NCBI GenBank assembly: GCA_000165345.1 | Contig: CM000435.1 | Span: 448,001-512,000, forward strand | Length of the DNA stretch: 64,000 nt | Direction: 5' to 3' | Part shown: positions 1-64,000 of the stretch, one piece after another | Layout: every line of letters begins with the position of its first letter | How positions within the stretch are numbered: the first letter of the stretch is position 1 | Notes under the pieces: generated by a model | Told to the model about the DNA's origin: nothing | Databases searched by the model: none | Seen by the model: the letters and a program-made list of their open reading frames with translations, nothing else | Program-made: the position numbers and the translations under genes

Positions 1-254
1 GTTGCCAGAAAAATTTCTAACTTGTCTGTTGTTTATCACAACTAGTCTTGGTCGGCTGCTCGTAATATCGTAAAGTCAATTAATTCCTGTCCAAACTTAT
101 TTCAATTCAATTAAATATAACTTACCTTTCTTTTACCACAGAAAACCTCTTTGAGGCTTTCCCCAAAACGAACATATTCCAAGCTTTGAGAATATATTCA
201 TTAATTTCACTTTAATGGTATTTCTAAGGCAAAAAATTATAGACACATTTTGTA

Positions 255-265
255 TGGCGCCCAAA
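255..265. promoter_or_regulatory. E2F-like GGCGCC motif (tggcgcccaaa) about 30 nt upstream of ATG 289
   Basis: Rare GC hexamer in an AT-rich intergenic region, same family as the other upstream sites listed. Confidence 0.4.
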
Positions 266-288
266 CAAACAAAAAATTAGTTTTCACA

Positions 289-609
289 ATGTGTGAAAAA
301 AAAGGTTTAAGCCTTCCACCGAAGAACGATGAGCTTAGAAGAGAGGAAAATGAGTCGTTAAAAGGTGAGTCATTAACTCTAAGGCTCAATTTCAAGGATC
401 TGGATGGAATTGTTGAGGAGCTTAGTGTAAATTCTTCTACTGAAGTGGGATTTGTCAAACTTTTGATAGCCAAAAGTAAAAATGTGCAGGCAAAGGATAT
501 TAGAATATTCCACAATGGAAAGAATATGATCAATCCCATGTCTTTGTGTGACCATCCAGGTGTTTCACCTCCTTCAGTTGATGTAGATGTTTATCTTAAT
601 TCAGTATAG
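289..609 (+). CDS. small protein with predicted ubiquitin-like beta-grasp fold (hypothetical); first ATG of ORF 250..609
   Basis: ORF-track frame 250..609, first in-frame ATG at 289. Pattern LTLRLNFKDLDGIVEELSVNSSTEVGFVKLLIAKSKNVQAKDIRIFHNGKNM resembles UBL domains (e.g. TBCB-type), no C-terminal GG. Could be a partial or spliced gene. Confidence 0.3.
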   Translation: MCEKKGLSLPPKNDELRREENESLKGESLTLRLNFKDLDGIVEELSVNSSTEVGFVKLLIAKSKNVQAKDIRIFHNGKNMINPMSLCDHPGVSPPSVDVDVYLNSV

Positions 610-688
610 ACTATTACAAAGAGGTAGGTAATTGACACAAGTCCTATTTTGGGAAAGAAAAACTAATCAATAAGCAGTATTCAATATA

Positions 689-3600
689 TTATAATACCTG
701 TCTAACATATGATTGGTAGTTTTCTATGAACTTCCTCAGAATTTGCTTAAATTGAAGGTCATTTGTTTGAGAAATCTCATTCAATAGTTTAAATGTCTCA
801 TCTAGAAGTCCACTACCGGGCATAAATGATAGGAGCACAAAGTAGTGATACCCAAAAAACAAGGAAATACTTCTTCTTGCGAATGAAACGCTATCTGGGT
901 TATTAACAGCATTTGGATTATTTTGTGTGAAAGCCGCTTTAGTCCCAGAAAGAACCAAATCTCTTGTAGCTACTACCACATTCAAAGGAACAATAATAGA
1001 ACTTGTATCTTGGCCATGTTGATACTTTTGGCCTATTTGAGTTGTTCTCTTATTTTGTTTATTGGAGTTTTTCTCTACAAGGACAAGAGGAGCTTCCCCT
1101 TTAATTAGTAGCTTAAGAAACGTCAGCTGAGAGTTTAGCAATGATTCTTCCTTTTGAGAGTTATTCAATATTGAAAACCATAGAAAGGATGTGGCAACTT
1201 CAATTCCCATCTTCTTAAGCTCTTGTGACATGTTCGAGGAGTTTAGATCTGAACAAGTAAGTATTTTCAAGTATATACTTGTAATTACCTCAACTGACTG
1301 GATGTAAATATCTTGCTCTGTGAATAAATGCCTATCTCCATTATACTCGAGCCAATGAATTGGAGTCGAGAGAGATGGAAGTAAGCTTGAGATTAGAAAA
1401 CATAGAATGGGATTTTGAATGTTCGCCAAAGCTTCTCTAAACAAAAAAGCCGAAGGGACCAAATTTACATAAGATTTTATCCCAAAATTAGATGTCACTC
1501 CTACTGGATTTAGAATTACCTGATTTAGTATTTGTTTTGCCTCACTCATTTTTTCCCCTTGAGTAGAACATAATTTTGCTAAAAGCTCGAGACTTGTTTT
1601 TCCCTTTGAAAGCTGGTTAATGATCTTCACAAGTGAAAGTTGTATGGACATTCTAGCTTGATGAGCTTCCACTGAAAATGCTATATCCTCTAGTACTGTT
1701 TGTCTAAATCTCTCATCTATGCTACAAAGGGATATAGGGGATGGCCAACATAACAACCATAGTTTCAAAATATATAGGAATATTTCTGGAATCAGTGTCT
1801 CAAATATATTTGTAAAGTCTTCCGAGTTTCCATGTAATGTTACCAAATGGCAAATTAAATGAGATATTTCCTCGCATGCTTCCGAGTATCTTGATCCTTG
1901 GAATGCTTTTTGCATCCTATTCTCTGAATCAATTAAAGATGCCAAAAATGAGCTACAAATAGGAACTATGTAATTACAAATTTCAGGACCCATGATTCGT
2001 ATAAACCTATGCATAGGTGAAAGCACGGATATCTGAAGTCCACCACTTTCTGAGATTAAAACCGAGTTTGAACATCTTGCGAGCAGCAAAAGAATGTTCA
2101 GAGAAGCTCTCCAAAGATGGGACAAAGCTGGAATCTGTTCAGTGAGAGCATCTGAGATTGAAGAAATCATTTGAACAAGTTCCATTGCACTTCTCCACTT
2201 TAGAAGGTCATTTTTTATATCATTTCCACCAGAATTCTGTGAAATCTGCTCAATTAGCTTGTGAGACAACTCTAGCATGGGCTTTACAATTTCCTCATAT
2301 TGAAGAACCACCTCCTGTTGTTCTGTAATGTTACTTCTAGATTTCAATTTGTTGAATAAGAGGAAACCAATTGCTTCACAAATAGTGTTTAAAGATTTGG
2401 ATCCCAATCCACTTTTGAAAGACTCAAGACATTCATTTTCAATTGTACCTTTTTCAGCAAGCTTAAGTATCAGACTCAATGTCTCATGTGACCTCAGTAA
2501 TAGTACTAACTTCGGAATATAATCAAAAAGACAATTGCTAAATGATTTGGTGATCCCTACAACCGACTTGGAAGATTGGTAGGAAATTGAGTAGTGTGGG
2601 TTAAGAAACCCACAATTAGAGAGTAATACATCAAGGATTTTGTTAAGAATCTTCCTAGTTTCATCAGTCTGGATATTAAGAGTTCCCCCACTATTGCTCC
2701 CAATAAGATCTGTAAAGTTCCTAAAAATTTGAAGAATTGAGTTTCTCAGGAATATTTCCCTGTGAATTCCAGATTCTGTTGGCTTGTAGCACTTACAGTT
2801 GAAATACATAATTTCAGAACACTCTAAAATAGACCCAACAAATCTGATATAATGGCTGGAAATTAAAAGATTTGAATCAGATAAAGAGGCATTTCTAGAC
2901 TTGAGTAGCTTTCTCTTTTCTGCTAGGGAGGCTTGTCCAAACTTTGCAATCAGAAAAGAAACGGAGTCAACCTGGTTAAAACTTACAGATTGGATATCTG
3001 AAGTAAGATTTTTAATAATCATCTCCATGAATTCACAAACTATTTCAGGCTTAAGGTCCAAAAGAGAAAGGAATAAGGCTCCAAAATCTGGTGAGTTTTT
3101 TCCTCGATTCATGACTCCAGGGAAATCTGTATCAGATTCACCTCCAGTTTGATAAAAGTAGTGAGAATCAGGTTTCTTTAGAGCATTCAATAGAGCAAAT
3201 AAGACTCCTGATACGAAATTTGAAAAGAAAGATGTATTATTATTTAGATCTTGTGAAAGTCTTGATAAATAAGAATCATTTGACGAGAGTACCAATGAAA
3301 AATGAGTTAAGAACTTACATGTTTCTTGTTTAATTTGTTTAAACTCTGAGCTCTCGATTGAAAGTATAATATTCAAAGATGGAAGCAAAGTCTCAAGAAT
3401 CTCCATTCCTGTTTTAAAAGCAGCCAGATCACTTTCCTCTGCATTTTTAGACTCTTGTTCTAAGAATAGGTTTTTTATGGCTAAGAAGAGTTCATTTATA
3501 ATTTTAAGAACAAAATTAGCCCTAAATGACAAAAGAAATAAACAAAAGTCTTTAAAAATATCTCCAAAAGGGCCTTGTTCTATAGAAATAATGGTTTCTG

Positions 3601-4600
3601 GATTCTCTAAAATGGGCCACTTCCCTAGAATTTGAGATTGAAAATACTCTGGAGTAATATCCTTTATATTGAGGGTAATCTGATTTTCAACCAAATATGA
3701 GATATTTAAATCCTTAAAGAGTTGAATTTTGACTTTAGGAGGCATTCCCTTTAAAAGAATTGCAGATAGAAAATTCAAAGTTTCAACAACAACAGGAGAA
3801 TCAATGGGATTCAGAAAGCTGAGAATAATAGAAAGAACCTCATTATTCACAGCATAGCTTATATCAATCCAATCAATGAAAGATTCCATCATCTTCATAG
3901 AAGAAGAAAGTAGTTGAATTCTATCTTTAGTAAGAGACTGACTCTTGTGTTTGGAAACCACAAAAATCCAGGCTTGAACAATATGATTTAAATCGCCATT
4001 TACTCTCATAATATCTTTAATCTTACGTCTTATTGAGATATCTTCAGCAGATTGCAACCCAATATTACTAACAATCATTTTATCAAAGGTACATAATATC
4101 CTTATAAACATGTCTGGCATCCAATCATGCGCTGTAACCAAAGAAACTATGTCTAAAAATGCAGATGGCCAGTTCTCCGGATAATCAGCATATATCATAG
4201 TTACATATAACTCAGAAATTTTGTTTTTTAAATAGCTTTGAGTGTTTCCCATACGAACTGGATCACGTAGATAGTCTGATAATGCCTCCCTGATCACCTT
4301 CTTGCTATCAATCATTAGCTTACAGGAAACCGTCTTGTTCTCCTCACCAGGAAAAGTCCCTATCATCTTAATCAAACTTCCAACACTCCAAAATCTAACA
4401 TCATCATCAGTTCCTGTAGTAAAGTGTTTCAGACATATCTTCCAGCCTTCAGACGATCCTACCACTAATTCACATACTTCCAAACTCCTCAATTTCTCGG
4501 ATGGAGTAGATCCTGGAGAATTTAATGTTTTTATCGCTTTCTCAAGATCATCCATTATTCTGTCAATTACGACAAGTATTTTTGCTAATATAATCCACAT
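689..4600 (-). CDS. importin-beta/exportin family karyopherin (exportin-5/exportin-T-like), 1303 aa
   Basis: True ATG at 4600. N-terminal importin-beta-N-like segment (LEKAIKTLNSPGSTPSEKLRSLEVCELVV...WKICLKHF...VRFWSVGSLIKMI), then about 1200 aa of helical HEAT-like repeats. Exact exportin subtype not resolvable by eye. Confidence 0.45.
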   Translation of the reverse strand: MWIILAKILVVIDRIMDDLEKAIKTLNSPGSTPSEKLRSLEVCELVVGSSEGWKICLKHFTTGTDDDVRFWSVGSLIKMIGTFPGEENKTVSCKLMIDSKKVIREALSDYLRDPVRMGNTQSYLKNKISELYVTMIYADYPENWPSAFLDIVSLVTAHDWMPDMFIRILCTFDKMIVSNIGLQSAEDISIRRKIKDIMRVNGDLNHIVQAWIFVVSKHKSQSLTKDRIQLLSSSMKMMESFIDWIDISYAVNNEVLSIILSFLNPIDSPVVVETLNFLSAILLKGMPPKVKIQLFKDLNISYLVENQITLNIKDITPEYFQSQILGKWPILENPETIISIEQGPFGDIFKDFCLFLLSFRANFVLKIINELFLAIKNLFLEQESKNAEESDLAAFKTGMEILETLLPSLNIILSIESSEFKQIKQETCKFLTHFSLVLSSNDSYLSRLSQDLNNNTSFFSNFVSGVLFALLNALKKPDSHYFYQTGGESDTDFPGVMNRGKNSPDFGALFLSLLDLKPEIVCEFMEMIIKNLTSDIQSVSFNQVDSVSFLIAKFGQASLAEKRKLLKSRNASLSDSNLLISSHYIRFVGSILECSEIMYFNCKCYKPTESGIHREIFLRNSILQIFRNFTDLIGSNSGGTLNIQTDETRKILNKILDVLLSNCGFLNPHYSISYQSSKSVVGITKSFSNCLFDYIPKLVLLLRSHETLSLILKLAEKGTIENECLESFKSGLGSKSLNTICEAIGFLLFNKLKSRSNITEQQEVVLQYEEIVKPMLELSHKLIEQISQNSGGNDIKNDLLKWRSAMELVQMISSISDALTEQIPALSHLWRASLNILLLLARCSNSVLISESGGLQISVLSPMHRFIRIMGPEICNYIVPICSSFLASLIDSENRMQKAFQGSRYSEACEEISHLICHLVTLHGNSEDFTNIFETLIPEIFLYILKLWLLCWPSPISLCSIDERFRQTVLEDIAFSVEAHQARMSIQLSLVKIINQLSKGKTSLELLAKLCSTQGEKMSEAKQILNQVILNPVGVTSNFGIKSYVNLVPSAFLFREALANIQNPILCFLISSLLPSLSTPIHWLEYNGDRHLFTEQDIYIQSVEVITSIYLKILTCSDLNSSNMSQELKKMGIEVATSFLWFSILNNSQKEESLLNSQLTFLKLLIKGEAPLVLVEKNSNKQNKRTTQIGQKYQHGQDTSSIIVPLNVVVATRDLVLSGTKAAFTQNNPNAVNNPDSVSFARRSISLFFGYHYFVLLSFMPGSGLLDETFKLLNEISQTNDLQFKQILRKFIENYQSYVRQVL

Positions 4601-4602
4601 CA

Positions 4603-4614
4603 GGCGGGAAAATA
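4603..4614. promoter_or_regulatory. E2F-like site (minus-strand reading TTTTCCCGCC) directly 5' of exportin ATG, in the divergent promoter shared with the ARID gene
   Basis: Sequence caggcgggaaaatatgg at 4601-4617, intergenic 4601-4891. Confidence 0.5.
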
Positions 4615-4891
4615 TGGTTTAGCGAACATAGGGCAAGAAACCGATGAAAGAGGAAAAAAAAGGATAAGGTATAAAAGACCATATTTGAAAAGGGATCTGA
4701 ACTTGGAAATTCAAAAGTCCGACATCCAATATTAGGAGTGGTAGGAGGCTTACTTTTATTCCTCCTATTGTCCGCATGTAGCTTTTGAAATCGCAGCTTA
4801 GAAATTAGAAGCCAGAGGAATTTCTTCAGTTTCCTCCCCACTTTATTCCTAAGGAAGATTAAATTGCTATATATAGTTAATATTTTGGAAT

Positions 4892-7636
4892 ATGGACCGT
4901 ACAACTTTTATGGATGGCTTAAGAGCCTTCCATGAAAGTCAGGGTCGAGCATTTAGGCCCCAAAAAGTGTCAGGCCACACTTTAGATCCATATAGAATGT
5001 TTTTGATGATAGTTGCAAGAGGTGGGTATTCTAGAGTGAATAAGAATTCCAGATGGTTTGTTTTTGGAAAACCAATGGGAATTGATATTCCAGAAGGGAA
5101 GCAACAGGAGGTTGGATTTGGGATTAAGAATTATTATTTGAACTGGTTAAGAGAGTACGAAAAGGCGTTGGACGATAGTATAAAGCTTGCAATGGCAGCT
5201 GAATTTGCTGCTAATAATCCAGACTTAGTTCCAAATCCCAACCTTGCTTTGTCTTACTATACCCAAACTTCTACTTCTAATACAAATGAAGAAGCACCTT
5301 TAACTCGTTCTGCTGCGGCTTCCCTATCCAGAACTAGAGGAGGAAGATCTAATGAAGAGATGGAGAACTCAAGGATGGAGAAGAATCAGGTAGTTTCAGA
5401 TCCTTCAAAAGTGATTGACTCTGCTGACGCTTTCTATTTGGTTCCTTGCGAAAGTCATTGTCTTCATAACAAACCAATAACTCCCAAAAACCTCACAATT
5501 TACGATATTGAAGAGCCTTATTCTCCAAAGTATCCTATTACAGATGATTTATGGTATTTGATGGCACACTTTAGGAATCCAGATTCAAAAATGGAAGACA
5601 AAATTCAGATTATTAACAATTTAATGGCCATTGCAGCTAATAAAAGACTAAACCTAAGCAGTTTTCCTTCAATTTTAAATGAATTCTCTGAAATAATGAC
5701 AGTTTGTACCTTTTCAATTGACTCTCAAATACTTAAAAAGGAGAAACTTCAGAGAGAGAATCCCCTAGACATTAATAAACTAAAATTAATGATTGAAAAG
5801 AGAGTTTGTCTATTGGATATTGCTTTAATCCAGAAGCATCTTTTAGCTTCTTCTTCTAATTTGATTTCACTAATTCTTAATAACAAGGAAAACCTGGAGT
5901 TCATTTACGAAGTCAGTAGCTGTTCTAACATTGGCAAAAACTTTCTTAGAATCTCAAATTATCTCGGTAACCAACCTGAAAATGATCAAGAAACATTAAA
6001 CCAGAACGGAAATCTTCCAAAGATGAACGATTATTCTAATCAGTCAGTTTCTGAATCTTTATCTCATTCGAATACACTAAAAACCTGTTACTTGAGGATT
6101 CCTGAAGCTGTAAAAGTTCTTGAACAAATTAACAACTTTTATACAGAGAACTCTATTCAGAATAAAGAGTTGAATATAGTCCGCTTAAAGGCTCTCTTAA
6201 CTGCATTACTTACAGTTTTCAGAACAAGTTCTGGAATAATATTTTCATATGAGAGAAAATTCCATAATGAAGTTCTTCCTTTAGTCTTAGTATCCTCGAA
6301 TTATCGTCAAAAGGCAAATCCTCACTCAGAGAAAGTTATTATTAAGTTTAACACAAGTTCACAAATACAATACGAATCAGATAATAAAGAAAATAGTTAT
6401 AATTATGATGATTTTAGCCTGACTAAGGAAATTGATCCAGATTCAATGAATGAGATAAGCTTCAAGGATGAGCTCAGAAAGAAAACCAAAACTATGAAAC
6501 ATAATGATCCTGATTTACTTGACCAAGTTTTAGAATATTTGAATTCTGAAACAAGATATTCCTGGGCTATTCTTTCTTCAACAATAAATTCTCTTAACCA
6601 TCTCATTCCCGTTATTTTTGAAGAAAAATTTGATGAGGTATTGAGCCTTGTGAACAGCTTTATAATGGAGATTTTCAAATCCTGTAGAACATGTTCTCAG
6701 TTTTCAATCCCATCATTGACAAATTGTATGAGAGAAGTGAGGAAAAACTCTTGCCTTCTTCCCTGCTTAATTTATAATAAAGAAGGAATACAGCTTATAT
6801 CAGATATTCTAGAATTTGGATGTAATGTGATTTTAAATATTACTTCAGGACAAGCTCAAAGCAAGGTTAAATGCAATCAAAAGCTCTTAAATTCTTTTTT
6901 TCAGATAATTTTAAAGCTATCATCAACATGTATCGGATTCTACTCATTCCTTAAGGATGAAGAGAACTTTAAATCGGGTATATTTTCTTCAAATATCAAA
7001 TCTATTAAATATTTGTTTGAGGAATTGGTTCTACCAATTTCCCTAGCAACTTTAGTAACTATTTCAGAACATGTTTCCTTTGGGAGAATCTTCCAATCAT
7101 TTTCTAATCTAAATTACCACTATCTTCATCACCATACCCAATTTACTCAATCCCTAATTGAAAACCAGTCTAGCAACCAAGCTATTAACCAAGAAATCTT
7201 AAATATAAGCGACAGTAATGATTCGTTTGTTAAAGATCAAATCTTGATTCTTTGGGGAAGAGAAATCATTGGTCCTGTTTTTGAGCTACTTAAATCAGAA
7301 TTAGATGAATTTGCTAAAAATAAATTGGAAAAAATACCAGTTTCTTGTTTAATGCTTTCTCAGTATATTATTTACATATCATCAGAATTAATGTCCTGGA
7401 AAAATTCTCAGAAGGATCCCAACTTACAGAAATTACACTGCAAATCTTCTAGAGAAATTGCAATAGGAATCCTTTCTCCATTCATTGACATTTTAATTGA
7501 ACTTGCATGGATTCCCTCCACCTTTAGAAACCTATTCTGGTCCATTATTTCAGAAATCTCTAACTTTGGAGTCTCAAATCCTTCTGTAACCCTAGGTATC
7601 TCTAAATTTACAATTGAAAATCACTCTACAGATTGA
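4892..7636 (+). CDS. ARID/BRIGHT DNA-binding domain protein, 914 aa
   Basis: N-terminus FMDGLRAFHESQGRAFRPQKVSGHTLDPYRMFLMIVARGGYSRVNKNSRWFVFGKPMGI matches the ARID consensus. Remainder is low-complexity and helical. Confidence 0.55.
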   Translation: MDRTTFMDGLRAFHESQGRAFRPQKVSGHTLDPYRMFLMIVARGGYSRVNKNSRWFVFGKPMGIDIPEGKQQEVGFGIKNYYLNWLREYEKALDDSIKLAMAAEFAANNPDLVPNPNLALSYYTQTSTSNTNEEAPLTRSAAASLSRTRGGRSNEEMENSRMEKNQVVSDPSKVIDSADAFYLVPCESHCLHNKPITPKNLTIYDIEEPYSPKYPITDDLWYLMAHFRNPDSKMEDKIQIINNLMAIAANKRLNLSSFPSILNEFSEIMTVCTFSIDSQILKKEKLQRENPLDINKLKLMIEKRVCLLDIALIQKHLLASSSNLISLILNNKENLEFIYEVSSCSNIGKNFLRISNYLGNQPENDQETLNQNGNLPKMNDYSNQSVSESLSHSNTLKTCYLRIPEAVKVLEQINNFYTENSIQNKELNIVRLKALLTALLTVFRTSSGIIFSYERKFHNEVLPLVLVSSNYRQKANPHSEKVIIKFNTSSQIQYESDNKENSYNYDDFSLTKEIDPDSMNEISFKDELRKKTKTMKHNDPDLLDQVLEYLNSETRYSWAILSSTINSLNHLIPVIFEEKFDEVLSLVNSFIMEIFKSCRTCSQFSIPSLTNCMREVRKNSCLLPCLIYNKEGIQLISDILEFGCNVILNITSGQAQSKVKCNQKLLNSFFQIILKLSSTCIGFYSFLKDEENFKSGIFSSNIKSIKYLFEELVLPISLATLVTISEHVSFGRIFQSFSNLNYHYLHHHTQFTQSLIENQSSNQAINQEILNISDSNDSFVKDQILILWGREIIGPVFELLKSELDEFAKNKLEKIPVSCLMLSQYIIYISSELMSWKNSQKDPNLQKLHCKSSREIAIGILSPFIDILIELAWIPSTFRNLFWSIISEISNFGVSNPSVTLGISKFTIENHSTD

Positions 7637-7962
7637 CTAATTAGGAAATTAACATAGAAAAACTATTAATCTTAATCTATTTAGTTATTTTTGTCTATTT
7701 TTACACTTAAATGTTTCAATTCCCATCTTGCCTGTATTTAGTTAAGCAAATCATATAGAAAATTATTTATTATTGTTCAAGCAAATAATCGCAAAATAAA
7801 ATATCATATTCAATCATTCATATGATTATCTATGTTCCTAGCTTTAAATCTAATCAATTAATTGTTTCATGGGGGAATACTGGTAGCTCTGTGACATTAT
7901 TGTTGCTATTAATCATACTCTATTTTCCAGGTTTTAAGTTAGTAAACTTTTATTCTTTCTTT

Positions 7963-8738
7963 CTACCTTTCCTCTAAACTTACCACTAATTTATTAGATC
8001 CCAAGTGTTGGCAAGGCTTTTGTAACATCTGCTCCCTCTCATCTCTCCATTGCTGAACTCGAGTAGAGATATCTGAAAAGATTTGCTGAAGTCTAATTTT
8101 GTGGCCTGGAAGCCAAGTTTTATTTGAAAACTTTTCAATTTCGTCAATATCCTTTGGTGTTATTGTACAAAGGGCTTCAAGCTGCAAATTCAATTCAGTT
8201 TAAATTGTTAAAACGACCAAAAATAAATAATTTGAGGGAAAAATATTTCTTCCTCTAATTTTTTGAAAAACTTACCGTATCAAATCCTGCACCAATAAAG
8301 TCACCTGTAATTTTAGAGTTAATAAATTGTGATCTAAAGAAATCTATTACTGCAAATCTTTCCTGCTCAAATTCATATTCTAAAAAGGTTTTGAATTTAT
8401 GTTTAATTAAATTTAATATAAATAGTTAAAAAAAAAAAGATAATTGGTTGCATGCAAACACCGGTATCAATTTTTTTATTGCATGCAACTTACAAATTAC
8501 TTACCAGCATTCCAAATTCTTGAAAACCCCAAAAGATGCTCTCCATAATTCTTACACATGAAATCTACTATAAAATATGGGATATTTTCAGGATCTGATT
8601 CATCAAACTCCTTTAAAAATGTTTCCAAAAATCAATATTACAATATTAAATATTTAAATTTTGTCATTAACTTACCTGAAGCAACCTCTCGGTTATCTTT
8701 TCCATAGCAATCCTTCTAGCTGGGAATCCCTGTTCCAT
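7963..8738 (-). CDS. four-exon gene, 163 aa, with SAM-like C-terminal domain. join(complement 8676..8738, 8505..8610, 8276..8379, 7963..8181)
   Basis: Exon 1 encodes MEQGFPARRIAMEKITERLLQ, donor CAG|GTAAGT. All three introns are GTAAG...YAG (65, 125 and 94 nt). Frames connect without stops. Last exon equals ORF-track 7963..8193. C-terminal ITPKDIDEIEKF...LPGHKIRLQQIF resembles SAM-domain helices (LTEEDLKELGI..LGHRKKIL). Confidence 0.5.
8448..8488. promoter_or_regulatory. two copies of TTGCATGCAA, 21 nt apart, inside intron 2 of the SAM-like gene
   Basis: ggttgcatgcaaacaccggtatcaatttttttattgcatgcaactt. GCATGC at 8451-8456 and 8481-8486. Confidence 0.4.
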
Positions 8739-8826
8739 TTTTACACTACTTTAATAAAATCTGTGCCTTTTTTTGCTTCAAAATTTTTAGGAAAATTAAA
8801 AAAAAAAAATACAAATAAAAAATATT

Positions 8827-8838
8827 GTGTGCATGCAC
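8827..8838. promoter_or_regulatory. palindrome tgtGCATGCaca about 90 nt upstream of the SAM-like gene ATG (minus strand)
   Basis: Perfect 12-nt palindrome in the 5' flank. Confidence 0.4.
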
Positions 8839-8909
8839 ATGAAATATTTGTATGCGACCCTTGAATATAAAGTAATTATGAAAGTAAAATTTCAACTCAA
8901 CTTTTGCCT

Positions 8910-11900
8910 TTAGATGCGTTTTTTGTGTTTGTAATGATGAGAATGAGTATTGTATGTTTGTTTCTGTTGATTTACGTTAACATTTGAGCTTATATTGCAT
9001 TGATTTCCTACACACTGAGAATCATAAGTTACAATTGCTTCAGTTTTCACTTGCTTAATACATTTTTCTCCTTCTTCCGTGAAACCCTAAAAATTGTAAT
9101 GAATTTAAATTAATTATCACAAAAAAAATTGATTATATTTTCTTTAACTTTTTTTAACTTACAATTGGACACCTAAACTTTGCCTGAGCAAATCTTAAGC
9201 AATGATTCTTTTTTAAAATTAACCCTGGTGGACAAATTCTTTTGTGACCTGAGTACTCAATCATAATACATTTATTTCCGGCTTCTACAAATCCTTTTGG
9301 ACATCTTGAAATCGGGTCAAGATATATCTTATTTTCACATGTATCATTTGGACATTCCTTCTTTAACATAGAGAAACATTGTCCATTTACCATCATGGAA
9401 TCTCTTGGACAGGAATTTACCGTGGAATGGTATTTTTCCCAAACACAAATTGCTTGATCTAGTTTATATCCATTAGGACAACTAACCTCAGGTTCTACAA
9501 CTTTCTGAGTTTTACAATCCTTGTGTTGACAAATCTTATCTTTATAAAGTACACACTTATCTCCACTTAGAATATACCCTTCAGAGGGGCAAATCATATC
9601 TTTTGGAACAATCTCGGATTCCTTACAAGTGTTTCCATTAACTAATTCTGTTCCATTTGGACAAACTTTATTGGGAGTTATTGTTTTCAATTCTTCACAA
9701 TTATTGTTTTGACATTCCTTGACTGAGTAAGTGAGACAACTTCCATTAGAAATAATAGATCCTTTTGGACAAGAGATTTGTCCATTATTAAATAGTTTTT
9801 TCGTGCAAATTGGTCCTCCGTAGTTCAAATTTTGAGAGTTCTTTTGGAATCCAGAAGGACAACTTAAGACTGGGGGGAAAGTTTCTTGGGCTAAACATCC
9901 TCCTCTTGGACAAATCGACTCAACTTCTCTAATACAATAAGAATTCATAAGATTTGTTCCAAGGGGACATTTCAATTGAGGAAGATGATGAACTCTTTTT
10001 GAACAATTTCCTCCAGGGAAAAGTGAATACTGATTAGGACACTCAATAATAGGAGGAAAATGAACTTTTTTCTCACATTGATTATTCAAACATTCCTTAT
10101 AGACATACTTGGCACATAAATCATCCTGAATAGTGAAATCCTTGGGACAAGTAAGAATAGAAGGACTTCTTTTGATACTTTCACATTGATTTCTGGAAAT
10201 CAAAGTTCCTTGCTTACATGTAATTCTTGGTGGAATTGAAATAGTAACTGAGCAGTTTCCTCCTGAACATTCTTTAGATACCTGGTGAACGCATTGATCT
10301 CCTACTAATTTGAACGGTTTAATACATTTCAAAATTTGAGGTCCAATATTAATTTTTTCGCAAAGTTTGGTTTTTGAGTTTAGGGTTTCATTCTCATCAC
10401 ATTTAAACTCTGGAGGCTCTTTATGAATGATCTCACAATTACTATATGAACAAATCTTAACAATTCTTTCAATACAAATTTGTTGATTTGCACTAGAAAG
10501 TTCTCCTCTTTCACAGGTTTTTTCTGGAAAGACTTCATGCTTAAATATACAAACCCCATCTTCAAAAACAAATCCTGGAGGACAAATTCGTATTGAATCG
10601 ATAATATTTCTCAAAGTACAACCTTCTGGAGGACAAATTTTGGTAGTTACTTGAATACAATTTCCTTCTTCCATAATATATCCCTCTTCACAAATTAATT
10701 CTGGAGCTTTTCTAACAATAGAGGCACATTTATTATCTTCAGTCATACTAGAGCCTGGAGGACAAATGTTAACTTTTGGGATCATAAATTCCTCAAAACA
10801 CGTTTCCAGGGTTTTTGTATGGTCTGAGCAGATTCTTGTCATTGGAAGATGTTCTTTCTTCATACACTCTTTTCCAATATTAATTGATCCCTGTGGACAG
10901 GAAATCTTTGGAGGAAAAGCCTCAGTTCTAGTACAAGTTTTATGATTTCTTATGGCTTGAGAACAAATTCCTGAGTTTCTTTGGCCATAAAATCCAAGAT
11001 TAGAAGTATTTATGGTATTGACTCCACTTCCACAAGGAACAGGAACAATACTTACCTCAGAACAATCATATTCAACCAATTTTTGGCATTGTTTGATCTC
11101 ACTCAAATAATATCCCTTGGGACATTCATAGGAAACATCTATAAAACTCTCAACCAGACAGGAATCTCCAATTTTAGTTCCTTTGAGACATTTATATTCA
11201 AGAGGAAGAGGCTTTCTTCCTCCACACATTCCTGAATCAAGTCCAATAGTTCCTTCTGGACATTGAGGTTTTGAGTCTGAAATATTAATTTGAACACAAT
11301 CTCCATATTTTCCTTCCCTTCCAAATCCTTCTGGACAAAAAGAACTAGGTTTTGAGGTCTTAAAGCATTCATCTCCGTTATCCAAAAATCCAGGAGGACA
11401 AATTTTACTTCTTTGTATTGTTTTATGACAACTCATATCTAATTCATTGATTTCATATCCTACTGGACAATTTAACTCTCCCTCAGCTCTTTTCTCTTTT
11501 ATACATTTATTTTCTATTAAAGAATATCCTTCTGGACAATTTGATTTGGCTCTAGTTTCTATAATACAGAAATTCTCATTTGTCGAATCTTCTCTAGATC
11601 CTTCTGGGCATATTTTTGGAATAACTTCAGTATAAATACATTCTCCTAGTGAATTCAAGGTACTGGGTTCCTGACAAACCAAATCTGGAGATCTTGTAGT
11701 AATTTTTGTACACTTTTGTGTCTCAGGATTATATTTGTATCCTTCAATACATTGCTTTTCCGGGGATTCTATAACTGAGCAATAACCTCCAGAATCTAAA
11801 GAATTCAAAGGACATTTTCTTTTTGAAGTATTTTCACTAGTTAAAATACAAACAGAGTCAGATAATTCTGAACCTGAGGGGCATACTGTCTCAGCTGGAG

Positions 11901-13290
11901 ATAGAATAACCTCTTCACATTGTCCATTCACTAAACTCTGGAGATTTGGACAGGTTCTTCTTGGGGATACAAAACTAGCACATTCATTTTCTCCAATCTC
12001 TTCGTATCCTGGGGGACAAACTTGGATATTTCTTTCATACCCAACACAAGTCGAAGTACTTTGTTCAAATTTAGAATTTGGAGGACAAATAATATTTGGT
12101 TCAATGGATAATATTTCCTGGCAAAAATGGTTTTCTGGGTTATATTTAGTTCCAGCAGGACATTCCCATTCTCCTTTTACTTTTTGTAAACACAAATCCT
12201 TAGATCTGAAAGAATTAGCAGGACATTCCTTTTCTAAGGTAATTTCTGAAATACAAAGCTTATTAGATTCATCAAAGTATGAATATTTATTTGGACAAGA
12301 TATTTCTGGTTCAACTGACAAAGTGTTTAAACAAACTTTGCTACCATTATGAATAGTTTGCTCATATCCCTCTGGACAATGAAACAAAGGTTCTTGGTAA
12401 TTTACGCATTGATCTTCAACTTCAACAAATCCTATGGGACAAACTCTATTATTAATTCTGGACATTGAAATACAAGTCTGACCCTCTAAAAAGGACCCAG
12501 GAGGGCACTCTAATGTAGGATTTGAATAGTTAATATACCTACAAAGAGATTGATGTCTAACATTCTCAAGCTGAGTCCCTTTTGGACAAATATATTCTGG
12601 TTGAATCCATGTAGCACATTTATCTTCATCAATATCCTTAAATCCTTCGGGACAAATCTTTGGCTCAATCTGATCTTGAATACACATCTTTAAAGAAGCA
12701 TCAAAAACAAAAGGTTCCGGACAAACTACAGTTGGAAGAGCTGCCTTTCTTTCAATACATAAATTTGTGTTAGAGTCAAATTTGTATGGTTCTTGACAAA
12801 TTTTCATCGGCTCTCTAGCCATCGCACAGGTGTCTCTAAAATTAATGCTCCCTGGAGGACAAATTGCCTTAACTTCCTCTTTGTAGTAACATTTACCTGT
12901 ATTATAATCCATTTCTAAGCCATCAAGACAATATTTTTCCTTTTCAGCAAAGACTTCTTTAACGCATTGTTTGTCTTGCATTTGAAAACCTGTAGGACAT
13001 TCCTTAAGGAGAGGCTCAGCCAAATAGCACTCTGATCCTTTGGATACAAATCCTTCTGGACAAACTGGAATCTTTTGTGTCTCAATTTGATGAACACAAA
13101 TTCCATTTACTAGTGCAAAATTACCTGGGCAGGTCTCCACAGGTACTCTCACATACTGAGAGTTAGTTGGAATACTAAAAAAAAGAAGAACTGAGGTCAA
13201 ACAAATTCTTGCAATTCCTGATAAACTAATCAAAATCATTTTTAGATCTCCGGTTTTATGTACCGGTATCTTCATGCTTTGTTTCCTCAT
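8910..13290 (-). CDS. COWP: Cryptosporidium oocyst wall protein family (COWP-type Cys-rich repeats) with a 3' intron. join(complement 9163..13290, 8910..9086), about 1434 aa
   Basis: Signal-like N-terminus, then dozens of CPxG(F/Y)...C and CxxxxC modules. ORF-track stop at 9154 sits inside GTAAGT. Splicing ATT|GTAAGT...TTTTTAG|GG keeps frame. Added exon reads GFTEEGEKCIKQVKTEAIVTYDSQCVGNQCN..., completing the interrupted CPI|GF..G..C module. Confidence 0.7.
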
Positions 13291-13463
13291 CCTTATGAGG
13301 CTGGCTTTCCTTCTATTTTATTCAGTAACAGAAAAACCTACTCGCAAGACAAGTAAACTCTAATCACGCCTCTACACCTATCTCTAAATCATCTTATTAC
13401 TCGCATTTTCATAGTTATAACTTTTTCACATTCTCTATTTTACGATTTTGACACGAGGGTAAT

Positions 13464-13476
13464 TTTGGCGGGAAAT
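13464..13476. promoter_or_regulatory. canonical E2F site TTTTGGCGGGAAA in the COWP/ALG1 divergent intergenic region
   Basis: Sequence aattttggcgggaaatg, about 85 nt upstream of ALG1 ATG 13559. Confidence 0.55.
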
Positions 13477-13558
13477 GTGCAAGATAGCAAAGACTTTGGT
13501 AAATTTAACGAGTGTGGGACATTAAAAGTTGATATTCAGGATAAGAGAAATATACGGG

Positions 13559-15601
13559 ATGATTCTGTTCGGGATTTTGTTTTGTTTTTTTGTTACGATA
13601 TTCTTTTCAATTTCCTCATTATTCTTTTTGTTATGTTTGGTTATTCGTAGAATTTATATGAGGAGATTAAATAATTATGCGACAACAAGGAATATTGCCG
13701 TTTTAGTTATTGGAGATATAGGTAGGAGTCCAAGGATGCAAAACCATGCTTTGTGTATTTCCAAGAGATTTTGCTCCAAGTTAGATTCTTTGGGGAAAAC
13801 TGGAAAGCTAGTAAATAGAAAGGGGAATAAAGATATTAACCAGAAGCTGGACGACAAAATCAATAATAACCACGTTTATTTGGTTGGATATAATGAAACT
13901 ATTTGTAGTTCAGCTGTGACTGGAGACAAAAATATTACTTTACAAGGTATTGAGAAAACTTTTGTGGAACAATACAGAAAGGTTCTCCCATTGTGGGCTT
14001 TTCTATTCATGAAAGTAGTTGAACAGTCATTGAGGATTTTCATAACAATCATGAAAATTCCAAACCTCTCTGGGATAGTATTACAAGCTCCTCCATCTAT
14101 ACCGGCAATTCCTATTGCTTTGTTAGTTTCTTATATTAAAGGAGCTCATTTAATAATTGACTGGCATAATTATGGTCATACTTTGTTAATAGCCGATAAA
14201 AGAGAGAATAGTCAATTCTCTTTGATCAGGAGAATATACCAACAAATTTTGGTTAATAGTTACAAAATATTAGAGTTCTCGTTAGGAAGACTTTCACATT
14301 CTTCATTTTGTGTTTCTAAAGCCATGCAGGAAGACTTAGCAAAAAGGGGAATTCAAGCAACAGTGGTATATGATAGGCCTAATGATGACTTTAAACCTTT
14401 GGATTCTATCTCAAAGAGACATTCTGTCTTGTTTAAATACTTTGGCAGTTTAGAGAATGAGATTTGTTCTGAGAATTCTAGTTTAGGAGATCAATGCACT
14501 CAAAATACCTTCAATAGAAAGGCTCAAGGAGAAAATAAAAGTAAAACGAAATCCAGAGAAGAGAAAAAATCTGCTCAAAATAACAAGAAAAATAACACAA
14601 AGACAAAAGACGCTTTATTATACGATGAATCTTTGACAAATGTCAAGGATTTGGAATCTGTATCTTTAAATAAATCAGTCTTAGATATGCATCAAATTAG
14701 TGAGAGCATTAATACAAATCTCACAGAACAAGGAAAAGGTTCTGCTAGGACCTCTTTGTTTTCTAAGTCTTTAATAGAGGAAGAATTCTTCTTTGAAATA
14801 GATTCAAGAATCTTGGATGAAATCTCTTCCAACTTCAAAAGTCAGGACTTGAAGGAACTATTAACAAGAGATGATTTATTTTTTGATAATCATATTTTCG
14901 AGACTTCACCTGTAACTGATTTAGGAATTTCTTGCGATCAAATTGATAATAAGATTTCATTAAAGATACAACTCAAGAAGAACAGGCCAGCAGTTTTGAT
15001 AACTTCCACTAGTTGGACTCCTGATGAAGATCTTAACTTATTACTTGAAGGCCTTGTGGAATATGATAAACTTGTTTCAAAACAATTAGGAAACGATAAC
15101 TTATCTAAGAAGCTTCCTGACATATTTCTTATCATTACAGGTAAAGGCCCAAACAAGAATTCATGGTTAGAAAAAGCTTCAAAAACTAAGATGAAACATG
15201 TGAGTATTAGAACAGTCTTTGTTGAAGCTGACGACTATCCAAAGCTGCTAGCTTGTTCAGACTTGGGAATTTCTATGCATTACTCTTCTAGCGGGTTGGA
15301 TCTCCCAATGAAAGTAGTTGATATGCTTGGAGCAGGAATTCCGATAATTTCATTCTCATATCCAACTATTAACGAGCTTTTAAAGAGTGAGAAACTTGAG
15401 TTGTTATTTTCAAACCCTCAAGAGCTTTGTTCTAGAATTACTACTTTACTTGAGGGTTTCAATTCAAGTCTTGAAAAAGAAGCTCTGCCTTCTCCAAATT
15501 TGAACAAGATCCTCAAGTCTAACAACTCAAAGAAAAGAGAAACTTTCTATCAGGAATGGAACAATTCGGCTGTCTATCATTTCGATGAAATGGTAATTTA
15601 A
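13559..15601 (+). CDS. ALG1: ALG1 chitobiosyldiphosphodolichol beta-1,4-mannosyltransferase (GT33) with K/S/N-rich insertion
   Basis: First ATG in ORF frame 13529..15601. N-terminal TM helix, then NIAVLVIGDIGRSPRMQNHA (ALG1 hallmark GDxGRSPRMQ[YN]HA). C-terminal GT-B fold motifs. Low-complexity insert around 14450-14900. Confidence 0.8.
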   Translation: MILFGILFCFFVTIFFSISSLFFLLCLVIRRIYMRRLNNYATTRNIAVLVIGDIGRSPRMQNHALCISKRFCSKLDSLGKTGKLVNRKGNKDINQKLDDKINNNHVYLVGYNETICSSAVTGDKNITLQGIEKTFVEQYRKVLPLWAFLFMKVVEQSLRIFITIMKIPNLSGIVLQAPPSIPAIPIALLVSYIKGAHLIIDWHNYGHTLLIADKRENSQFSLIRRIYQQILVNSYKILEFSLGRLSHSSFCVSKAMQEDLAKRGIQATVVYDRPNDDFKPLDSISKRHSVLFKYFGSLENEICSENSSLGDQCTQNTFNRKAQGENKSKTKSREEKKSAQNNKKNNTKTKDALLYDESLTNVKDLESVSLNKSVLDMHQISESINTNLTEQGKGSARTSLFSKSLIEEEFFFEIDSRILDEISSNFKSQDLKELLTRDDLFFDNHIFETSPVTDLGISCDQIDNKISLKIQLKKNRPAVLITSTSWTPDEDLNLLLEGLVEYDKLVSKQLGNDNLSKKLPDIFLIITGKGPNKNSWLEKASKTKMKHVSIRTVFVEADDYPKLLACSDLGISMHYSSSGLDLPMKVVDMLGAGIPIISFSYPTINELLKSEKLELLFSNPQELCSRITTLLEGFNSSLEKEALPSPNLNKILKSNNSKKRETFYQEWNNSAVYHFDEMVI

Positions 15602-15775
15602 CCTAACCTTAAAAAAGATCTAATTAATGAAAATTTCTGCTTCATTTTGGAAGAATTTGAAAGTCCAGTTAAAATAATAATAAATATGTATTTTTACGAC
15701 AATTAAGAAGTATTATAATAAAGTAATTAGTGCTATAATTAATTAACTAGGTACTTAGGATCAAAAATTACGATT

Positions 15776-16396
15776 TTATTCCTTATACTCGTTCTCTTGA
15801 TCCTCTTCCTCGTCATCATCATCAAAGAATTCTTCCTGTAATCTCTCTTTTAGCTCCAAATATATCTCATTAGTTGCGTCTCCTCTTAGAATATCCTTGA
15901 CAAAGTAGCATACAACTTGCATTTGAAGTTGTTCAAGGGCTCCTCTAATCACTCCACATACCATATTACTATAATTCAATGAAGATGAATAGCAAGGAGG
16001 AAGTTCCACAAAGTCAGCCAAGGGATTTTCATTGAATACTAGAACGCATGAAGTTTCTTCCGGATTCCAATCCTTGGTTTCAGCAGTAATTCCAAGAAAC
16101 ATCTTAAAACCAACACAAGCTATAACCTCTGCTGTATCTCTAAAACTATCACATTTTGAAATACCGGATTTGGCAAGGAATTCATCCACAAGACGAATAC
16201 CAATATTATATCCAATCTTCTCAAGCTTTGAATTAATTAGTTCAGCATTATCAAGATCTTTAACAAATTGAGCAACTAAACTTCCATACATAAGAGAGAA
16301 AACTTCCCCATTAATCTTTTCAGTTTTTTGAAAGGCGAGTTCTCCCATTCTAAGATATTCAGAACGTTTTTTGTACTGATTTGAAGAATTTGACAT
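15776..16396 (-). CDS. BET3: TRAPP complex subunit Bet3/TRAPPC3
   Basis: FSLMYGSLVAQFVKDLDN...IGYNIGIRLVDEFLAKS...FRDTAEVIACVGFKMFLGI...FVELP...SNMVCGVIRGALEQLQM aligns throughout with Bet3. Confidence 0.85.
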   Translation of the reverse strand: MSNSSNQYKKRSEYLRMGELAFQKTEKINGEVFSLMYGSLVAQFVKDLDNAELINSKLEKIGYNIGIRLVDEFLAKSGISKCDSFRDTAEVIACVGFKMFLGITAETKDWNPEETSCVLVFNENPLADFVELPPCYSSSLNYSNMVCGVIRGALEQLQMQVVCYFVKDILRGDATNEIYLELKERLQEEFFDDDDEEEDQENEYKE

Positions 16397-16804
16397 TTCC
16401 TGGAATTAAAAGAAACTATATTTGAGAGTTAATCAGAGTCAAATTAGGCGCAAAACCAAGGTAAAGTAAAAAAAGGACATTATCAGCAATAATTTGAGAA
16501 AAAATAAAAAAGACCTAAAATTCAGAAATTTCTAGACAACTAGGATTAAAAAAGGGATATATTTCTGATTCCTTTTATGAAAAAAATATTGTAAAACTTT
16601 TAGTAGGAAAGAAATATAATAAACTTAGTTATACAACATTTCCGTCCTACCTCCAAATCAAGAGAATTAAAGTATTGAGTCGAAATAATAAGAAGTCAAC
16701 AAAATATAATAAACAGGGAATGCAATTTCGACCTTCTGTTTAATTAATATCTATTAGATGCGAGCGATTAAAAATTTCAATGATTAAAATGAGGGGTACA
16801 TAAG

Positions 16805-16818
16805 TTTGGGCGCCAAAT
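16805..16818. promoter_or_regulatory. palindromic E2F site TTTGGGCGCCAAAT in the Bet3/USP divergent promoter
   Basis: Sequence aagtttgggcgccaaatac, about 50 nt 5' of USP ATG. Confidence 0.55.
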
Positions 16819-16863
16819 ACTGTGGGTACTTTTTTGTTTTTAGGTATCTTCAACATTGCAAAA

Positions 16864-18828
16864 ATGTTCCGTAATAAATCGTTTTTGAAATTCTGTTTCT
16901 TATATATTTTATATTTTTTCACCTTTTATTTTTCGATGGTTGTTACAATATCTTTAAGAAGTCCAAGCAACTCAGGAAAGAAATTGGACTTGGAAAGTTT
17001 AAAGGAAAGTCTTGTTAAGGGTGGTCAGGACCACATTTTAAATTTGTTGGAGTCTGGCGATTCTGATAATGTAAATAGACTAATTTCTCAGTTAATGACT
17101 TTGGAAACTTCGTGTGTGGGTGGTGGGTTACTTGGATATATTAACAGAGCTAAGAAGTTATTGAAAGACTCAAAGGACGGTGTTAATCCAAGAGAAGGGT
17201 GTTATCCTGAGGTTCCAGAGGTAGTTAACTTAGATGTTGGTACTGAAGACTTTAAAAAATATGAGGAGCACGGCTTTTCTGTCCTAAAAAATGTTGCCTT
17301 TGTTTTGGTAGCTGGCGGTTTGGGTGAAAGACTTGCATTTGAGGGAATAAAAATAGGAATCGAGCTGTCAATGGCTTCCAACATCACATTTTTCCAGTTA
17401 TACACAAACTATATCAGGGAGTATCAGAGAAGGTTGAAGGAGGCTTTCGGAGAAGATATTGTAATTCCTTTGCTTATCATGACATCTGATGATACTGACA
17501 GTATGACTAGAAAGTTTTTGGAAGAAAATGATCATTTTGGCTTGAGAGAGGACCAGGTGTATATAGTAAAACAACTCAAGGTCCCTGCTTTGATAGATTC
17601 TGATGCAAAGATTGCATTGGATCCTGAAGACAAATACTCAATCTTAACAAAGCCTCATGGCCACGGAGATATTCACACTTTGCTCCATGCTTCAGGACTT
17701 TTGAAGGATCTTTTTGAGAAAGGAGTAAGATTTTTGGTTTTCATCCAAGATACAAATGCTTTAGTTTTTAATTCAGTACTTCCAGTATTGGGAGTTACAT
17801 CAATGAATTCATTCGTGATGAATAGTTTGACAATTCCCCGTATTCCATGCGAGGCAGTTGGCGCTTTGTGTAAGCTCAGATATCCAGATGGAAAGAAAAT
17901 TACTATTAATACAGAATATAACCAGCTCACTCCTTTACTCAAGAGCTGCGGTTTAGGATCAGATTTTGCTGATGAAAAGACAGGATACTCTCCTTTCCCT
18001 GGAAATTCGAACGTCTTGTTCATTTCAATGGATTACTATATGAAGACCTTGGAAAAGACTGGGGGAGTTGTACCTGAATTTGTGAACCCTAAGTATTTGG
18101 ACTCAACTAAAACAGCATTCAAAAGCCCAACTCGTTTAGAATGTATGATGCAAGATATTCCACTCTTATTTGAGGCTGATTACAAGGTTGGATGCGTGCA
18201 AATGCAGAGATGGGCTACATTCTCTGCTTGCAAGAATAGCTTGGCCGAGGGAAGAGCAAAACATAGTGCAGGAGTCTCCATAGATACCGCCTCTATAACA
18301 GAAGGCGACTTCTATGCAGCTGCCTCACAATATTTGAGATTGGCATCAATTGAAAAGGGTGTAGTTTGTAGAATTGAGGAGAGTGGAAGGGATCCAGTCA
18401 CTGGAAAGGATGATAAGAACTCTCTAATCAAACACGAAATGATCGCCGGAATTCCAGTCAGAGTTGGAGCAATGGTTGTTTTGCACCCTTCATTCGCAAT
18501 TAAGTATTCTGATCTTCTCCAAAGGATTCAGGCTGGTCCTATTATTATTACAAGTAGATCCTATGTGCATTTAGAAGGAGATGTGGTGATCAGTGGAAAA
18601 TTCTTTGTAGACGGTTCAGTTAGAATTGTGGCAAAGAACGGCTCAAGGATTATTATTAAGAATCTCATTGTTAACAATAATGGAACCACTAGATATCATA
18701 TTTCTGAGCAGGATATGGGACATGCAACCAGCAATCAAAAAATCAGAGGATATGGAATTAGACACGAGCAAATAAGGGAAATTATCTCGGATAACGGAGA
18801 AGAAGTTATTATCGACGATCAAAACTGA
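16864..18828 (+). CDS. USP: UDP-sugar pyrophosphorylase (USP, plant/Leishmania type)
   Basis: FVLVAGGLGERLAFEGIKIGIE signature, plus nucleotidyltransferase core and C-terminal left-handed beta-helix. First ATG 16864. Alternative start at 16936 (MVVTISL) is possible. Confidence 0.75.
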   Translation: MFRNKSFLKFCFLYILYFFTFYFSMVVTISLRSPSNSGKKLDLESLKESLVKGGQDHILNLLESGDSDNVNRLISQLMTLETSCVGGGLLGYINRAKKLLKDSKDGVNPREGCYPEVPEVVNLDVGTEDFKKYEEHGFSVLKNVAFVLVAGGLGERLAFEGIKIGIELSMASNITFFQLYTNYIREYQRRLKEAFGEDIVIPLLIMTSDDTDSMTRKFLEENDHFGLREDQVYIVKQLKVPALIDSDAKIALDPEDKYSILTKPHGHGDIHTLLHASGLLKDLFEKGVRFLVFIQDTNALVFNSVLPVLGVTSMNSFVMNSLTIPRIPCEAVGALCKLRYPDGKKITINTEYNQLTPLLKSCGLGSDFADEKTGYSPFPGNSNVLFISMDYYMKTLEKTGGVVPEFVNPKYLDSTKTAFKSPTRLECMMQDIPLLFEADYKVGCVQMQRWATFSACKNSLAEGRAKHSAGVSIDTASITEGDFYAAASQYLRLASIEKGVVCRIEESGRDPVTGKDDKNSLIKHEMIAGIPVRVGAMVVLHPSFAIKYSDLLQRIQAGPIIITSRSYVHLEGDVVISGKFFVDGSVRIVAKNGSRIIIKNLIVNNNGTTRYHISEQDMGHATSNQKIRGYGIRHEQIREIISDNGEEVIIDDQN

Positions 18829-18913
18829 ATAAATTTAATCTCACGCATATTTTTAGTACTTTTTTTAAAATTATTATTAGTTTTGTTTAATTTTTAATGT
18901 AAATTAAGACATT

Positions 18914-18926
18914 TTTGCATGCAAAA
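18914..18926. promoter_or_regulatory. TTTGCATGCAAAA palindrome upstream of CDPK
   Basis: GCATGC core 18917-18922. Confidence 0.4.
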
Positions 18927-18960
18927 TTCCCCCCTCATAATATAATTTTTACCCTTCAAG

Positions 18961-18985
18961 TGCCCGCCCATTTTTGGCGGGCAAA
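18961..18985. promoter_or_regulatory. inverted-repeat E2F-like element TGCCCGCCcatttttGGCGGGCA about 100 nt 5' of CDPK
   Basis: Two GGCGGG cores in opposite orientation around a T-rich spacer. Confidence 0.5.
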
Positions 18986-19082
18986 CACATTAATGCAGAT
19001 TTATCCATGGAAACGTATTTCTTAGGAAAAAAGTAAATTTGTCAGGAATAAAGTACAAGTCATGTAAAAAACCCAAAAAAGC

Positions 19083-21113
19083 ATGGTTTTGATATCATGG
19101 GAATGTGTGTGTGATCTGACACATCCTGGACAGTCTTTGTATGTGGTAGGGAGCCACCCAAGACTGGGAGCTTGGAAGATTACAACTGAGCAAGAGGAAA
19201 ATAAGCCTATTCGACTTATTACTGACAAACTTTCCTATCCAGTCTGGAGGACAAGCGAGCCTATTAGGATTCGAGGTGCATGTCTTTTAGAGTATAAGTT
19301 TATTATTAGTAAGGAAACTGAACCGTACGAGAATCTAGAGTGGGAGCCAATTCAAGGAAACCGATACTTACAAGTCGACGAGAATTTTCCAGAATATAAG
19401 TATATTATTCATTGTAGTTGGGGAAATATTTCTAAAAGCACGATAAGGTTTGAAGAATATTTCGGTAATGATGGCAAAGTTGATGATTACTCATATAGAG
19501 CAAAGCCTGGAGCAAGGTATATTTCACCGGAAAATGCAGAAATATATTCTGAGGAGGATGAAGAACCTAAAGACAGAGGTGCTTATGAAAGCTCTGTAAC
19601 ACCTCCGCTAATGTTGAGTAGGACAGGGTCCAGATTAAGACTTCTATTGGACAGATCCAGATTTATTTTGAGCACCAAAGGTGACATCAACCAATATTAT
19701 ACTTTGGAAAATACTATAGGAAGGGGTTCTTGGGGTGAGGTAAAAATAGCTGTCCAGAAAGGAACCAGAATTCGTAGGGCAGCAAAAAAGATTCCAAAGT
19801 ACTTTGTTGAAGATGTTGATCGTTTTAAACAGGAAATCGAAATTATGAAGTCTTTGGATCATCCAAACATAATTAGGCTATACGAAACTTTTGAAGATAA
19901 TACTGATATATATTTGGTTATGGAACTATGTACTGGAGGAGAGCTTTTTGAAAGAGTTGTACACAAGAGAGTTTTCAGAGAAAGCGATGCTGCAAGAATT
20001 ATGAAAGATGTTTTAAGCGCTGTAGCTTATTGCCATAAGTTAAATGTGGCTCATAGGGATTTGAAACCTGAGAATTTCCTTTTCTTGACAGATTCTCCAG
20101 ATTCTCCCTTAAAATTGATTGACTTTGGCTTGGCAGCTAGATTCAAGCCTGGAAAAATGATGAGGACAAAGGTTGGAACTCCATATTATGTGAGCCCGCA
20201 GGTTTTGGAAGGTCTTTATGGCCCAGAGTGTGATGAATGGTCAGCAGGAGTAATGATGTACGTTTTGCTTTGTGGCTACCCTCCTTTCAGTGCACCTACA
20301 GATTCTGAGGTAATGCTTAAGATCAGAGAAGGAACATTTACATTTCCAGAAAAAGACTGGCTTAATGTTTCTCCTCAGGCAGAATCTTTAATAAGGAGGC
20401 TGTTGACAAAGTCTCCAAAACAAAGAATTACTTCTTTGCAAGCATTAGAACATGAGTGGTTTGAGAAACAACTTTCTTCATCTCCAAGGAACTTATTGCT
20501 AGATAATGTAATCTCTAACTTTAGAAGGTTCCAGGGCCTTTCAAGATTAAAAAAGATTGCTTTAACATTAATAGCTCAAAACATTGATGAAAGAGATATC
20601 CTAGATTTACACGACACATTTATGGAATTGGATACAAGTAGAGATGGAACGCTGAGCAGAGCCGAGATCATTGAAGGAATTAATAGAACAGGTTGTAGTC
20701 CAACAATTGGGATCGATGCTCTTCTTGACGAAATTGATCCTGAAGGTACTGATACTATTTCTTATACAGACTTTATTGCAGCTTGCATTCAAGAGCGGCA
20801 AATGTCCCATGAAAGTGCATGCAAAGCGGCATTTAGAGTATTTGACATTGATGGAGATGGACAGATTAGTAATATAGAATTTCTCAAGGTCATGTCTCTT
20901 TCTAGTAAGGCTAAAAAATCAGACGATGAACTAGCTCAAGAACTGAGCGAATTTATGAAATCAGGAGATTTAGATAAGGATGGAACGATTAATTTCGATG
21001 AGTTCTGCCATGTGATGAGAAGAGTCCCATCCAAATTTCTCCTTGGGGAGGCTTCTGATGACACAATAAATATGATGAAAAGATGTTCCTCTAGAACTAA
21101 CATTAATTTATAG
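19083..21113 (+). CDS. CDPK: calcium-dependent protein kinase with N-terminal CBM20 starch-binding domain and 4 C-terminal EF hands
   Basis: CBM20-like N-terminus (LYVVGSHPRLGAWK...EYKF), Ser/Thr kinase core (HRDLKPENFLF, DFGLA, GTPYYVSPQVL), EF hands DTSRDGTLS, DPEGTDTIS, DIDGDGQIS, DLDKDGTIN. Confidence 0.9.
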   Translation: MVLISWECVCDLTHPGQSLYVVGSHPRLGAWKITTEQEENKPIRLITDKLSYPVWRTSEPIRIRGACLLEYKFIISKETEPYENLEWEPIQGNRYLQVDENFPEYKYIIHCSWGNISKSTIRFEEYFGNDGKVDDYSYRAKPGARYISPENAEIYSEEDEEPKDRGAYESSVTPPLMLSRTGSRLRLLLDRSRFILSTKGDINQYYTLENTIGRGSWGEVKIAVQKGTRIRRAAKKIPKYFVEDVDRFKQEIEIMKSLDHPNIIRLYETFEDNTDIYLVMELCTGGELFERVVHKRVFRESDAARIMKDVLSAVAYCHKLNVAHRDLKPENFLFLTDSPDSPLKLIDFGLAARFKPGKMMRTKVGTPYYVSPQVLEGLYGPECDEWSAGVMMYVLLCGYPPFSAPTDSEVMLKIREGTFTFPEKDWLNVSPQAESLIRRLLTKSPKQRITSLQALEHEWFEKQLSSSPRNLLLDNVISNFRRFQGLSRLKKIALTLIAQNIDERDILDLHDTFMELDTSRDGTLSRAEIIEGINRTGCSPTIGIDALLDEIDPEGTDTISYTDFIAACIQERQMSHESACKAAFRVFDIDGDGQISNIEFLKVMSLSSKAKKSDDELAQELSEFMKSGDLDKDGTINFDEFCHVMRRVPSKFLLGEASDDTINMMKRCSSRTNINL

Positions 21114-21257
21114 TCTACTTTTTAGTATTAACTAATACTATTACGGGCTACTAAGTAGAAAAGGACTAGGAGGCCTTAGTTTTGATGGTTATATTTGGTG
21201 CATTATTTCTATGTGTATTCATTAATTGTATATAATTAAAGTTTACTTAACTCAGAA

Positions 21258-24200
21258 TTAGGCATTTTCCAGGATATTTTCATCTCCTGCACCTTCTTCT
21301 GCCTTTTCTCTGTCTCTATGAACGGAGGTTTTGCTTTTAACATCAGAAGAATAGTTACCCGGTATAATTGAGACAGATTTAGTAATGTCAAATGTTTTGT
21401 AAATCCCGACGAGCCTATCAGCCATTTCGAACATATGGTTTCTGAGAGAAACAACGATAAACTGAGCATTCTTGGTTTTCTCTTTAATGAATGTTGCGAT
21501 AATACTAACATTTCTAAAGTCCAGGGCTGCATCTACCTCGTCCATAAAATAGAGTGGCGACGGCCTAAATTGGTGTAGGGCAAATACTAGGGCAAGGGAA
21601 CTTAGGGTTTTTTCTCCTCCAGAAAGGTTATGAATGGGTCTCCAACTCTTTTTTGGTGGCCTTACTGAGAAAATTATACCGTCAGAAAATGGATCCACAC
21701 TATCAATCAATTCCAATTCAGCATCTCCACCAAGGGTAATCATCTGGTAAATTTCCTTAAGTTGAGATGCAATAATTTTGAAGCCAGAAATAAACTCAGA
21801 ATGTCTGGCCTGCCTTACAGTTTCAAGGTGTCTCCTGCTTTCATCTCTAGCATTAGTTGCTTCTTCAACTTCTTGGTTTCTTCTATTAAAGAGTTGGAGC
21901 TGACTAGAATACTGGGAGAAGATATCTGAGGAAGGTCTGAATTGTTTTACGGAGCCTTCATTTGAATATTGCTCACAAATTGCCTGGAGCTGTGCCTGCA
22001 AAGACTCAATATGCGGCTTAAGTTTTTTAGAAGTCATATCACCAAGTATTTTCTCATATTCGGCATCCTGAACATCCTGAATAAGGAATTTGCTCTTTAA
22101 AGACTCTAATTCAGAATTTTTTTCTGGCGCTGGTTGCTCACTCTTTTCAGGTTCTATTTCCGGAATAGATGGAATACAAGATGCATCTGCTCTGACCTTT
22201 TGGAGCTTTTTTTGTAGTTGCTTTATATTTTGACTTTCAACTTCAGAGATTTTTGCAGAAATCTCATTCAGTTTGTTGGATATCTCTACATCACGGAGCT
22301 CAAGTTTTTCAATTTCCCTTTCAATCTCTTCAAATCTAGCTTGGAATGAACTGTGTTCATTTAAAAATGAGTTCAACTCCTCTTCAGCGAGTTTCTTGCT
22401 TTCCATAATCTTCAGTGCGACTTCTTCAAGTGAAACAAGCTCAGATTCTGTCTTATCAATCGCTTCCTTAAGAGCCTTGGACTTATTTTCAAACTGTTCA
22501 ATGGATTCGATGGCCTTAAGTTTCTTTTTCTCAGACAAAGTAATTTCTACCTGGCTCTTGCTGATTTCACTTTCCAGAGCTCCAATAGTTTTTGTAAGTT
22601 CCTGAACAAGTTCAGATTGTTTCTTCATTTCTGGGCCTCCAATTTCGTTCATCTCATTTGTGAGGCGATCTACAACAATTTGCTTTTGCTTCAAAGAAGC
22701 TTCTAGGGTAGAGATTTGTTTTTTCAACCCCTCAATTTCAGATTCTAATCTTGAGATTTCTGCCATAATCTCTGTCTGATTACTAGGAGATTCTTGGCCA
22801 GTTTTGGACTGAATCTCAGATCTAGACTTTTCAGTCTCTTCTATTGAAGCAAGTTCAATCTTGATTTTCTCAAGGGTAATTGTATAGCCATTAATATCAT
22901 TTTTAAGGTTTTGAACATGATCTTCCAAATCCTTGCATTCAGATTTAATTTTATTGCATTTATTTTGACAGGCCTCTAAATCTGTCTCCATTTTTTTAAG
23001 CTGCTCAGGAGTGGGAATTTCTGAAGTCTTTTCCAACTTTTTACCAGCGTGCTTTGCAACAGAAACATTAGGGCCGCCTCCTGTCATTGTTCCACTGGAG
23101 TCGATCAATTCCCCATTAATAGTTACAACTCTCCATCTTTGCTTTCCATTATAGGAAATTTTGGTTGCAATATCGAGGTCATCGACAATTAGAGTGTCCC
23201 TCATTGCAAAATACCAGGCGATCTTGAATTTAGGGTCCTTAAACTTAACAAGATCAAAGAACCTTTTTGACCCTTCTGGAGCTTTAAATGTTTTTTCCAT
23301 ATTTTGTATTAGAGTAGCAGAAAGTTTTTCCAAGATAATACACGAGATCCTGCCCAAATTTGATTTTCTCACATAATTAACAACTTCTTGTGCATCTTCA
23401 GTAGTCTGCACAACGATGTTTTCAACCTGCGGCACTGAGGAGGCCAGAGCAAGTTGGAATTTGTCATCCACCTGACCCAAATCCCCCAGTCTTCCGTGTA
23501 CTCCACTTTTTTTATTTGCAGAAAAATATTTCATAACAGTTTCTGATAATGACATCTTGGGACCTTTTTGCTTTGATTCAGAAACAACCTTAGTTTCTAA
23601 GTGATTATTTGAAGCTAAAAGGCTTCTTGCTTCATCTAACTCGACCTTTTTTATACCTAGAAGTCTGGTATTCTCACTTAGATCTTTCTGTAGCTGTTCA
23701 AGCTTCTTAGATTTTTCATCAAGAAGAGCCTTACTGTCCTTTAGATTCTTAGAAAAATCCTTATTTTGCTTATTTAGAGCTTGAATCCTTTTAACAGTAT
23801 TTTCTTTCTCCCTCTTACTATTTTCTTCGTTTTCCTGTTTTTGAATCTGCCTTTGTTTCAACATATCCAATTCAATATTTAACATATCATGAGATTGTTG
23901 GAGATCTAAAAGCTTCTTTTGTAGTGGCGATAGCTCCTGCTCCGCCTTATCCTTCTTCTTTCTAGACTCTTCAATCCCATCCTTAACATTCTTCTGCAAC
24001 AATTCCAGCTTCTCCTGAGCAGAGTCGAGGTCCTTCGAGATCTTTGGGAGTTGCTTTTGTTTCTTTCGAACTTCATCTTCCAAATCAACGATTTTTTGCT
24101 CTAACTCTGGTATAAGTTTTTTTTCACCTTCCGCTGATTCCTCAAGTTTCAAAAGTCTTTTTTTTGAATTCTTTAAAGTGGCTCTCAGTTCCTCATCCTT

Positions 24201-25211
24201 CAGTAATATATTCTTAAACTCATTTTCCTCCTTCTCTAACTTAACCTTTAATTCGTTAACTCTGGAATTAGTCTCTTTGTTCTCAACTTCAAGCTCAGCT
24301 CGCCTATCTTCTAAGGCTTTCTTTTGGTGAGCTAGCTCTCCTCTAATATCCAAGTGTTTGTTTTGCTCATCTTTCAACGCATTCAAGTGTTTTATAGCAT
24401 CTCTTTGTTCCTCCAAATGAAGTAATAGCTTGGCAATGTAAATTTCTCTCTCAAGAGTAAAGAATTCAATAGCCATATTATAAGGACCTTTCAGAGTATT
24501 AAGCTCCTTCTCTGCGATTTTAAGTCTATTCAACTTTTCTTGACGAAGTTCATTAAACTGTTCAAGTTCCATTAAATGCTTTTCTATATCAGGAATAAAT
24601 CTGCTACTCCCTATAATATCCTCAATATATTCAAGCAAGCCATCCTCGTTGGCATTTGTAGATTTTGGCTTCATCTGAGCAATTAATTCAACCTCTCCTT
24701 GAAGGATTAGAAACCTATTATGCTCCAAGTCAGTCCCTTTTCCACTTAATAACTTAGTGACTTCCTGATAACTTGAAAGCTTTTCATTAATATAGTATTT
24801 TGTTTGCTCACTATTTTTATGTACCTCTCTCTTTATCACAATCTCAGAATTAGGAACGACTTTGTAGGCATGCTCATCTCCAGGTACATCTATAATTTCT
24901 TTAAAATGCACTGCAACACTTGCCTTTTCATTGTTTGGGTAATGCTTGGAGTTATGAATCAGTTCAGAAACTTTATTCAAGCGCATATGCTTTGCTCTTT
25001 TCCCAAACACAAATAGCATTGCATCTATTACATTACTTTTACCACTTCCATTTGGCCCCACAATCGCAGTAAACGACTTGTGAAATGGTCCAATAACCTT
25101 GCTGCCTCCATAAGATTTAAAATTTTCCAGAACTATCTTATGGATAATCAAGCGTGGTTTTTCTTGCTCTCCTCCAACGGATTTTGACTCGTCACTTTCT
25201 ATGTTCTCCAT
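21258..25211 (-). CDS. SMC4: SMC family ATPase, best match condensin SMC4
   Basis: Walker A GPNGSGKSNVIDAMLFVFG, long coiled coils, hinge, C-terminal signature LSGGEKTLSSLALVFALH and Walker B FYFMDEVDAALD. N-terminal FKSYGG...GPFHKSF..IVGPNGSGKSN fits SMC4. First ATG (MENIESDE) at 25211. ORF-track upstream extension uses a TTG. Confidence 0.8.
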   Translation of the reverse strand: MENIESDESKSVGGEQEKPRLIIHKIVLENFKSYGGSKVIGPFHKSFTAIVGPNGSGKSNVIDAMLFVFGKRAKHMRLNKVSELIHNSKHYPNNEKASVAVHFKEIIDVPGDEHAYKVVPNSEIVIKREVHKNSEQTKYYINEKLSSYQEVTKLLSGKGTDLEHNRFLILQGEVELIAQMKPKSTNANEDGLLEYIEDIIGSSRFIPDIEKHLMELEQFNELRQEKLNRLKIAEKELNTLKGPYNMAIEFFTLEREIYIAKLLLHLEEQRDAIKHLNALKDEQNKHLDIRGELAHQKKALEDRRAELEVENKETNSRVNELKVKLEKEENEFKNILLKDEELRATLKNSKKRLLKLEESAEGEKKLIPELEQKIVDLEDEVRKKQKQLPKISKDLDSAQEKLELLQKNVKDGIEESRKKKDKAEQELSPLQKKLLDLQQSHDMLNIELDMLKQRQIQKQENEENSKREKENTVKRIQALNKQNKDFSKNLKDSKALLDEKSKKLEQLQKDLSENTRLLGIKKVELDEARSLLASNNHLETKVVSESKQKGPKMSLSETVMKYFSANKKSGVHGRLGDLGQVDDKFQLALASSVPQVENIVVQTTEDAQEVVNYVRKSNLGRISCIILEKLSATLIQNMEKTFKAPEGSKRFFDLVKFKDPKFKIAWYFAMRDTLIVDDLDIATKISYNGKQRWRVVTINGELIDSSGTMTGGGPNVSVAKHAGKKLEKTSEIPTPEQLKKMETDLEACQNKCNKIKSECKDLEDHVQNLKNDINGYTITLEKIKIELASIEETEKSRSEIQSKTGQESPSNQTEIMAEISRLESEIEGLKKQISTLEASLKQKQIVVDRLTNEMNEIGGPEMKKQSELVQELTKTIGALESEISKSQVEITLSEKKKLKAIESIEQFENKSKALKEAIDKTESELVSLEEVALKIMESKKLAEEELNSFLNEHSSFQARFEEIEREIEKLELRDVEISNKLNEISAKISEVESQNIKQLQKKLQKVRADASCIPSIPEIEPEKSEQPAPEKNSELESLKSKFLIQDVQDAEYEKILGDMTSKKLKPHIESLQAQLQAICEQYSNEGSVKQFRPSSDIFSQYSSQLQLFNRRNQEVEEATNARDESRRHLETVRQARHSEFISGFKIIASQLKEIYQMITLGGDAELELIDSVDPFSDGIIFSVRPPKKSWRPIHNLSGGEKTLSSLALVFALHQFRPSPLYFMDEVDAALDFRNVSIIATFIKEKTKNAQFIVVSLRNHMFEMADRLVGIYKTFDITKSVSIIPGNYSSDVKSKTSVHRDREKAEEGAGDENILENA

Positions 25212-25304
25212 GTAATAAAAACATTTCAAACTCCCTTGAAGTCTATTTACTTTATTCAACCTCTTTTCTCCCAACTTTATCTGTTTACAATTGTGTGGGG
25301 GAAT

Positions 25305-25318
25305 ATTGGCGGGAAAAC
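25305..25318. promoter_or_regulatory. E2F site (minus-strand reading GTTTTCCCGCCAAT) about 95 nt upstream of SMC4 ATG
   Basis: Sequence attggcgggaaaac. Confidence 0.55.
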
Positions 25319-25460
25319 ATGCATAATGGGGAGCAACTGCAGGCAATAAAAGCCGGTACTAATGAAAAAGGCAGGTAATAAGAAAAAAAAATGAGGCATG
25401 TAAATTACACATATAATATAAGCTACCCAGCTACCTGGATCCTTTAGTAAAAATGTAATG

Positions 25461-26072
25461 CTAAACTAGGTATTTAACCTGGAAGTAAGATTTGATATAG
25501 TAAACTTGAATGGCTACCAATCCGAAGGATAATAAGAGTTCAAGAATACTCCATATAGCGGCCTTCTTTCTAGATGATTCTATTGCTTCCATTTGGAACC
25601 TTTTTCTTGTAAGGGCATATCTCTGTTTCTCAGAAGCAACTGTAATTCTTTCGTATAGCTTCTCCATAGATTCAATTAGCTTTTTTGATTCAATATTGCT
25701 CATAACATTGTTAATATTGGAATTATATGCCATATTCTTTATGCTGAAATTCACTGTTTGTTGCACCGAATTCATTAGATTCTTAAAGCAAAGTTGATAT
25801 TCTGTGTCTTTTGGGGCATTAATACTAAAGTCTCCACTATTTTCAATTTTGTCAAGAATCTTTGAAGACTCTTTATTTTCAAATAGAGAAACTCTAACGC
25901 CCTCATATGCTGAATCTATCTCAAATGATCCAACAATATGGTCTGCTTTCTTTGCATGAAAATGAATGCACTCCGTATAGCCTGGATTTAAAATGAAGTA
26001 GAGGGCATCTGTATTAAAAGGGAATAAAGCAATAAAGACGATTACAACAAAATATATAGGCTCAATTTTCAT
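25461..26072 (-). CDS. p24/emp24 (GOLD domain) cargo receptor
   Basis: Signal peptide, GOLD-like beta region, coiled stretch, single C-terminal TM with short tail (LVAIQVYYIKSYFQVKYLV). Confidence 0.7.
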   Translation of the reverse strand: MKIEPIYFVVIVFIALFPFNTDALYFILNPGYTECIHFHAKKADHIVGSFEIDSAYEGVRVSLFENKESSKILDKIENSGDFSINAPKDTEYQLCFKNLMNSVQQTVNFSIKNMAYNSNINNVMSNIESKKLIESMEKLYERITVASEKQRYALTRKRFQMEAIESSRKKAAIWSILELLLSFGLVAIQVYYIKSYFQVKYLV

Positions 26073-26448
26073 AGGTATCTATACAAGTAACTAAATTTGA
26101 AAATCTTGTTAATTACTTATTCGCCTATATTTTTTTAATTTACCACTACTTTTTTTTTAATAATATTTTATTTTTTTCGGGTACTTATTGGCATGGTATT
26201 CTCAACTACACACATAAAACTCTTAATTTTATACTTTTTTTTTCCTTTACGTTACCCGCAAAACGAGACAAGATCACAAAAAAATAAAAATGTCAGGCGG
26301 CCATCAACTTTTATTCAGCGGCAACATATTTGGACCAATTCAGTGCGCGGCAATTTCTCGAGACGTAGTAAATTAAAGAATCAAGGTTCAAAAGTTTTGA
26401 ATTTTTCCAATTATAACAAAAAATTCTTGATTCATATAATTAGGGAAA

Positions 26449-26830
26449 ATGGTAAGTTTTATGAAGTTAGATCGTTCCCTTTTAATGGTTCTGATGACAT
26501 TTAATCTTTTTTTAGGTTAACATTCCAAAGCTTAGAAATACTTTCTGCAAGGGATCAGACTGTCGCAAACATACTCCTCACAAGGTATCTCAATATAAGA
26601 GAGGAAAGGAGTCACCAAGAGCTCAAGGTAGAAGACGTTATGACCAGAAACAAAAGGGTTATGGTGGTCAAACTAAGCCAAAGCTTAGAAAGACAGCCAA
26701 AACTACAAAAAAGATCGTCTTGAGATTGGAGTGTACCAAATGCAAGCAGAGACGCTTTCTTGCTATCAAGAGATGCAAACACTTCCAATTAGGTGGTGAC
26801 AAGAAGAGAAAGGGAGGTCCAGTGTACTAA
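26449..26830 (+). CDS. RPL44: 60S ribosomal protein eL42 (L44e/L36a). join(26449..26451, 26516..26830)
   Basis: ATG|GTAAGT, 64-nt intron ending TTTTTAG. Exon 2 reads [59 protein letters not shown]...[30 protein letters not shown], a near-identical eL42 pattern. 106 aa. Confidence 0.9.
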
Positions 26831-27101
26831 ACACTTTAGTATATTAGAAATTCTTTATTAGTCGGATGCTTTTGAATCTGACCCATAGTTTTAAGATAAT
26901 AGGTCCCTTCTAATCTTTTGTATTTCTAAGGACTCGGTTTCTGTTCATAAGTAACTAACGTATTCTACCCTAATCATATTTATATTCAGCTTTAAGGGGG
27001 GAACTCAGTACAGAGACAACTTAGGTGAACTTAAAGAAGTTAATTTATTGTGACAAAATGCTAACAAACCAAAACATTGTTAATATTCAGAAAACTAACA
27101 G

Positions 27102-29558
27102 TTAAAATGTGGAAATTGTGCCTCCAAGAGTAGGGAAGCACTTTTCGTCGAATTTAAGTGATTCTGGGGCGGAAATCTTGTTCGAATGAGGTCCACTTTG
27201 TTCGCTGCATGTCGTGGTGTTTGAATTTGAAAGAGAGTTTGAAAGAATTTCACTTATTAGATTTCTAGCAATAGTGCATTGTTCTTCCGTACCCTGGAGA
27301 ACTACATGGCTGGAATTTTTTGGTACGTTGATTGATTCACAATTAGCTTTGCTCCTGATTTCGTTAAGTACACTTCCCTTTGTTCCTATGATTAGTCCCA
27401 TCTTTCCACTTGGAATTTCTATAATTTCTTTGGTTTCATTTGAAGAACTTTCCAAAGTCTGTCGGTTAAATTCTAAGAACTTTTCTTTAAGTTTCAAAAC
27501 TTCTTCCTTTGATCCAAGGAGTGAAATCGAATTCCTCTTTTTCTCTGCCTGAATAACTTGTACATTTGGGAAATTAGAAGTAAGCTTCCTCAGGTGTGAT
27601 CGTTGACTACCATAAAGCTTGTCATATGTGCAAGAATCAAGCTCCAAAGTCTCTAGATGTGCTTCTTTTGTTAGTACTTCATCAATTAAAGTTTCAGCTT
27701 TAGCTTTAGCTTGTTCAGATCCCAAAACCTCAATTACAACACTACGTCCCTCTTGCCTCTTATGAGTTGAAATTTCTACGCAAGCTTCCTTCTCGACCTT
27801 CTCACGTCTTGAATGGTTAAGAACTCTTAGTTGATCTCTATGAATTGTCTTAGTAAGTGGAGTGTATTGAGCTCTCTCCAAAAGATCTAGTAGATTTGGC
27901 TTGGCCTTTTTAATCTCGGAGGCCGGTCCAACTAGTACAACGGAGGAGCCGATTCTAACAATTCCCATCTTGTTAGAATCCCTTAATTTTGAGAATTCAT
28001 CCAATATGCTCCTAGAGATTCTCGCATTTGAGTCGTCCGATGAATACTTACCAGGCGGACTGAACAACTTCCTTACTGCCTTGCTATCAGCTTGGATACT
28101 CTCTACTTCAAGACCCTTGATCAAATTAGAGAGCTTATTCTTGGCAACTTCACATTTATCAGGCTTTCCAAAGATCAAAATCTTGCTGTCATGTTGAGAA
28201 TCTGAAATGTCTGCCAAGCTTGATACCTCTCTAGACTTACCTCCAAATTGAATGCGAACGCTGGTTTCAGTCTCTTTCTCAATAGAACGTACGGTGGGGA
28301 GGAAGTTGAATTGTAAAGCTTTAGCAATGATTAGTGAAACAGAAATTGAGACAGTGTTACTTGAAATATCAGAGTTCTTGTTGATTATTTCAACTGCAGC
28401 CTTCGTGGATTCTGGTGAACCTAAAATAGTCAATGAATTCTCCATACGATTGATGATAATAGAGAGCTCATCCTGTAATGACTTCAAGTTAATATTCCCT
28501 GTCATCGAGTAAAGCTTCTTAATAACACGTGGATCTAATGAAATTGTTTCCTGAGAGCTGAAGTCTAATTGACGAATGCTTTCCCAGCAACTCTCAATAT
28601 CTTTCAGTAACCCTGTAATCTGTACCGAGTTACCAGTCGACTTCTCAACCAAAGCCCCAAACTTCTTCTCTAAGTTCTTGGCCATCTTAGCACTGGAGCC
28701 GAACAATACATCCAATAGATTACCTTTATTGTTTGGAAGTTCAAATATTTTTGTTTCAACAGAGTCGTTGTCAATTGAAGAATCCTGTTTCAAACCCTTA
28801 ACTCTATTTACCAGCCTCTTTTGCTTGTTACTATCTGCTGCCGCCTGCGAAAGTTCCTTGTTAATAGATAGCTTACGTTCTATTCTAGTTCTCAGCTCAT
28901 TACATTGGTTCTGGAAGTTGCGGTAGTTCTCATAGAGTGAGGCTACCACTAACAACTCCTTCAAGTGCTGGTAAAATTCTTCGTCATAACCTTCCTCATC
29001 CTTGGATGCAAGCTCGAAGTCACGGAGCTGCTCACAAATGGTGTTTACACTAAGGTGCTTTGGTGGCTTCTTCAAGTTAGAGGACTCTTTAGACAAAGTT
29101 TCAGAGATATTTGACAAAAGCCTGTTCAATTCACGTTCCTGTTCTCCCTTTTTACTCAAAACCTCCTCTATTGGTAAAACTGAAAGATCCAACATGCCAC
29201 GTAAACTAGAGTTAATTTTGGAAAGGAATTCCGATCTTGTCTTGGACATTGGGTCATTTGGTAGCATTGCCTCGATCTCTTTCTTAGTTAGTGGTTTTCT
29301 TTGTTTTCCAGCTCCCTGGCCCTCTTGGGAGTTTGAATCCATATTCTTCTTTTTCAATCTCCTCTTTAGATTTTTCTTTTGGGTTGCAGATAATCCAGAA
29401 AAATCTACAACTGCTGGAGTTTCCTCAATTACTTGAGGCTCTTCAATCTTCTCCTCTTGCTTATGTTTCTGCTCAACATTAGTCTTACCATTTGAAGGCG
29501 ACTTTTGCTTGCCCTTCCCTGAAGTCCCTTTACCTTGATTTGGTCTCTTTTTTGCCAT
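27102..29558 (-). CDS. KH-domain RNA-binding protein (multi-KH, vigilin-like), 818 aa
   Basis: C-terminal KH motif IEIPSGKMGLIIGTKGSVLNEIRSKANCESINVP. Additional degenerate KH-like units. Basic N-terminus. Confidence 0.45.
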   Translation of the reverse strand: MAKKRPNQGKGTSGKGKQKSPSNGKTNVEQKHKQEEKIEEPQVIEETPAVVDFSGLSATQKKNLKRRLKKKNMDSNSQEGQGAGKQRKPLTKKEIEAMLPNDPMSKTRSEFLSKINSSLRGMLDLSVLPIEEVLSKKGEQERELNRLLSNISETLSKESSNLKKPPKHLSVNTICEQLRDFELASKDEEGYDEEFYQHLKELLVVASLYENYRNFQNQCNELRTRIERKLSINKELSQAAADSNKQKRLVNRVKGLKQDSSIDNDSVETKIFELPNNKGNLLDVLFGSSAKMAKNLEKKFGALVEKSTGNSVQITGLLKDIESCWESIRQLDFSSQETISLDPRVIKKLYSMTGNINLKSLQDELSIIINRMENSLTILGSPESTKAAVEIINKNSDISSNTVSISVSLIIAKALQFNFLPTVRSIEKETETSVRIQFGGKSREVSSLADISDSQHDSKILIFGKPDKCEVAKNKLSNLIKGLEVESIQADSKAVRKLFSPPGKYSSDDSNARISRSILDEFSKLRDSNKMGIVRIGSSVVLVGPASEIKKAKPNLLDLLERAQYTPLTKTIHRDQLRVLNHSRREKVEKEACVEISTHKRQEGRSVVIEVLGSEQAKAKAETLIDEVLTKEAHLETLELDSCTYDKLYGSQRSHLRKLTSNFPNVQVIQAEKKRNSISLLGSKEEVLKLKEKFLEFNRQTLESSSNETKEIIEIPSGKMGLIIGTKGSVLNEIRSKANCESINVPKNSSHVVLQGTEEQCTIARNLISEILSNSLSNSNTTTCSEQSGPHSNKISAPESLKFDEKCFPTLGGTISTF

Positions 29559-29835
29559 TTCGATTCCGATTTACAGTATATTACGTTGCCGAATAGATAT
29601 ATATATCTATTGAATTACTATTCCCCAACAAAAGCCAAAAATGTATATTTTTGGTGGTACTATTAAAAAATTCGTGTCTGCTCCCTATCGCTTCAAACCC
29701 AATCCAATTTAATTTACCCCTCACTCTTTACAGCCTCACAAGAAGTCGTGAAGCGCAAAAACTTTAATCAATTGACTTTATTATTAGTGTCTACTGATTC
29801 GAGTTATAATTGATATATCTCAAGTGGGGTCTCGG

Positions 29836-29847
29836 ATGGCGGGAACC
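29836..29847. promoter_or_regulatory. E2F-like atGGCGGGAAcc in the long KH/NDH2 intergenic region
   Basis: GC core in AT-rich DNA. Confidence 0.4.
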
Positions 29848-30248
29848 AAATATCTTTTTTAATTATACGGATAGTATTGTCTGTTATTTATTCAGAAATT
29901 CAGATTACAAACCTTTGTAATGAGTTCTAACAATCATTATGGGTATTGCAATTCATAAACCGATTGTTCTATAGCCAGGCTTTTAAAATTGTGTATGAAT
30001 AACGCTTACATGTTACATTTAGGTACATTTTTATTAATTTTTCTCGAATAATTTTCGAATCCAAAAAAAAAAAGGAATCATACTATACTTGAAAGAATTT
30101 TTGGTTTTAGTTGATGTCTCTGCAGGGATTAGATTTGTCAGAGAAACTTTCATTCTATGCCAAAGATCATATTAGAAATATGCTTGATACTTTACTATTT
30201 TAAATTCGACCTCTTCATCAAGGACACCGATTGGCATAACAAAGTGGG

Positions 30249-30262
30249 TTTTGGCGCCAACC
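30249..30262. promoter_or_regulatory. E2F-like TTTTGGCGCCAACC about 95 nt 5' of NDH2 ATG
   Basis: ggttttggcgccaaccaaa. Confidence 0.5.
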
Positions 30263-30352
30263 AAATAATAATATCAGTCGAGATTGAATTCATTTTTCAT
30301 TCATTAGAAATTAATTTCAAAAAAGAAATTCTTAGTAAATAAACTTTAAATT

Positions 30353-32059
30353 ATGTCTAACTCTGAAAAGAATACTTCCAATATCCGGACTTGTTCTTCG
30401 GTATTTGCTGAAGATGAGAAAAAGAATGTCTCAAATACATTTTCCACAATTACGAACAAAGCGACCTCATTAACAAAGAGTATATTTTCTATCTTTAGGT
30501 TGTGTTCCCCTTTCAAAACAGATGCGAGCTTGGGACGGCCAAAGGTTCTCATCTTAGGTACTGGGTGGGGATTTATGAAATTGGCCAAAGGCTTAGACGT
30601 AAATTCCAACGATATTAAAGTAATAAGTCCAAACAAGTACTTCTGCTTTACTCCTCTACTTACACAGATTGTCTCAAATAGACTTCCAAGAGAAGTTTGT
30701 GAAATCCCTATAAATGAACTCACTTATAGAGGGAACAAGGAGGTGATAAAGTATATCCAAGGGTTGGCCTTAGATATTGATAAAGAGAACAAAGAAGTTA
30801 TATACTTCGACTCTGAAAAGAAAAAACAGGAAAGGATTCCCTATGATTATCTGATTATTAATGTTGGAAATGAAGACTCAAACATTGTTCCTGGTATCAA
30901 GGAATACGCATTATACTTGAGGAATGTTGAAGACTCAATAAAGATGAGAGATGCGGTTGTCAATTGCATTAAAGAAGTTAACGCAAATTGGGACAAAATG
31001 AGCGACGATGAAAAACGCAAGAAACTCACATTTATTGTTGCTGGAGGAGGACCCACAGGAGTAGAGGTTTCAGGTGCTTTTGCTGAGTTGACCAAAAACT
31101 TCCTTTCCAAAAATGAATACAAGAAACTGGCTCCGTTTATTAATATTAAGATCATTGAAATGGCAAACAAGCTATTGCCAACAGCTGGTGATAAAGTTTC
31201 GGGATACACAAAATACGTACTTAGCTCATTGGCAGGAATAGAGGTCTTGCTGGAGACTAAATTGAAGAGCGTGTCCAAAGATTATGTGGTTATTCAGAAA
31301 GAGGGAGGAGATGAAGAGTTAGTTCCATATGGAGTTTTTGTTTGGGCCAGTGGAGCCTCTCCAAACTCATTAACAAAGCAAATTTGTGATAAAGTAGAGG
31401 AGCAATCTTTCTTTAAAAAGGCTATTGTGGTTGATGAGAGACTTCAAGTTCATGGAATTCCTAATGCATACGCACTTGGAGATTGCGCTTTAGTTAGACC
31501 ACGAAAGTTAGCAGAGAGATCAAAGGAAATTTACCAAAATGCTCTAAAGTCGTCCTTCGGTCCTACTGTCAAATACCTTAGAGATAACTTTTCAATTAAA
31601 GCTTTCCCCCAAATGTTTAACTTATCAAAGGTCGCAGATCTCCCTAAGAACGAGGAAATTCTCACGGAAGAAGACTTCAAGAATTTACTTGAAAAGCTTG
31701 ATTCTATGTACCACTCCCCACCACCTACAGCCCAGGGTGCATCTCAACAAGGAGAATATCTTGTAAAGTTGTTCAATGATTATCCATCAGATAAAGAAAA
31801 GCAAGAATGTCCAGCTTTCATATACTACTGGAATGGCTCTACATGCTATATTTATGATGACAACATTGCATTCTACACGCCATTTGGAAGTATGCTAGGT
31901 GGAATCCACACCAAGTATATCTGGCGATTAGCATATACTACTTTGAACCCAAGTTCAAGATCCCGCAGTTTACTTTCAAAGAATTGGTTTAATCCATTTG
32001 GAATGTTTGCCGGAGGGTATAAAAATGACGAAATCTACAAAATGAACGTTTCTCACTAA
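30353..32059 (+). CDS. NDH2: type II (alternative, rotenone-insensitive) NADH dehydrogenase, NDH2
   Basis: Two Rossmann GxGxxG motifs (VLILGTGWGFMKLA and FIVAGGGPTGVEVSGAFAE). NDH2-like VISPNKYFCFTPLL and C-terminal quinone-side region. Confidence 0.75.
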   Translation: MSNSEKNTSNIRTCSSVFAEDEKKNVSNTFSTITNKATSLTKSIFSIFRLCSPFKTDASLGRPKVLILGTGWGFMKLAKGLDVNSNDIKVISPNKYFCFTPLLTQIVSNRLPREVCEIPINELTYRGNKEVIKYIQGLALDIDKENKEVIYFDSEKKKQERIPYDYLIINVGNEDSNIVPGIKEYALYLRNVEDSIKMRDAVVNCIKEVNANWDKMSDDEKRKKLTFIVAGGGPTGVEVSGAFAELTKNFLSKNEYKKLAPFINIKIIEMANKLLPTAGDKVSGYTKYVLSSLAGIEVLLETKLKSVSKDYVVIQKEGGDEELVPYGVFVWASGASPNSLTKQICDKVEEQSFFKKAIVVDERLQVHGIPNAYALGDCALVRPRKLAERSKEIYQNALKSSFGPTVKYLRDNFSIKAFPQMFNLSKVADLPKNEEILTEEDFKNLLEKLDSMYHSPPPTAQGASQQGEYLVKLFNDYPSDKEKQECPAFIYYWNGSTCYIYDDNIAFYTPFGSMLGGIHTKYIWRLAYTTLNPSSRSRSLLSKNWFNPFGMFAGGYKNDEIYKMNVSH

Positions 32060-32220
32060 AAAGAAGAGATTTGACTATTTTTTGTGTGTACAATTCATCT
32101 TATTTAGCCATTCTTAAATATTAACCTATCAGATTATGTTTCCATTAAATAGATACTAATTAATATAGGAGTTAGTGTTGTGCTTTCTACTATTGTAGGT
32201 ATCAAGTCTATTTTAGAAAC

Positions 32221-35007
32221 TTATGCTGCTTCAAAACATTTAATGACGTCCAGACAGACAGATTCTGAGTTTGACCTGCAGGTAATCTTAACTAGGCAGC
32301 CAAGCTCTGCATTGTTTACTATTATCGCGGTACATAAAAAGGGAGTTTTTGCAAAATAAGTACCGGAAAACAAGAGGGTGTGATTAGAGGATTCTAAGTT
32401 AACATTCTCTGTATTGTCGCATGCAGCTGCATTGACTAAGGCCAAAAGTCCATTAACAGCTGAAGGGATATTTTTATATGAAAATGAGAACTTGGCAATG
32501 TGCTCAATTCCGCTAGTTTCGAGAATATTCCAAACATTTTTGAACTCTCCCTGCCTCAAATAGTTAGGGATTATACAGTCAGAGTGTGAGAGAGTCATTG
32601 GATCAATAGTAAATATATCATTATATCCACAATTTTCATCACCATCTTCACAATATAAATAGTCCAGTTTGCATGGAATAACATTTGAAACATTTGGGAA
32701 GTGATCTTGTGTAGAATTCTGAATAAGCACGAAAATTGATTCAGCTTGCCCTGGCTCGAGTTTTGGAATAGGAGCGCTTGCTATAATCGAAAATCCATCA
32801 ATTGCAGCCTCGAATTCAACATTTACATTTTTTAAGAGCACATCATTTAAAGTATTAGCAACCTGGAACTCTAGAACAATGAATTTGCCTTCATTGAAGA
32901 AGTGTTTTCTTAATTGAACCAAATATTCTGATTCGCTTTCAGTTAGAGGAATAGAAGTTGAAGTGAATAAATGGCTGCCCAAATCCTGAGCAGAAATACA
33001 GCCTGAAAGTCGTTCATATATAAGGGAAACATTGACTCCAGTAGAGGTTTTATCTGAAGAGTTTTCTGTTTGGTTTTGGTTTCCTCGAGTTCTGGAAATA
33101 TTGAGAGCTTCCATAGAAGCTGAAACAGAAGTAATATTTGAAGTTATTTGGGAGCCATTGACTGTTGACTCTACGGGGTCTGTTGGTAGGGAATTTAAGT
33201 CCAAAAGAGTTTCAGGTTCGTTTGAAACGACTTTTCCAAGAATAAATGAGAGATTACGTATAGTGTCCGCCTCTTTAGATATTAAATGCTCTCCAAAAAG
33301 GCTTGAATTAGTTAAATCACACTTATTATCATCTGAATCGTCCAGTGAATCTGAAGTAGACTTGTCATCTATGATCATTGAGTAAGTGTTTGTTCGATCT
33401 CTGACTTCGTCATCATTATCTTTGGAACAAACTTGGAGAAGAGTTCTGATATCTTCTCTTAAATCATCGCAAACTAGGGCAATTTGAACCAATGCATCAA
33501 TGCTGGCAGCTCTTACTGCAGAGCTTTCTAGTATGAGCCTATTAAAAATATACCTAATAAATCTGGAGGGAGTATTGGTCTTTGGAATATTCTTCCCAAG
33601 AAATCCCAAAATTCTGATAGTAATTACAGGATACTCGCAGTCTTCTATAGTTTCGCAAGCATGATATAGAATGCTTTCCAGAATATCAGGAATCTCATTA
33701 GAAATATCAAATAATGTATCAATTACGAAAGATTTAAAATCAAGGCTTCCCTCTTCTCTCAAATTGGTCGCCAAGAATGAAAGGATATTCTTGTGTTTTG
33801 TAGGGTATTTCAGGATAAGATTCTTAGTGGCTCTGATAATATCTTTTTTTCCGCCGTCACTAATATCAGCAATAAATGCAGGGATTTGCTTGACAAGCTT
33901 GTCAAGATTATTTTCTTGAGCTATTTTGAGTAAAATAGTGAGTACTAAAGTTGCCATGATTCTATTAGAGTCGTTAAGCAAAGGCTCTAGTTCATGTTGG
34001 CACTTAAAGACAATATTTGGACTTACATTGGCTAGTTCATTAAGAATTCTGACAGCAGCGAACTTTGCCACTGAAATATTCGAGTTTAAAATCATTTGAA
34101 GGGCATTCGAAATTTGCGAAATGTCAATAAAACCAAGTGCTTTATGATTTTGTTTCTCGTGCAAAAACTTTAAAATATCGCATATTCCTCTAGAAGCCTC
34201 TAAAGATACAGCTTCACTTCTACTCTTAAGCATTGTATGGAAGCCATCTAATATCCAGCTTACGTTTTCCCATGAGGAGTCCTGCTTACAAAGAAGAAAA
34301 AACATATTCTTCATTTGTCTGAGCATCAGACAATCGCTATATACAGACTTTATTGGCATCTTGTAGAGCATCTCTATAATCTTTTGTGTTGCCAGTCGAT
34401 CATTATTTCTCAATTCGAATAAAAGTACCAAAGCGTGGTATTGCACCATTCCGTCCCTTCCTTGAATACATTCACTTATTTCATTGAGCCAGCGCCTAGG
34501 AATATCTCCGTGGCCTCTTAGTGCCAAATTATAACCACACAACAGTGCACTGCTCGCAACAAAGGAGTTCTTATCAACTATTGCAGACTTTAAATACCTC
34601 TCAACTTGTCCGATCATTGTACCATCCGCAATCTTACTTATAACCCTGAGAGAATTTGCTCTGTAACAATCATTATTGCTATTCATGTCCTTAATTAGAG
34701 AACTTATGACAACAAATGCTTCGCTTTCATTTACTTTTAAGCTCTTTATTGCTAAGTATACAAGTCTTCTTAAATCTTGGTTGTTTGATTGGAATAATCT
34801 CGTGATTCCAAAGAATAAATCTGACCATTCTTGGTCAGTAAGCCTCTCTCCACTATTGATCATATTCAAAACCTTGGTCAAAACTGTGCAGCATTTTTTT
34901 GAGTTTAAATGGGCCTCGCTAAAACATCTTGTTTCCTGCAAAATTGAGCTTTTCTCACCCAAAAAAGGATTAATTGCAACTCCCTTATCGTCACCTTTCA
35001 AATCCAT
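32221..35007 (-). CDS. COPG: coatomer (COPI) gamma subunit
   Basis: NPFLGEKSSILQETRCFSEAHLNSKKCCTVLTKVLNMINSGERL...LFQSNNQDLRRLVYLAIK aligns with COPG N-terminus. Adaptin trunk plus appendage domain length. Confidence 0.85.
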   Translation of the reverse strand: MDLKGDDKGVAINPFLGEKSSILQETRCFSEAHLNSKKCCTVLTKVLNMINSGERLTDQEWSDLFFGITRLFQSNNQDLRRLVYLAIKSLKVNESEAFVVISSLIKDMNSNNDCYRANSLRVISKIADGTMIGQVERYLKSAIVDKNSFVASSALLCGYNLALRGHGDIPRRWLNEISECIQGRDGMVQYHALVLLFELRNNDRLATQKIIEMLYKMPIKSVYSDCLMLRQMKNMFFLLCKQDSSWENVSWILDGFHTMLKSRSEAVSLEASRGICDILKFLHEKQNHKALGFIDISQISNALQMILNSNISVAKFAAVRILNELANVSPNIVFKCQHELEPLLNDSNRIMATLVLTILLKIAQENNLDKLVKQIPAFIADISDGGKKDIIRATKNLILKYPTKHKNILSFLATNLREEGSLDFKSFVIDTLFDISNEIPDILESILYHACETIEDCEYPVITIRILGFLGKNIPKTNTPSRFIRYIFNRLILESSAVRAASIDALVQIALVCDDLREDIRTLLQVCSKDNDDEVRDRTNTYSMIIDDKSTSDSLDDSDDNKCDLTNSSLFGEHLISKEADTIRNLSFILGKVVSNEPETLLDLNSLPTDPVESTVNGSQITSNITSVSASMEALNISRTRGNQNQTENSSDKTSTGVNVSLIYERLSGCISAQDLGSHLFTSTSIPLTESESEYLVQLRKHFFNEGKFIVLEFQVANTLNDVLLKNVNVEFEAAIDGFSIIASAPIPKLEPGQAESIFVLIQNSTQDHFPNVSNVIPCKLDYLYCEDGDENCGYNDIFTIDPMTLSHSDCIIPNYLRQGEFKNVWNILETSGIEHIAKFSFSYKNIPSAVNGLLALVNAAACDNTENVNLESSNHTLLFSGTYFAKTPFLCTAIIVNNAELGCLVKITCRSNSESVCLDVIKCFEAA

Positions 35008-35470
35008 TTTGTTTTTTATTTCCCTCCTTTCTTATGCGAGGAATTCTTATTTAAGGGGGAAAAAAGCCTTTTTGATTACTTCAAAACAGTTTCTTGTATC
35101 CCCCCCTCAATTCTCTCACAAATACGCTTTAATGTTGCCGCTATAATCTTTTTTTGCTAACTATGAAATTTCAAATTTTTTTTTTTCTTATAAAATAATA
35201 CTCAGTCAGTTAAGTTAATTAAATCATTATACAGAACATAAAAGTTTTCATTAGCACTATTGATTATCTCCAGTACTATATATTTATATTCTTTCCTTCT
35301 TTATAAAATCATTATAGCTTCTGTATCTTACCTATATTCATTTTCCCACAAAATTAATAGCTTTATAGATAAATATTTCTGAATTTTTCTTTGAAATTAT
35401 AACACTAAGCCCGTTAATTTTGATTATTCTTTAATATTTATCTGAATGCATGGAGAAAAGTAGTGGCATG

Positions 35471-35482
35471 TTTCCCGCCAAA
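35471..35482. promoter_or_regulatory. E2F site TTTCCCGCCAAA about 60 nt 5' of Psf3 ATG
   Basis: catgtttcccgccaaagc. Confidence 0.55.
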
Positions 35483-35541
35483 GCCCACACAGAGCATTTA
35501 ATGGAGTGAAATTGTCTTGAAATAACGAGAATATATTAGAG

Positions 35542-36310
35542 ATGGCTGAAGAGAGTTTAGATTTGATTGAGGAGTTTATTAAGACCAGGGATGAGTTGCA
35601 AAAGCGTTCCTTTTCAAGTGTTGACTGGGATGTTGATTATATACTAATGAATGAAACAGTAAGTTGGATTATAGTTATTTCTATTGAGTCAAGTAGATAG
35701 GGATAGCAAATTAGACCCAATTTCAAAAATTAATTTTCTAGCTACTACCTTGTAGAATGGCACTAAGTCAAAAAGAATGTGCTTTTATGTGTATGGATAG
35801 CCAATTAAAAGAAAATAATGAGGTACGTACATGGATTTAATAATACAAAAAATGATCAGCTTTATTGAATCGTAGATTTTAGCTGGCGAGATATTGCAAC
35901 TACCAATATGGCTTGCAAGGGAACTCTATTCTCGAGGCTTCGTTGGGATTGATTATCCGGATTTTCTTTCGTCAAAAATGTCAAACGCTTTAAGAACTGA
36001 CCCCTGTAGTGTGGACTTAAACAATATTTCACCCTATTTCTTTCAAGTTAGTGTAATTTTCCTGGGTTTACTACAAGATGAATTATTTCTCAAGGTAATT
36101 TTGGAATCCTTTCGCAGCCGCCTGGAAAAGTTGTTCCTAGTTTCAATCTATTTGCATCTGCCTAATTCTTCTGAATCTTCAAAGATGAATAATGACCATA
36201 CACAGGTATTTCTTAAATCTCTTACTTCAATCGAAAAAGATATGTTAGAAGAATCATCTATTAGTTACTTCCAATCTGCAAATGCTTTATACTGTAGAAG
36301 AGTAAAGTAG
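35542..36310 (+). CDS. PSF3: GINS complex subunit Psf3 (GINS3), three exons. join(35542..35658, 35742..35822, 35876..36310)
   Basis: Exon 1 MAEESLDLIEEF...VDYILMNET|GTAAGT. Exon 2 LLPCRMALSQ...KENNE|GTACGT. Exon 3 equals ORF-track 35894..36310. Spliced product has the Psf3 hallmarks DDILM..EKLPC and LxLPLWLAxxL(ILQLPIWLARELY), plus DPCSVDLNNISPYFF. Confidence 0.6.
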
Positions 36311-36389
36311 GCAATTTAAATATTATATAAGAAACAAAAAAAAAACAACTTATGAAACTATAATTAAAATAAGCGAGTGAATCTAAGGA

Positions 36390-39300
36390 TTAACGCCTCT
36401 TCCTAGAGTACCCAGAGTCTACTCTTCTATCTTCGTCTTGTTCCCTTCCCCTCTTTCTGTCCTCCTTTATGGCCTGTTTTTCAAGCTCATCCCAACTTAG
36501 ACCTTCTTCTTCATCGCTTGAAAGCTCCTTAAAAGAGTCATCAGAACTTTCCTCCTCAAGATCCGAAAGATCCTCATCGTCATCGTCGTCATCATCATCT
36601 TCATCATCTTCATCACTCTCAGAATATTCTTCATCCTCATCATCATCGTCATCGTCGCTTCCGCCCTCTTCATCATCGCTATCTTCACCTAGGAAACCGT
36701 TGAAGCCTCCATTTTGTACAAAATCTTCAATATCGCTCAATATTGTCTTCAATACAGCATTCCAGTTGAGATTTTGCCTTCCTTCGTAGTAAACAATCTC
36801 CATTTCGTTAAGCCAGCGCTTAATTAAATCTAAATACTCAATAGGAATTGAGTCTACTCGTTTTACAGGCTTTGAATAGTCTTTTGTGACAAAAATCATA
36901 TCAAAGTTGCGAAGTCCCTGTTCGACCCTCTCAAATGATACAACTTCTATTTCATCCAATGAAAGTACAAATGGTGGGAACTCGAGTAGATGAACTAGAC
37001 AAGATGCTGTTGGAAAGAGTTGAACATTTGAAACCCCAGCCCTTCCTGGAACACCATAGAATCCAAGGTCTCTATAAGGAATTTCTGCTTCAAAACTATT
37101 TTTGCTCAACTCTTCAATTCCTTGTATGAATTTTTTATATTCAAGGTTATACCTTTTCTTTGTTTCACGTTCACGCTGTTCCTCCATTATTTCATCAGGA
37201 TCGTACACATTTCTACCTCTTCTCTGCTCTAAATCATCAATTTGGTTTCCTACCTCAGAGTAGAACTGAATATCTTGGGTTTTCTTTTTTCCAAGCCAAA
37301 TTGAATGTTTAAGGTGCAAATGTAAAATGACTATCAAATCGTTTTCCACAGGTTGAAATATTGCATGTTTAATGCTGGTATATAAAATATCAATTGTCTC
37401 ACCCTTGGATGAACTAAACCTGAATCCGTTGTTATGAGCCTCTAATATACCGTGTTGGCGTCTGCCCTGTCCAATTGTGGGCCGAATTCCAACATCTTTA
37501 AGAACTACTCTTTGTTTTGATCTATTGAAATCGATTGGCTGTTGATTCTTAATCATATCCTGTTCTGCCATTTCCTCCTCAAGTGTGCCTTTCTGTTTAA
37601 ATCTTTTAATTAATTCCTTAATGCTTCTGAAGATACTATTTAATGTCTTTCCATCTTCTGAACGAATCATTAGCTCTTTAATAAATACAGGGGTCTTCAA
37701 GGTACTTGGTAACTGCTCTAAAGAAATTCCTGTTGGTAGCAGAAAGTTAATTCTCAAAATAAAAGATTTCCTTCCCTCTTCCTGAGTACAGACAACATTT
37801 TTAAGTAGTCTAACGTGGAAAGGAACCAAAAGACCGTAAATTGGTACAAGGATGCTTTCCTTTGCAGTATCAACATAAATTCTACTAGAACTCCTTTCTT
37901 TTGGATACTCTTTAACAGACTTATAACTTGAAAGCTTGGAATTGAAAAAGTCCTCTTCAGAGTCTGAAATATCTCCTTTTTGGTCATTCTTTTCCTCCTT
38001 CTTACCTCCAAACCGTTTCTGAAGCTCAACAAGTTTACGTTTTCTAAGTTCTTTTTGTCTGTTTTCTATCTCCTTGAGTTCCTCTGAGTGTTCAGAGTTA
38101 TTTACTCTTCTGGCAGTTCTTCTTAGTCTATCTTCAATTATTAAATGCTCTTTAGATTTCTTTTCTTTTTTAATTTCCTTAGAATCTTTTTTTGACTTTG
38201 AATGTCTATCGTCTTCACTATCCTCTTCTGTCTCATCATCGTCAAACTCCTCTTCAGACTCATCAAGCTCCTTTTTTGTTGGCTTTTCCTTCTTAACTTG
38301 TGAAGTCTTTTCTTTCTTTACAACAGGTTTCTGCTCTTCAGGCTCTTCATCATCCAGTTCATATGAGACATGTTCCAGCTTCTTGCTACATCCTTGTGTC
38401 AGGACTTCCACATTGCCTTCTTGGGATAAAAATACAGTATCACAAATCCAAATTGCGTACTTTTTGCCATTAGAGTCCAGATTATTGAATCCAATAGATA
38501 AATTAAAAGTCATTCCTTTCTGTACTAGAACATCTGGGGACGATCTTGGGCTGATTATTAAAGAAGGATCTCTGAACTCAATTCCTATGCAATGTCCCAT
38601 AATCTTAACAAACTTTTGGGCAAGCTCGGTTCCCTTATCTTCAACTATCTTCTGGTAAATACCAGAATAAAGATCGTTAAAAGATGTTCCTTCCTTTATT
38701 CTGGAAATTAGAGTTTCCATAAGTTCCAAGCAATAATTATAAAGACTTTTCTGTTCTTCAGTTGAGTTTAAAAAGTATGTCCTCGTAATGTTTGCACAAT
38801 ACTCTCTATACTTTGAACCTATACTTAATATTATACAACCAGAGGTCAAACACAAGTTTTCATCAGAATTCTCTACTGCTTTTAGCTCAAAATTAGAGCC
38901 ACTTTGGACAAGAGAGTACACCAAATCTATATCTTCCGGATCCAAACCGTACTTTGTTTTCCAAGCATTGTGAATTGTCTTATCATCTAAAGCAGCTTCT
39001 GCACGCCTTCCAATGTTCTTGTGAGACTCTTTCAATTCTTTATCTAAAATGGTTTCGATTCTCTGCAATAACACTCCCTTCAACATCTGGACAGATAAAA
39101 CTGCTGCTTTTTTACACAGTCCAAGCTCTACTTCATCCTTGTGGCACAACAAGTAATCTATAGATGCTGTCACCATCGTGGTCTCCTTGTTACTAAATGG
39201 GTTATCTCCTGAAAACAATTCTTCGCATTGTGATGCAAATTGGCCATCCTGAAGTCCAGCAGGTTCTATTCTCCCAATAGTAGTAGTTGCTTCAGCAATA

Positions 39301-39716
39301 TTTGAAACTAGCTCCTTGTGGTTTTCAAATGATTCTTTTAGATCTCCTTTCCTATCAACTAGAATCAACTCTATATTTGGGAAATTATCCGAAGATCCTT
39401 CTAATAATTGCTGGAGAATTGATACCTTTTTTTGACTTGTAACTATTACAATTTTTTTTTTACGAGAGAATAAAATTAAAGTGTCAGAAAATTCAAAACC
39501 AAACAACCAATAATGGAGTGTCATACTCTTATAAATTACTCCATCCTCTCTAGAAGAACCTTTTCCACACAAAACATATAGAAGGTCCACTTCCCTCAGG
39601 TTTTTGAACACATTTTTATTATCATACTTAGTGTTCTCTTCCAGCCAAACCGAGTATAGGAATTGGATCCTCCTTCCAAAAGATGCAACGTCTAACTTGA
39701 CCTGATCTTTGCCCAT
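36390..39716 (-). CDS. SPT16: FACT complex subunit Spt16
   Basis: N-terminal M24-peptidase-like domain, Spt16 middle domains, very long D/E C-terminal tail, 1108 aa. Confidence 0.8.
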   Translation of the reverse strand: MGKDQVKLDVASFGRRIQFLYSVWLEENTKYDNKNVFKNLREVDLLYVLCGKGSSREDGVIYKSMTLHYWLFGFEFSDTLILFSRKKKIVIVTSQKKVSILQQLLEGSSDNFPNIELILVDRKGDLKESFENHKELVSNIAEATTTIGRIEPAGLQDGQFASQCEELFSGDNPFSNKETTMVTASIDYLLCHKDEVELGLCKKAAVLSVQMLKGVLLQRIETILDKELKESHKNIGRRAEAALDDKTIHNAWKTKYGLDPEDIDLVYSLVQSGSNFELKAVENSDENLCLTSGCIILSIGSKYREYCANITRTYFLNSTEEQKSLYNYCLELMETLISRIKEGTSFNDLYSGIYQKIVEDKGTELAQKFVKIMGHCIGIEFRDPSLIISPRSSPDVLVQKGMTFNLSIGFNNLDSNGKKYAIWICDTVFLSQEGNVEVLTQGCSKKLEHVSYELDDEEPEEQKPVVKKEKTSQVKKEKPTKKELDESEEEFDDDETEEDSEDDRHSKSKKDSKEIKKEKKSKEHLIIEDRLRRTARRVNNSEHSEELKEIENRQKELRKRKLVELQKRFGGKKEEKNDQKGDISDSEEDFFNSKLSSYKSVKEYPKERSSSRIYVDTAKESILVPIYGLLVPFHVRLLKNVVCTQEEGRKSFILRINFLLPTGISLEQLPSTLKTPVFIKELMIRSEDGKTLNSIFRSIKELIKRFKQKGTLEEEMAEQDMIKNQQPIDFNRSKQRVVLKDVGIRPTIGQGRRQHGILEAHNNGFRFSSSKGETIDILYTSIKHAIFQPVENDLIVILHLHLKHSIWLGKKKTQDIQFYSEVGNQIDDLEQRRGRNVYDPDEIMEEQRERETKKRYNLEYKKFIQGIEELSKNSFEAEIPYRDLGFYGVPGRAGVSNVQLFPTASCLVHLLEFPPFVLSLDEIEVVSFERVEQGLRNFDMIFVTKDYSKPVKRVDSIPIEYLDLIKRWLNEMEIVYYEGRQNLNWNAVLKTILSDIEDFVQNGGFNGFLGEDSDDEEGGSDDDDDDEDEEYSESDEDDEDDDDDDDDEDLSDLEEESSDDSFKELSSDEEEGLSWDELEKQAIKEDRKRGREQDEDRRVDSGYSRKRR
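36497..36700. repeat. GAN/GAT trinucleotide-rich tract encoding the acidic Spt16 tail
   Basis: Runs of gat gac gaa codons. Antisense gives a poly-Ser artefact ORF. Confidence 0.8.
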
Positions 39717-39726
39717 TTATCACTAA

Positions 39727-39760
39727 TTTTGGCGAAAATCTTTATTTTCTCGTTTTCGCC
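39727..39760. promoter_or_regulatory. inverted repeat TTTTGGCGAAAA-(14 nt)-TTTTCGCC, 15-45 nt 5' of Spt16 ATG
   Basis: ggcgaaaatctttattttctcgttttcgcc. E2F half-site-like arms. Confidence 0.4.
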
Positions 39761-40170
39761 TTTTTACTTTCCAGTCTCTGGTTATCTTCTGAATTGTACC
39801 TCTTAACAAAACCCCACTTTCACAGCGCCTAATAATTAATTATTTGTATAGTACAAGTAAATTGAATTATTCACTTTGATTTACGTATTGGAATTTTAGG
39901 AGAAAATATTACTAAGAATTTGAAAAAAATATGTATTCTGGCCTAAAATAATTATTTTTAATAATCTCAAGCCTTGAATTGCGAATCTATGAATATTTGT
40001 AAAATAATTACTACCGGCAATTCATTTTCTTGTCTCCAAAATGCATGCTTCAATTCCTTCTATATCTATGTTTTTTTATATGGTTAGAATAATAAATGAT
40101 AACAAATTTAATGTTCAAGACTTAATATTAAACTATTCTAAAAAAAATTATCAACTATAACGATAAAGTT

Positions 40171-41865
40171 TTATTTCTTATCTTTTGATTTTAATAGAGG
40201 TCTTTCAGCATTCTTATTAACGTTCTCATTGATCAAGTGTAATTTCTGGAATTGTTCTAGCTGCATCCTAATAGTGTCTTTGTGTAACTCACCAAGTGTG
40301 GAGTCACTTTTCAAGAAATCTATATCTTTTTCTTGAACTTGAACGTTAAGGACTCGGTCTTTTAAGTTAGGCTGAGGAGTAAATATATTTTGATCTTTCT
40401 TGACAATATTTTCTGCAATAGATTGTAGAGCTTTGCTTTCTGGATCAATTTTCTTTAGAAGCTCAACTAAATCTTCGTGGCTCCTACCTTTAGTTAATTC
40501 ATAATTTGGCCACTTAGCATTGATTGATTCTTGTTTAATCAGATTATTATATTTGTTCTGTGAAACCTCCAGAGCTTTCTTAGTTTCTTCTAGTTGTTGT
40601 TCAATACTTTGAATCTTTCTTTCCAACTCAAATTTCTCGCTTTCAAGTTTCTTGTACAAAGGTGAAGAAGTTTGTGCTTGCGGAGAACTTTTATCTTCGA
40701 TATTTGTTGATAATACTATAATTCTCTCTCTTAACATTCGTATTTGTTCATTAGAATCTTTAAGTCTCTCTGACAAATGTTTATTATCTTCTTCCATCAT
40801 GATAGAAACATGCTTGGCAGCTTCTAATTCCGAACCTTTTGATTTATAAAGTTCATCCAGTTTCTCCAGATGAGTACCAATATCAAAAAGAGACTTTTGA
40901 ATTTCATTGACGAATACTAAAGCTGAATGATCGTTATTCAAAATCGAAGCAATAACCTCGATTTTCCCGAATATAATGTTCACTGTTTGTACTATATTAA
41001 GAACCAAGTCATTTTTTGTTTCTATTCCAATCTTATTTTCCGTAGGGAAAACGGAATACTTGATATCTCCTATCCTTTGATGGATTGTACTCAATTGTTT
41101 TGATAACGTTGCAATTAACTGCGATTCGTTATTTGGGTTATTTTTTGAAACGAAATCATGAACAGCTTCCCCTAATTGGAATAAACTTTCTCTAAGCTCT
41201 TTGTTTTCCTTTTCCAAATCATTATTTGAGGGATTCACCCCTCCCTTAAATTGGTCTTTTGCATTATTTGAGAAACTAAAGTTAGAATCATGTGAACCAG
41301 GGAATTCTGGAGTCATTATTCCTGATTTTTCAGGAGCACAACAAAAAACTGAACCAATTCCACCTGAATTTGGGCTTTTTAAACCTGTATTTTGTCCGAC
41401 ACTTGGTTGAGCACCACAAGTCCCCATCCAAGGTATAAATGAATTAAGTAACTTTGTCCCTATTCCCGAATTACGTTGTTCTCTTTCTGGAGAAGGCATT
41501 GGAGAGGAAGGAACGTTCAGGTTTTGCGGTATTGAAGACGCTGGGTATGGAACGCCATTTATACTTTGGTTTTGAGCAGTAAATGTTGACATCATCAATT
41601 CTTGAGCTGGCGTAAGCTGTGTTCCTAAACCCGGAGGCTTCCCCATGACTCCAACCCTTGGAATTGGCACTTGTCTTGGAAACATCTGTGATTGAACATT
41701 TGGAGGTATTTGGCTTGATCTATTTGGCGAATGTGGAGTGCTGTATACTCCCATTCTTGGAACTGCACCTGGAAATACAGGACCATTTTGTCTTGTTGGC
41801 ATTCCCCCAGCCATGGGACTTGGAATCCCCCCCCAAGGTTGAGCGTTGAGTGGCACTTGCTGCAT
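40171..41865 (-). CDS. hypothetical protein: Pro/Gln/Gly/Met-rich N-terminal half plus C-terminal coiled coil
   Basis: First ATG (MQQVPLNAQPW) at 41865. No recognisable catalytic motif. Confidence 0.4.
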   Translation of the reverse strand: MQQVPLNAQPWGGIPSPMAGGMPTRQNGPVFPGAVPRMGVYSTPHSPNRSSQIPPNVQSQMFPRQVPIPRVGVMGKPPGLGTQLTPAQELMMSTFTAQNQSINGVPYPASSIPQNLNVPSSPMPSPEREQRNSGIGTKLLNSFIPWMGTCGAQPSVGQNTGLKSPNSGGIGSVFCCAPEKSGIMTPEFPGSHDSNFSFSNNAKDQFKGGVNPSNNDLEKENKELRESLFQLGEAVHDFVSKNNPNNESQLIATLSKQLSTIHQRIGDIKYSVFPTENKIGIETKNDLVLNIVQTVNIIFGKIEVIASILNNDHSALVFVNEIQKSLFDIGTHLEKLDELYKSKGSELEAAKHVSIMMEEDNKHLSERLKDSNEQIRMLRERIIVLSTNIEDKSSPQAQTSSPLYKKLESEKFELERKIQSIEQQLEETKKALEVSQNKYNNLIKQESINAKWPNYELTKGRSHEDLVELLKKIDPESKALQSIAENIVKKDQNIFTPQPNLKDRVLNVQVQEKDIDFLKSDSTLGELHKDTIRMQLEQFQKLHLINENVNKNAERPLLKSKDKK

Positions 41866-42194
41866 TTTTGGGACGCCAAGTTCCACTTAAAATATCAGTT
41901 ACTTTACCTATTAAACACACAAATCTACAATTCCCGCTACTACTTTAATTCCTTACTTTTCTATTATGTCATTAGTCTTTTGAACAAATATTTTTTTATT
42001 GACTTTAAGTATACGTCTACAAAATGTCCATATTAGAAATATGTTAATATAAGAAAAAGAATACAGAATAACAAATAAATCTTTACTAGAATGACTTAAA
42101 ATACAAGGATAAACAATTATAAATGAGTAGTACAACATATCTTGCTGCTAATCTTCACTCCAGTTTTTACCTTGTCACCATTATTATAATTTTT

Positions 42195-42218
42195 GCATGC
42201 ACACACTTTTGGCGGCAA
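42195..42218. promoter_or_regulatory. GCATGC followed by E2F-like TTTTGGCGGCAA in the divergent promoter of 40171..41865 and COQ10-like
   Basis: tttgcatgcacacacttttggcggcaact. Confidence 0.45.
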
Positions 42219-42454
42219 CTCAGTTTTTAGATCAGCATTGGATGGCAAATGAACCAATATGTGGAGAACTTAGGTGCGGCTTAATATTTGTGTTTTTATT
42301 AAATTTTTACTCAAATGTTTAATATTTAGACACTTAGTTATCTATTTGAAAAAAATGCTGTCCTGATTTGTTAGAAGTTCTCTTAGTTATCTTCGTTGAA
42401 TAGTAAGCAAGTATAGATGGTGGATGGTAGGTTCAGTGAATATATTTCCTTAAG

Positions 42455-43024
42455 ATGCTAACCAAAAAATTAAACCGTAATTTCTTTATTCAATCAAAAT
42501 TTTCAAGAGGAATTGTATATTTTTGTGAAAGATTGGTGCCTTATTCGGTGCCAGAGTTGTATTCTACTGTTATAGATGTGGCAAAATATAGGCAGATATT
42601 TCCATGGATTTCAGAAACTGAGATAACTAAGATTTGGGGATCTATTCATAATAGAGATATTTTTTTTTCAAGACAAAAAATCAAATTTGGTATTTTTGGG
42701 GGATATTTATACTCCATTGTAGAAGGAAGGAAGCCAAATTCAATAATAGCTTACTGGCCACCAAAAGAAGTTTTGAAGATACCTATTACAATTGAGAAGT
42801 TTTCATCCTTTGTTAGATCTCATAGAACAAGTTGGGAATTTATTGGGAACTATAAATATGGCTTGACTAAGGTTTCGTGCAAACTAGAGTTTGAATTTGA
42901 TACGATTCTAATGGATAAAATAGCACAACGCTATATCAAAGATATGACAGAGACAACCATTAACACACTAATAAATCACATTAAAAAAAGTGAAAGTTTG
43001 AATACATATAGTCTGAATATTTAG
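42455..43024 (+). CDS. COQ10: COQ10-like START/SRPBCC (polyketide cyclase fold) protein
   Basis: Pattern YSTVIDVAKYRQIFPWISETEI...IAYWPPKEV...SWEFIGNY resembles Coq10. About 190 aa. Confidence 0.45.
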   Translation: MLTKKLNRNFFIQSKFSRGIVYFCERLVPYSVPELYSTVIDVAKYRQIFPWISETEITKIWGSIHNRDIFFSRQKIKFGIFGGYLYSIVEGRKPNSIIAYWPPKEVLKIPITIEKFSSFVRSHRTSWEFIGNYKYGLTKVSCKLEFEFDTILMDKIAQRYIKDMTETTINTLINHIKKSESLNTYSLNI

Positions 43025-43211
43025 AAATAAGCATTAGGAACTATCAAAATAAAATACATTGTATGACTTCTTTATTTTTTTTAATAATTTGAACACGTAC
43101 AATCACGATGCACATGAATTGACTCCTATTCTCAATTATTATAGATAGCGAATAGACTATTTATTACGTAATATTTCTTATATTGATTTAATGTAAGTCC
43201 TATATTCCGTA

Positions 43212-44951
43212 TTAATTTACATTGTTTGCTGCACTGCTCGAAGATTGCGAATGTCCATCACTTATATGAGCAGCGTTATCTCTTGATTCTGCAGATGTAT
43301 GTCTTTGGACAGAACTTCTTTTGCCTCTGTCAGTCCCAGAAGCATCTGAAAATCCTTCAGAATGATAGCTTCCTTCAGAGAGACGACTTCTCCTTCTTAG
43401 TTCTCTTTGCCTAATTCCTCTTCTTATATATCTATCATTCATCTTTAGGGATCTAGCAATAGGAGAAAACCCAACAACAAGACCCAACAGTAGGCCTAAT
43501 ATCAGGCCTATAACCCACGATATGGTTCCAGAGTGAGCCATTAATCCAATTGATGCCCCAGTTCCTAATCCACCAATACCTCCCAAAGCTGCTCCAAGTC
43601 TTCCAACAAGCAATACTGACATGAAGAGATTAGTTAGAGACCCACCGAGTGAAAGAGCCCCAGCAAAGCAAGACGAAACTAGTCCTCCAACAAGCATACC
43701 AACAAATATTCCAAGACCTCCGCTACCTGCCAGCCAGTATCCACCTCCTTTCCAAAAATGTGAAGACTTAAGGCCAAGAGAGAACAGGGCAGATTGCCAG
43801 TATATAGCCAAGAAGGCCATCACCATATATGCCGCGAAAGATATTATTGATCCACTCCAAACTGGCCAACAACAACATTTGCTGAAACAGAATCCACATT
43901 TTATTTCCTCATCTGTTAAAGGAGCATTGCCCAAAGAGCTAGATACATTTGAAGCTACTGTAGATGAAGGCAAAGTTTGAGTATTCGCTGTGGTTCCACT
44001 GGAGCTTGATCCTGATTTCAAAATTGGAACGTTTTTGGTCATGAGCTTAAACCCTCCACTAGATTTCAAACATATTTTAGTATCACTATTTGCTTGAATA
44101 AAGGCTAAAGAATATTTTGAAGACTTTGTTGTATGCATATTTGGAACACTAATTGCTGAACATTCTGACTTCTCATCCTTAAGACTTAGCGACCCAGAGA
44201 TTCCGGAAGAGTCAATTGTTATCTTCTCTGCGTTTTTCAATCTTGAAAAGTTACTTGAAATGATTGACCTTTTATTAGAGGTTGAGGTTGAATCTTCCTC
44301 TTCTTTGATGTGTTTTTCATCAGTATTTTCTCCTGTTTCCTTATTTTCTTCATTACTTTCACTCTTTTCCTCTTTATTTTCATTCTTTTTTTCTTTATCT
44401 TCATTTTTTACCTCTTCTTTCTTATCTTCACTTTCTTTATCTTCACTTTTTTTATCCTTTTCATCCTTTTCTTTCTTTTCATCCTTTTCTTTCTTTTCAT
44501 CCTTTTCTTTCTTTTCTTCTTTTTCTTTCTTTTCTTCCTTCCCTTCATCACCACCTTCTTCGCTCTTTGAATCTTTAACTGGGCATTTTTTCAGAATTTC
44601 TGAACATCCTGACTCGCATACAGACAAGACCATAATTTCATTTGACAATGTTCCAATGTCTGATGACTCCTCGTTACATGCTAAAGTGCAAAATAGATTC
44701 TTTAAAAATGAAGAACATTCCGTATTTGCGCCTCCATTTAATTCTGAATATTCTTCTGCCATGGAAAGCAACTTATCAGAACAACAGGCACATGGATTGT
44801 TAGAACAATCCTCTGTACTTGATAGCAATGGGTTTTCTGTTTCTACCTTTGCTTCTGAAGCTATCGGAACTCCATTTGTGAACTTATAAGCGCATACTTC
44901 CAATAAAAGTAAAAATAATAATTTGATTGATAAACTTTTTAATGCATACAT
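43212..44951 (-). CDS. secreted/membrane mucin-like protein: signal peptide, Cys-rich module, (KEKDEK)n repeats, Ser/Thr-rich stretch, Gly-zipper multi-TM region, basic tail
   Basis: MYALKSLSIKLLFLLLLEVCA signal. KEEKKEKEEKKEKDEKKEKDEKKEKDEK. CGFCFSKCCCWPVW. GxxxG-rich hydrophobic segments. Confidence 0.5.
   Translation of the reverse strand: MYALKSLSIKLLFLLLLEVCAYKFTNGVPIASEAKVETENPLLSSTEDCSNNPCACCSDKLLSMAEEYSELNGGANTECSSFLKNLFCTLACNEESSDIGTLSNEIMVLSVCESGCSEILKKCPVKDSKSEEGGDEGKEEKKEKEEKKEKDEKKEKDEKKEKDEKDKKSEDKESEDKKEEVKNEDKEKKNENKEEKSESNEENKETGENTDEKHIKEEEDSTSTSNKRSIISSNFSRLKNAEKITIDSSGISGSLSLKDEKSECSAISVPNMHTTKSSKYSLAFIQANSDTKICLKSSGGFKLMTKNVPILKSGSSSSGTTANTQTLPSSTVASNVSSSLGNAPLTDEEIKCGFCFSKCCCWPVWSGSIISFAAYMVMAFLAIYWQSALFSLGLKSSHFWKGGGYWLAGSGGLGIFVGMLVGGLVSSCFAGALSLGGSLTNLFMSVLLVGRLGAALGGIGGLGTGASIGLMAHSGTISWVIGLILGLLLGLVVGFSPIARSLKMNDRYIRRGIRQRELRRRSRLSEGSYHSEGFSDASGTDRGKRSSVQRHTSAESRDNAAHISDGHSQSSSSAANNVN
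44400..44545. repeat. homopyrimidine (plus strand) tandem repeat, unit about 18 nt (ttcatccttttctttctt), encoding KEKDEK repeats
   Basis: At least 3 near-perfect copies plus degenerate flanks. Confidence 0.8.
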
Positions 44952-45238
44952 TTATTTTCAGATTGCATCTATACTACTTCTTAGTTAGGTCCAGTTTAAT
45001 ACTGGGTAATTCTTATAATGAATTACTTTTGAAATTGTACAGCATACAGAACTTAAGCTCCAGTAGTCTTTTACCGTAACTTAGCCGGAAACTTGTACTT
45101 AAAAAAATCCGTTCTCTGATTACTCAAACAAAAACACTCCTTTATATTAATATTTTTTTCCGCCTCGATATTCAATTTCCCAAAGAAGACATGTAATACA
45201 CATACGCATGCCTAAGTGCTAGCAATTTTATTAAATTT

Positions 45239-45272
45239 ACATATATAAATTTATATATATGTATATATATTT
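45239..45272. repeat. (TA)n-rich microsatellite
   Basis: atatataaatttatatatatgtatatatat. Confidence 0.7.
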
Positions 45273-45413
45273 AAAACTCTCAGTATTTTATACTTATTTA
45301 ACATTCAAGTTTAAAGCTTAGTTTTAAGTTCATATAATCTCTTAGATGGATTTTTCTGCAATATATAATATTTTTTAACCAAACTCTCATCTTACAAATA
45401 AATAAAAACTTCG

Positions 45414-45445
45414 AATTTCCCGCCTCCTTTTATAGATTTGCATGC
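45414..45445. promoter_or_regulatory. E2F-like TTTCCCGCC followed by GCATGC, 5' of the mucin-like gene
   Basis: atttcccgcctccttttatagatttgcatgc. Confidence 0.4.
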
Positions 45446-45646
45446 ACCTAGAAGTACTAATTAAAGAAAACTACTTATTTGTCAAAACGAGAGATAAGTG
45501 GAAAGTAATTCTAGGATTAGAACTTAAGTAGTTTTGTTTGATCGACTATAGTAGGTTTTAAAACTAGACTTTGAATCAAATTATTTTACAATTTTGGATA
45601 CTTTGCGTGTGCAACAATACTAATTCATTAATATATTAGCTAAGCT

Positions 45647-47119
45647 TTAGTTTAAGGACATCAAAATATCTAGTAAGTGCTGATCTACTGCGGTTTTGTT
45701 AATGATTGATTCACATATACTGATTGCTGTAGCTTCGTCAAACAATTTTGCTAGGTACAACAATAGGTGAAAGTCGTTGAGGAGATTGCAGGAAGTCAAA
45801 GGTACTGATGTTAGCCTGGATTTAATAAATTCTGAGACATCGCTTGGTTTCTGAGGAACAATTCTATTTTCTCTGGGAAACTGTGATGAGGAAAAGAAAG
45901 GTTTTGGTTGGATAGGGGCGGACTCATTAATGCGCACTATTAGCCAGTGGGCATCAAACTTGCGGGTAGATACACCCTTTTCTAGGATTTGTGGTAGAAT
46001 CTCACCCTTATCCTCTTCTCTAATAACAATATGAGTGTCGTCCTTTAATCCTTTCTCATCAATTATTTTGTCTCTGAGAAGAGCTAATCCAAGGTCAGAA
46101 ACTGCAAACGCATTTGGTATGGGGTCTCCTCCTTGGATAGACTTACAAGGAGCAATTGTACAGCAAATAAAGCTGCTAACAGGATAGCCAGTGTAATGAG
46201 GTGTTTTTAGTGCTTCTAACTGAAGCTTTCCAAGAGTAACAATCTCATTAGAAGTTAGTACTTCGTCTCTCTCATTATGTGTGAAAACCAATCCTAAACA
46301 TTCGAGACCAAGAGATTGAGCAACTCTATCGACTGTAGATTTAAAACTATCATTTTCGAGAATAAGCTTTCCTGGTTCAGCTTTCTCATCTTGTGGAGGT
46401 TCGTAAATTGCTTCCATTACAGCTCGAATACCCATCGGATATGTACTATCTTCTCGATAGTATCCATACATCCAACCGACTCTTTGTTTCATCATACCTA
46501 ATTTTGACCTCCAATAGTCAACAAATTGCATTGCTTCAGACAAATTCATCATCTCAAGGTGGTCAACGTGTCGATAAGCTTGGTGCCTTAGTGTAACTGA
46601 AGGGGGTATTTTGTTCATTACTCCTTTTGAAATAAAGAAAGATTTGTAGGATTGCTTAAGTGGTAGGTCATCAGTGACAAAATTTCTTTCGCTTAAAAAT
46701 GAATCAAATGATTTAAAATGTGGCCCTTCACTTTTTTCCACGCTATTATTCATATCCTTAGAATCAGCAGAAGAAGAAGATGGATAGTTTGAATTTGAGG
46801 GCTTCTTTTCAAGTGGAGGAAGGTCACTTGTTGTCATATGTTTTGGCCTTTGGATGCTTTGCGTAGCAATCTGTGGAGTTGCATCAGTAATCAAATAAAC
46901 TATCGAGCCATTAAAAAGACCATGTTGAAGCACACTAAGTGAGTCTCCCTTCAGTAGTGTGTTCCCATGTGAGTCTAAACTTAGAAGTTGTTGTTCTTCA
47001 GGAACCTTAAGCGACTGAGCTATCTTTGACTTTAACATTGAAAGGTTACATGTTGAAGGAATTGTCACTCTTGATCTTCCAGAGGAAGAGAAAACCCGGA
47101 TAATCCATTCTTCGTGCAT
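45647..47119 (-). CDS. NPL4: NPL4 family protein (Cdc48 cofactor)
   Basis: N-terminal UBL-like segment. LRHQAYRHVDHLEMMN and GWMYGYY match NPL4 FRHVDHVEF / GYLYGRY. MPN-like core. Confidence 0.6.
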   Translation of the reverse strand: MHEEWIIRVFSSSGRSRVTIPSTCNLSMLKSKIAQSLKVPEEQQLLSLDSHGNTLLKGDSLSVLQHGLFNGSIVYLITDATPQIATQSIQRPKHMTTSDLPPLEKKPSNSNYPSSSSADSKDMNNSVEKSEGPHFKSFDSFLSERNFVTDDLPLKQSYKSFFISKGVMNKIPPSVTLRHQAYRHVDHLEMMNLSEAMQFVDYWRSKLGMMKQRVGWMYGYYREDSTYPMGIRAVMEAIYEPPQDEKAEPGKLILENDSFKSTVDRVAQSLGLECLGLVFTHNERDEVLTSNEIVTLGKLQLEALKTPHYTGYPVSSFICCTIAPCKSIQGGDPIPNAFAVSDLGLALLRDKIIDEKGLKDDTHIVIREEDKGEILPQILEKGVSTRKFDAHWLIVRINESAPIQPKPFFSSSQFPRENRIVPQKPSDVSEFIKSRLTSVPLTSCNLLNDFHLLLYLAKLFDEATAISICESIINKTAVDQHLLDILMSLN

Positions 47120-47380
47120 TATTTAGGCTTAATTTAGGTTCCTGAATTTTCTTTGTAAGGAAAACTTTTAGTATTTGGGTTTTGGGTCTTAGCCTTTGAA
47201 ACTTTTTAGTTTAACTTATACCTCAAGTTTTTTTATTACTCCAAAAAAAAAGAGAAATATTAAGTAATTTTTTCTCAGGGAATTCCTTTCAAACCAAATT
47301 AAGAGGATAATCTATTTCTCAAATTTTTTGGGAATATTTTTACCCTTTAGGTGCAGAAAAGAAAACTTTATACCGTTATT

Positions 47381-47408
47381 ATGCGCACCCCCCCACCACG
47401 TGGGGACT
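47381..47408. promoter_or_regulatory. GC-rich island with CACGTG (ccaCCACGTGGgga) in the NPL4/gamma-tubulin divergent promoter
   Basis: atgcgcacccccccaccacgtggggactgaggctcgac. Unusually GC-rich for this intergenic DNA. Confidence 0.4.
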
Positions 47409-47620
47409 GAGGCTCGACAAGTTTTTAATACAAAAGTCGCTAAAAAAGTGAAATTCAATAGTTAATAGCAACATCGAATTAATTTCAATTTGGTTACAAA
47501 GATACAGCAGTTTTACATCTTAATAGCAGGATCCGAAAGACTCAGCCGAATTTTTAGCCAAATTTGTGCTTATTTGGTACAGAAGATATTTAATTAACTA
47601 AGTATAAACTTTAATTAAAG

Positions 47621-49093
47621 ATGCCCAGAGAATTAGTTACATTACAGATTGGGCAATGTGGGAATCAAATAGGCATGGAATTTTGGAAGCAGCTATGTAC
47701 TGAACATGGCCTGGATGCCAATGGAACAGTAATCAAAGACAGTGGCCCACTTGAAGATAGGAAAGATGTGTTTTTCTATCTTTCAGATGACAGCCATTAT
47801 GTTCCTCGAGCCTTACTATTTGATTTGGAGCCTAGAGTTCTAAATAGTATAAAATCAAGCGAATTCAAACACCTTTACAACCCAGAGAACTTCTTTATTG
47901 GAAAGGAGGGCGGCGGAGCTGGAAATAACTGGGGTTGTGGTTACGATACAGGGGAGGAGGTTTATGATGAAATACTGGATATGATTGATCGAGAAGTGGA
48001 AGGCTGCGAAAGTATGGAGGGGTTTGTTCTTTGCCACTCAATTGCAGGAGGTACCGGTAGTGGGATGGGGTCTTATATTTTAGAACTGTTAAATGAACAT
48101 TATCCAAGAAAACTAATTAAAACATTCTCAGTTTTTCCAATGCTTAATAATGAGAGCTCTGATGTAGTGGTTCAGCCATATAACTCTGTGTTAACTCTGA
48201 AGAGATTAGCTTTAAACGCGGATTGCGTTGTAGTTCTTGATAATACTGCCTTGAGTGGAATAGCTGAAGATAGATTGAATTTGACGAATCCAACATTTGC
48301 CCAAACTAATGCTTTAGTCAGTACAGTAATGGCTGCTTCGACTACAACACTTAGATATCCGGGATACATGCACAATAATTTGGTTTCATTATTCTCCACC
48401 TTAGTTCCAACTCCAAGATGCCATTTTCTCGTGACATCATACACTCCAATTACAATTAGTCAAAATATACAACAAAATGTTAGGAAAACAACAACTTTGG
48501 ATGTAATGAGACGACTTTTACAACCAAGTAATATTATGGTTAGCACAAATATGAGGAAGGGGACGTATATATCAATATTGAACATTATTAGAGGTGAGAC
48601 TGATCCAATGGAAGTACACAAAAGTTTGCAGAGAATCAGGGACAGGAATATGGTAAGATTTATTCAGTGGGGCCCTGCAGCAATTCAAGTAGCTCTTTCA
48701 AAGTATAACCCATATTCTACTCAACACAAGGTGAATGGTTTAATGATGGCCAATAATACGGCTATAGCCGGCTTATTCCAGAGATGCGTAGCTCAGTTTG
48801 ATAGATTAATGAAAAGAGGAGCCTTCCTTGACAACTATAAGAAACAATCAGTATTCCAAGATGGACTTGACGAGTTTGAAAATGCAAGAGAGGTATCAGA
48901 GATGTTAATTGAAGAATATAAGAGAGCAGAGAGAAACGACTATATGCTTGCAGGTTATAATACAGATTCTGGTTCAAAGAACTTACAACTTGATGGTTTA
49001 TCTAGACAAGAACCTCCTTTAAATGAATACTCTGATGACTTGTATAATTATTACTCCAAGGAGAACAACCCAAATTATAACACTTATTGCTAA
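47621..49093 (+). CDS. TUBG: gamma-tubulin
   Basis: [26 protein letters not shown]..., GGTGSGMGS loop, tubulin C-terminal domain. Confidence 0.9.
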
Positions 49094-49124
49094 ACAAAAT
49101 AAATAATTCAAATAGACTATAAAA

Positions 49125-49712
49125 TTAATTAGCACTAGTTTCGACTACCTTCCGCGTACTTCTCCTTTCTTTTCTTAGTTTTCTCTTTTCGGACCTCCTC
49201 ATGCATTTTGGGTATTCAATTTTAGGATTTACTACCAATGTCTTTATACTTGGGGGCAGAATTTGGATTTGAGGTGAGCTTATGCCATCCGCTTCTAAGT
49301 ATGGTATTTCAAACTTACTTTGATTGGATTTAATCAGCTGCACCAAACCAGACCTAACAGTTTCGTATGAATACTCGGGTTCTTTTGAACCAAGACTTTT
49401 TAGTCTCTCAGGTTCAATTTTCTCTCTTAATCCTACGCACGACATAGACAAACTTGATCCAGGAAGCCATTTAGCCATTTCATCATTATTAGCCAAGATG
49501 ACACATGGAACATTATTAATCTTGCATGCTGTCAAAATATGGTTCCCAATTCCGAGTGAAAAAAGCTTTTGAGTGAATATGACTCCAGCAATACTAACAA
49601 TATTTCGCAAAACTTCGTTGCACCCAATGAAAAAGAGCCCTCTAGACCATTTTATGTCTTTATTTCTAATATTTCTAACAACACTATTAGAAATGAGTTT
49701 GGATTTCACCAA
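49125..49712 (-). CDS. L7Ae/L30e-fold protein (divergent, Pop3/Rpp38- or Nhp2-like), probably with an unresolved 5' exon
   Basis: IGCNEVLRNI...LGIGNHILTACKINNVPCVILANND resembles the L7Ae-family core. ORF begins at GTG with no ATG before residue about 80. An ATG plus CAG|GTAAGT donor lie just upstream (about 49733-49766). Confidence 0.3.
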   Translation of the reverse strand: MVKSKLISNSVVRNIRNKDIKWSRGLFFIGCNEVLRNIVSIAGVIFTQKLFSLGIGNHILTACKINNVPCVILANNDEMAKWLPGSSLSMSCVGLREKIEPERLKSLGSKEPEYSYETVRSGLVQLIKSNQSKFEIPYLEADGISSPQIQILPPSIKTLVVNPKIEYPKCMRRSEKRKLRKERRSTRKVVETSAN

Positions 49713-49956
49713 TTAAGTGAATAAACTTACCTGTTAAATTTATTATAAAATAATTCATGGGCATCCTGAGTTAGTACTTGCCTAAAAATTAAAAGCGTTC
49801 GTCATTTTTCCCTTAAAAAACGCAGAATTGTAGGCTGAGACAAACTTACCACTTTGTTTTAGTATTTGTAAGTAAACTATGTCTCGTTCTTACAGAATTT
49901 TTTCCTCGGTCACTTCCTTTGCTGCTCGCATTCATTTGACCAAATCTCTCTTGCAT

Positions 49957-49995
49957 AACCCGCCCATGCATCGAGCGCCGTACTTGTGGCGGTAT
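49957..49995. promoter_or_regulatory. GC-rich element (CCCGCCCATGCATCGAGCGCCG...GTGGCGGTA) between the L7Ae-like gene and the Bub1-like kinase
   Basis: E2F-like GGCGG/GCGCC cores plus ATGCAT. Confidence 0.4.
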
Positions 49996-50202
49996 CTGTG
50001 TACAAATTTGTGGGCTGCAGGATCAGGAAATAAGTAACTTTTTAATAAGAAAAAAACTCAGAAAGTGCACTATAACAGTATTTGGAAAAAAGAGGGCTGG
50101 GAGTTGTTCAGCGTACATAGGAGAAGGTTTGAGATCAGCTTTGTATCTGAAAGGGCCTTCTTGGATAGGTTGCATTTGCTGAATTAATCTAAGCCTTGTA
50201 AG

Positions 50203-52755
50203 ATGAAAGGAAAATATAAGACATTTTTTAGTTTCAATGTTGATATTTTAAAAGATAATAAAACAAACCCATATGGTCCCTTTTCGAGAAACGATGAGTT
50301 ATCATTTGAGGAAATAGGGTACCTTAGATATCAATTAGACTATAATGAGTTTTTCAATACTAAGGTCGACGATAAGGAAAATCTAAGTAAGGTTTGCCAA
50401 AAGAGAAACTCTTGCAGTTCAACAAATAAAGATTCCTGGGTTAAAAAGGACCTTGATTCCAAGCGGATTTCTATATTAGAGCCTGTTACCAGTGAAAAAG
50501 TTGAATTAAATAAAGTTAGCGAGGTAATTGAATCGTTAAGCTTAAATTATATACAAAAAGATCAAGCTGTAATTTCTCCAATAGATTCGCAAGACAGTAA
50601 CTATGCTGCATTTAAATTGGGTAGCTGTGGTAATTTTGACAAAAGTGAGGAAGGGGCTTCTTTTCGCTCCGAAGATAATTACTATTTGGTCTCATTATTT
50701 GGTGTTCATAAATATAACTCAGAGAAAAATTTAACTTTTGAAAAATCCCTTTTTTCTATGGGATTGATTTCAACCATGAATCCTTATCACATAAGATCTC
50801 GCTCATTTAGGGAGTCAATCATGCTAAATCACATCAATGAAAGGTACAATAATTATTCAAAGCTCCAACTATGTGCTGTCCCATATATGCTTTACCAAAT
50901 CAATTTGGCTTCTGTAACTAACAAGGATGATGCTCCAAGGTTGAACCAAAGCTCGTTTAAAACTGGTTATTCTTTTACCTTGGAAATCAACCAAAGTTAT
51001 AAGCGGACCTTTATGCTTAAAAAATTAATTGGGTCAGGAGCAAATGCGAGTGTATTTTCTTCTGATGTTTGCACAATAGTGAACGAAAACCTGGTTAGCG
51101 TATTTTCATGCGCTGTTAAAGTTCAGCATAAAGACCTTGGGCTCAATGTTAGGGAAATTTATGGTGGGCTATCTCTTTATAAGAGAAATAAAAAACGCAT
51201 AACAGGTATTATTAAGAGGGCTTCTATAGAAATTGAGAAACCTTTGATTCTGAATGAGTACCAAACAAATAGTTTTAATGAAGATATTAAAAAAAGGTCG
51301 CCGCTAGTTCAAAAAACAGCCAGAAGCTCAATAAGTACAACTTATTTACCCGGAAGTAATATACCCTCTAGTAGGAATTCGTTAAACTCGTGTTTTGCCC
51401 CTATGGATACTGCAAATGAGAATCAATCGAATGAAAATATGGCATTTAGGACTTCAGTGAGTAGCCTTGCACATACTCCAAACATAAGCTTTTATGCAAG
51501 TTCAGGAAACACTCCAATAAATAATTTTAGAAAGAGCTCAGTATCTTCTGTAAAGACAGCTAGTAGAATTTCTGTTTCTTCACACTGTTCTTGCAACTAC
51601 GTTGACTCCGCTTCTGACGGAAGTTCTTTAACCAATCCAATTGAAATCGGAGAGGGGGTAACCATATTTTGTATAACCGAGCTATATATAGTTTCTCAAA
51701 GCTCATCAGGGATGATCCAGAACATCTTGACTAGGGAGATGATGAAGGGCAACCGAGAGCAAGAAAATAATCAAAAGAATGCGGAATTAAATGACGAACT
51801 TAGCGCTTCTGTGGGTATCTCAATACTACCTACATTTTTTGGAGCGCAAAGCTTACAAAACATACTAAACGAGTTTTACCTAAGGAATGGAATGACTATG
51901 GAAGAGCCTATCCTGTTATTTCTCACTTATCAATTTGCTGAAACCCTCCTTGCATTTAATGAAATGAAAATATTACATGGAGATATTAAGCCTGACAACA
52001 TATTACTATATCCAAATCCTAGTTTTTGTGAGGAAGGCTGGAATAATGATACAAACCTGTTTACTTGTCACCCACTGATTCCAGAGAGCCATGAATTACC
52101 GATATTCATGTCAATAATTGACTTTGGGAGAAGTCTAGATATAGGAGAAATTTACAAAAACACCTTCTTTGAAGGAAATTGCCATGCAAAAAGCTTTCTT
52201 CCTCCTGTAATGTTAGAAAATCTCCCCTGGCTTCACCACATTGATATCTTTGGCATTGCCTCCACAATACATTGCTTAATTACTGGAAGATATATGGAGC
52301 TCACAAAGTGGAGCGATGAGACCCTCAGGTGCTTGGAATATAAACACACTAAAAATAAACAAGATGAAAATGATATTCTTAAAGTTTATAACTATAGAAT
52401 TAAGAACCAGAGTTCATGTCTTAAAAGAAATTGGAGAATAGAGTTTTGGAGCAATTTCATGACTAATTGTATCAACTTTTGCCCCATTCTCGACTCTAGA
52501 TCTATACCAAATTCTGCTGAATTCCAGGGCTCTCTCTGTCATAATAATAAAACTGGGCTAGTTTCAGAACAGACAAAAGGTCTTCATGTTTCCCAATCAA
52601 TTGACGAGATCTCGCGAAACATTACTGTTTTCTTAAGAAAGGTTCAAGCGGACATCATCTCGATTTTCCAAGAAGACCAACAACTCAAAACTACTCTTTA
52701 TAAGCAGCTCTTGAAGATTAGGAAGCAGCTCCAAAATGTCTCCACCTCAAATTAG
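50203..52755 (+). CDS. protein kinase with Bub1/BubR1-type catalytic domain (C-terminal), long divergent N-terminal region
   Basis: GSGANASVF, AVKV, ILHGDIKPDNILL, IIDFGRSLD. NLPWLHHIDIFGIASTIHCLITGRYMEL parallels Bub1 [28 protein letters not shown]. Confidence 0.5.
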   Translation: MKGKYKTFFSFNVDILKDNKTNPYGPFSRNDELSFEEIGYLRYQLDYNEFFNTKVDDKENLSKVCQKRNSCSSTNKDSWVKKDLDSKRISILEPVTSEKVELNKVSEVIESLSLNYIQKDQAVISPIDSQDSNYAAFKLGSCGNFDKSEEGASFRSEDNYYLVSLFGVHKYNSEKNLTFEKSLFSMGLISTMNPYHIRSRSFRESIMLNHINERYNNYSKLQLCAVPYMLYQINLASVTNKDDAPRLNQSSFKTGYSFTLEINQSYKRTFMLKKLIGSGANASVFSSDVCTIVNENLVSVFSCAVKVQHKDLGLNVREIYGGLSLYKRNKKRITGIIKRASIEIEKPLILNEYQTNSFNEDIKKRSPLVQKTARSSISTTYLPGSNIPSSRNSLNSCFAPMDTANENQSNENMAFRTSVSSLAHTPNISFYASSGNTPINNFRKSSVSSVKTASRISVSSHCSCNYVDSASDGSSLTNPIEIGEGVTIFCITELYIVSQSSSGMIQNILTREMMKGNREQENNQKNAELNDELSASVGISILPTFFGAQSLQNILNEFYLRNGMTMEEPILLFLTYQFAETLLAFNEMKILHGDIKPDNILLYPNPSFCEEGWNNDTNLFTCHPLIPESHELPIFMSIIDFGRSLDIGEIYKNTFFEGNCHAKSFLPPVMLENLPWLHHIDIFGIASTIHCLITGRYMELTKWSDETLRCLEYKHTKNKQDENDILKVYNYRIKNQSSCLKRNWRIEFWSNFMTNCINFCPILDSRSIPNSAEFQGSLCHNNKTGLVSEQTKGLHVSQSIDEISRNITVFLRKVQADIISIFQEDQQLKTTLYKQLLKIRKQLQNVSTSN

Positions 52756-52810
52756 ATATTACTTTAATGCTTTTCTTGAGTCCCAATCTCATAAAAGGTT
52801 TGTTATTAAT

Positions 52811-52840
52811 TGCCGCCATTTGCTGGCGGTAAATGCATGT
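52811..52840. promoter_or_regulatory. inverted repeat TGCCGCCAtttgcTGGCGGTA plus ATGCATG, about 170 nt 5' of the HEAT-repeat gene
   Basis: attgccgccatttgctggcggtaaatgcatg. Confidence 0.45.
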
Positions 52841-52999
52841 ATATGTGTGGGGTGGTAATAGTGCCGGGATTAATAATTAGTAATAGGCTTATAATTCTTG
52901 GTTAATATTGCTTTTTTTTTTTTTGTTATTCTTTTTGTTACTTTTCTGATTAAAAATTCAAATTTTGGTCTCCTTTCCAACTGTGACAAGGTCTAAAGG

Positions 53000-55107
53000 A
53001 TGCTAGGAGCCCAACAACAGAAAAGAATAGAGTCCATTCGACAGGAGTTGGACTACTGTCTGCATAAAATGAATGATGTTGATAGTGTTGGAAGAGGTAG
53101 GTTGTAATTTTTTTCAAGTAATTTTTATATGTACTAACTTGTAATCCGAACACAATTGAAGGGCTCGAAGACCTTAAGATTTTGGTCGCAAGAATGGAAC
53201 TGGGGGACATCCATGGAGTACTCTCAAGCGGCCTCTTGGACTCTGATAAGATGAGACCAATGGGCAGGAGGTTCAGCGTCAAAGTAGTTGACTATATTGT
53301 TGAGCGCTTTGGAACGGAACGCACTCTGCCCTACATCTCTTCAATAATGGCATTCTTAATTCAAGGATGCAAAGATATGGAAGTGCATGTCCAAAATTCA
53401 GCAGTCTCAACTATAGGATTAATTGCCAGCTCATTTCTTGCCGAAGAGATTTTTCAACTTAATCAGGATATTGTAGACAATTTCTTTGATCCATTATTTC
53501 AATTCTCAAAAAAGGAAAGCAATCCAACAATTCAAATTAGTTCGATTGCAGCAATTAGTTCTGCGATAGATGGGATGAGTACAAACCTAGTAATTATGAA
53601 TCTTAATAAACTTATGGGAAACTTGGTTCCAATTATGATGAATCCTAATACTTCAGAGGCATGTAGAGCTGTAGTAATTGACACTTTGAGAAAGTTGGTT
53701 GTTCTTGTCTGGACTTTTCTACAAGAAACATCTTTTGGAAGCTCTCCAGGTATGTATGATCTTAAGCAAAAGCAAAATATGGACCCAGAATTGAATGTAT
53801 GCGCAGAAGGTCTTGAATTAAAACAAGTTGAGGGTATTAACGATCATTTGATCCTCCCTATTACTTGGAAACAAATCAGCAGTATTTTTAATGGGATACT
53901 TAAAGAATTACACCCTAACTATACTACAAATAGTAAGAATACCAACGTTAGAAGTGCATCTCTCTCTCTTCTAACTGAAATCATGGTTTGTTGCTTTGTT
54001 GCACAAGCGGGAGCTCTCTTGGCTGCGCACAACAGCAATATCCCTTTGCAAAAACCCATTGATGGAATTAAAACTTATGCAGAAGTCATAATTAATGTAG
54101 TAAACCTTGGAGCTAAAGATAAGTCGCCCAAAGTTAGAGAAGTTGCTCAATATTGTATTAAAAGGCTTCAAGAGGCTAATGAAGCTTACATTCCTGATGG
54201 TAGCGAAATGATGAGTTTTACTCAAAACATACAAATAATCGAAAAGGAACAGCTCAACAACCAAAATATTTCTAAGAGTTCTAAATCCCGAAATAGAATT
54301 ATGAATGAAAATTTCTTTAAAAATGCAACCGATGAGATTTTAGTTAAGCATGTTTCGCCTCCCTCAAGCTGGAGACAAATACAACGCAACGCTATAGAAG
54401 ACAAAGACCAACAGACTAAGTTAGATATGACAACAAAGAGTAGTGAGGAAGAACAAGTTGATAAAGAAGACCAATACCCTGCTTCAGTTTCTAGTATTAC
54501 GGAAACTCAGTCAGTCCATAGTAATAGTAACAGTTTCGTGGGTGCGAACGACTTACTTCCTCAAGATAATACAAGCAATACTCAAAATTACCCTCCTCTG
54601 CATCTTACTGAGGCTGTTAACCAAAATCTATTCTTGCCAGGCTCTAAATATTCTGCAATATCTTCAAATATAAACGCTCCTCTTCCGTCTCCCCTTTATA
54701 TCGTCACTCAACCTCCAGTCATTCAAGGCAATGTGATGAACCATTCAGGTATTAATCAAGAATCAAGTGAAAAACAATTAATTCTCGAAAAGAAGGTAGA
54801 AGAACTAAGTAAAGAAGTAAAAAGACTTATTACAAGACAAAACGAACTGGAAAATGTCGCCCATGTATTAAAGATGGTTGCGATACATAGAGTGGACTCC
54901 CTGGAAGAGAAGATAAAAGGCTTGTCAGATTCCCTTAGGGAGACTAAAAAAGAAGTAAGGCTAGAAATGGACGAAATCCAGAATGAAAAGGCAACCTTGG
55001 AAGAGGACTTAAGACATTTGTCTGTAAATGAGAGAAAGGAGATTATTGGAGATTTTCGCAGGCAATTATATAACAAGGCAAAACAAATAGTAGTTGAAAA
55101 CAAGTAG
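53000..55107 (+). CDS. HEAT/ARM-repeat protein with C-terminal coiled coil. join(53000..53096, 53162..55107)
   Basis: Exon 1 MLGAQQQKRIESIRQELDYCLHKMNDVDSVGR, donor G|GTAGGT, 65-nt intron ending TTGAAG, in frame with ORF-track 53182..55107. Confidence 0.5.
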
Positions 55108-55195
55108 TAGAGATCTTTAAGTAATGCTTCTACTTCCAAAAAACTTTTTTTTGTTAAAATACTAGGTTTAAAGATAAAAAAATTAAAAGTTATAC

Positions 55196-55747
55196 TTAGT
55201 CTGACTTTAAGTTATTCATCTTCGGGATTTTTTCAAAGCTCTTATTGAATTTCTTGGAAATATTGTCGATGTGAGGGGACACCTTTGGGCCTACAATGCT
55301 TGTGTAGAAGGAGTTGATGTAGTTCTTAAGTAAGAAAATATTGACTGCGACGGTAGTGAAAACAAAGAATCCAAGGTTTCTGAGAAAAATGGATGAAAGT
55401 GCCAATACTAAGAATGAAACAAAAGAAATGAATGGGAACTCCCATGAAATAGCGTCTATAGCAAGTTCAATCTTCTTGTTCATACATTCTGCAATGGAAC
55501 TACAATGCTTTTCGAGCATTTCAGATGTTACCAAATCCTTTTTTTTAATAGCTTCAAGTTTCTCTGGAGCTACCTTAACACAAATTCCTCCAGCCAAAAT
55601 CAAGAGAGAGAACACTGAGCAAATGAATCCGAAGAAGTTCCTTCCAAAAAAGATCATAAATGCATTAAATACGGTTGAAGCAACCACTGATTTCCACAGA
55701 GACGACCCATCGAGGAATCCCTTTATCATGCAATTGCATTCTGTCAT
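55196..55747 (-). CDS. small membrane protein with two long hydrophobic hairpins (reticulon-like topology)
   Basis: 183 aa, two hydrophobic segments of about 35-40 aa. Confidence 0.3.
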   Translation of the reverse strand: MTECNCMIKGFLDGSSLWKSVVASTVFNAFMIFFGRNFFGFICSVFSLLILAGGICVKVAPEKLEAIKKKDLVTSEMLEKHCSSIAECMNKKIELAIDAISWEFPFISFVSFLVLALSSIFLRNLGFFVFTTVAVNIFLLKNYINSFYTSIVGPKVSPHIDNISKKFNKSFEKIPKMNNLKSD

Positions 55748-55948
55748 CTTTTTGTCTAGTTACTCTTTCAACTTTACTAAACTGATAAATTATTAGAGAA
55801 GACTTAAAGTATTTTATTAATTATTTCCTCTAATGTCTGTTATGTCTTTCCCTCAAAAAACAATCAACGAGAACCCCCAAACCAAACTTTTTGCAACTTT
55901 TAAATAAGAGGGGTGTACCCCGAATAAAATACACAAAAATTCGAGACT

Positions 55949-55960
55949 AGTTGGCGCCAG
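55949..55960. promoter_or_regulatory. E2F-like agTTGGCGCCAg about 200 nt 5' of the reticulon-like gene
   Basis: GGCGCC core. Confidence 0.4.
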
Positions 55961-56071
55961 AAACATGAATGACAACAAAAATTAATTAAAACAGAAATTA
56001 TAAAATAGTTTGTAATAGTAATAAAAATTGTAGATTCATACTATGCATAATAATAAATATATCCTGTAGGC

Positions 56072-56965
56072 TTAGCTATTCTCCCTGGGAAATAATGCTG
56101 TTAGGAAGTCGGTTGATGTTTTTGTTATGTTATTTAAAAGATTATTTGGATACTCTATAAGCTCAAAATCGTTTCCATCCTCATTGTATAGTTCAAAGCA
56201 GATTGGAGCGGGGCGGATGTTTACATTGTAAATAGGGATCTGGTTCCTATATGCGTAGTGCAGACAACAATCCGTGCAGAGAACGCTGAATGATGTCCCA
56301 ATAAAGATCATTAAGTCAGCTTCGTTCATCCATGTTTGGGCTTTTTCCCACTCATAGAAAGTATGACTGGTATATGATTCGTCAAACAAAAGAAATAATG
56401 GTAATGATGGAGAACTGCAAGAGGGACATGACCATTTTAAATAGAAGTCCTTTGGGATCTTGTTATCTTGGTTAAAAAGCCCTTTCCAATCTATATATGA
56501 AAATTTTGAACTTGAATAGTCACAATTAGGATTTGCACATCTAAGGTAATGAATTCTTCCGTGAATTTCAATAATATTTTCTCTTGGGCAATTTGTCTGT
56601 TGCATGAGCCCATCTATATTTTGAGTGATTACTTTGATTCTGTTAGGAAAATCTGAACACAACTTTGAGAGTACTCTATGTCCTTCATTTGGTTTAGCTG
56701 TTAGAAAGCTGCTCCAGAATTTGAAGTTATTTTGAAATATAGAATACCATTTTATGGGATCTTTTCTGAAACTGCCTATTGTTGCCCAAGCCTCTAGTTC
56801 AGAATTCCAAATCGCTGAGCCATCTCCACCGTCAGATTCCGATCTAAAAAGTGGGATTCCAGAGTCCAAACTTAGCCCTGCCCCTGTAATAAAGAGAATC
56901 TTCTTGCCACTATCAAAAATCTCGCTTCTCAGACTTGCCAAGACCGTGCCAATTCTAGTGTTCAT
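56072..56965 (-). CDS. SIR2: Sir2-family NAD-dependent deacylase (sirtuin)
   Basis: GAGLSLDSGIPLFR, TQNIDGL, HG...C..C...C..C zinc module. Confidence 0.8.
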   Translation of the reverse strand: MNTRIGTVLASLRSEIFDSGKKILFITGAGLSLDSGIPLFRSESDGGDGSAIWNSELEAWATIGSFRKDPIKWYSIFQNNFKFWSSFLTAKPNEGHRVLSKLCSDFPNRIKVITQNIDGLMQQTNCPRENIIEIHGRIHYLRCANPNCDYSSSKFSYIDWKGLFNQDNKIPKDFYLKWSCPSCSSPSLPLFLLFDESYTSHTFYEWEKAQTWMNEADLMIFIGTSFSVLCTDCCLHYAYRNQIPIYNVNIRPAPICFELYNEDGNDFELIEYPNNLLNNITKTSTDFLTALFPRENS

Positions 56966-57447
56966 TGATGTTCAATCTACAATCAATTGCCTCTGAAAAA
57001 TAATCAACTTAATAACCCTAATAGAACTTGAGACTATATTTTTAAAGAGAAAGGATGCAAGATCAACCTAGGAAAAAAATTTCTCGTCCCCGGAACGAAT
57101 TGCTAATATGTTGAACAAAGCGACGTCTGAATTAATAACTCTATTAAAATATTAATCAGCGCTTAAATAGTTCATAGATTTCTTTATCGCACTACTTAAT
57201 TAAGAAATATCCATACTGCTAATGGAATACCTCGTCAGTACTTAGTGCTCAGTATTAGTAGTTATGTAAAAGTAAAGTAGTTTCAATTTTCTTTCATATT
57301 TACATTCGACTTCCTAATCGAAGACGTTATCAAAAAACTGTCATGATGGAATTTACTTAAACAAATATAACGTGTCTCGGCTTCTAATTCCCCGCTACTA
57401 AATATTTATTAGTACAAGATCAATGACGAGTGCCTGTGTGCTAGAAA

Positions 57448-57529
57448 GGTGTGGTGACCGAGTGGTTAAGGTGGTGGCCTGCTAAGCCATTGTGCTCTGC
57501 ACGCGCGTGTTCGAATCACGCCCACATCG
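57448..57529 (+). tRNA. trnS-GCU: tRNA-Ser (anticodon GCU), class II with long variable arm
   Basis: Acceptor GGTGTGG/CCACATC (one G-U), D-arm ACC-GAGTGGTTAA-GGT, anticodon stem GTGGC/GCCAT with loop CTGCTAA, variable arm GTGCtctGCAC, T-arm GCGTG-TTCGAAT-CACGC, discriminator G. Confidence 0.9.
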
Positions 57530-57535
57530 TTTTTT
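57530..57535 (+). terminator. Pol III oligo-T terminator directly after the tRNA
   Basis: TTTTTT. Confidence 0.7.
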
Positions 57536-57843
57536 CCCTTTTTCTTTTTTGCATTTTAAACTTTTTCTCTATTTTAGTTAAAGAAAAAAACAATCGTTAA
57601 TTTACATATTTACATATATTTTTAATATTTATACTAATTTCCCTAGCATTAAATTCAACATGAGATAGAAAAATACAATAGATCTCGAAAGACATGATGT
57701 GAATTATTTTTGTACACCTCCTTTTTCCAAAAAACTGTTTTCATTATGCTGAAAGAAATTCATCCAAGAAATTCCATTACTAATTATATCCCTGCTTCTG
57801 CATTATCTTTTAACTACAAAGTTTCGCAATCCGACTATTAGAG

Positions 57844-57855
57844 ATTGGCGCCATA
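57844..57855. promoter_or_regulatory. E2F-like aTTGGCGCCAta about 90 nt 5' of LSm6
   Basis: GGCGCC core. Confidence 0.4.
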
Positions 57856-57940
57856 TCTGCTCCCGGTTAGTATCGTTGTGAGCACAAAGTTTTTGGAAAA
57901 TTAGAAGCCATAAACCAGAAGTCTAAGGGTTTTTGAAAAT

Positions 57941-58195
57941 ATGGCAGACTCTGGAACTATTAAGCAAAATAACAAGAGCCCCAGTGATTTCCTGAGACAA
58001 GTCATTGGAAGTCCGGTTATTGTTAGATTAAATAGTGGAGTTGATTATAAAGGATTACTGGCCTGCTTAGATGATAGGATGAACATTGCCATGGAAGACA
58101 CAGAAGAATATGTAGACGGAGTATTTGTTGAAAACCACGGAGATACCTTCATTAGAGGAAACAATGTTTTGTACATTTCTTCTCCTCCAAAGTAG
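57941..58195 (+). CDS. LSM6: Sm-like protein LSm6
   Basis: PSDFLRQVIGSPVIVRLNSGVDYKGLLACLDDRMNIAMEDTEEYVDGVF...GDTFIRGNNVLYIS is near-identical to the LSm6 consensus. Confidence 0.85.
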   Translation: MADSGTIKQNNKSPSDFLRQVIGSPVIVRLNSGVDYKGLLACLDDRMNIAMEDTEEYVDGVFVENHGDTFIRGNNVLYISSPPK

Positions 58196-58442
58196 AAAAT
58201 TCTTTCAAGTTACCTTAAATTAAGAAATTGAATGTAAATTGTTAGACTCATCTAAAGCTGACTAGTAAATTATTTAGATAGCTTATTAGAATCCAATGAA
58301 TTTAGGTCCGTTTTTAATCTTTGTTTTTCATATTTTCGGTAATTCGTTTGACGAAAGTCTGGAATTGCGGTTAAAGGGTTTTTGATGCATAAAATCGTTT
58401 TGTTCAGATAAATTACAAGTTTAATTAAGAGAAGCAAAAAAA

Positions 58443-59594
58443 ATGACTGAAATTTCAGGTTCACTTTGGAATGCAAATAACTGGCACTGGGAAGAGAAAG
58501 ATTATTCTAAATGGGGTAAAGAAGAGCTAAGAACAATCATGGAGTCTATTAAGTATTCTTTTGAGCTCGAAGCTCCAAAATTTGAACTATCATTCTCAGA
58601 TCTATCAATCAGAGGTGAAGCGTCTATTTCGGTAAGGAAAAAACAACCGATTTTAGCCTATGAGTTTTCAATATCTGGAACTTGGTCAGTAAATGAAGTA
58701 GAAAGTCAAAAGAAGATCATTCTTGGTCAAATTACAATTCCAGAGTTCTCTGTGGATAATTATGAAGAAGACTTCCCTATTATGATCACATGCAAAGAAG
58801 TTATAAGTAAGGACTACAACTCAGAACTTATTCTTTCAGAGATGAAAAAGAAGGTGGTTGTAAAACTGAGAAAAAAACTTATGGAATTTCATAATAAACT
58901 ATTAAATAAGGAGAACGACCAAAGAAAGATTGAAACTGAGAGAGTTAAAAGAGAGGAAGAAATTAAAACAGCAGAAATTGCTAGAGTTGAGAAGGAAGAG
59001 GAGAAAAGACAAATTTACAATCAACAAATTGAAAAGGAAACGTTAATTAAACAAAGAGAATCTGAAGCATCAACTAAAACAATTGATCCTCATCCTCAAG
59101 CTCAAGGAAGTGTTTGGAATGCAAACAATTGGCACTGGGAAGAAAAACCAGAAACCAACTGGGTTATTTCTACGTTAACAAAGATGATTGAAGATCTATC
59201 AACAAATAAATCTGATTCAGGAAATTCGGATCTGATCCCAATCAGCTTCTCTGAAGTGAAAGTGACTGGGGAAGCATCCTCAAGCGTCAGAAAAGGCAAA
59301 AAAATTTGCGTCCTAGACTGCAGCGTTTTTGGGAGATTTAATGCAATCATTCCAGAAGGAATGTTAAGTCAAAACAAAGAGTCAAATCTAATTGGCTCAT
59401 TTTCTCTTACAGAGATTAATATGATGGATACGCACGATTACGGAAAGAAAATTAATTATGAATCAGCAGAATTGGGATTAAAGACGGCTGATATCCCAGA
59501 GTTTATTGATTTTAAAGGAAAAATAGAAAAACAAATTTTGGGGAGTTTAGATAGTGCGATACAAAAGTTCTGTGTTGAATTTCTAAATAAATAA
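58443..59594 (+). CDS. AHA1: Aha1-related Hsp90 co-chaperone with two tandem Aha1 N-terminal domains
   Basis: SLWNANNWHWEEKD at residue about 6 and SVWNANNWHWEEKP at about 212. Each is followed by an S..V.GEAS...RKGK motif. Linked by a K/E-rich helix. Confidence 0.7.
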   Translation: MTEISGSLWNANNWHWEEKDYSKWGKEELRTIMESIKYSFELEAPKFELSFSDLSIRGEASISVRKKQPILAYEFSISGTWSVNEVESQKKIILGQITIPEFSVDNYEEDFPIMITCKEVISKDYNSELILSEMKKKVVVKLRKKLMEFHNKLLNKENDQRKIETERVKREEEIKTAEIARVEKEEEKRQIYNQQIEKETLIKQRESEASTKTIDPHPQAQGSVWNANNWHWEEKPETNWVISTLTKMIEDLSTNKSDSGNSDLIPISFSEVKVTGEASSSVRKGKKICVLDCSVFGRFNAIIPEGMLSQNKESNLIGSFSLTEINMMDTHDYGKKINYESAELGLKTADIPEFIDFKGKIEKQILGSLDSAIQKFCVEFLNK

Positions 59595-59645
59595 ATAGAA
59601 TTAGCTACTATAATTTTGATATACTACAAATCTATCCTTCATGTA

Positions 59646-60290
59646 TTATTTTGAGAATTCACTCATAGCCACGTTGGTCTTTCCATCTCTTAAATCATAC
59701 ACATAAAGAACAACCTTATTGCCTTGAAGGGCCATTAGCATGAAGGATGGAGGAGCATCTGGAGTTAATGCACTAAATGCCCCTGTTGCTGTTCCAGGGT
59801 TTAGAAACAATTTACCATTTTTCTCAAAAACCCTTAATTTATGTGTGTGTCCAGTTACTAATATATCGCAATCTAGACGTCTTTGCCATTGCTCAAGAGA
59901 GCCAGGATCGTCCCATGGAAGAACCTGGTTTCCATGCATCAATCCTATCTTAAATTCTCCAATCTGTACTACTACATATTCGGGAAACACGCCATTACTT
60001 TCAGGGTCAGGATTAAAAATTGCAGAGTCCAAGTCTCCACTAACTATGTATACATTTTTGGTAATATTTTTCAGCATTTCCACGTATTCTTGCGAGCATA
60101 CATTACCTGTGCAGAGAACGTAGTTGATTTTATCAGTAGCCAGCAGCTCTCTAAAATTTGACGGCAACTCTTTTGCTCCGTAGGGAATTTTTAAATCACC
60201 AATCAATAGCACTAAATCTCCAAAGTCTGTGGAACTCATTCTTATAGGAGTTGTTTGAGCTTCGGATCTTCTTATTATTAAAGCTATCAA
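59646..60290 (-). CDS. VPS29: retromer subunit Vps29 (metallophosphoesterase fold)
   Basis: LVLLIGDLKIPYGAKELP...YVLCTGNVCSQE...VYIVSGDLD...FKIGLMHGNQVLPWDD...DILVTGHTHK...FLNPGTATGAFS aligns with Vps29. True start may be the internal MSSTDFGD (60239). Confidence 0.85.
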   Translation of the reverse strand: MIALIIRRSEAQTTPIRMSSTDFGDLVLLIGDLKIPYGAKELPSNFRELLATDKINYVLCTGNVCSQEYVEMLKNITKNVYIVSGDLDSAIFNPDPESNGVFPEYVVVQIGEFKIGLMHGNQVLPWDDPGSLEQWQRRLDCDILVTGHTHKLRVFEKNGKLFLNPGTATGAFSALTPDAPPSFMLMALQGNKVVLYVYDLRDGKTNVAMSEFSK

Positions 60291-60500
60291 AACTATATTT
60301 GCATAAATAAATTTACTTAAAATTCTATTAATTAATATTTACGAATCGCAGTCCTGAGGAAACTTCTTCCTTATAAAAGACTATTTTTTTAATTAAAGAT
60401 GAATACCTTAAAACCCCCAATGTATTAATTTATAGTTTTCCTACTTCTTTAGATAGCTTAGTCTCTTCTCAGACTCAAGCCTTAATTAGGGCTTTCGCAA

Positions 60501-60520
60501 TACCCCCCAATACCCCCAAC
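60501..60520. repeat. direct repeat TACCCCCCAA TACCCCCAAC in the Vps29/secreted-protein divergent promoter
   Basis: C-runs are unusual in this AT-rich DNA. Confidence 0.5.
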
Positions 60521-60536
60521 CGAAAAATAGCCATTT

Positions 60537-60570
60537 GAGTTGGCGCCTAAAGTTTGAATTTTTTGCATGC
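60537..60570. promoter_or_regulatory. E2F-like gaGTTGGCGCCtaaag followed by TTTTGCATGCAA
   Basis: GGCGCC 60542-60547, GCATGC 60565-60570. Confidence 0.45.
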
Positions 60571-60710
60571 AATGATGATTTTTTGATCTAAAAGGAGTTA
60601 ATAGATAAATAAGAAAATTCTTTATATTGGATATGTAACCTGAGATTTACAAGGAACTAGAACCTTTCTTTCGCACAACTTACTGTAAAAGTTAGGTAAT
60701 TGCTTTAAAG

Positions 60711-63700
60711 ATGAAATTTCCAAAGGACTTAATAGGCTTTTGGATATTATCGTCAATGTTTTTTATCTGTTTTTCATTAGTTTATGGTACTAAAACAGAA
60801 AGCAATGTCAAAAATAGTCTCCCATACTTGGAACTAAACAAAGGAAACAAACAAGGTCTATTGCGACAGCACAGAATGGTGGGAGAATTTTTGGAATGTA
60901 CTTATGTTGAGCATATCGATAAAAATTTACAAGATGGAAAAAATGAGGATTATTATCCAGGAACAGGAATTGATCGAAACAAAAGTAGAGTGGTTTCTTT
61001 GGAATCAATTGATATTTCGAGTAAAATCATCAAAACTTTGGAATGTCAGAAAAAAATTATTGAACGTTGGATGAAAGATATTACTAAAACTTTAAAAGAA
61101 AATTTGTTTTCAGTCATTGAAATAAGGAGCTGGAGAGAAATGACAAGACCAAAAAGCTTGAATGGAGAAGCTGGCGAAATTTTAGCAATTCTAGAGAATA
61201 AAAACTCGAGTCCATTAAATAAAGTTAAAGAGGCTGTGGAGGCATTTGAAAAGTATATAACAGAACTTCACGATGCCTACTCAGAATTCCGAAATTCTGA
61301 AGAAAAGCTGGAATCTGCTTCTACTGAAGAAGAAAAAAGAACCAGAGCACAAGTTGCAGTGTTAATTCTTGGTCAAAAGGAGAACAGAAGTCTGCTTAAA
61401 TTTACAAAGATAATACGCAACAACGCGGACGATGCAAGAGATTCAAAAAAACTTCTTGAGAAACTGTTTCCACTACTTTCTGGTGAAAGCTATAACAACA
61501 GAATTCTTCAAGCTCTGGAGCTTATTCAAATTTGTTTCTTTTTACTTAATGGTTTGAATGTTTTATCCGTATTTGAAGAACAGAGGTTATCTAATAAGTT
61601 CAGAAGGGATATGGAAAGAAGGAATTTAATTTACCAGCACAAAATTGAAAATAAAACTCTTTCAAGGTACCCAAAATTCTCAAACTCACCAAATTTTAAG
61701 GATATATCAAATTTCCTCTTGAGCTCTGTAAATAAATCAAGTGATGCTGAAAGTGAAAATAAAGTAAAAGTTGAATTTATTCAGATGTTTGATGAGATTA
61801 CTCAAGACTTTGGTATTCGTTGTCCATATTTTCTTACTTCAATATTGAGATCCGGAAAAGTTGGTCACTCTTTAAAAGGAGAAGAGTTGTTCGATTTAAA
61901 TGCAGTAAAAAATTGTCGGCTTGCATGGAAGGAAATATCTTCGTATTTATATAAAGAAGGCCAGATTGTTCCTTCAGCTGCAATTAGACAAGCATTGAAG
62001 AAAGCCCTATACAAACATGTTAAGACAGTTTATGTTTGGCCTAGAAATGCTTTAGGACTATTTAAAAGTCTTTTTGATCGTTCTGAATTTGAAAGAGCAT
62101 TTGATACTAGCAATGAAAAGAGATTTATATCCACTTGTTCTGAGGCTATAAATAAAGAAATTGGTCTAGGAACTTCCCATGCAGTTAGTTTGGACGAAAT
62201 TGCAATCATATGTTTTGATTTCTTTAATTTATTAGAGTTTTACACAGATCAGTACAACTACGGAAATCAGGAGAATGTTGGAAGAGATGGAAACACCATT
62301 CTAGCAACTAAAAAGTACGTAAATATTAATACTTTACCATCAAAAATTAAGGCAAAAGCACTGGACGTAGCTTGCTCTAGAACATTAGTTGGATTAATCG
62401 ACTTTCCGCCATTCAAATCTAATGATCTTGACAGAACGGTTATCGGTATTCTAACAACAAATTTTATGGAAACATGTGTTCAACGTATAGAAACTGTTCT
62501 TGGAGAGGCGTCGAAGTATAGAATAAGTAATCCCCAAACAATATGTACAGAAGTTAGAAATATCCTTAAGGACTATAATATGTTGTCTCAAAAGCCTGAA
62601 AATATAGAGGGTTCAATGGATATTTTTGAGCAATTTAATATTCTTGATACATCTATAGTTACAGAAACTTCAAAAGGTGCATCCAAACCCTCGGATAGCA
62701 TTGAATATCTAAAAATGCTTCAAAGTAAGCTTGGTAGCTTACAGCCAAGTTTTCAATCTACCCAAAGTAAAGATATAGGAATTTCCCCAATAAGACAGCT
62801 TGACCCTGTGAAGGCATATAATTTGGTCCGAAAAATGCATTTAGACTGGATGGAGCAAATGAGAAATGATCCAAGATATAAAGGTTTTACAGATTTAGAA
62901 TTGAAAAATAACTCTCCTTGGAACAAACAAATGAAACTTTGGCATGAATTAATCACTCCTGAATTACCTGAAGTTAGATATGCAGCATCATACCTTAACA
63001 ATAGACCTTCTAGATTTCCGTTGATTTCTGGAGATAAGAGAGGAAAACATAAAAAAATCACTCCTTTAGAGGAATTTCTTAATGAGGATTTGGATCCAAA
63101 ATATAGAGCCAGATATCCACTAGTTGAAAATGGTCCGTTCGAAGAACAAGATTTTTATTATGATGACGAATATTATAAACATCCTTATGAAGATTCTATA
63201 GCTGCTGAAGCAGCTCAAACTCGAGAATATTACATTAAAAGGAAAAATGGGAGCTATATAAAGAACGAGAAAGGAAGTTATATTAAAGAAAGAAACGGAA
63301 AGTATGTTAAAATCAATAAAGGAGATTATATTAAAGAAGGGAGAAGAAACTATATTAAAAAAGACGAAGGCTATTATACTAAAAATGGTGAGATAAACCA
63401 GCATTATGCCGCAGTTCCAGTTATCCATGGAGAACAAATCACAGCGCAATTAGTGAGACCCAATAAAGAATATAATATTAAGGCATACCAAACAAGGAAT
63501 AATGCTTTGATTAACTACTCCTATATTGACAATGGATGCAAAGGCGAAGAATTACCTTTACTCTGGGGACAAAGAGCAACCATTTTACATGAAAATATGA
63601 TTAAAGGTTTCAAAATGGTTAAATATAGAGGGAAATATGGGCCAGGACATTTTGTATCTATGGATGATATATGTTATATTTTGGAGAGAGACTTTAAGGT

Positions 63701-63863
63701 GAAAAGAAATTATTTTGAGGATATTTCCAAAGTTAATTTAATGGAATGTCAAAAATGGTTTACAGAATATCTTTCAAAACTCTGGCCGCCATTTAACATG
63801 GAAAGCTTTAAAGCTGATGTAAAAACTTTATGTTGGGATTCTGGATTTAGAGGCTGGTTATAG
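60711..63863 (+). CDS. large secreted hypothetical protein with C-terminal degenerate G-x-YIK repeats
   Basis: Signal peptide MKFPKDLIGFWILSSMFFICFSLVYG, 1050 aa, no recognisable enzyme motif. Confidence 0.5.
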   Translation: MKFPKDLIGFWILSSMFFICFSLVYGTKTESNVKNSLPYLELNKGNKQGLLRQHRMVGEFLECTYVEHIDKNLQDGKNEDYYPGTGIDRNKSRVVSLESIDISSKIIKTLECQKKIIERWMKDITKTLKENLFSVIEIRSWREMTRPKSLNGEAGEILAILENKNSSPLNKVKEAVEAFEKYITELHDAYSEFRNSEEKLESASTEEEKRTRAQVAVLILGQKENRSLLKFTKIIRNNADDARDSKKLLEKLFPLLSGESYNNRILQALELIQICFFLLNGLNVLSVFEEQRLSNKFRRDMERRNLIYQHKIENKTLSRYPKFSNSPNFKDISNFLLSSVNKSSDAESENKVKVEFIQMFDEITQDFGIRCPYFLTSILRSGKVGHSLKGEELFDLNAVKNCRLAWKEISSYLYKEGQIVPSAAIRQALKKALYKHVKTVYVWPRNALGLFKSLFDRSEFERAFDTSNEKRFISTCSEAINKEIGLGTSHAVSLDEIAIICFDFFNLLEFYTDQYNYGNQENVGRDGNTILATKKYVNINTLPSKIKAKALDVACSRTLVGLIDFPPFKSNDLDRTVIGILTTNFMETCVQRIETVLGEASKYRISNPQTICTEVRNILKDYNMLSQKPENIEGSMDIFEQFNILDTSIVTETSKGASKPSDSIEYLKMLQSKLGSLQPSFQSTQSKDIGISPIRQLDPVKAYNLVRKMHLDWMEQMRNDPRYKGFTDLELKNNSPWNKQMKLWHELITPELPEVRYAASYLNNRPSRFPLISGDKRGKHKKITPLEEFLNEDLDPKYRARYPLVENGPFEEQDFYYDDEYYKHPYEDSIAAEAAQTREYYIKRKNGSYIKNEKGSYIKERNGKYVKINKGDYIKEGRRNYIKKDEGYYTKNGEINQHYAAVPVIHGEQITAQLVRPNKEYNIKAYQTRNNALINYSYIDNGCKGEELPLLWGQRATILHENMIKGFKMVKYRGKYGPGHFVSMDDICYILERDFKVKRNYFEDISKVNLMECQKWFTEYLSKLWPPFNMESFKADVKTLCWDSGFRGWL
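63236..63392. repeat. degenerate tandem repeat of about 24-27 nt encoding (K/E)xNGxYIK units
   Basis: KRKNGSYIKNEKGSYIKERNGKYVKINKGDYIKEGRRNYIKKDEGYYTKNG. Confidence 0.6.
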
Positions 63864-63917
63864 GGGAGTTTATTAAATTCTCTAATTTTTTTTTCAAGCA
63901 TGTAAATCCACAATTTG

Positions 63918-63932
63918 TGTTGGCGCCAAATC
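63918..63932. promoter_or_regulatory. palindromic E2F site tgTTGGCGCCAAatc 3' of the secreted-protein gene, probably the promoter of the next gene off-window
   Basis: Perfect TTGGCGCCAA palindrome. Confidence 0.45.
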
Positions 63933-64000
63933 TGCAATGTAGATTATTTTTATGTTCTTTTAGAATATTTGATTTATTACTAGATAATTAGCTGTAAAAT

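Follow-up and report, generated by a model that had tools for sequence, protein, structure and literature searches.

To our knowledge, Cryptosporidium is the sole apicomplexan genus reported to keep E2F/DP proteins. An E2F family of over-represented upstream motifs is said to have been described in C. parvum by Bankier in 2003 and by Oberstaller in 2013 (as motifs 3 and 4) and 2014. The published family comprises the words TGGCGCCA, [C/G]GCGC[G/C] and GGCGGG, and the E2F/DP site is defined as a 6-bp CG core with T- and A-rich flanks, TTTCCCGCC or TTTGGCGGG (PMC3734150). Its members have been reported ahead of 161 out of 200 clusters of co-expressed genes (PMC4117751), and ATAC-seq of sporozoites has revealed that the E2F motif is dominant in open-chromatin peaks (Xiao 2025, 10.1101/2025.01.17.633476). 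These peaks hold a single motif each, and the motif is also present between the genes of polycistrons (10.1101/2025.01.17.633476). C. parvum harbors two to three E2F genes and two DP genes (cgd1_1560, cgd6_1430, cgd7_3650 and cgd8_1850; 10.1101/2025.01.17.633476, PMC12246861, PMC4117751), which are expressed when promoters carrying the motif are open (10.1101/2025.01.17.633476). No Rb orthologue has been reported (PMC3734150), so that the classical E2F regulatory logic cannot apply unchanged. As for the AP2 domains of C. parvum, those tested bind TGCAT, CACACA and G-box motifs, and protein-binding microarrays assigned none of them to the E2F motif (PMC4117751).

The E2F/DP sites of animals and plants (TTTSSCGC; in Arabidopsis TTTCCCGCC and TTTGGCGGG) share with the C. 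parvum boxes the core, the T/A flanks, the existence of palindromic and asymmetric versions and a promoter-proximal position. However, they mark a cell-cycle/G1-S regulon under the control of Rb-family pocket proteins, whereas the C. parvum boxes mark most promoters. The Sp1/KLF GC box (GGGGCGGGG) is likewise a short, CG-containing, promoter-proximal element present at many housekeeping promoters, but the C. parvum flanks are T- and A-runs instead of G-runs, and the GGCGCC palindrome is not a GC box.

The window, that is, the whole 64,000-nt stretch of DNA analysed here, is 100% identical to CP141124.1 (GCA_035232765.1) and corresponds to C. parvum IOWA II chromosome 7, in agreement with the original prediction, which had guessed Cryptosporidium; the public assembly is that of C. 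parvum IOWA II-BGF (PMC12179316), in which the window spans CP141124.1:488883-552882. An origin in another apicomplexan, for a time suggested by a gamma-tubulin search with Cardiosporidium as its best named hit (69%) and no named Cryptosporidium among the hits, was discarded after exact-sequence matches, the identity check and a search with SMC4. A map of 33 genes, for which ORFs and Pfam hits were combined with the gene calls of identical public records, divides the window into 8,409 nt of 5' intergenic DNA (divergent or tandem), 54,109 nt of coding DNA and 1,482 nt of convergent gaps. The identities of SMC4, GINS Psf3, SPT16, the Bub1-like kinase and gamma-tubulin were upheld, and Pfam scans of the window found no E2F or DP gene. 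GC-rich boxes of the type TTGGCGCC / TTTGGCGGGAAA occupy nearly all gene-upstream gaps of the chromosome 7 segment. This finding is correct but already known, because the boxes are the E2F-like upstream motif that the literature gives as the most frequent promoter element in C. parvum. The prediction had itself called the motif an established Cryptosporidium element, and its words match the published family (PMC3734150). Organism, chromosome set and words (TGGCGCCA / [C/G]GCGC[G/C] / GGCGGG) are the same, as are the location upstream of most genes, bidirectional promoters included, and the co-occurrence with TGCATGCA and G-box motifs. There is no essential difference, the window being a local sample of a genome-wide pattern. 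What is added here is the positional conservation of individual sites in C. ubiquitum, C. felis and the L001 species, together with a hint of a sparser strict motif in C. bovis and C. andersoni.

Over the whole window, GGCGCC occurs 7 times against 1.06 expected and TGGCGSS (S being G or C) 19 times against 2.8, counts that were reached in 0 of 100 dinucleotide shuffles. All 7 GGCGCC and all 9 GGCGGG/CCCGCC (both orientations of the word) are located in 5' intergenic DNA, with none in the coding DNA and none in the convergent gaps. The proposals that these motifs lie in upstream or divergent-promoter DNA (16 of 16) and that the full strings do not recur in coding sequence are borne out. The enrichment count that had been suggested as a check, in which GGCGSS was counted by class, gave 24 sites over the window; 5' intergenic DNA, only 13% of its length, holds 19 of them, which is 13x the composition expectation (1.47 sites when these regions are modelled as a first-order Markov chain, with 0 of 2000 simulations reaching 19). 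Coding DNA contains 5 against 5.7 expected, all of the weak GGCGGC type, and since this count matches expectation the pattern is one of promoter enrichment and not of gene depletion. The claimed lack of motifs in 3'-3' convergent gaps was also confirmed, but this zero says little in statistical terms: 0.03 sites are expected there by chance, and the density of the 5' regions would give about 3.3, with a probability of zero of about 0.035. At least one GGCGSS site is found in 17 of the 21 5' regions; the tandem gaps at 8739-8909 and 58196-58442 are free of the motif. The predicted density of nearly one per promoter is right for promoter regions, at approximately one each, which amounts to about 0.6 per gene and not to one per gene. 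The distance from a site to the nearest correctly oriented ATG ranges from 3 to 468 nt (median 101) and falls between 24 and 206 nt for 15 of the 19. In an unbiased k-mer screen, once words made up of A and T alone are set aside, TTGGCG, GGCGGG, TGGCGCC and TTGGCGCC likewise rank highest for enrichment.

The position matrix of the 19 sites reads TTT-GGCG[G/C][C/G]-AAA, with mostly T at -3 to -1 and mostly A at +6 to +8. This consensus equals the described E2F/DP site, in which a CG core ([C/G]GCGC[G/C] or SSCGC) is placed between a T-run and an A-run (TTTSSCGC / TTTSGCGCSAAA), and it speaks in favor of an E2F/DP reading. The palindrome GGCGCC with TT/AA flanks makes up 7 of the 19 cores. The GGGCGG core in a G-rich context that defines an Sp1/KLF box is hardly represented, as GGGCGG is found in only 2 of the 19 sites (as GGGCGGG, at 18963 and 49959) and the flanks are T/A-rich. 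The orientation of GGCGGG relative to the nearest gene, judged by inspection of few sites, has no evident bias. Within 60 nt of a site, GCATGC is present at 5 of 19 and a G-box at 8 of 19, and a fixed composite element with either of them was dropped, since co-spacing is limited to these cases. A conserved 150-nt block is located at 57108-57255; it matches nothing in Rfam, contains no ORF and does not fold significantly.

Table 1. GC-rich boxes of the window, with their gene context (positions given relative to ATGs only) and their state in related species.
Element	Position	Strand	Context	Conservation
GGCGCC core (gtatGGCGCCcaaa)	256..261		P4-ATPase/ubiquitin-like divergent gap; ubiquitin-like ATG 27 nt, ATPase ATG 81 nt away	
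GGCGGGAAAA	4603..4608	+	exportin/ARID divergent gap; 3 nt from exportin longest-ORF ATG	
TTTTGGCGGGAAA	13467..13472	+	1434aa/glycosyltransferase divergent gap	kept in C. ubiquitum and C. felis
TTTGGGCGCCAAA	16809..16814		TRAPP/UDPGP divergent gap, 49 nt upstream of UDPGP	kept in C. ubiquitum
inverted pair CCCGCC-N7-GGCGGG	18963..18981		101-114 nt upstream of CBM20-CDPK gene	both halves kept in C. ubiquitum; occurs as pair in C. felis
ATTGGCGGGAAAA	25308..25313	+	97 nt ahead of SMC4, which is on the minus strand	kept in C. ubiquitum and C. felis
GGCGGC, weak type	26296..26301	+	p24/RPL44 divergent gap	kept in C. felis; GGCGGT in C. ubiquitum
ATGGCGGGAA	29838..29843	+	KH/NDH2 divergent gap	kept in C. 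ubiquitum and C. felis
TTTTGGCGCCAA	30253..30258		94 nt upstream of NDH2	no motif aligned in C. ubiquitum or C. felis
TTTCCCGCCAAA	35474..35479	-	COPG/PSF3 divergent gap, 50 nt upstream of GINS Psf3	
variant pair TGGCGAAAA ... TTTTCGCC, non-canonical (no GGCGSS match)	39730..39760		directly upstream of SPT16 ATG	kept in L001
TTTTGGCGGCAA adjoining GCATGCACACAC	42211..42216	+	564aa/START-like divergent gap	kept in L001
TTTCCCGCC then conserved TTTTATAGATTTGCATGCACC block	45419..45424	-	upstream of 579-aa gene	kept in L001
cluster CCCGCCCATGCAT-GAGCGCC-...-TGGCGGTATC	49959..50000		231aa/Bub1-like kinase divergent gap	block kept in L001
inverted pair TGCCGCCA-N6-TGGCGGTAA, then TGCATG	52812..52831		upstream of TORTIFOLIA-like gene	pair kept in L001
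GTTGGCGCCAG	55953..55958		206 nt upstream of 183-aa gene	GCCGCC at the aligned L001 position
ATTGGCGCCAT	57847..57852		88 nt upstream of LSM gene	kept in L001
GTTGGCGCCTAAA	60542..60547		Metallophos/1050aa divergent gap, 163 nt upstream of 1050-aa gene	
GTTGGCGCCAAAT (also written TTGGCGCCAA)	63922..63927		~139 nt upstream of M16 peptidase gene starting just past window end	

All 18 coordinates listed in the original prediction hold the sequence described, including the variant given at 39727, although the list missed the GGCGGC at 26296 in the p24/RPL44 gap. Its statement that replication and cell-cycle genes are among the targets is valid for SMC4, PSF3 and the Bub1-like kinase; the SPT16 site is non-canonical, and the gamma-tubulin/NPL4 promoter, included by mention of the gamma-tubulin region, has no GGCGSS site. 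Housekeeping genes had been named as targets as well, and sites are indeed found in front of genes for transport and metabolism and of unknown ones.

Comparison with related species has revealed that the core hexamers are kept in C. ubiquitum at 6 of 8 sites, against 19% of background intergenic hexamers (p=1e-3), in C. felis at 5 of 8, against 6.7% (p=6e-5), and in the L001 species at 5 of 6, against 10.9% (p=9e-5). The surroundings diverge while the exact hexamer stays. The core sites are under purifying selection across species. Several well-conserved single sites (13467, 18963-18981, 25308, 35474, 45419 and 57847) are suited to reporter mutagenesis or as EMSA probes.

The boxes are, with good probability, conserved cis-regulatory promoter elements of E2F/DP type, and the consensus suggests E2F/DP as their actual binder. 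Each element has a short CG core, which is either the palindrome GGCGCC or the asymmetric GGCGGG, set between a T-run and an A-run. One or two copies lie at roughly 25-250 nt from the start codons that they precede, within C. parvum intergenic regions that are very short; a single site is often found in a divergent gap and could serve both genes. E2F and DP winged-helix heterodimers most likely bind the core, and once bound they may tag promoters or make them accessible for transcription, presumably at most genes and without singling out those of the cell cycle. Besides the lack of any reported Rb orthologue, two findings go against the E2F/DP reading: no selectivity for replication or cell-cycle genes is apparent, given that the site-bearing promoter regions include housekeeping genes and that the gamma-tubulin promoter is devoid of a site, and C. 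bovis and C. andersoni have far fewer copies of the strict motif at the corresponding promoters. If the E2F/DP reading is right, Cryptosporidium seems to run most of its promoters through one ancient family of transcription factors that has been lost in other studied apicomplexans.

It could be argued that the boxes are functional but bound by another GC-box reader, such as a C2H2 zinc finger of Sp1/KLF type, a Myb or an ApiAP2 domain other than those assayed, and resemble E2F sites by coincidence. In that sense, E2F/DP binding is deduced from the consensus, the GGGCGGG at 18963 and 49959 is GC-box-like, the near-ubiquity of the boxes over unrelated genes is more what one would expect of a general factor than of one tied to the cell cycle, and the variants TGGCGAAAA (39730) and GGCGGT are kept though they are not canonical E2F sites. 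This explanation is nevertheless improbable, since T-rich sequence precedes the core and A-rich sequence follows it, neither flank being G-rich, the GGCGCC cores with TT/AA flanks have the form of an E2F/DP dimer site and not of an Sp1 box, the C. parvum AP2 domains that have been assayed recognize other motifs, namely TGCAT, CACACA and the G-box (PMC4117751), and the genus keeps E2F and DP genes that are expressed when the promoters are open (10.1101/2025.01.17.633476).

Control hexamers of the same composition (GGGCCC, GCCGGC, GGCCGG and CCGCGG) are missing from the 5' regions, which indicates that the exact sequence matters and not the GC content, so that GC content alone was ruled out as the cause. 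Together with the retention of the exact hexamer in diverging surroundings, this makes it very improbable that the boxes act mainly through properties of the DNA, as GC islands that position or exclude nucleosomes in AT-rich spacers or mark transcript boundaries in a polycistronic genome, even though such a role would fit the presence of about one site per intergenic promoter region whatever the function of the gene, the single motif per open-chromatin peak and its occurrence between polycistron genes (10.1101/2025.01.17.633476). Hardly any weight is left for a pattern generated by chance or composition, for example by a codon bias that strips genes of these words. The codons GGC and GCC are seldom used in an AT-rich genome such as this one and coding DNA could look depleted for that reason, but its GGCGSS count is as expected, which ruled out codon-bias depletion as the source of the contrast, the strong excess lies in the AT-richer 5' regions, and the sites are kept across species.

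With regard to the sparser motif in C. bovis and C. andersoni, strict sites at the same six syntenic promoter regions number 8 in C. parvum, 4 in C. bovis and 2 in C. andersoni, a thinning that could be noise, as it comes from one 24-kb syntenic block per species and from incomplete C. andersoni gene calls. That promoter saturation with strict GGCGCC/GGCGGG is derived in the intestinal clade (C. parvum, C. ubiquitum and C. felis), and not the ancestral apicomplexan state, is a tentative and rather doubtful proposal; if it is true, the site specificity of E2F/DP would have turned over or been relaxed within the genus. In C. andersoni, only the GGCGG(T) half-core is enriched, with 8 copies in 5' regions and 1 in coding DNA.

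The window is AT-rich (~35% GC), compact and eukaryotic, with genes that lie back-to-back and mostly lack introns. Pfam identifies among its proteins an exportin, an ARID protein, a glycosyltransferase, a TRAPP subunit, UDPGP, a CBM20-CDPK, an SMC protein, p24, a KH protein, NDH2, gamma-COP, SPT16, NPL4, gamma-tubulin, two kinases, SIR2, Aha1 and a metallophosphoesterase. Exact-sequence look-ups located five window proteins on CP141124.1 (1.36 Mb, GCA_035232765.1), part of the telomere-to-telomere genome of Cryptosporidium parvum IOWA II-BGF (PMC12179316); the calculated counterpart of the window is 488,883-552,882, and identity is 100% in all compared stretches, save one gap in one of them. 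These look-ups also gave calls for small or intron-bearing genes missed by a plain ORF scan, adding RPL44, GINS Psf3, LSM, a 178-aa gene and the 5' exons of three others. The resulting map holds 33 genes, 11 convergent 3'-3' gaps and 21 intergenic regions with a gene start on at least one side (5' regions), of which 11 are divergent and 10 tandem.

All 18 coordinates at which E2F-like boxes had been proposed contain the strings described, and their enrichment in promoters over coding DNA is borne out. In whole-window dinucleotide shuffles, GGCGCC is expected 1.06 times and found seven, and TGGCGSS is expected 2.8 times and found 19. The seven GGCGCC and the nine GGCGGG/CCCGCC strings all lie within the 8,409 nt of 5' intergenic DNA (13% of the window; tandem regions also take in the preceding gene's 3' UTR), with none in 54,109 nt of coding DNA or 1,482 nt of convergent gaps. 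Strict boxes (GGCGSS, either strand) number 19 in 5' regions and five in coding DNA, the latter all of the weak GGCGGC type. Under class-specific first-order Markov models the expectations are 1.47 and 5.7, and 0 of 2000 simulations reached 19 in 5' regions; since the 5' count is far above expectation and the coding count close to it, the pattern reflects promoter enrichment, and codon-driven loss from genes is not its source. When all 6-, 7- and 8-mers are screened without bias, TTGGCG, GGCGGG, TGGCGC, TGGCGCC, TTGGCGCC and GGCGGGAA rank as the most enriched after pure A/T runs. The proposed absence from convergent gaps stands as a count of zero, but it is weak evidence, as these 1.5 kb at 25% GC would hold 0.03 sites by chance; at promoter-level density ~3.3 sites are predicted, with a probability of zero of ~0.035.

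At least one strict site is present in 17 of the 21 5' regions, at a median of 101 nt (range 3-468 nt) from the nearest correctly oriented ATG, distances being measured to ATGs rather than transcription starts; a few start codons are annotation-dependent, such as that of the exportin gene, 3 nt or 48 nt from the site at 4603. The proposed density of near one per promoter holds per promoter region (~1) but becomes ~0.6 per gene, because many sites lie in shared divergent gaps. Among the targets named in the original prediction, SMC4, Psf3, SPT16 and the Bub1-like kinase keep their names (all six PDB sequence matches of the last are BUB1 kinase domains), but the divergent promoter between gamma-tubulin and NPL4 holds no E2F-like box (zero GGCGSS sites), so that 'gamma-tubulin region' can refer only to neighbouring genes. 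The variant inverted repeat placed at 39727, upstream of SPT16, is present and conserved in the L001 species (below), but contains no GGCGSS match; this pair and a nearby AGCGCC might represent degenerate E2F-type sites or else elements of the 5' UTR.

The position matrix of the 19 oriented sites reads TTT-GGCG[G/C][C/G]-AAA, and their cores comprise seven GGCGCC palindromes, nine GGCGGG and three GGCGGC. Inverted pairs stand upstream of the CDPK gene (CCCGCC-N7-GGCGGG) and of a TORTIFOLIA-like gene (GCCGCC-N8-GGCGGT). The published E2F/DP site has the same layout, a 6-bp CG core with T- and A-rich flanks, TTTCCCGCC and TTTGGCGGG being its typical asymmetric forms (PMC3734150).

Homologue searches and contig look-ups yielded syntenic loci from C. 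ubiquitum (L015), C. felis (L016), C. bovis (L017) and C. andersoni (L018), as well as L001, a 50.8-kb Logan contig (SRR31860986) from a Cryptosporidium relative. All five loci keep the same gene order. L001 is useful for footprinting. Its gamma-tubulin shows 94% identity, its genes ~75% identity at the nucleotide level, and the locus has 44% GC vs 35% in the window. When orthologous 5' intergenic regions are aligned pairwise (each species comparison covering 6 to 9 promoter regions), motif hexamers are perfectly conserved in 6/8 cases in C. ubiquitum (background hexamers 19%, p=1e-3), 5/8 in C. felis (6.7%, p=6e-5) and 5/6 in the L001 species (10.9%, p=9e-5), where the sixth site has changed from GGCGCC to GCCGCC and still matches the motif. 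The boxes form islands of identity within ~50%-identical spacers, and the same site type is kept at the same promoters between species; ttttCCCGCCaa, for example, occurs upstream of SMC4 and between the glycosyltransferase and 1434-aa genes in the intestinal clade (C. parvum, C. ubiquitum and C. felis). Judged from these alignments, the GGCGSS boxes are under purifying selection.

In the six promoter regions orthologous to window 13291-30352, strict sites number eight in C. parvum, seven each in C. ubiquitum and C. felis, four in C. bovis and two in C. andersoni, the comparison covering one 24-kb block per species, with two C. andersoni locus genes lacking calls. In C. andersoni, clear enrichment is limited to the shorter GGCGG core (eight in 5' regions vs one in coding DNA, p=1e-4), often as ACCGCC, which lies upstream of SMC4 and CDPK at roughly the distance seen in C. 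parvum. The apparent thinning of strict boxes in C. bovis and C. andersoni is a lead rather than a result.

The motif is, as had been proposed, an established Cryptosporidium upstream element, identical to the published C. parvum 'E2F' family, and the window faithfully reproduces, on a local scale, a genome-wide pattern that is already known. It was first noticed in chromosome 6 non-coding DNA (Bankier et al. 2003), named and quantified genome-wide by Oberstaller et al. 2013, and linked to open chromatin and polycistron starts by Xiao et al. 2025 (10.1101/2025.01.17.633476); 161 of 200 co-expression clusters have it upstream (PMC4117751). What is added here is small: conservation tabulated site by site, and a hint that strict boxes thin out in C. 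bovis and C. andersoni. Chance or base composition as the source of the pattern is refuted by the Markov simulations and the cross-species conservation.

Promoter-specific enrichment, the E2F/DP consensus and cross-species conservation are directly supported in the window, and the best-supported reading is that the boxes are binding sites of E2F/DP heterodimers, in agreement with the original prediction; that E2F/DP is the binder, and whether it activates or represses, is inferred only. E2F proteins number two (or three) in C. parvum and DP proteins two; every other apicomplexan studied is reported to lack this family (PMC3734150, PMC4117751, PMC12246861, 10.1101/2025.01.17.633476). It is unlikely that a different GC-box factor reads the boxes, given their T/A flanks, the palindromic GGCGCC form and the protein-binding microarray data, in which C. 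parvum AP2 domains recovered TGCAT, CACACA and the G-box and not the E2F-like motif (PMC4117751). Less probable still is a mainly structural or chromatin role, against which stand the conservation of the exact hexamer and the lack of the same-composition hexamers GGGCCC, GCCGGC, GGCCGG and CCGCGG in 5' regions. Under the E2F/DP reading, the heterodimers would bind the boxes as a near-general promoter factor. The classical Rb-E2F logic could not apply unchanged, because no Rb orthologue is reported (PMC3734150) and the boxes of the window are not confined to cell-cycle genes. A 2025 review states that functional validation is missing for most Cryptosporidium regulatory components (PMC12246861), and no E2F/DP binding study was found in the literature from 2024 onwards.

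Coordinates of individual sites, blocks and gaps in the window
Position	Strand	Location	Feature	Conservation
8739-8909	minus	tandem gap, 1434-aa to 178-aa gene	no GGCG, GCGC or CGCG	
26296		gap between p24 and RPL44	weak GGCGGC, overlooked in the original prediction	
39730-39760		just upstream of SPT16 ATG	non-canonical inverted pair TGGCGAAAA...TTTTCGCC	conserved
39823-39830		just upstream of SPT16 ATG	AGCGCC	conserved
42190-42216			TGCATGCA/G-box motif near E2F-like box	
45147-45215		upstream of 579-aa gene	~65-nt block TTTTCCGCCTCGATATTC.ATTTCC..AAGAAGACATGTAATACACATACGCATGC, opening with GGCGGAAAA-type variant box	near-perfect match in L001
45416-45450			TTTCCCGCC...TTTTATAGATTTGCATGCACC	identity island
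45419-45447			TGCATGCA/G-box motif near E2F-like box	
47394-47419		divergent promoter, NPL4 and gamma-tubulin	26-nt CACCACGTGGGGACTGAGGCTCGACA, with CACGTG and G-box-like GTGGGG	100% in L001
52812-52840			TGCATGCA/G-box motif near E2F-like box	
57108-57255		gap between SIR2 and LSM	~150-nt block	~85% identity to L001 vs ~50% in flanking spacer
57448-57529	+	gap between SIR2 and LSM	tRNA-Ser (anticodon GCT) gene	L001 copy 100% identical
58196-58442	plus	tandem gap, LSM to Aha1	no GGCG, GCGC or CGCG	

Further upstream motifs published for C. parvum are enriched in 5' regions too: TGCATGCA occurs five times there vs three times in coding DNA (0.59 vs 0.06 per kb), and the G-box G.GGGG 19 times in each (2.26 vs 0.35 per kb), several of these motifs lying 13-60 nt from an E2F-like box. 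The intergenic region between SIR2 and LSM, at 975 nt, is the longest of the window; its ~150-nt block matches no Rfam family, lacks any ORF of at least 25 aa and does not fold significantly on either strand (z = -0.5, -1.3); it could represent a small RNA not yet annotated, or an extended regulatory block. As dicistrons have been reported in C. parvum, the genes that follow the two box-free tandem gaps may be co-transcribed with those upstream of them.

Follow-up and report, generated by a model that had tools for sequence, protein, structure and literature searches.

The closest described counterpart of the elements considered here is AP2_1, an ApiAP2-bound motif (GCATGC or TGCATGCA) that is enriched in upstream regions of Cryptosporidium parvum (PMC3734150, PMC4117751). 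Protein-binding microarrays have shown in vitro binding of AP2_1 by several C. parvum AP2 domains, among them those of cgd2_3490 and cgd1_3520, which are orthologues of PF14_0633/AP2-EXP of P. falciparum (named AP2-Sp in P. berghei). Another motif of this kind, GCACAC, is known as AP2_2. The locus described here belongs to a 64-kb window (the whole stretch of DNA analysed) and has the same palindromic core, the same enrichment in non-coding DNA, a promoter copy in the region 80-230 nt upstream of the ATG, and a promoter block in which the motif is paired with GCACAC (AP2_2-like). It differs in that two of its copies are intronic and lie downstream of the start codon, whereas published Cryptosporidium analyses have dealt with upstream regions only, and in that an undescribed invariant sequence, TTGATACCGG, is fused with the intronic copy that is under constraint. 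An earlier note on this DNA had called GCATGC-type palindromes AP2-bound upstream motifs in Cryptosporidium, which agrees with the literature (PMC3734150, PMC4117751).

Introns that carry regulatory elements have been described in other organisms. For example, promoter-proximal intronic enhancers and intron-mediated enhancement are similar to the present case in that a conserved block in a 5'-proximal intron (<300 nt from the ATG) bears sites for the factors of the promoter; however, nothing comparable has been documented for Cryptosporidium. No intragenic enhancer has been described in this genus, and the words 'intron' and 'enhancer' are absent from a 2025 review. Another example is the var-gene intron of P. 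falciparum, which is a bidirectional promoter that gives rise to lncRNAs and, like the intron studied here, an apicomplexan intron with promoter-type elements. The var intron is about 1 kb long, promoter activity has been demonstrated for it, and its genes form a clonally variant family, whereas the intron described below has 125 nt and interrupts a single-copy, housekeeping-type gene. Finally, UGCAUG is the classic intronic element of RBFOX in animals, and RBFOX proteins are regarded as metazoan. The likeness to these (U)GCAUG elements consists of two UGCAUG within one intron, better conserved than their flanks; the difference, besides the metazoan distribution of RBFOX, is that the element here is a DNA palindrome of 8-10 nt that also occurs in non-transcribed spacers.

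Gene model and protein family

The gene is located on the minus strand at 7854..8738, in a segment (7738-11738) with 100% identity to chromosome 7 of C. parvum BGF (CP141124.1). It has five exons and four introns and codes for 178 aa, the translation of the spliced CDS being exactly P0005. In GenBank it is named cpbgf_7001795, CPATCC_0007580 or CPHLJ_7g1795 and labelled 'uncharacterized', and nothing on this gene was found in literature main texts under cgd7_1795, cpbgf_7001795 or CPATCC_0007580. The orthologous loci of 11 Cryptosporidium species were compared, six of them making up the intestinal clade (C. parvum, C. hominis, C. meleagridis, chipmunk genotype I, C. ubiquitum and C. canis). 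Exon 1 (8676..8738, with the ATG at 8738) and exon 2 (8505..8610) have 79 and 82% invariant columns in these six species, respectively, and are followed by exon 3 (8276..8379), exon 4 (7984..8181) and exon 5 (7854..7919), which reads SMINSNNNVTELPVFPHETIN and then a stop. They are separated by intron 1 (8611..8675, 65 nt, phase 0), intron 2 (8380..8504, 125 nt, phase 1), which is the site of the intronic motifs, intron 3 (8182..8275, 94 nt) and intron 4 (7920..7983, 64 nt). All four introns start with GTAAGT and end with AG, and intron 4 contains TACTAAC as well. In C. parvum, GTAAGT is the start of 84% of introns and the median intron length is 61 nt (PMC2483917). Introns 1-3 are conserved far less than the exons, and unspliced RNA is full of stop codons, so that introns, if retained, would bring them into the frame. 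Four introns in 0.9 kb are unusual, because in C. parvum about one gene in four has an intron, with roughly 1,370 introns genome-wide (PMC9465071).

The earlier note had proposed four exons and three introns between 7963 and 8738. Its three introns are real, but the fourth intron (7983-7920) and the fifth exon (7919-7854) were missed. The stop at 7963 belongs to a four-exon model that runs past the end of exon 4 to a TAG and is also present in GenBank as P0004 (163 aa), with a read-through tail that is different in each species; intron 4 is absent from several GenBank models too. The five-exon CDS (7854-8738, minus strand) fits the conservation: in the six-species alignment exon 5 has 75% invariant columns vs 27% for intron 4, and the exon-5 tail (SM..NVTELPV..) is found in C. 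bovis and C. andersoni as well. As judged by sequence comparison, the conserved gene model is P0005, not the four-exon P0004. The public models P0004, P0005, P0006, P0008, P0009, P0011 and P0012 differ at the 3' end (160-178 aa), intron 4 having been missed in most of them, and one C. hominis model (P0011, 'partial') begins inside intron 2, where a 1-nt indel opens the frame.

An exhaustive profile search with the protein returned 77 relatives, the best named one (E 3e-45) being the 'stripes inner membrane complex protein' of P. falciparum, and BLASTP against Plasmodium SIP gave 45% identity over 139 aa (E 1e-51). Further relatives were found in Cardiosporidium, Eimeria and Porospora, as well as in the dinoflagellates Oxyrrhis, Breviolum, Cladocopium, Alexandrium and Amoebophrya. 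By homology, the gene is the so far unannotated Cryptosporidium orthologue of the apicomplexan inner-membrane-complex (pellicle) protein SIP/CBAP, whose localisation, to the IMC's transverse sutures and to apical and basal rings, is known for Toxoplasma only. Compared with SIP/CBAP of other apicomplexans (TgME49_267500; P. falciparum SIP), the whole conserved core of ~140 aa is present (the 45% identity to PfSIP refers to it) and two intron positions are common to the Cryptosporidium and Plasmodium genes; on the other hand, the Cryptosporidium protein is shorter (178 aa), has no N- or C-terminal extensions, and is encoded with two more introns than in Plasmodium. The shared positions are those of introns 1 and 2, which interrupt the same codon in the same phase as two Plasmodium SIP introns (1681-1883 and 1990-2138 of the Plasmodium locus); introns 3 and 4 have no counterpart there. 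The gene has retained ancient introns, the position of intron 2 predating the split between Cryptosporidium and Plasmodium. No GCATGC is present in 4 kb of the Plasmodium SIP locus.

The SIP/CBAP family has been described as being without recognisable domains. In an AF2 model built from 42 sequences (an earlier one from 3 sequences had a pLDDT of 46 and was unusable), residues ~75-135 adopt the five-helix fold of a SAM (sterile alpha motif) domain. A Pfam scan of the 178-aa protein, SAM models included, gave no match, and a SAM match was obtained for only 2 of the 42 family members (E about 3e-3); a profile match to the EphA2 SAM in the PDB had an E of 0.03. The structural model indicates that the SIP/CBAP family has a SAM-like, potentially polymerising domain.

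The upstream element

The spacer upstream of the gene, from the COWP2 stop to the SIP ATG (8739..8909), measures just 171 nt, because COWP2 ends at 8910 (its conserved last exon being 9086-8910). This spacer contains the promoter block CATGTGCATGCACACAA (8825..8841), in which a 12-nt palindrome, TGTGCATGCACA, at 8828-8839 (-101 to -90 from the ATG, about 95 nt upstream) includes the AP2_1 core, overlapped by GCACAC. The block is invariant in the six intestinal-clade species, where it is found at -94 to -99. A second, degenerate copy, GCATACA (8849..8855, minus strand), is also invariant in the six species and lies 7 nt upstream, in transcript sense, of the promoter 17-mer (14 nt start to start). 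Beyond the intestinal clade, the promoter copy is CATGTTGCATGCATGCACAC at about -220 in C. bovis and C. ryanae, and AAATTGCATGCACA at about -80, adjoining E2F-like boxes, in C. andersoni, C. muris and C. serpentis; in all, TGCATGCAC is present upstream of the ATG in 11 of the 11 Cryptosporidium species examined. The promoter palindrome reported in the earlier note is therefore kept in every species compared.

The gene model of the neighbouring COWP2 (cgd7_1800, minus strand) is in conflict at 8910-9162. An uninterrupted ORF to 9154 gives 1378 aa, and a GTAAGT donor overlaps the last two codons and the stop of that ORF, opening a 76-nt intron (9162-9087) that is followed by a last exon of 58 aa (9086-8910, GFTEEGEKCIKQVKTEAIVTYDSQCVGNQCN...), an intact conserved ORF in six species. 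The conserved last exon supports the 1434-aa model; the 1378-aa stop has been used in a published COWP2 tagging design.

The motif in the window

The octamer TGCATGCA occurs 8 times in the 64-kb window vs 0.58 expected, and the decamer TTGCATGCAA 4 times vs 0.12 expected; neither count was reached by any shuffle. Seven of the eight TGCATGCA sites are in non-coding DNA, which makes up 19% of the window (binomial 7e-5) when long ORFs and the exons mapped here are taken as a proxy for the coding 81%. At this locus TGCATGCA starts at 8449, 8480 and 8830, and all three sites fit the AP2_1 consensus [T/C]GCATGC[A/G] (PMC3734150). The five non-coding sites elsewhere in the window (5/6 outside this locus) are in upstream spacers, 90-490 nt from an ATG, several of them beside E2F-like GGCGG/GGCGCC boxes. 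Those at 42194, 45439 and 60564 are within about 10-30 nt of the E2F-like boxes TTTGGCGGC, TTCCCGCC and TTGGCGCC, and in the gastric species TTCCGCGGGAAC and TGGCGCAA come after the motif of the SIP promoter (about 2918-2960 of their loci). These arrangements suggest that AP2_1 plus E2F may be a recurrent pairing.

Two extended flavours of the motif can be distinguished in the window, the 10-nt palindrome TTGCATGCAA (8448, 8479, 18915 and 60563) and TGCATGCAC (8830, 42194 and 45439). The SIP intron uses the former and the SIP promoter the latter, and the two flavours may be read by different AP2 proteins.

In intron 2, the two TTGCATGCAA decamers occupy 8448-8457 and 8479-8488 and are separated by 21 nt (ACACCGGTATCAATTTTTTTA) that contain CCGGT, just as the earlier note had stated. 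The intronic sites are 31-32 nt apart start-to-start, about three helical turns. With 7 sites in 12.3 kb of non-coding DNA, a pair within 31 nt has a p of about 0.10, and three sites within 382 nt a p of about 0.08, given the local non-coding density. Pairing is then only mildly unusual at the local density, and therefore the evidence rests on conservation, not on pairing. A local duplication as the source of the two decamers was ruled out, since there is no similarity outside the 10-mer.

Conservation of the intronic block

What is conserved in intron 2 is a 23-nt block, TTGATACCGG-TG-TTTGCATGCAA (8448..8470, minus strand), which comprises the 3' decamer (8448-8457) and the invariant TTGATACCGG (8461-8470). 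In its general form, TTGATACCGG-NN-TTTGCATGCAA, 20 of 23 columns are invariant in the six intestinal-clade species, vs about 26% of intron columns overall, the pattern being TTGATACCGG followed by (TG/CA)TTTGC(A/T)TGCAA. A permutation test gave p = 0.00045 for an invariant run of 10 and p<5e-5 for the best 23-nt window. From the COWP2 stop to the neighbourhoods of splice sites or the stop codon, the promoter 17-mer and TTGATACCGG are the sole invariant non-coding runs of >=8 nt in the six-species alignment. Introns of the compared species are otherwise 42-60% identical, and in C. canis the block is still recognisable although the remaining intron 2 is only 44% identical to that of C. parvum.

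The two decamers have had different fates. The 3' copy is perfect in five of the six intestinal-clade species and has a single change in the sixth. The 5' decamer in transcript sense (TTGCATGCAA, 8479..8488, +251 to +260 from the ATG; both copies together span +251 to +291) is perfect in C. parvum and C. hominis, and retains 9-10 of 10 bases in C. meleagridis depending on the alignment; chipmunk genotype I has GTGCATGCAA in its place, C. ubiquitum has CTGTATGCAA, and C. canis a degenerate GCATGGCAA. In C. meleagridis the 3' copy is mutated (TTGCTTGCAA) and the 5' copy kept, and the reverse holds for C. ubiquitum and C. canis; these opposite losses leave at least one perfect TGCATGCA in the intron of each of the six species. 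Such a turnover looks typical of redundant transcription-factor sites. In addition, the conserved unit is the full palindrome and not the hexamer of one strand, as expected for a double-stranded DNA site. The conservation expected from the earlier note was thus found in part: the 3' decamer is kept in the intestinal clade, but the conserved unit is TTGATACCGG plus the 3' decamer, not the decamer pair.

GCATGC in intron 2 is restricted to the intestinal clade and was found in none of the five species of the C. bovis/C. ryanae and gastric clades. As five of the eleven species lack it, the intronic element is not essential to the gene. In C. bovis and C. ryanae there are 3-4 AP2_1-like copies upstream and none in the intron, and in the intestinal clade about 2 upstream and 1-2 in the intron; it looks as if the number of AP2_1-like sites per locus were roughly maintained while their positions shift. 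A metagenome scan with the 23-mer TTGATACCGGNNTTTGCATGCAA gave 0 matches, and so neither additional species nor any sign of a dispersed repeat. The putative partner sequence GATACCGG matched none of the published Cryptosporidium motifs, the text of PMC4117751 holding no CCGG-containing motif, and it occurs only once elsewhere in the window, in coding sequence.

A model for the intronic block

A conserved intragenic element in intron 2 is likely on the six-species alignment, and it is probably a DNA element with a regulatory role and not a folded RNA, because a known motif, TGCATGCA, is present in the promoter and the intron block is conserved in six species. In the mechanism proposed, the composite site that CATGTGCATGCACACAA forms some 95 nt upstream of the ATG would be the core promoter element, kept genus-wide. 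In the ancestor of the intestinal clade, intron 2 would have gained a second module, which is located some 250-290 nt downstream of the ATG and is formed by TTGATACCGG-NN-TTTGCATGCAA and a more weakly constrained TTGCATGCAA 31 nt upstream. This module would act at the DNA level as a promoter-proximal intragenic cluster of binding sites, recruiting TGCATGCA-binding ApiAP2 factors together with a putative GATACCGG-binding partner, and would strengthen transcription from the upstream promoter or set the timing of that transcription; with this promoter, which is very short (171 nt), it would make up a homotypic cluster. On balance, we consider it somewhat more likely than not that intron 2, an ancient intron, contains an intragenic cis-regulatory module that is promoter-proximal and lineage-specific. 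The earlier note had also spoken of an intragenic regulatory element; the constraint on part of intron 2 is clear in six species, whereas the regulatory role, that is, protein binding, the transcriptional effect and its direction, is something that we infer from the sequence.

Alternative explanations

The same conservation might reflect a splicing signal, the block being read in the pre-mRNA as a distal branch-point region (UUGAU...) or as a UGCAUG-type intronic splicing enhancer, and being needed to splice the longer-than-usual intron 2. At 125 nt, intron 2 has double the length of the median C. parvum intron (61 nt), and the species has no known branch-point consensus (PMC2483917). TTGAT recurs in intron 1, as the conserved core some 25 nt upstream of the acceptor, a poly-T tract comes after the block, and the stretch from the block to the 3' splice site is AG-free in 6 of 6 species (a 108-nt zone in C. 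parvum; the background frequency of AG in non-coding DNA is 0.056 per dinucleotide). The AG-free zone has no discriminating value, however, because introns 1 and 3 also have long ones, of 59-66 nt. For a branch site, about 5-7 conserved bases are enough and 23 are not needed; the block lies 68-90 nt away from the acceptor, with plausible proximal branch sites (TTAAC, TGAC) present, and its complementarity to the U2 GUAGUA box is poor. As for a splicing enhancer, intron 2 RNA does contain two UGCAUG, but what is conserved is the whole palindrome, which matches the DNA motif of non-transcribed promoters, RBFOX is regarded as metazoan, and the constrained copy of C. meleagridis no longer has UGCAUG. 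We regard a signal of this kind as unlikely. The AG-free zones before the acceptors of introns 1, 2 and 3 have 59, 108 and 66 nt (8611-8671, 8380-8489 and 8182-8249, respectively), and may be due either to distal branch points or to a general purging of cryptic acceptors in short introns.

Another explanation keeps the DNA-binding sites and assigns them to an internal promoter, which would give rise to a transcript of its own, such as an antisense lncRNA running back across exons 2-1, by analogy with the promoter in the Plasmodium var intron. Antisense transcripts exist for about 10% of C. parvum genes and lncRNAs are mostly antisense, the motif is the promoter motif and is functional in both orientations, and its distance to the flanking sequence is that typical of a promoter site to its ATG. 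Against this, a sense transcript from there would have no usable in-frame ATG, and the C. hominis model P0011, which starts in intron 2, is an ORF-extension artefact of the 1-nt indel. In the part of the supplements of Li et al. (2021) consulted, CPATCC_0007580 is present only in the mRNA cluster table and no lncRNA comes from the gene on either strand, which is weak evidence. An internal promoter is quite unlikely as the explanation of the block. In relation to internal starts, an N-terminally truncated protein was also considered and rejected, there being no in-frame ATG before near the end of exon 4.

It is improbable, too, that the sites have no function at all, being chance copies of an abundant AT-compatible palindrome within a mutational cold spot. 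The p of about 0.10 for a close pair at the non-coding motif density and the lack of the element in five species are compatible with it; however, a block with 20 of 23 invariant positions against a 26% background (p<5e-5), set in intron sequence that is elsewhere 42-60% identical, and substitutions that leave at least one perfect site in each species argue against chance.

Finally, a structured intron was suggested in the earlier note. In such an intron the self-complementary decamers would pair in a 10-11-bp hairpin with a 21-nt loop and have their role at the RNA level; alternatively, a small RNA would reside in the intron. This explanation is hardly credible: although the minimum-free-energy fold of intron 2 includes the decamer-decamer stem and 23 intronic ncRNAs have been reported in C. 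parvum (PMC9465071), it is rejected because the energy of the fold does not stand out (z = -0.42, with 61 of 200 shuffles folding equally well), the 9 pairs of the alignment fold show 0 compensatory changes (covariation term +0.53), and Rfam at a permissive E-value gave only noise in 7700-9200, with no match near a gathering score; moreover, C. meleagridis has an uncompensated central mismatch, C. canis lacks the 5' arm, and the invariant TTGATACCGG would fall in the loop.

Several other candidates were discarded. A snoRNA host intron was rejected, conserved C/D or H/ACA boxes being absent and TGATGA occurring in C. canis only. A 27-nt in-frame cassette exon (TTGCATGC...ATACCG) in intron 2 would leave an upstream intron of 15 nt, and its lengths of 27, 28, 28 and 24 nt across species mean that the frame is not conserved. 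A hairpin in intron 3 (8231-8256, minus strand, GAGG...CCTC-type) reaches -2.5 kcal/mol with one apparently compensatory pair and is unconvincing.

Biological significance

The locus is a further instance of the known AP2_1 motif, in an unusual and testable location. Its interest is modest, and would be somewhat higher if it proves to be a functional intragenic enhancer. Gene regulation in Cryptosporidium is poorly understood, and motif surveys have so far looked upstream only. A 23-nt block in a non-essential-looking position is a small, concrete case that can be tested by CRISPR. It bears on whether intragenic DNA aids transcription in a genome with 171-nt promoters, and on whether regulatory content helps to explain the retention of introns. 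As by-products, an 'uncharacterized' gene is assigned to the SIP/CBAP pellicle family and its gene model is settled at five exons. Tentatively, and with considerable doubt, intron 2 could be the first recognised intragenic cis-regulatory module of the genus, a clade-specific composite of an ApiAP2 site and a new partner motif, GATACCGG. If this were true, it would suggest that, of the few introns of a streamlined genome, some persist, or were lengthened, because of the transcriptional control elements in them.

What the first reader, a model, noticed from the sequence alone, without database searches (positions are those of the whole stretch)
8910..9163. COWP-family gene probably has an unrecognised 3' intron and terminal exon
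The long minus-strand COWP-like ORF stops at a TAA (9154-9156) that lies inside a consensus donor (ATT|GTAAGTTAA). Removing a 76-nt intron (9087-9162, acceptor AATTTTTAG) continues the frame for 58 codons: GFTEEGEKCIKQVKTEAIVTYDSQCVGNQCN...HKKRI*. That completes the CPI-GF..G..C module interrupted at the apparent stop. A module completed across a GT...AG pair is unlikely to be chance.
Basis: seen in the sequence. Interest (0 to 1): 0.65.

Follow-up and report, generated by a model that had tools for sequence, protein, structure and literature searches.

The report
COWP2 3' intron and terminal exon
The Cryptosporidium parvum oocyst wall protein 2 gene really does have a short intron just before its old stop codon and a 58-codon last exon, which newer genome annotations already include but the widely used older reference model still lacks.

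Summary
The minus-strand ORF 13290..9154 is C. parvum COWP2 (cgd7_1800), and its TAA lies inside a GTAAGT donor. Removing the 76-nt intron 9162..9087 continues the frame for 58 codons to the TAA at 8912..8910.

The spliced 1434-aa product is identical to GenBank QOY40498.1 (CPATCC_003355, C. parvum IOWA-ATCC) and WRK33352.1. The gene range annotated in those records is exactly window 13290..8910.

Seven Cryptosporidium species, out to C. andersoni, keep three things:
- GTAAGT at the same phase-0 position;
- a YAG|GGnTTy acceptor;
- an AT-rich intron of variable length (49-159 nt) that contains in-frame stops.

The tail exon evolves mainly at third codon positions. Its best match in the paralogue COWP1 is COWP1's own C-terminus.

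The truncated 1378/1361-aa model persists in RefSeq Iowa II, in several C. hominis and C. tyzzeri records, and in recent C. parvum records. The deposited C. bovis model has the same defect.

A 2025 study tagged COWP2 at the false stop, so its fusion protein lacks the last 58 residues.

Verdict: a real feature that is already known. Its remaining value is in curation and experimental design.

The parts
9163..13290 (-). COWP2 exon 1 (codons 1-1376, ATG at 13290..13288, ends ...FRCPI)
   Evidence: ORF list and translation. The 1378-aa read-through product is an exact match to EAK90221.1/XP_628357.1/AAR28686.1, 'oocyst wall protein 2'.
9087..9162 (-). Spliceosomal GT-AG intron, 76 nt, phase 0, 13% G+C
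   Evidence: It sits at the same position in 7 species, with lengths 76/49/59/102/50/159/63 nt, and every copy has in-frame stops. The annotated gene range is 4381 nt, i.e. CDS plus 76 nt.
9157..9162 (-). 5' splice site GTAAGT
   Evidence: Invariant in all 7 species. GTAAGT begins 84% of Cryptosporidium introns (PMC2483917).
9154..9156 (-). Pseudo-stop TAA of the old 1378-aa model, inside the intron at positions +7 to +9
   Evidence: The position of the first in-frame stop within the intron differs between species.
9087..9097 (-). 3' splice site with T-rich tract (ACAATTTTTAG)
   Evidence: A YAG followed by GGnTTy (Gly-Phe) is present in all 7 species.
8994..9086 (-). Exon 2, conserved part: GFTEEGEKCIKQVKTEAIVTYDSQCVGNQCN. 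It holds the rest of the last CPxGF..G..C module plus a C-x4-C cap with 3 Cys.
   Evidence: Three Cys, GF and the VKT-type motifs are conserved in 7 species. Differences at codon positions 1/2/3 are 106/78/380. Its best match in COWP1 is COWP1's C-terminus 1599-1623, E 3e-6.
8913..8993 (-). Exon 2, low-complexity basic tail rich in Asn, Gln, His and Lys (ISSNVNVNQQKQTYNTHSHHYKHKKRI)
   Evidence: Its length varies between species, but the His-rich character and the HKK-type ending are conserved. It contains the most His-dense 15-residue window of the whole protein. The structure model predicts it as disordered, at low confidence.
8910..8912 (-). True stop codon TAA
   Evidence: This is the end of the annotated gene range in CP044416.1 and CP141124.1. 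The next gene's ATG is at 8738.

Best explanation
The gene is C. parvum COWP2 (cgd7_1800 / CPATCC_003355). It has two exons.

A typical short, AT-rich Cryptosporidium spliceosomal intron (76 nt, GTAAGT...TTTTTAG, phase 0) lies between codon 1376 and the last exon. The TAA that ends the long ORF is simply bases +7 to +9 of that intron.

Splicing joins Cys-Pro-Ile (exon 1) to Gly-Phe-Thr-Glu-Glu-Gly-Glu-Lys-Cys (exon 2). The mature protein is 1434 aa. Exon 2 supplies:
1. both strands of the last Cys-bracketed hairpin module;
2. a terminal C-x4-C cap homologous to the C-terminus of COWP1;
3. a basic, His-rich tail.

Shown here: the sequence anatomy, the identity to the deposited spliced model, the conservation of the splice sites and of the coding potential, and the paralogue homology.

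Inferred: that essentially all mature mRNA is spliced. This rests on the published statement of RNA-seq support and on purifying selection. Also inferred: that the extra three cysteines complete the disulfide pattern.
For: -: the anatomy is exactly as described.
- the spliced 1434-aa product is an exact match to QOY40498.1 and WRK33352.1. Tail-bearing models also exist for C. hominis UKH1 and TU502_2012, C. meleagridis, C. ubiquitum and chipmunk genotype I.
- C. canis, C. felis and C. andersoni models also carry the tail.
- the annotated gene range in CP044416.1 and CP141124.1 is window 13290..8910, with identical DNA and 76 nt more than the CDS.
- all 7 loci have GTAAGT at the same phase-0 site after CP-x and a YAG|GGnTTy acceptor. 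Intron lengths are 49-159 nt, and four of the seven are not multiples of 3. All introns carry in-frame stops, and G+C dips inside the intron.
- in the first 30 codons of exon 2, pairwise differences at codon positions 1/2/3 are 106/78/380. Against C. canis there are 14 synonymous and 2 non-synonymous codon changes.
- the tail's best match in COWP1 is COWP1's extreme C-terminus (44% identity, E 3e-6).
- the tail restores the family's Cys spacing. The mature protein has an even Cys count of 124, against 121 for the truncated model.
- this is the only such rescue among 32 long open stretches in the window.
- the intron is typical for the genus (84% GTAAGT, median length 61 nt, 78% A+T).
Against: I saw no transcript or peptide data for this particular junction. 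The '100% supported' statement in PMC8744675 is general and does not name this gene.

Seven deposited models omit the exon: C. parvum Iowa II, C. hominis UdeA01 and 30976, C. tyzzeri, C. bovis, and the 1361-aa models KAL5367495.1/WKS78867.1 and KAL3126973.1. Two of these come from the same group that annotated IOWA-ATCC. All seven are explained as plain ORF calls.

A search of JGI metagenome contigs for the spliced junction sequence found nothing, as expected for that collection.

The structure model of the C-terminal 165 aa has low confidence (pLDDT 57.6).
Confidence: 0.94

Rival explanations
1. Partial intron retention. The intron is spliced in most transcripts, but a biologically meaningful fraction keeps it. 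That fraction would yield a second isoform ending ...CPIVS (1378 aa), without the cap and the basic tail.
For: A stop follows the donor immediately in C. parvum, C. felis and C. bovis, so retention would give a cleanly truncated protein. The 2025 COWP2-mNeon and COWP2-HA fusions were made at exactly this point and are expressed and secreted to the suture. A protein ending there is therefore tolerated.
Against: The first in-frame stop is not conserved in position. It lies 2 to 26 codons into the intron. Read-through peptides differ completely between species, which argues against selection for a retained-intron isoform. The donor is the optimal GTAAGT. No data here show retention.
Confidence: 0.08
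2. The old single-exon model is right. The protein ends at IVS, the GTAAGT...TAG pair is fortuitous, and the downstream open frame is non-coding 3' UTR.
For: This is the model in RefSeq XP_628357.1, AAR28686.1 and several other deposited records.
Against: A non-coding 3' UTR would not keep an open frame, three invariant Cys and a third-position substitution bias out to C. andersoni, which is 43% identical overall. It would not be homologous to COWP1's C-terminus either. Intron lengths vary while the exon-2 frame is always restored.
Confidence: 0.02
3. The 58-codon frame belongs to a separate downstream gene, or to the next gene's 5' end, rather than to COWP2.
For: The genome is very compact, and another gene on the same strand starts only 172 nt downstream, with its ATG at 8738.
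Against: The 58-codon frame has no ATG at its start. It begins exactly at the AG acceptor with the Gly-Phe needed to complete CP-x-GF. The neighbouring gene has its own conserved start, MEQGFPARR, matched by MEKGYPAKR in C. bovis.
Confidence: 0.01

Closest known systems
CPATCC_003355 (QOY40498.1), COWP2 gene model of C. parvum IOWA-ATCC, CP044416.1 (Baptista et al. 2022, PMC8744675); the same model is WRK33352.1 in CP141124.1
   Same: Identical DNA, identical gene range (window 13290..8910) and identical 1434-aa product. It is the same two-exon structure.
   Different: Nothing. The finding re-derives this model from sequence alone.
cgd7_1800 (EAK90221.1 / XP_628357.1 / AAR28686.1), the original Iowa II COWP2 model, 1378 aa
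   Same: Same locus and the same first 1376 codons.
   Different: It reads two codons into the intron (Val-Ser) and stops at the intronic TAA. It lacks the 58-aa terminal exon, including three Cys and the His-rich tail.
COWP1 (P0020, 1623 aa), the founding member of the family
   Same: Same Cys-rich architecture. Its C-terminus, CVKKVITTPIVSYETTCIGPTCNAA, is homologous to the COWP2 exon-2 sequence CIKQVKTEAIVTYDSQCVGNQCNIS. His-rich stretches are a family trait (PMC4514997).
   Different: In COWP1 the homologous motif is the very end of the protein. COWP2 continues for about 27 more residues of Asn/Gln/His/Lys-rich sequence. I did not examine the exon structure of COWP1.
Typical Cryptosporidium spliceosomal introns (Irimia and Roy 2008, PMC2483917)
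   Same: GTAAGT donor (84% of introns), short length (median 61 nt, mean 82) and very AT-rich (78%). The four introns I delimited in the neighbouring gene at 8738..7984 all use GTAAGT too.
   Different: None of note. At 87% A+T it is slightly more AT-rich than average.

Membership tests
COWP (Cryptosporidium oocyst wall protein) family, specifically COWP2 | Sequence identity to the protein named COWP2 | tested here: met
   Exact-sequence matches to 'oocyst wall protein 2' records, both 1378 aa and 1434 aa.
COWP (Cryptosporidium oocyst wall protein) family, specifically COWP2 | Cysteine at about every 10th-12th residue, in regularly spaced repeats (PMC12548878; PMC4514997) | tested here: met
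   There are 125 Cys. Most spacings are 10-13 residues in the N-terminal half, and the C-terminal half shows a 12-11-8-5 period. The tail adds spacings 11, 16 and 5, ending in the family's C-x4-C element.
COWP (Cryptosporidium oocyst wall protein) family, specifically COWP2 | N-terminal signal peptide and no transmembrane domain | tested here: inconclusive
   A hydrophobic stretch, ILISLSGIARICLTSVLLFFSIP, follows a 17-residue N-terminal extension. No signal-peptide predictor was available. The start codon, M1 or M18, differs between deposited models.
COWP (Cryptosporidium oocyst wall protein) family, specifically COWP2 | Histidine-rich stretches associated with the type II repeats (PMC4514997) | tested here: met
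   This is met only with the terminal exon included. The most His-dense 15-residue window of COWP2 is 1416-1434, in exon 2.
COWP (Cryptosporidium oocyst wall protein) family, specifically COWP2 | Localisation to the oocyst wall | not testable with these tools
   The literature reports COWP2 fusions at the suture and the residual body (PMC12548878). That fusion lacked the terminal exon.
U2-type GT-AG spliceosomal intron of the Cryptosporidium kind | GTAAGT 5' splice site and an AG 3' splice site preceded by a T-rich tract | tested here: met
.
U2-type GT-AG spliceosomal intron of the Cryptosporidium kind | Short and AT-rich relative to the flanking exons | tested here: met
   It is 76 nt and 13% G+C, against 32-33% in the flanking exons. 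All 7 species show the same dip.
U2-type GT-AG spliceosomal intron of the Cryptosporidium kind | Position and phase conserved in orthologues, while length and interior sequence drift | tested here: met
   The same phase-0 site is used in 7 species. Lengths are 49-159 nt, and intron interiors share only 39-55% identical positions in pairwise global alignment.
U2-type GT-AG spliceosomal intron of the Cryptosporidium kind | The downstream exon is under coding constraint in the spliced frame | tested here: met
   Differences at codon positions 1/2/3 are 106/78/380. Three Cys are invariant.
U2-type GT-AG spliceosomal intron of the Cryptosporidium kind | Spliced junction observed in RNA | not testable with these tools
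   There is only the published general statement that the IOWA-ATCC introns are 100% supported by RNA-seq (PMC8744675). The junction search in metagenome contigs was empty.
U2-type GT-AG spliceosomal intron of the Cryptosporidium kind | Recognisable branch-point motif | tested here: inconclusive
   By eye, YTRAY-like motifs (TTAAT, CTAAT, CTGAC, TTGAC) lie roughly 8-25 nt upstream of the AG in most of the seven introns. No clear branch-point consensus is known for C. parvum (PMC2483917).

The most novel reading that the evidence does not exclude
The published COWP2-mNeon and COWP2-HA reporter strains (PLoS Pathog 2025, PMC12548878) were built on the truncated model.

Their 5' homology arm ends in the intron's GTAAGT (window 9224..9157). 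Their 3' arm is 9087..9038. The cassette therefore replaces the rest of the intron, including the acceptor.

The fusion protein is COWP2(1-1376)-Val-Ser-tag. It lacks the last 58 residues: three Cys, the COWP1-like cap and the basic His-rich tail. That would leave Cys1374 without its usual partner region.

The novel reading is that the unusual extra accumulation of COWP2 in the residual body, and possibly part of its suture pattern, results from this truncation and is not native behaviour.
Probability: 0.2. Interest if true: 0.4.

Novelty: already known. Interest (0 to 1): 0.2.

Why it matters
The biology here is ordinary: a typical short intron in a known gene, already present in the IOWA-ATCC annotation and in several orthologue annotations.

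It matters in practice because the truncated model is still the RefSeq / Iowa II reference entry and is still being propagated. The 1361-aa models KAL5367495.1, WKS78867.1 and KAL3126973.1, the C. tyzzeri model, two C. hominis models and the C. bovis model all lack the exon.

It has already shaped an experiment. A 2025 CRISPR tagging of COWP2 fused the tag inside the splice donor and removed the acceptor. The reported suture and residual-body localisation therefore describes a protein missing its conserved C-terminal module.

Correcting the model affects tagging and knockout design, antibody and peptide design, proteomic search databases and orthologue comparisons for this suture marker.

Tried and rejected
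- A homologue search with only the last 201 aa of the spliced protein returned nothing, because of a limitation of the word index. The full-length query worked.
- Pfam found no family for the 1434-aa protein, so no domain-based argument was possible.
- A search of JGI metagenome contigs for the 32-nt spliced junction sequence found nothing. Cryptosporidium cDNA is not expected in that collection.
- An AlphaFold2 model of the last 165 aa, built from a 7-sequence alignment, had low confidence (pLDDT 57.6, pTM 0.28). It only suggests one beta-hairpin per CPxG...C module and a disordered tail. I did not run a fold search on it.
- I rejected chance, a separate gene (no start codon, and the frame begins at the acceptor) and the old single-exon model.
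- Literature searches for cgd7_1800 or COWP2 together with 'intron' found no paper that discusses this intron explicitly.

Full report
**What is in the sequence**

On the minus strand, an ORF runs from the ATG at 13290 to a TAA at 9156..9154 and encodes 1378 aa. Its last bases read CCA ATT GTA AGT TAA. The stop therefore sits immediately after a GTAAGT hexamer (9162..9157) that begins on a codon boundary.

The stretch 9162..9087 is 76 nt and 13% G+C, and it ends ACAATTTTTAG. Removing it continues the frame for 58 codons: GFTEEGEKCIKQVKTEAIVTYDSQCVGNQCNISSNVNVNQQKQTYNTHSHHYKHKKRI. The frame then ends at a TAA at 8912..8910.

**Is it more than chance?**

With the local base composition, 58 open codons have a probability of about 0.004. 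The window holds 32 open stretches of at least 150 codons. This is the only one where a GTAAGT within 30 nt of the stop, plus an AG 40-250 nt downstream, extends the frame by at least 50 codons. Only one acceptor does so.

**What the gene is, and whether the structure is already known**

An exact-sequence look-up shows two things:
- The 1378-aa read-through product is the original C. parvum Iowa II 'oocyst wall protein 2' (EAK90221.1, XP_628357.1, AAR28686.1; cgd7_1800).
- The spliced 1434-aa product is, residue for residue, QOY40498.1 (CPATCC_003355, C. parvum IOWA-ATCC) and WRK33352.1.

The gene range annotated for that protein in CP044416.1 and CP141124.1 is 4381 nt. That equals 4305 nt of CDS plus 76 nt. 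Its DNA is identical to window 13290..8910.

[quoted passage not shown] That statement is general. I could not inspect reads for this particular junction.

**Comparative test**

I fetched the orthologous loci of C. ubiquitum, C. canis, C. felis, C. bovis, C. andersoni and an unnamed Cryptosporidium from a Logan assembly. The flanking genes, a glycosyltransferase on one side and an ARID protein on the other, are the same in all of them.

All seven loci, including the window, share these features:
- GTAAGT directly after the Cys-Pro-x codon, in phase 0.
- An acceptor YAG followed by GGnTTy (Gly-Phe).
- An intron of 49-159 nt. The lengths modulo 3 are 1, 1, 2, 0, 2, 0, 0.
- In-frame stops inside every intron, at different positions.
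- A dip in G+C relative to both exons.

The intron interiors share only 39-55% identical positions in pairwise global alignment. The first 30 codons of exon 2 tell a different story. Pairwise differences at codon positions 1/2/3 are 106/78/380, and against C. canis there are 14 synonymous and 2 non-synonymous codon changes.

The tail keeps the pattern GF-E-x-x-E-x-C...V-K/R-T...C-x-G-x-x-C and a His/Lys-rich ending. This holds even in C. andersoni, whose protein is only 43% identical overall. That is the signature of a coding exon joined by a conserved intron.

**Paralogue test**

The best match of the 58-aa tail within COWP1 is COWP1's own extreme C-terminus. COWP2 CIKQVKTEAIVTYDSQCVGNQCNIS aligns with COWP1 1599-1623 CVKKVITTPIVSYETTCIGPTCNAA at 44% identity, E 3e-6. 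The terminal exon therefore encodes the family's C-terminal cap.

It also completes the CP-x-GF...G..C module. The regular expression CP.G[FY]x(3-9)C matches 14 times in the protein, and the last match spans the exon junction.

With the tail, the mature protein has 124 Cys. This count excludes the single Cys in the putative signal peptide. The truncated model has 121.

The most His-dense 15-residue window of COWP2 lies in the tail. This fits the family trait of His-rich stretches next to type II repeats (PMC4514997).

A low-confidence AlphaFold2 model (pLDDT 57.6) predicts one beta-hairpin per module. Both strands of the last hairpin are encoded by exon 2, and the remainder is predicted as disordered. 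I give this little weight.

**How it works**

This is an ordinary U2-type intron of the Cryptosporidium kind. In this genus 84% of introns begin with GTAAGT, the median length is 61 nt and the A+T content is 78% (PMC2483917). The neighbouring small gene at 8738..7984 has four GTAAGT introns of the same style.

The apparent stop of the long ORF is intron sequence. Splicing yields the 1434-aa protein.

Shown here: the anatomy, the identity to the deposited model, the conservation of sites and coding potential, and the paralogue homology. Inferred: the efficiency of splicing and the disulfide role of the three extra cysteines.

**Rivals**

- Partial intron retention giving a ...CPIVS isoform cannot be excluded without reads. 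However, the in-frame stop lies 2-26 codons into the intron depending on the species, and the read-through peptides are unrelated. Nothing suggests selection for such an isoform.
- The old single-exon model is contradicted by the comparative data.
- A separate gene is ruled out. The frame has no start codon and begins at the acceptor. The next gene has its own conserved start at 8738.

**State of the annotations**

Models with the tail:
- C. parvum IOWA-ATCC and CP141124.1
- C. hominis UKH1 and TU502_2012
- C. meleagridis
- C. ubiquitum
- chipmunk genotype I
- C. canis
- C. felis
- C. andersoni

Models without the tail, ending ...CPxVS:
- C. parvum Iowa II RefSeq
- C. hominis UdeA01 and 30976
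- C. tyzzeri
- the 1361-aa models KAL5367495.1/WKS78867.1 and KAL3126973.1
- C. bovis FG379_003387

For C. bovis I located the missed intron (L002 6150-6308, 159 nt) and its tail exon, GFIEKGEICTREVRTEAIVTYDSQCIGNSC....

**A practical consequence**

A 2025 study tagged COWP2 'at the C-terminus' using cgd7_1800 (PMC12548878). I mapped its primers, listed in its S1 Table, onto the window:
- The guide is 9194..9175, with its AGG PAM at codon 1373.
- The 5' homology arm is 9224..9157. It ends in GTAAGT and is fused directly to mNeon.
- The 3' arm is 9087..9038.

The cassette therefore replaces the remainder of the intron, including the acceptor. The fusion protein is COWP2(1-1376)-Val-Ser-tag, without the terminal 58 residues.

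The fusion is expressed and reaches the suture, so the truncated protein is tolerated. The reported additional accumulation in the residual body was, however, observed on a protein lacking its conserved cap and basic tail. Whether that matters is untested. I give it about 0.2.

**Verdict**

The feature is real but already known and biologically ordinary. Its remaining value lies in curation and experimental design.

Noticed in passing
window 7850..8738 (-): A small multi-exon gene lies 172 nt downstream of the true COWP2 stop. Its ATG is at 8738. The exons are 8738-8676, 8610-8505, 8379-8276 and 8181-7984, followed by a short last exon. All four donors are GTAAGT. The two annotated C. parvum assemblies give it different lengths: 175 aa in CP044416.1 and 178 aa in CP141124.1. 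An acceptor that starts the last exon at 7919 would give 178 aa.
   Followed up: partly
window 13239..13290 (-): Deposited COWP2 models disagree on the start codon. Some use M1 (MRKQSMK...; 1378/1434 aa) and others M18 (MILISL...; 1361/1417 aa). C. canis and C. felis conserve the N-terminal extension but have no Met at the M18 position. This favours M1.
   Followed up: partly
L002 6150-6494 (C. bovis VHIT02000002.1): The deposited C. bovis COWP2 model (FG379_003387, 1385 aa) stops inside the same GTAAGT donor. A 159-nt intron and a 61-codon terminal exon (GFIEKGEICTREVRTEAIVTYDSQCIGNSC...HKHKKYQ) are present but not annotated.
   Followed up: yes
window 9038..9224 (-): The published CRISPR tagging primers for COWP2 (PMC12548878, S1 Table) map so that the tag is fused after the intron's GTAAGT and the acceptor is deleted. 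The Methods call codon 1373 a serine, but AGG at that codon encodes arginine.
   Followed up: yes
L006 (Logan SRR31860986_3123): An unnamed Cryptosporidium genome assembled from a public sequencing run carries a COWP2 orthologue that is 74% identical, at a locus with higher G+C. Its intron is 102 nt, and the automatic gene call read through it, giving a 1395-aa product. I did not identify the species.
   Followed up: no

What the first reader, a model, noticed from the sequence alone, without database searches (positions are those of the whole stretch)
16805..21113. UDP-sugar pyrophosphorylase directly upstream of a CBM20-containing CDPK: candidate carbohydrate-storage gene pair
A USP gene (UDP-glucose/UDP-sugar supply) is followed 255 bp later, on the same strand, by a CDPK whose N-terminus is a CBM20 starch-binding module. 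In Toxoplasma the CBM20-bearing CDPK2 controls amylopectin turnover. Apicomplexan amylopectin is UDP-glucose based. The shared intergenic carries an inverted-repeat GGCGGG element (18961-18985) plus a GCATGC palindrome. The adjacency may reflect co-regulation of polysaccharide metabolism. ALG1 and the oocyst-wall gene are also nearby.
Basis: inference. Interest (0 to 1): 0.5.

Follow-up and report, generated by a model that had tools for sequence, protein, structure and literature searches.

The report
Known Cryptosporidium USP and CDPK2 neighbours
These are two already annotated Cryptosporidium parvum genes, a UDP-sugar pyrophosphorylase and the starch-binding kinase CDPK2; they probably work on the same storage sugar, but they appear to be ordinary neighbours with separate, generic promoters and not a special co-regulated unit.

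Summary
The window is C. parvum chromosome 7. ORF 16864-18828 is cgd7_1830 (UDP-sugar pyrophosphorylase). ORF 19083-21113 is cgd7_1840 (CpCDPK2: CBM20 + kinase + EF hands), and its kinase domain is 100% identical to PDB 2QG5. The genes lie 254 bp apart on the same strand.

Both genes and the CBM20 architecture are already published. So is the assignment of USP to the female-gamete "energy storage" set.

Both genes rise 4-6 fold in female gametes, but so do COWP2, ALG1, SMC and a longer run of chromosome-7 neighbours. In sporozoites and in a 72-h time course the two genes do not group together.

The adjacency holds in all six Cryptosporidium species checked, with spacers of 236-2790 bp. It is absent in Toxoplasma, Cyclospora, Porospora and Vitrella.

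The GGCGGG inverted repeat is conserved and non-random. It stays with the CDPK2 start codon, not with the USP 3' end. It belongs to the generic E2F-like promoter motif class, found in 12 of 17 promoter-bearing intergenic regions here. GCATGC is not conserved.

Verdict: known genes in a plausible shared pathway, probably adjacent by accident. Low novelty.

The parts
9154..13290 (-). Context: COWP2 (cgd7_1800), a cysteine-rich oocyst-wall/suture protein of 1378 aa
   Evidence: ORF. cgd7_1800 = cowp2 in PMC12548878, which mentions serine 1373 near the C-terminus. Female logFC 8.5.
13559..15601 (+). Context: ALG1-like GT1 mannosyltransferase (cgd7_1810)
   Evidence: Pfam Glyco_trans_1_4 and Glycos_transf_1. 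Named ALG1-like, female logFC 2.16.
16805..16817 (.). E2F-like near-palindrome TTTGGGCGCCAAA, 47-59 nt upstream of the USP ATG. On the - strand it reads TTTGGCGCCC, matching published motif 3 (DTTGSCGCCH).
   Evidence: Sequence. GGCGCC lies at -55 in C. parvum and -62 in the 95%-identical species. It sits 10 nt before the start called in L009. C. canis has GGCGGG instead, at -131 from its annotated ATG. All 7 GGCGCC hexamers in the window are non-coding. Motif definition from PMC3734150.
16864..18828 (+). UDP-sugar pyrophosphorylase CDS, cgd7_1830, 654 aa
   Evidence: Pfam UDPGP. Best PDB relatives are USPs. Listed as USP, EC 2.7.7.64, 654 aa, 1 TMD in PMC9713705. Orthologues in 9 Cryptosporidium species.
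16864..16935 (+). N-terminal 24-codon hydrophobic extension of USP (MFRNKSFLKFCFLYILYFFTFYFS), ending just before a conserved second Met at 16936
   Evidence: An in-frame ATG, a hydrophobic stretch and a following conserved Met are present in all 6 Cryptosporidium species examined. Maximum 15-aa Kyte-Doolittle mean is 1.65-3.0. Absent from Hammondia and Vitrella USP.
18829..19082 (+). 254-nt spacer between the USP stop and the CDPK2 ATG. It functions as the CDPK2 upstream region.
   Evidence: Spacer is 250, 236 and 241 nt in close relatives, 705 nt in C. xiaoi and 2790 nt in C. serpentis.
18916..18923 (.). TGCATGCA palindrome, matching the published binding site of AP2 cgd2_3490
   Evidence: 7 of 8 TGCATGCA in the window are non-coding. 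At this locus it is not conserved: GCATGA, GTATGC and GCATGT in the three closest species.
18961..18983 (.). Inverted repeat TGCCCGCC-N7-GGCGGGCA: two E2F-like GGCGGG cores facing each other, 100-122 nt upstream of the CDPK2 ATG
   Evidence: Both arms are invariant and the 7-nt spacer varies in 4 species. The right arm TTTGGCGGGCAA matches published motif 4 (TTTGGCGGGAAV) at 11 of 12 positions. Counterparts exist in C. serpentis and C. xiaoi.
18990..19006 (+). Conserved block TTAATGCAGATTTATCC of unknown role
   Evidence: Nearly invariant in the 4-species alignment.
19062..19067 (+). ATGTAA start-stop mini-uORF, 21 nt upstream of the CDPK2 ATG
   Evidence: TCATGTAA is invariant in 4 species. 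ATGTAA lies at -21, -21, -19 and -22 in those species and at -9 in C. serpentis. Whether it is transcribed is unknown.
19083..21113 (+). CpCDPK2 CDS, cgd7_1840, 676 aa
   Evidence: Residues 194-472 are 100% identical to PDB 2QG5 and 3F3Z. P0001 is 100% identical over the full length. Architecture CBM20.KD.EF.EF.EF.EF, 676 aa, in PMC3227725.
19113..19385 (+). CBM20 starch-binding module (aa 11-101)
   Evidence: Pfam CBM_20, 44.4 bits against a cut-off of 23.3. Aligns to the CBM20s of maltotetraohydrolase 7CZJ and glucoamylase 1AC0. The G-W, P-W, EYK, WE and NR positions are invariant from Cryptosporidium to Vitrella.
19698..20462 (+). Protein kinase domain (aa 206-460)
   Evidence: Pfam Pkinase 1.2e-71. 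Crystal structures 2QG5 and 3F3Z. Measured kcat 240 per min on Syntide-2 (PMC3227725).
20595..21023 (+). Calcium-activation domain with EF hands (about aa 505-647)
   Evidence: Pfam EF-hand_7, EF-hand_1 and EF-hand_6 hits, the best at aa 578-647. Aligned through residue 647 with full-length CDPK structures 4MVF and 3LIJ.
21258..25211 (-). Context: SMC protein (cgd7_1850), convergent with CDPK2
   Evidence: Pfam SMC_N and SMC_hinge. Female logFC 1.35.

Best explanation
The locus holds two separately promoted, already annotated C. parvum genes.

cgd7_1830 is the parasite's UDP-sugar pyrophosphorylase. It is the only enzyme listed for making UDP-glucose and UDP-galactose, and so it feeds amylopectin, trehalose and glycan synthesis.

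cgd7_1840 is CpCDPK2, the orthologue of Toxoplasma CDPK2. By inference from Toxoplasma, it docks on amylopectin granules through its N-terminal CBM20 and, on a Ca2+ signal, phosphorylates glucan-turnover enzymes.

The two therefore act on the same polymer from opposite ends: supply or commitment versus mobilisation. Both are switched up in female gametes, where amylopectin is laid down for the oocyst. That rise is shared with a longer stretch of chromosome-7 neighbours.

The tandem adjacency arose within the Cryptosporidium lineage. It is most simply a by-product of genome compaction and general genus-wide collinearity, not a selected unit.

The 254-nt spacer is the CDPK2 promoter and leader. 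Its conserved inverted GGCGGG pair is a double site of the generic E2F-like class. USP has its own E2F-like site upstream.

What is shown: gene identities, domain architecture, motif statistics, synteny pattern and the published expression values. What is inferred: granule docking, the substrates of CpCDPK2, E2F/DP binding, and the accidental origin of the adjacency.
For: Identity and architecture.

CBM20 binding residues are conserved across CDPK2 orthologues.

Toxoplasma precedent:
- TgCDPK2 binds amylose resin and granules (PMC9729606).
- Its loss causes amylopectin over-accumulation, which is rescued by deleting starch synthase (PMC8205521).
[quoted passage not shown] Granules are cytoplasmic and made from UDP-glucose (PMC9254107).
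- TgUSP is described as the commitment step (PMC12306163).

Expression:
- Female logFC is 2.09 (USP) and 2.56 (CDPK2). It is 8.5, 2.16 and 1.35 for COWP2, ALG1 and SMC.
- 673 genes are up in females genome-wide.
- About 10 of 18 genes between cgd7_1680 and cgd7_1850 are up in females, binomial P about 3e-4.
- Raw correlation of USP with CDPK2 across the 12 samples is 0.91, no higher than for other female-up genes (0.81-0.96).

Separate promoters:
- E2F-like hexamers occur in 12 of 17 promoter-bearing intergenic regions and in 0 of 7 convergent ones.
- The USP upstream region carries GGCGCC and the CDPK2 upstream region carries GGCGGG x2.
- In C. serpentis the repeat stays 77-104 nt from the CDPK2 ATG, although USP ends 2.7 kb away.

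Synteny:
- Present in six Cryptosporidium species.
- Absent in T. gondii, Porospora, Vitrella (checked from both genes) and Cyclospora.
Against: - The chance of a neighbour from the 21-gene energy-storage list is only about 1%, so coincidence is not comfortable.
- Within-group residual correlation between the two genes is 0.63. It is 0.64 for the other neighbour, SMC.
- About 5% of C. parvum genes lie in reported polycistrons, whose internal spacers usually carry E2F motifs. I could not see the list.
- No functional data exist for CpCDPK2 or CpUSP. The only CpCDPK2 papers found are structural, kinetic or evolutionary.
- The conserved N-terminal hydrophobic segment of USP is unexpected for a purely cytosolic supplier.
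Confidence: 0.72

Rival explanations
1. The pair is a selected, co-regulated storage-polysaccharide module, possibly transcribed as a dicistron. The internal E2F-like pair would then produce the downstream monocistron at some stages.
For: - Same strand, and a short spacer of 236-254 nt in four species.
- Both genes are up in females and sit in the same sorted-cell co-expression sheet.
- Neighbour-in-pathway probability is about 0.011.
- 201 polycistrons are reported in C. parvum, and 160 of the 201 internal spacers carry an E2F motif.
- Residual correlation is 0.63.
Against: - The spacer grows to 705 nt in C. xiaoi and 2790 nt in C. serpentis.
- USP has its own E2F-like site.
- CDPK2 is sporozoite-enriched: log2 values of 10.0, 5.9 and 7.8, with the column order sporozoite, 24 h, 48 h inferred from the sample order in the paper's code. 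USP is absent from the complete sporozoite list.
- The two genes fall in different clusters of the 72-h time course.
- They are not adjacent outside the genus.
- The same co-upregulation and residual correlation hold for the unrelated neighbours.
Confidence: 0.12
2. The inverted repeat acts as an RNA hairpin in the CDPK2 5' leader. Together with the conserved AUGUAA start-stop uORF, it would throttle translation, for example of maternal mRNA stored from the female gamete into the sporozoite. This need not exclude a DNA-level role.
For: - Predicted stems of -14.3 to -19.6 kcal/mol, with z-scores of -1.8 to -3.9 in five species.
- In the four close species the arms are invariant and the loop varies.
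- The C. serpentis element has different arm sequences (TATACCGC / GCGGTATA) that are still complementary around the same CCGC/GCGG core.
- The C-to-T change in C. canis and L009 keeps a G-U pair on the + strand.
- ATGTAA is conserved close to the ATG in five of six species.
- CDPK2 mRNA is highest in sporozoites.
Against: - No transcription start site is known, so the element may not be transcribed.
- In C. xiaoi the two GC cores (GCGGGG at 3011 and AGGCGGTAT at 3030) are in direct orientation and cannot pair. What is conserved genus-wide is therefore a pair of GCGG cores, not a stem.
- The cores match the motif that marks promoters throughout the window and, per the literature, open chromatin.
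- The four close species show no covariation, because the arms never vary.
Confidence: 0.15
3. Cryptosporidium USP is mainly a membrane-anchored or secretory-pathway enzyme serving glycosylation, alongside neighbours ALG1 and COWP2. The link to cytosolic amylopectin and CDPK2 would then be spurious.
For: - A conserved in-frame hydrophobic N-terminal segment in all six species.
- One TMD predicted in PMC9713705.
- Source names such as 'secreted UDP-N-acetylglucosamine pyrophosphorylase family'.
- Detected in an invasion secretome.
Against: - It is the only UDP-glucose/UDP-galactose-forming enzyme listed for the parasite. Cytosolic amylopectin and trehalose synthesis need that product.
- A Met is conserved immediately after the hydrophobic stretch in all species, so a cytosolic short isoform is possible.
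- The secretome list also contains glycolytic enzymes, so presence there is weak evidence.
- Tandel 2019 places the gene in the energy-storage set.
Confidence: 0.12

Closest known systems
Toxoplasma gondii CDPK2 (TGME49_225490)
   Same: Same architecture: CBM20, kinase and four EF hands. It is 46% identical over 99% of the length and is among the best hits outside Cryptosporidium. The CBM20 binding residues are invariant between the two.
   Different: No functional work exists for the Cryptosporidium protein beyond in vitro kinetics and crystal structures of the kinase domain. The genomic neighbours differ: SYS1, an unknown gene and PMSR in Toxoplasma.
UDP-sugar pyrophosphorylases: Leishmania major USP (PDB 3OGZ/3OH0), MbUSP (9UML) and T. 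gondii TGME49_218200
   Same: UDPGP fold. The nucleotide-binding loop VLVAGGLGERL is present. The alignment with MbUSP runs to residue 662, so it includes the C-terminal domain. E-values are 1e-64 to 1e-113.
   Different: The Cryptosporidium proteins carry a genus-specific N-terminal hydrophobic extension followed by a conserved second Met. Substrate range is untested.
C. parvum E2F-like upstream motifs 3 (DTTGSCGCCH) and 4 (TTTGGCGGGAAV) of Oberstaller et al. 2013, and the E2F motifs in ATAC-seq peaks of Xiao et al. 2025
   Same: Same core sequences, restricted to non-coding DNA and located 50-300 nt upstream of start codons.
   Different: At CDPK2 two cores form an inverted pair with a fixed 7-nt spacer. 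This is the only such pair in the 64 kb. A two-core arrangement persists across the genus. E2F/DP binding to it has not been shown.
C. parvum polycistronic transcripts (Xiao et al. 2025)
   Same: Tandem same-strand genes with a short spacer that contains an E2F motif.
   Different: The spacer is not kept short in C. xiaoi or C. serpentis.

Membership tests
UDP-sugar pyrophosphorylase (EC 2.7.7.64, UDPGP superfamily) | UDPGP (PF01704) catalytic domain | tested here: met
   75.1 bits against a cut-off of 22.
UDP-sugar pyrophosphorylase (EC 2.7.7.64, UDPGP superfamily) | Closer to characterised USPs than to UGP or UAP enzymes | tested here: met
   USPs score 1e-113 to 1e-64, UAPs about 1e-21 and UGPs about 1e-11. 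Top database hits are named UTP-monosaccharide-1-phosphate uridylyltransferase or USP.
UDP-sugar pyrophosphorylase (EC 2.7.7.64, UDPGP superfamily) | Glycine-rich nucleotide-binding loop and C-terminal domain | tested here: met
   VLVAGGLGERL aligns with the same loop of MbUSP. The alignment extends to residue 662 of 668.
UDP-sugar pyrophosphorylase (EC 2.7.7.64, UDPGP superfamily) | Broad hexose/pentose-1-phosphate substrate range | not testable with these tools
   Needs an enzyme assay.
CBM20 starch-binding module | Match to the family profile above the curated threshold | tested here: met
   PF00686, 44.4 bits against 23.3, aa 11-101.
CBM20 starch-binding module | Conserved binding-site aromatic and lysine residues. 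The site assignment for glucoamylase W543, W563, K578 and W590 is from my own knowledge of the A. niger domain. | tested here: met
   LGAW, YPVW, EYKF and LEWE align with LGDW, DPLW, EYKF and VEWE of 1AC0. These positions are invariant in 8 CDPK2 orthologues.
CBM20 starch-binding module | Binds alpha-glucan | not testable with these tools
   Shown only for TgCDPK2, by amylose resin binding and granule localisation (PMC9729606).
Calcium-dependent protein kinase, CDPK2 orthogroup | Active Ser/Thr kinase domain followed by a four-EF-hand activation domain | tested here: met
   Pkinase 1.2e-71 plus EF-hand families. Crystal structures 2QG5 and 3F3Z. kcat 240 per min (PMC3227725).
Calcium-dependent protein kinase, CDPK2 orthogroup | N-terminal CBM20 shared with coccidian, gregarine and chromerid CDPK2 | tested here: met
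   PF00686 is listed for the Toxoplasma, Besnoitia, Cyclospora, Eimeria, Vitrella and Porospora top hits.
Calcium-dependent protein kinase, CDPK2 orthogroup | Controls amylopectin turnover | not tested
   No Cryptosporidium genetic data were found. Known for Toxoplasma only.
E2F-like cis element of C. parvum promoters | Core GGCGGG or SGCGCS within a T/A-flanked consensus, in upstream non-coding DNA | tested here: met
   The right arm TTTGGCGGGCAA matches motif 4 at 11 of 12 positions. USP upstream TTTGGCGCCC (- strand) matches motif 3. All 16 such hexamers in the window are non-coding.
E2F-like cis element of C. parvum promoters | Evolutionary conservation at the locus | tested here: met
   Invariant in 4 species. 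GGCGG-type cores lie upstream of CDPK2 in C. serpentis and C. xiaoi.
E2F-like cis element of C. parvum promoters | Bound by E2F/DP | not testable with these tools
   Needs EMSA, protein-binding microarray or ChIP.
AP2 (cgd2_3490) site [T/C]GCATGC[A/G] | Sequence match | tested here: met
   TGCATGCA at 18916-18923.
AP2 (cgd2_3490) site [T/C]GCATGC[A/G] | Conserved in orthologous promoters | tested here: not met
   GCATGA, GTATGC and GCATGT in the three nearest species.
Conserved functional gene cluster or dicistron | Adjacency retained beyond general genome collinearity | tested here: not met
   Not adjacent in Toxoplasma, Cyclospora, Porospora or Vitrella. Within the genus the flanking genes are equally collinear.
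Conserved functional gene cluster or dicistron | Expression more alike than that of other neighbours | tested here: not met
   Raw r is 0.91, against 0.93-0.96 for CDPK2 with COWP2, ALG1 and SMC. Residual r is 0.63, against 0.64 for SMC. The genes diverge in the sporozoite and time-course data.
Conserved functional gene cluster or dicistron | A single transcript spanning both ORFs | not testable with these tools
   The polycistron table is not held in the library.

The most novel reading that the evidence does not exclude
The pair is a genuine Cryptosporidium-specific storage-carbohydrate module. USP and CDPK2 would be co-transcribed or locally co-regulated. The genus-wide paired GCGG element and the conserved AUGUAA start-stop uORF would form a dedicated switch, giving CDPK2 its separate sporozoite-loaded output. 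The granule-bound kinase would also regulate the commitment enzyme USP, whose two conserved start codons yield membrane-anchored and cytosolic isoforms.
Probability: 0.08. Interest if true: 0.55.

Novelty: already known. Interest (0 to 1): 0.2.

Why it matters
Amylopectin is the fuel that keeps Cryptosporidium oocysts infectious, and CDPKs are drug targets that are absent from the host. If CpCDPK2 really gates amylopectin use, as its Toxoplasma orthologue does, it is a sensible transmission-blocking target. USP, as the only listed UDP-glucose source, is another.

That case rests on the two gene identities, which were already published, and not on their adjacency. The adjacency adds little. It is confined to one genus whose genomes are collinear throughout, and the motifs between the genes are the parasite's standard promoter signals.

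The details that are modestly new are these: a two-core E2F-like element kept upstream of CDPK2 across the genus, a conserved start-stop uORF, and the conserved dual-start N-terminus of USP.

Tried and rejected
- Polycistron membership. The supplementary table of Xiao et al. 2025 is not held under either identifier, and no paper contains cpbgf_7001840.
- Single-cell atlas (Walzer et al., Nature 2024). Not in the library. Two 2026 papers on female biology mention neither amylopectin nor CDPK.
- Oberstaller clusters. cgd7_1840 is in cluster 104 without cgd7_1830. The stored supplement is truncated, so the cluster of cgd7_1830 is unknown.
- USP terminator hypothesis for the inverted repeat. Rejected, because in C. 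serpentis the element stays with CDPK2, 2.7 kb from the USP stop.
- GCATGC as a conserved element. Rejected.
- A hidden gene in the 2.8-kb C. serpentis spacer. Only one 63-aa ORF and one short tandem repeat were found.
- A Vitrella CDPK on a contig of the same length as the one carrying USP. No kinase lies within 10 kb of USP.
- Secretome listing as evidence that USP is secreted. Discounted, because the same table lists glycolytic enzymes.
- Not used, because solved structures and clear orthologues already answered the identity questions: structure prediction, fold search, RNA-family searches and the large representative-protein search.

Full report
**What the window is.** The 676-aa ORF at 19083-21113 is 100% identical over residues 194-472 to the crystallised kinase domain in PDB 2QG5 and 3F3Z. 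It is 100% identical over its full length to a database protein carrying the C. parvum annotation string (P0001). The C. parvum kinome paper names those structures CpCDPK2 = cgd7_1840, with the architecture 'CBM20.KD.EF.EF.EF.EF, 676 aa', the same as TgCDPK2 (PMC3227725). The window is therefore C. parvum chromosome 7.

The gene order is exportin-1, an ARID protein, COWP2 (cgd7_1800), ALG1-like (cgd7_1810), a TRAPP subunit, USP (cgd7_1830), CDPK2 (cgd7_1840), SMC (cgd7_1850), emp24 and a KH protein.

**The observation.** The upstream ORF (ATG 16864, stop 18828, 654 aa) has a UDPGP domain. It is far closer to solved UDP-sugar pyrophosphorylases (1e-113 and 1e-64) than to UDP-GlcNAc or UDP-glucose pyrophosphorylases (1e-21 and 1e-11). 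A glycosylation review lists cgd7_1830 as 'USP, EC 2.7.7.64, 654 aa, 1 TMD' and as the enzyme behind UDP-Glc and UDP-Gal (PMC9713705).

The CDPK has a CBM20 that passes Pfam's threshold. The Trp/Lys/Trp positions that align with the glucoamylase starch-binding domain are present. They are invariant in CDPK2 orthologues from Cryptosporidium, Toxoplasma, Eimeria, Cyclospora, Porospora and Vitrella.

The spacer is 254 nt. It contains TGCATGCA (18916-18923) and the perfect inverted repeat TGCCCGCC-N7-GGCGGGCA (18961-18983).

**Are the motifs special?** They are non-random. GGCGGG occurs 9 times against 2.3 expected, the inverted pair once against 0 expected, and GCATGC 14 times against 5.6 expected. 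They are also generic.
- All 9 GGCGGG and all 7 GGCGCC hexamers of the window lie in the 22% that is non-coding.
- They occur in 12 of 17 intergenic regions that must hold a promoter, and in none of 7 convergent ones.
- They are the published E2F-like motifs 3 and 4 and the AP2 (cgd2_3490) site of C. parvum (PMC3734150).
- E2F motifs dominate open chromatin in sporozoites (Xiao et al. 2025).

USP has its own E2F-like site, TTTGGGCGCCAAA at 16805-16817. It is conserved at a similar distance from the start codon in close relatives.

**Which gene owns the inverted repeat?** I aligned the spacer from four species. Mean column identity is 77%. Both arms are invariant while the 7-nt spacer varies, and GCATGC is not conserved.

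In the deep-branching C. serpentis the USP-CDPK2 spacer is 2790 nt with no substantial ORF. A GC-containing inverted repeat, TATACCGC-N12-GCGGTATA, still sits 77-104 nt upstream of the CDPK2 ATG. The element therefore belongs to CDPK2 and not to USP or to both.

In C. xiaoi two GC cores (GCGGGG and AGGCGGTAT) lie 19 nt apart in direct orientation. GGCGG[T] also marks other intergenic regions in C. serpentis. What is kept across the genus is a pair of E2F-like cores, so I favour a double transcription-factor site.

A hairpin role is not excluded. Predicted stems score z = -1.8 to -3.9. The C. serpentis arms differ from the C. parvum arms yet remain complementary. A start-stop ATGTAA lies 9-22 nt before the ATG in five of six species. 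No transcription start site is available to settle whether these elements are transcribed.

**Synteny.** USP followed by CDPK2 on the same strand is found in six Cryptosporidium species. These are C. parvum, a 95%-identical species, C. canis, an unidentified Logan assembly, C. xiaoi and C. serpentis. The flanking ALG1, TRAPP and SMC genes are equally collinear, so nothing singles out the pair.

Outside the genus the genes are apart.
- T. gondii CDPK2 lies between SYS1, an unknown gene and PMSR.
- Porospora CDPK2 lies near Arc1p, prefoldin and PFK.
- Vitrella CDPK2 lies near PRP8 and DAHP synthase, and Vitrella USP has no kinase within 10 kb.
- Cyclospora CDPK2 has no UDPGP gene within 10 kb.

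**Expression.** In sorted parasites (Tandel 2019, PMC6877471), the mean log2 values are as follows.

| Gene | Asexual | Female in vitro | Female in vivo | logFC |
|---|---|---|---|---|
| USP | 7.80 | 9.89 | 9.38 | 2.09 |
| CDPK2 | 6.15 | 8.70 | 8.92 | 2.56 |

USP is in the authors' Fig. 4C 'energy storage' list and CDPK2 is not.

The signal is not pair-specific.
- COWP2 (8.5), ALG1 (2.16) and SMC (1.35) are also up in females, as are cgd7_1680, 1690, 1710, 1730 and 1760.
- That is roughly 10 of 18 consecutive genes, against a genome-wide rate of 673 in about 3900.
- The USP-CDPK2 correlation (0.91) is no higher than for CDPK2 with other female-up genes. The within-group residual correlation (0.63) equals that with SMC (0.64).
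- CDPK2 mRNA is highest in sporozoites (10.0, against 5.9 at 24 h and 7.8 at 48 h) and appears in the sporozoite-enriched lists. USP does not appear in that complete file.
- CDPK2 sits in cluster 104 of the 72-h time course without USP.

**Mechanism.** In Toxoplasma, amylopectin granules are cytoplasmic and built from UDP-glucose. CDPK2 acts through its CBM20, and its substrates are turnover enzymes (PMC9254107). It binds amylose and granules. Its loss causes over-accumulation, which is reversed by deleting starch synthase. USP is regarded as the commitment step.

Transferred to Cryptosporidium by orthology, USP supplies the precursor while CDPK2 controls mobilisation. That fits USP peaking in females and CDPK2 message persisting into sporozoites, which burn amylopectin. 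None of this has been tested in Cryptosporidium.

**Verdict.** These are known genes with known domain architecture, and the pathway assignment of USP is known. The adjacency is real and genus-wide, but it is best explained as an accident of a compact, collinear genome. The intergenic motifs are the CDPK2 promoter's copies of generic elements. The residual probability of about 0.1 that the pair is a true co-transcribed module can be settled by one look at existing long-read data.

Noticed in passing
window 16864-16938; L006 1786-, L007 about 1797-1872, L009 448-, L008 about 639-687, L001 about 3252-3327: In all six Cryptosporidium species USP has an in-frame upstream ATG, a 16-42-residue hydrophobic stretch and then a conserved Met (MVVT/MVTT/MATA). 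Hammondia and Vitrella USP lack the extension. This suggests a signal-anchored isoform plus a cytosolic isoform from a second start. Annotations differ between species (627-654 aa).
   Followed up: partly
window 19062-19067: An ATGTAA start-stop mini-uORF lies 21 nt upstream of the CDPK2 ATG. TCATGTAA is invariant in four species, and ATGTAA recurs at -9 in C. serpentis. Whether it lies in the 5' UTR is unknown.
   Followed up: partly
window 18990-19006: The block TTAATGCAGATTTATCC between the inverted repeat and the CDPK2 ATG is almost invariant in four species. It matches none of the named motifs.
   Followed up: no
window about 9154-25211 and beyond (cgd7_1680 to cgd7_1850): A run of female-gamete-upregulated genes lies on chromosome 7: Rab7, DMC1, ThrRS, CCp1, a P-type ATPase, COWP2, ALG1, USP, CDPK2 and SMC. 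That is about 10 of 18 consecutive genes against 17% genome-wide, which hints at domain-level co-regulation. The gene count is approximate.
   Followed up: partly
window 7637-9153: This 1.5-kb apparently convergent gap holds three TGCATGCA sites (8449, 8480, 8830) and short - strand ORF fragments (7963-8193, 8497-8628). It probably contains a small intron-containing gene that the ORF list misses.
   Followed up: no
L001 5211-8000 (C. serpentis): The spacer between USP and CDPK2 is 2.8 kb, 25% GC, with no ORF over 63 aa. The same spacer is about 250 nt in C. parvum-like species. It could be non-coding RNA, decayed sequence or an assembly issue.
   Followed up: partly
window, all intergenic regions: E2F-like hexamers (GGCGGG or GGCGCC) are present in 12 of 17 promoter-bearing intergenic regions and in none of 7 convergent ones. 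In this genome they work as a simple marker of promoter-containing spacers.
   Followed up: yes
L009 (Logan SRR31860986 contig, 8741 nt): An unidentified Cryptosporidium with 89% CDPK2 identity to C. parvum has 48% GC over this locus, against 33-41% in the other five species' loci.
   Followed up: no
window 4600-4608: The GGCGGG at 4603 sits only 3 nt from the predicted ATG of the exportin-1 ORF (- strand, ends at 4600). The true start of that gene may therefore be further downstream.
   Followed up: no

Follow-up and report, generated by a model that had tools for sequence, protein, structure and literature searches.

GINS has four subunits, among them Psf3. The Psf3 of Saccharomyces cerevisiae (PDB 7qhs_C and 3jc5_C) and human GINS3 (2eho_D) consist of two domains, in the order PSF3_N beta domain and then GINS helical bundle, and the same order is found in the protein described here. 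The control of replication genes by E2F is an ancestral trait of eukaryotes and, to our knowledge, Cryptosporidium alone among the apicomplexans has kept E2F/DP factors. No promoter motif is more widespread in C. parvum than the E2F motif. Two E2F-like motifs have been described in this species, motif 3 (DTTGSCGCCH) and motif 4 (TTTGGCGGGAAV) (Oberstaller et al. 2013, PMC3734150), and a TGCATG motif family has been reported as well (PMC3734150). Intergenic regions of C. parvum have a mean length of about 550 bp over all orientations, and re-annotation of the genome increased the proportion of genes with introns from 4.3% to 10.8% (PMC4637869).

Here, a 64-kb stretch of C. parvum DNA (the window, to which all positions refer unless stated otherwise) was analysed. 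One region of it is, with little room for doubt, the chromosome-7 Psf3 (GINS3) gene, with three exons, a putative role in GINS and the CMG helicase, a conserved composite promoter with putative E2F binding, and a spacer shared with Spt16 (Table 1). The gene has an intergenic region of 534 bp in common with its divergent neighbour, the gene for coatomer gamma, and is convergent with the gene for the FACT subunit Spt16; both neighbours were identified from precomputed Pfam matches on identical deposited genes. The C. parvum locus was compared with its orthologues in the chipmunk genotype, C. ubiquitum, C. canis, C. bovis, C. ryanae, and C. andersoni, and the coatomer-gamma/Psf3/Spt16 arrangement is common to all seven species.

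Table 1. Positions of the features at the C. parvum Psf3 locus
Feature	Position	Strand	Remarks
Coatomer gamma, divergent neighbour	32221..35007	-	928 aa; Pfam Adaptin_N, COP-gamma_platf, Coatomer_g_Cpla
TGCATG, AP2_1-like motif	35447..35452	+	About 20 nt upstream of the E2F-like site; read from the sequence
E2F-like site TTTCCCGCCAAA	35471-35482	+	Reverse complement of C. parvum motif 4; 59 nt to the ATG
G-box-like box CCCACACA	35484..35491	+	Reverse complement of DTGTGGGG; adjoins the E2F-like site
Psf3 exon 1	35542-35658	+	39 codons; encodes the N-terminal helix and the first part of the PSF3_N beta domain
Intron 1	35659-35741	+	83 nt, phase 0; donor ACA/GTAAGT, acceptor TTTTCTAG/ (GTAAGT...TCTAG)
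Psf3 exon 2	35742-35822	+	27 codons, 81 nt; inside the PSF3_N match (residues 29-84)
Intron 2	35823-35875	+	53 nt, phase 0; donor GAG/GTACGT, acceptor ATCGTAG/ (GTACGT...CGTAG)
Psf3 exon 3	35876-36310	+	144 codons and TAG; end of the beta domain and GINS helical-bundle (A) domain
Psf3/Spt16 tail-to-tail spacer	36311..36389	.	79 bp, A+T-rich
FACT subunit Spt16, convergent neighbour	36390..39716	-	1108 aa, single exon; Pfam FACT-Spt16_Nlob, Peptidase_M24, SPT16, PH_SPT16, Rttp106-like_middle, SPT16_C

Gene structure and annotation status

A mechanical list of open reading frames (ORFs) holds two entries at Psf3, 35894..36310 (138 aa, TTG start) and 35542..35700 (52 aa), so that, as the preliminary description had remarked, the last exon is the only exon in the ORF track. 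That description had joined two upstream exons to it at junctions 35658/35742 and 35822/35876, with GTAAGT and GTACGT donors and YAG acceptors. These splice sites are present at the positions given, and the junctions are exactly those of the deposited models (100% identity over 210 aa). The assembly of the gene from raw sequence is correct and the observation is confirmed, although the product is four residues longer than the 206 aa first given: the spliced coding sequence of 633 nt, within a gene span of 769 nt, encodes 210 aa. The unspliced frame meets a stop at codon 53, intron 1 leads to a stop when read through in frame, and the frame is restored only by splicing. Both introns are GT..AG introns with consensus sites, and the length of neither is a multiple of three. 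The peptide DYILMNET/LLPC crosses junction 1 (at the slash), and ILQLPIWLARELY lies within exon 3. An alternative acceptor at 35882 (TTTTAG), 7 nt downstream of that of intron 2, was rejected as it is out of frame.

The three exons and the positions and phases of both introns are identical in all seven species, with exon 2 being 81 nt long in each. Intron 1 measures 83, 86, 80, 86, 180, 167, and 61 nt over the seven species and intron 2 from 50 to 82 nt, and these lengths are, with one exception, not multiples of three. Among the four close species, the exons show a mean pairwise identity of 0.78–0.82 without indels (only small ones occur against the distant species), whereas the introns show 0.67–0.68 with indels; for intron 1 and exon 1 the values are 0.68 and 0.80, respectively. 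The third codon position holds 55–76% of the exon differences among the four close species, the substitutions at positions 1/2/3 being 24/19/96 in exon 1, 27/22/60 in exon 2, and 89/22/353 in exon 3. An equivalent of exon 1 was found in C. bovis, C. ryanae, and C. andersoni, and intron 2 is also used in the independent annotations of these three species. The predicted junctions draw their support from these comparative data and from identity with public, evidence-based models.

Deposited C. parvum proteins match the 210-aa product at 100% identity from end to end. The models CPHLJ_7g1920, QOY40509.1, and WKS78879.1 show no difference in the protein or in the 769-nt gene span, and 6.8 kb around Psf3 agree with the chromosome-7 record CP029786.1 with 0 mismatches. 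Psf3 models with the same synteny have also been deposited for C. hominis, C. meleagridis, C. ubiquitum (cubi_02869), C. canis, and C. andersoni (cand_030030), and a C. hominis record of 210 aa in the same 90% cluster is named ‘DNA replication complex GINS protein psf3’. The gene had been called unannotated. This holds for the ORF track and for the 2004 Iowa II model XP_628369.1 (‘hypothetical protein, partial’, 144 aa), which corresponds exactly to exon 3 and contains the same error as the ORF track, but not for the current annotations of C. parvum, C. hominis, and C. meleagridis, which carry the full model. Annotation of Psf3 at full length fits the published re-annotation (PMC4637869). Given the identical deposited models and the named C. 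hominis orthologue, the finding is already known, with both the gene model and the E2F-like motif being present in public databases and papers. By locus-tag numbering the gene is cgd7_1920/CPHLJ_7g1920; a full-text literature search for cgd7_1920 returned no papers, the gene appearing only in supplementary tables. The value of the observation is mainly that a correct spliced gene was built at the first stage of reading in a genome where only about 11% of the genes have introns (PMC4637869). In addition, the C. parvum product, now listed as ‘hypothetical protein’ or ‘GINS subunit domain A’, could be renamed Psf3.

In the public Psf3 models of C. bovis and C. ryanae (168 aa), translation begins at a methionine inside exon 2, and PSF3_N is missing. 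Upstream of these models there is a conserved exon 1 with a GTAAGT donor (2692-2805 of the C. bovis locus L007 and 2705-2818 of the C. ryanae locus L008), followed by an intron 1 of 180 nt in C. bovis and 167 nt in C. ryanae. With exon 1 added, the proteins are 211 aa long and align end to end with that of C. parvum, and both public models could be mended in this way.

The E2F-like site and the promoter block

A perfect E2F site had been reported about 60 nt upstream of the gene, and TTTCCCGCCAAA is indeed found there. The site is an exact instance of the published motif 4 on the opposite strand and of TTTCCCGC, and it also matches the canonical E2F/DP site TTTSSCGC exactly. The window contains two copies of the exact 12-mer, where shuffles give an expectation of 0.02, and motif-4-like 12-mers with no more than one mismatch give 14 matches at nine loci against 1.3 expected. 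Six of the seven species retain the E2F core CCGCCA at −62 to −79; C. andersoni lacks it at the corresponding position but still has CCCCACA (about 2949-2955 of locus L009, −52 from the ATG). The adjoining CCCACA is invariant in all seven species, C. andersoni included, at −52 to −70, and is thus more deeply conserved than the E2F core. The box matches the published G-box-like motif 2 at 7/8 positions in C. parvum and at 8/8 in C. ubiquitum and C. canis (PMC3734150). In the 160 nt upstream of the Psf3 ATG, TT[CG]CCGCCAAA[GC]CCCACA is the only island conserved in six species. C. parvum, the chipmunk genotype, and C. canis share TGCATG, which C. ubiquitum, C. bovis, and C. ryanae lack; any role of the motif at Psf3 is putative.

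The E2F-like site is real and probably functional. Transcription of Psf3 most likely starts in the approximately 60 nt between the ATG and a composite promoter block, which would be made up of the E2F-like site and the adjoining G-box-like CCCACA, with TGCATG further upstream. E2F/DP factors probably bind the E2F-like site.

The site had also been said to fit S-phase regulation of a replication gene. It is compatible with such regulation but does not serve as evidence for it, since the motif also precedes unrelated genes in the window. Eight of the nine E2F-like loci lie outside coding sequence, seven of them intergenic and the eighth upstream of the first ATG of an SMC gene, and six of the nine, the Psf3 site included, are 46–98 nt upstream of an ATG. 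The unrelated genes downstream of such sites encode a glycosyltransferase, UDP-glucose pyrophosphorylase, CDPK, SMC, NDH2, and a COQ10-like protein. Furthermore, the E2F-like motifs are over-represented in 114 (motif 3) and 47 (motif 4) published expression clusters, which peak at any time point, and in more than half of the clusters overall (PMC3734150). The Psf3 site can therefore not be read as an S-phase switch, and its use as a diagnostic of S-phase control was rejected.

It is quite possible, although we rate the chance at somewhat below even, that the E2F-like site serves as a generic element of core promoters or open chromatin in C. parvum, perhaps for a bidirectional coatomer-gamma/Psf3 promoter, rather than a replication-specific S-phase switch, in which case the timing of Psf3 would come from other elements such as CCCACA. 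Such a generic role is consistent with the spread of the sites over promoters of metabolic, kinase, and SMC genes and over clusters of any peak time, and with the finding that the E2F motif is the top motif in sporozoite ATAC-seq peaks, bidirectional promoters making up more than half of these peaks. It also agrees with the position of the site in the intergenic region common to coatomer gamma and Psf3, and with C. andersoni having CCCCACA without the E2F core. Against it, the site is conserved in the other six species and lies 59 nt from the Psf3 ATG but 463 nt from the coatomer-gamma ATG. A link with replication is favoured by the ancestral eukaryotic control of replication genes by E2F and by the co-clustering, in published expression data, of cgd7_1920 (a tag assigned by locus-tag numbering) with RPA1, DNA ligase I, and thymidine kinase, in cluster 125 with a membership of only 0.68. 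The conserved E2F and CCCACA sequences form a compact, phylogenetically footprinted promoter that may provide a test case for putative E2F regulation in Cryptosporidium.

The only other exact copy of TTTCCCGCCAAA in the window lies at 13464-13475 (−), in a divergent promoter flanked by an ORF of 1378 aa (9154-13290, −) and a group-1 glycosyltransferase ORF (first ATG at 13559). One-mismatch sites were found at 16806, 18973, 25305, 30250, 42208, and 63919, all of them non-coding, and most are 46–98 nt before the first ATG of a gene (UDP-glucose pyrophosphorylase, CDPK with a CBM20 domain, SMC, and NDH2). For several of these genes the start in the ORF list (TTG or GTG) precedes the first ATG.

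The spacer shared with Spt16

The Psf3 stop had been placed about 80 bp from the convergent Spt16 stop; the two genes end at 36310 and 36390, leaving 79 bp between them. The stop-to-stop gap ranges from 73 to 126 bp over all seven species. We rejected the idea that the gap is exceptional, because the gaps of other convergent pairs in the window measure 51, 144, 161, and 187 bp, and packing of this kind is typical of this compact genome. The 51-bp gap (59595-59645), which is tighter than that of Psf3/Spt16, separates an Aha1-like ORF (58443-59594, +) from a metallophosphoesterase ORF (59646-60290, −).

The 79-bp spacer must hold, or be overlapped by, the 3′ ends of both Psf3 and Spt16, and the 3′ end of Psf3 would form within the spacer or cross it. 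Amid otherwise diverging spacer sequence, TATAATTAA at 36359-36367 is invariant in the four close species and overlaps ATTAAA, but its conservation does not extend to C. bovis or C. ryanae. Judging by its sequence, TATAATTAA may act for both genes as a poly(A) or termination signal. In an Rfam scan of 34500-37000, all matches were below threshold; they were to archaeal C/D-box snoRNAs at 36575-36647 (−), the best with 24.8 bits against a gathering cut-off of 42. They fall in the GAT repeat that codes for the acidic C-terminal tail of Spt16 and were rejected as an artefact of chance or composition.

A bolder reading would combine promoter and spacer: the E2F core and CCCACA would form a bipartite module that sets the timing of replication genes, and the packing, throughout the genus, of Psf3 with Spt16, a histone chaperone associated with the replisome, would force overlapping 3′ ends that couple the expression of the two genes. 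The ground for a bipartite module is that CCCACA is kept even where the E2F core has been lost. Both parts draw on sequence conservation, and many convergent genes in this genome lie close together. We consider this combined reading very unlikely.

Assignment to Psf3 and comparison with known systems

The spliced protein had been proposed to be Psf3, with a profile search suggested as a check. Judged by the curated gathering cut-offs of Pfam, it matches PSF3_N (PF22466) with 30.8 bits against a cut-off of 27 (residues 29–84, profile positions 1–52 of 53, across both junctions) and the GINS helical bundle (PF05916, Sld5/GINS) with 35.4 bits against 22.3 (residues 97–198). Both the Pfam order and the AlphaFold model give the beta-then-alpha domain order of the Psf2/Psf3 class, and not the alpha-then-beta order of the Sld5/Psf1 class. 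Searching all PDB sequences by phmmer and by profile retrieved Psf3 from yeast, human, Drosophila, Xenopus, and C. elegans (best E 4e-14), with no Psf2, Psf1, or Sld5 chain up to E 10 and the remaining chains being non-GINS proteins with E >1. An exhaustive profile search of 1.84 billion representatives yielded 416 relatives, and PSF3_N is present in all 82 of the near full-length relatives selected from them. A word-indexed search of 5.8 billion proteins, which included a profile search, gave no match outside the genus because the sequence is divergent. The nearly invariant family residues P76, W78, P94, R148, and E186 are all present in the protein.

The AlphaFold model, for which the 82-sequence alignment was the input, has a pLDDT of 91 and a pTM of 0.79; a six-sequence Cryptosporidium alignment gave a pLDDT of 41 and was unusable. 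The model comprises an N-terminal helix, a small beta domain (strands 40–91), and a helical bundle (helices 99–209). In a Foldseek search of the PDB with this model, ranks 1–23 are all Psf3 chains (target-normalised TM 0.83–0.88, rmsd 2.4–2.7 Å), and Psf2 chains follow from rank 24 with E of about 1e-4 (2e-4 to 1e-2) and TM 0.5–0.65. The closest superpositions of the model are on Psf3 of yeast and human. Every feature of family membership that could be tested was found, and sequence and modelled structure together assign the protein to Psf3, as had been proposed, and to no other family.

Psf2 has the same beta-then-alpha domain order, its chains appear in the fold search, and one of the 82 relatives also matches PSF2_N weakly. 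That the protein is Psf2, the other GINS subunit with this order, is nevertheless extremely improbable, given that PSF3_N scores above its gathering cut-off and is carried by all 82 relatives, that Psf2 is absent from both PDB sequence searches up to E 10, and that the fold is far closer to Psf3 than to Psf2 by TM. Equally, the idea that the gene consists of its last exon alone, which is all that the 2004 Iowa II model and the mechanical ORF list show of it, and that the upstream exons are chance frames bounded by chance GT and AG dinucleotides has next to no chance of being right, as the PSF3_N match runs continuously over both junctions, exons 1 and 2 keep their length, phase, and coding-type substitutions across all seven species, in contrast to the introns, which have diverged and contain indels, several independent later annotations contain the 210-aa product, and the complete Psf3 fold is modelled only with the residues of exons 1 and 2.

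In the three-exon Psf3 gene that we favour, removal of two short phase-0 GT-AG introns would give a 210-aa Psf3 made up of an N-terminal helix (residues 3–27), the PSF3_N beta domain (about 29–91, across both junctions), and the helical bundle (about 97–209). By homology, the protein would join Psf1, Psf2, and Sld5 in the GINS tetramer, which together with Cdc45 and MCM2-7 would form the CMG helicase for origin firing and fork progression in merogony.

Compared with known Psf3/GINS3 proteins, the Cryptosporidium sequence is divergent, while a functional difference is not in evidence. It shares 27–28% identity with yeast Psf3 over about 180 aligned columns, and it differs from yeast Psf3 at its N-terminus, where exon 1 encodes a helical extension of 28 residues that lies outside the matches, the alignments beginning at about residues 24–29. 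The E2F-like site, an instance of the published motif 4, is promoter-proximal like the other instances in the window, but at Psf3 it is fused to the more deeply conserved G-box-like CCCACA.
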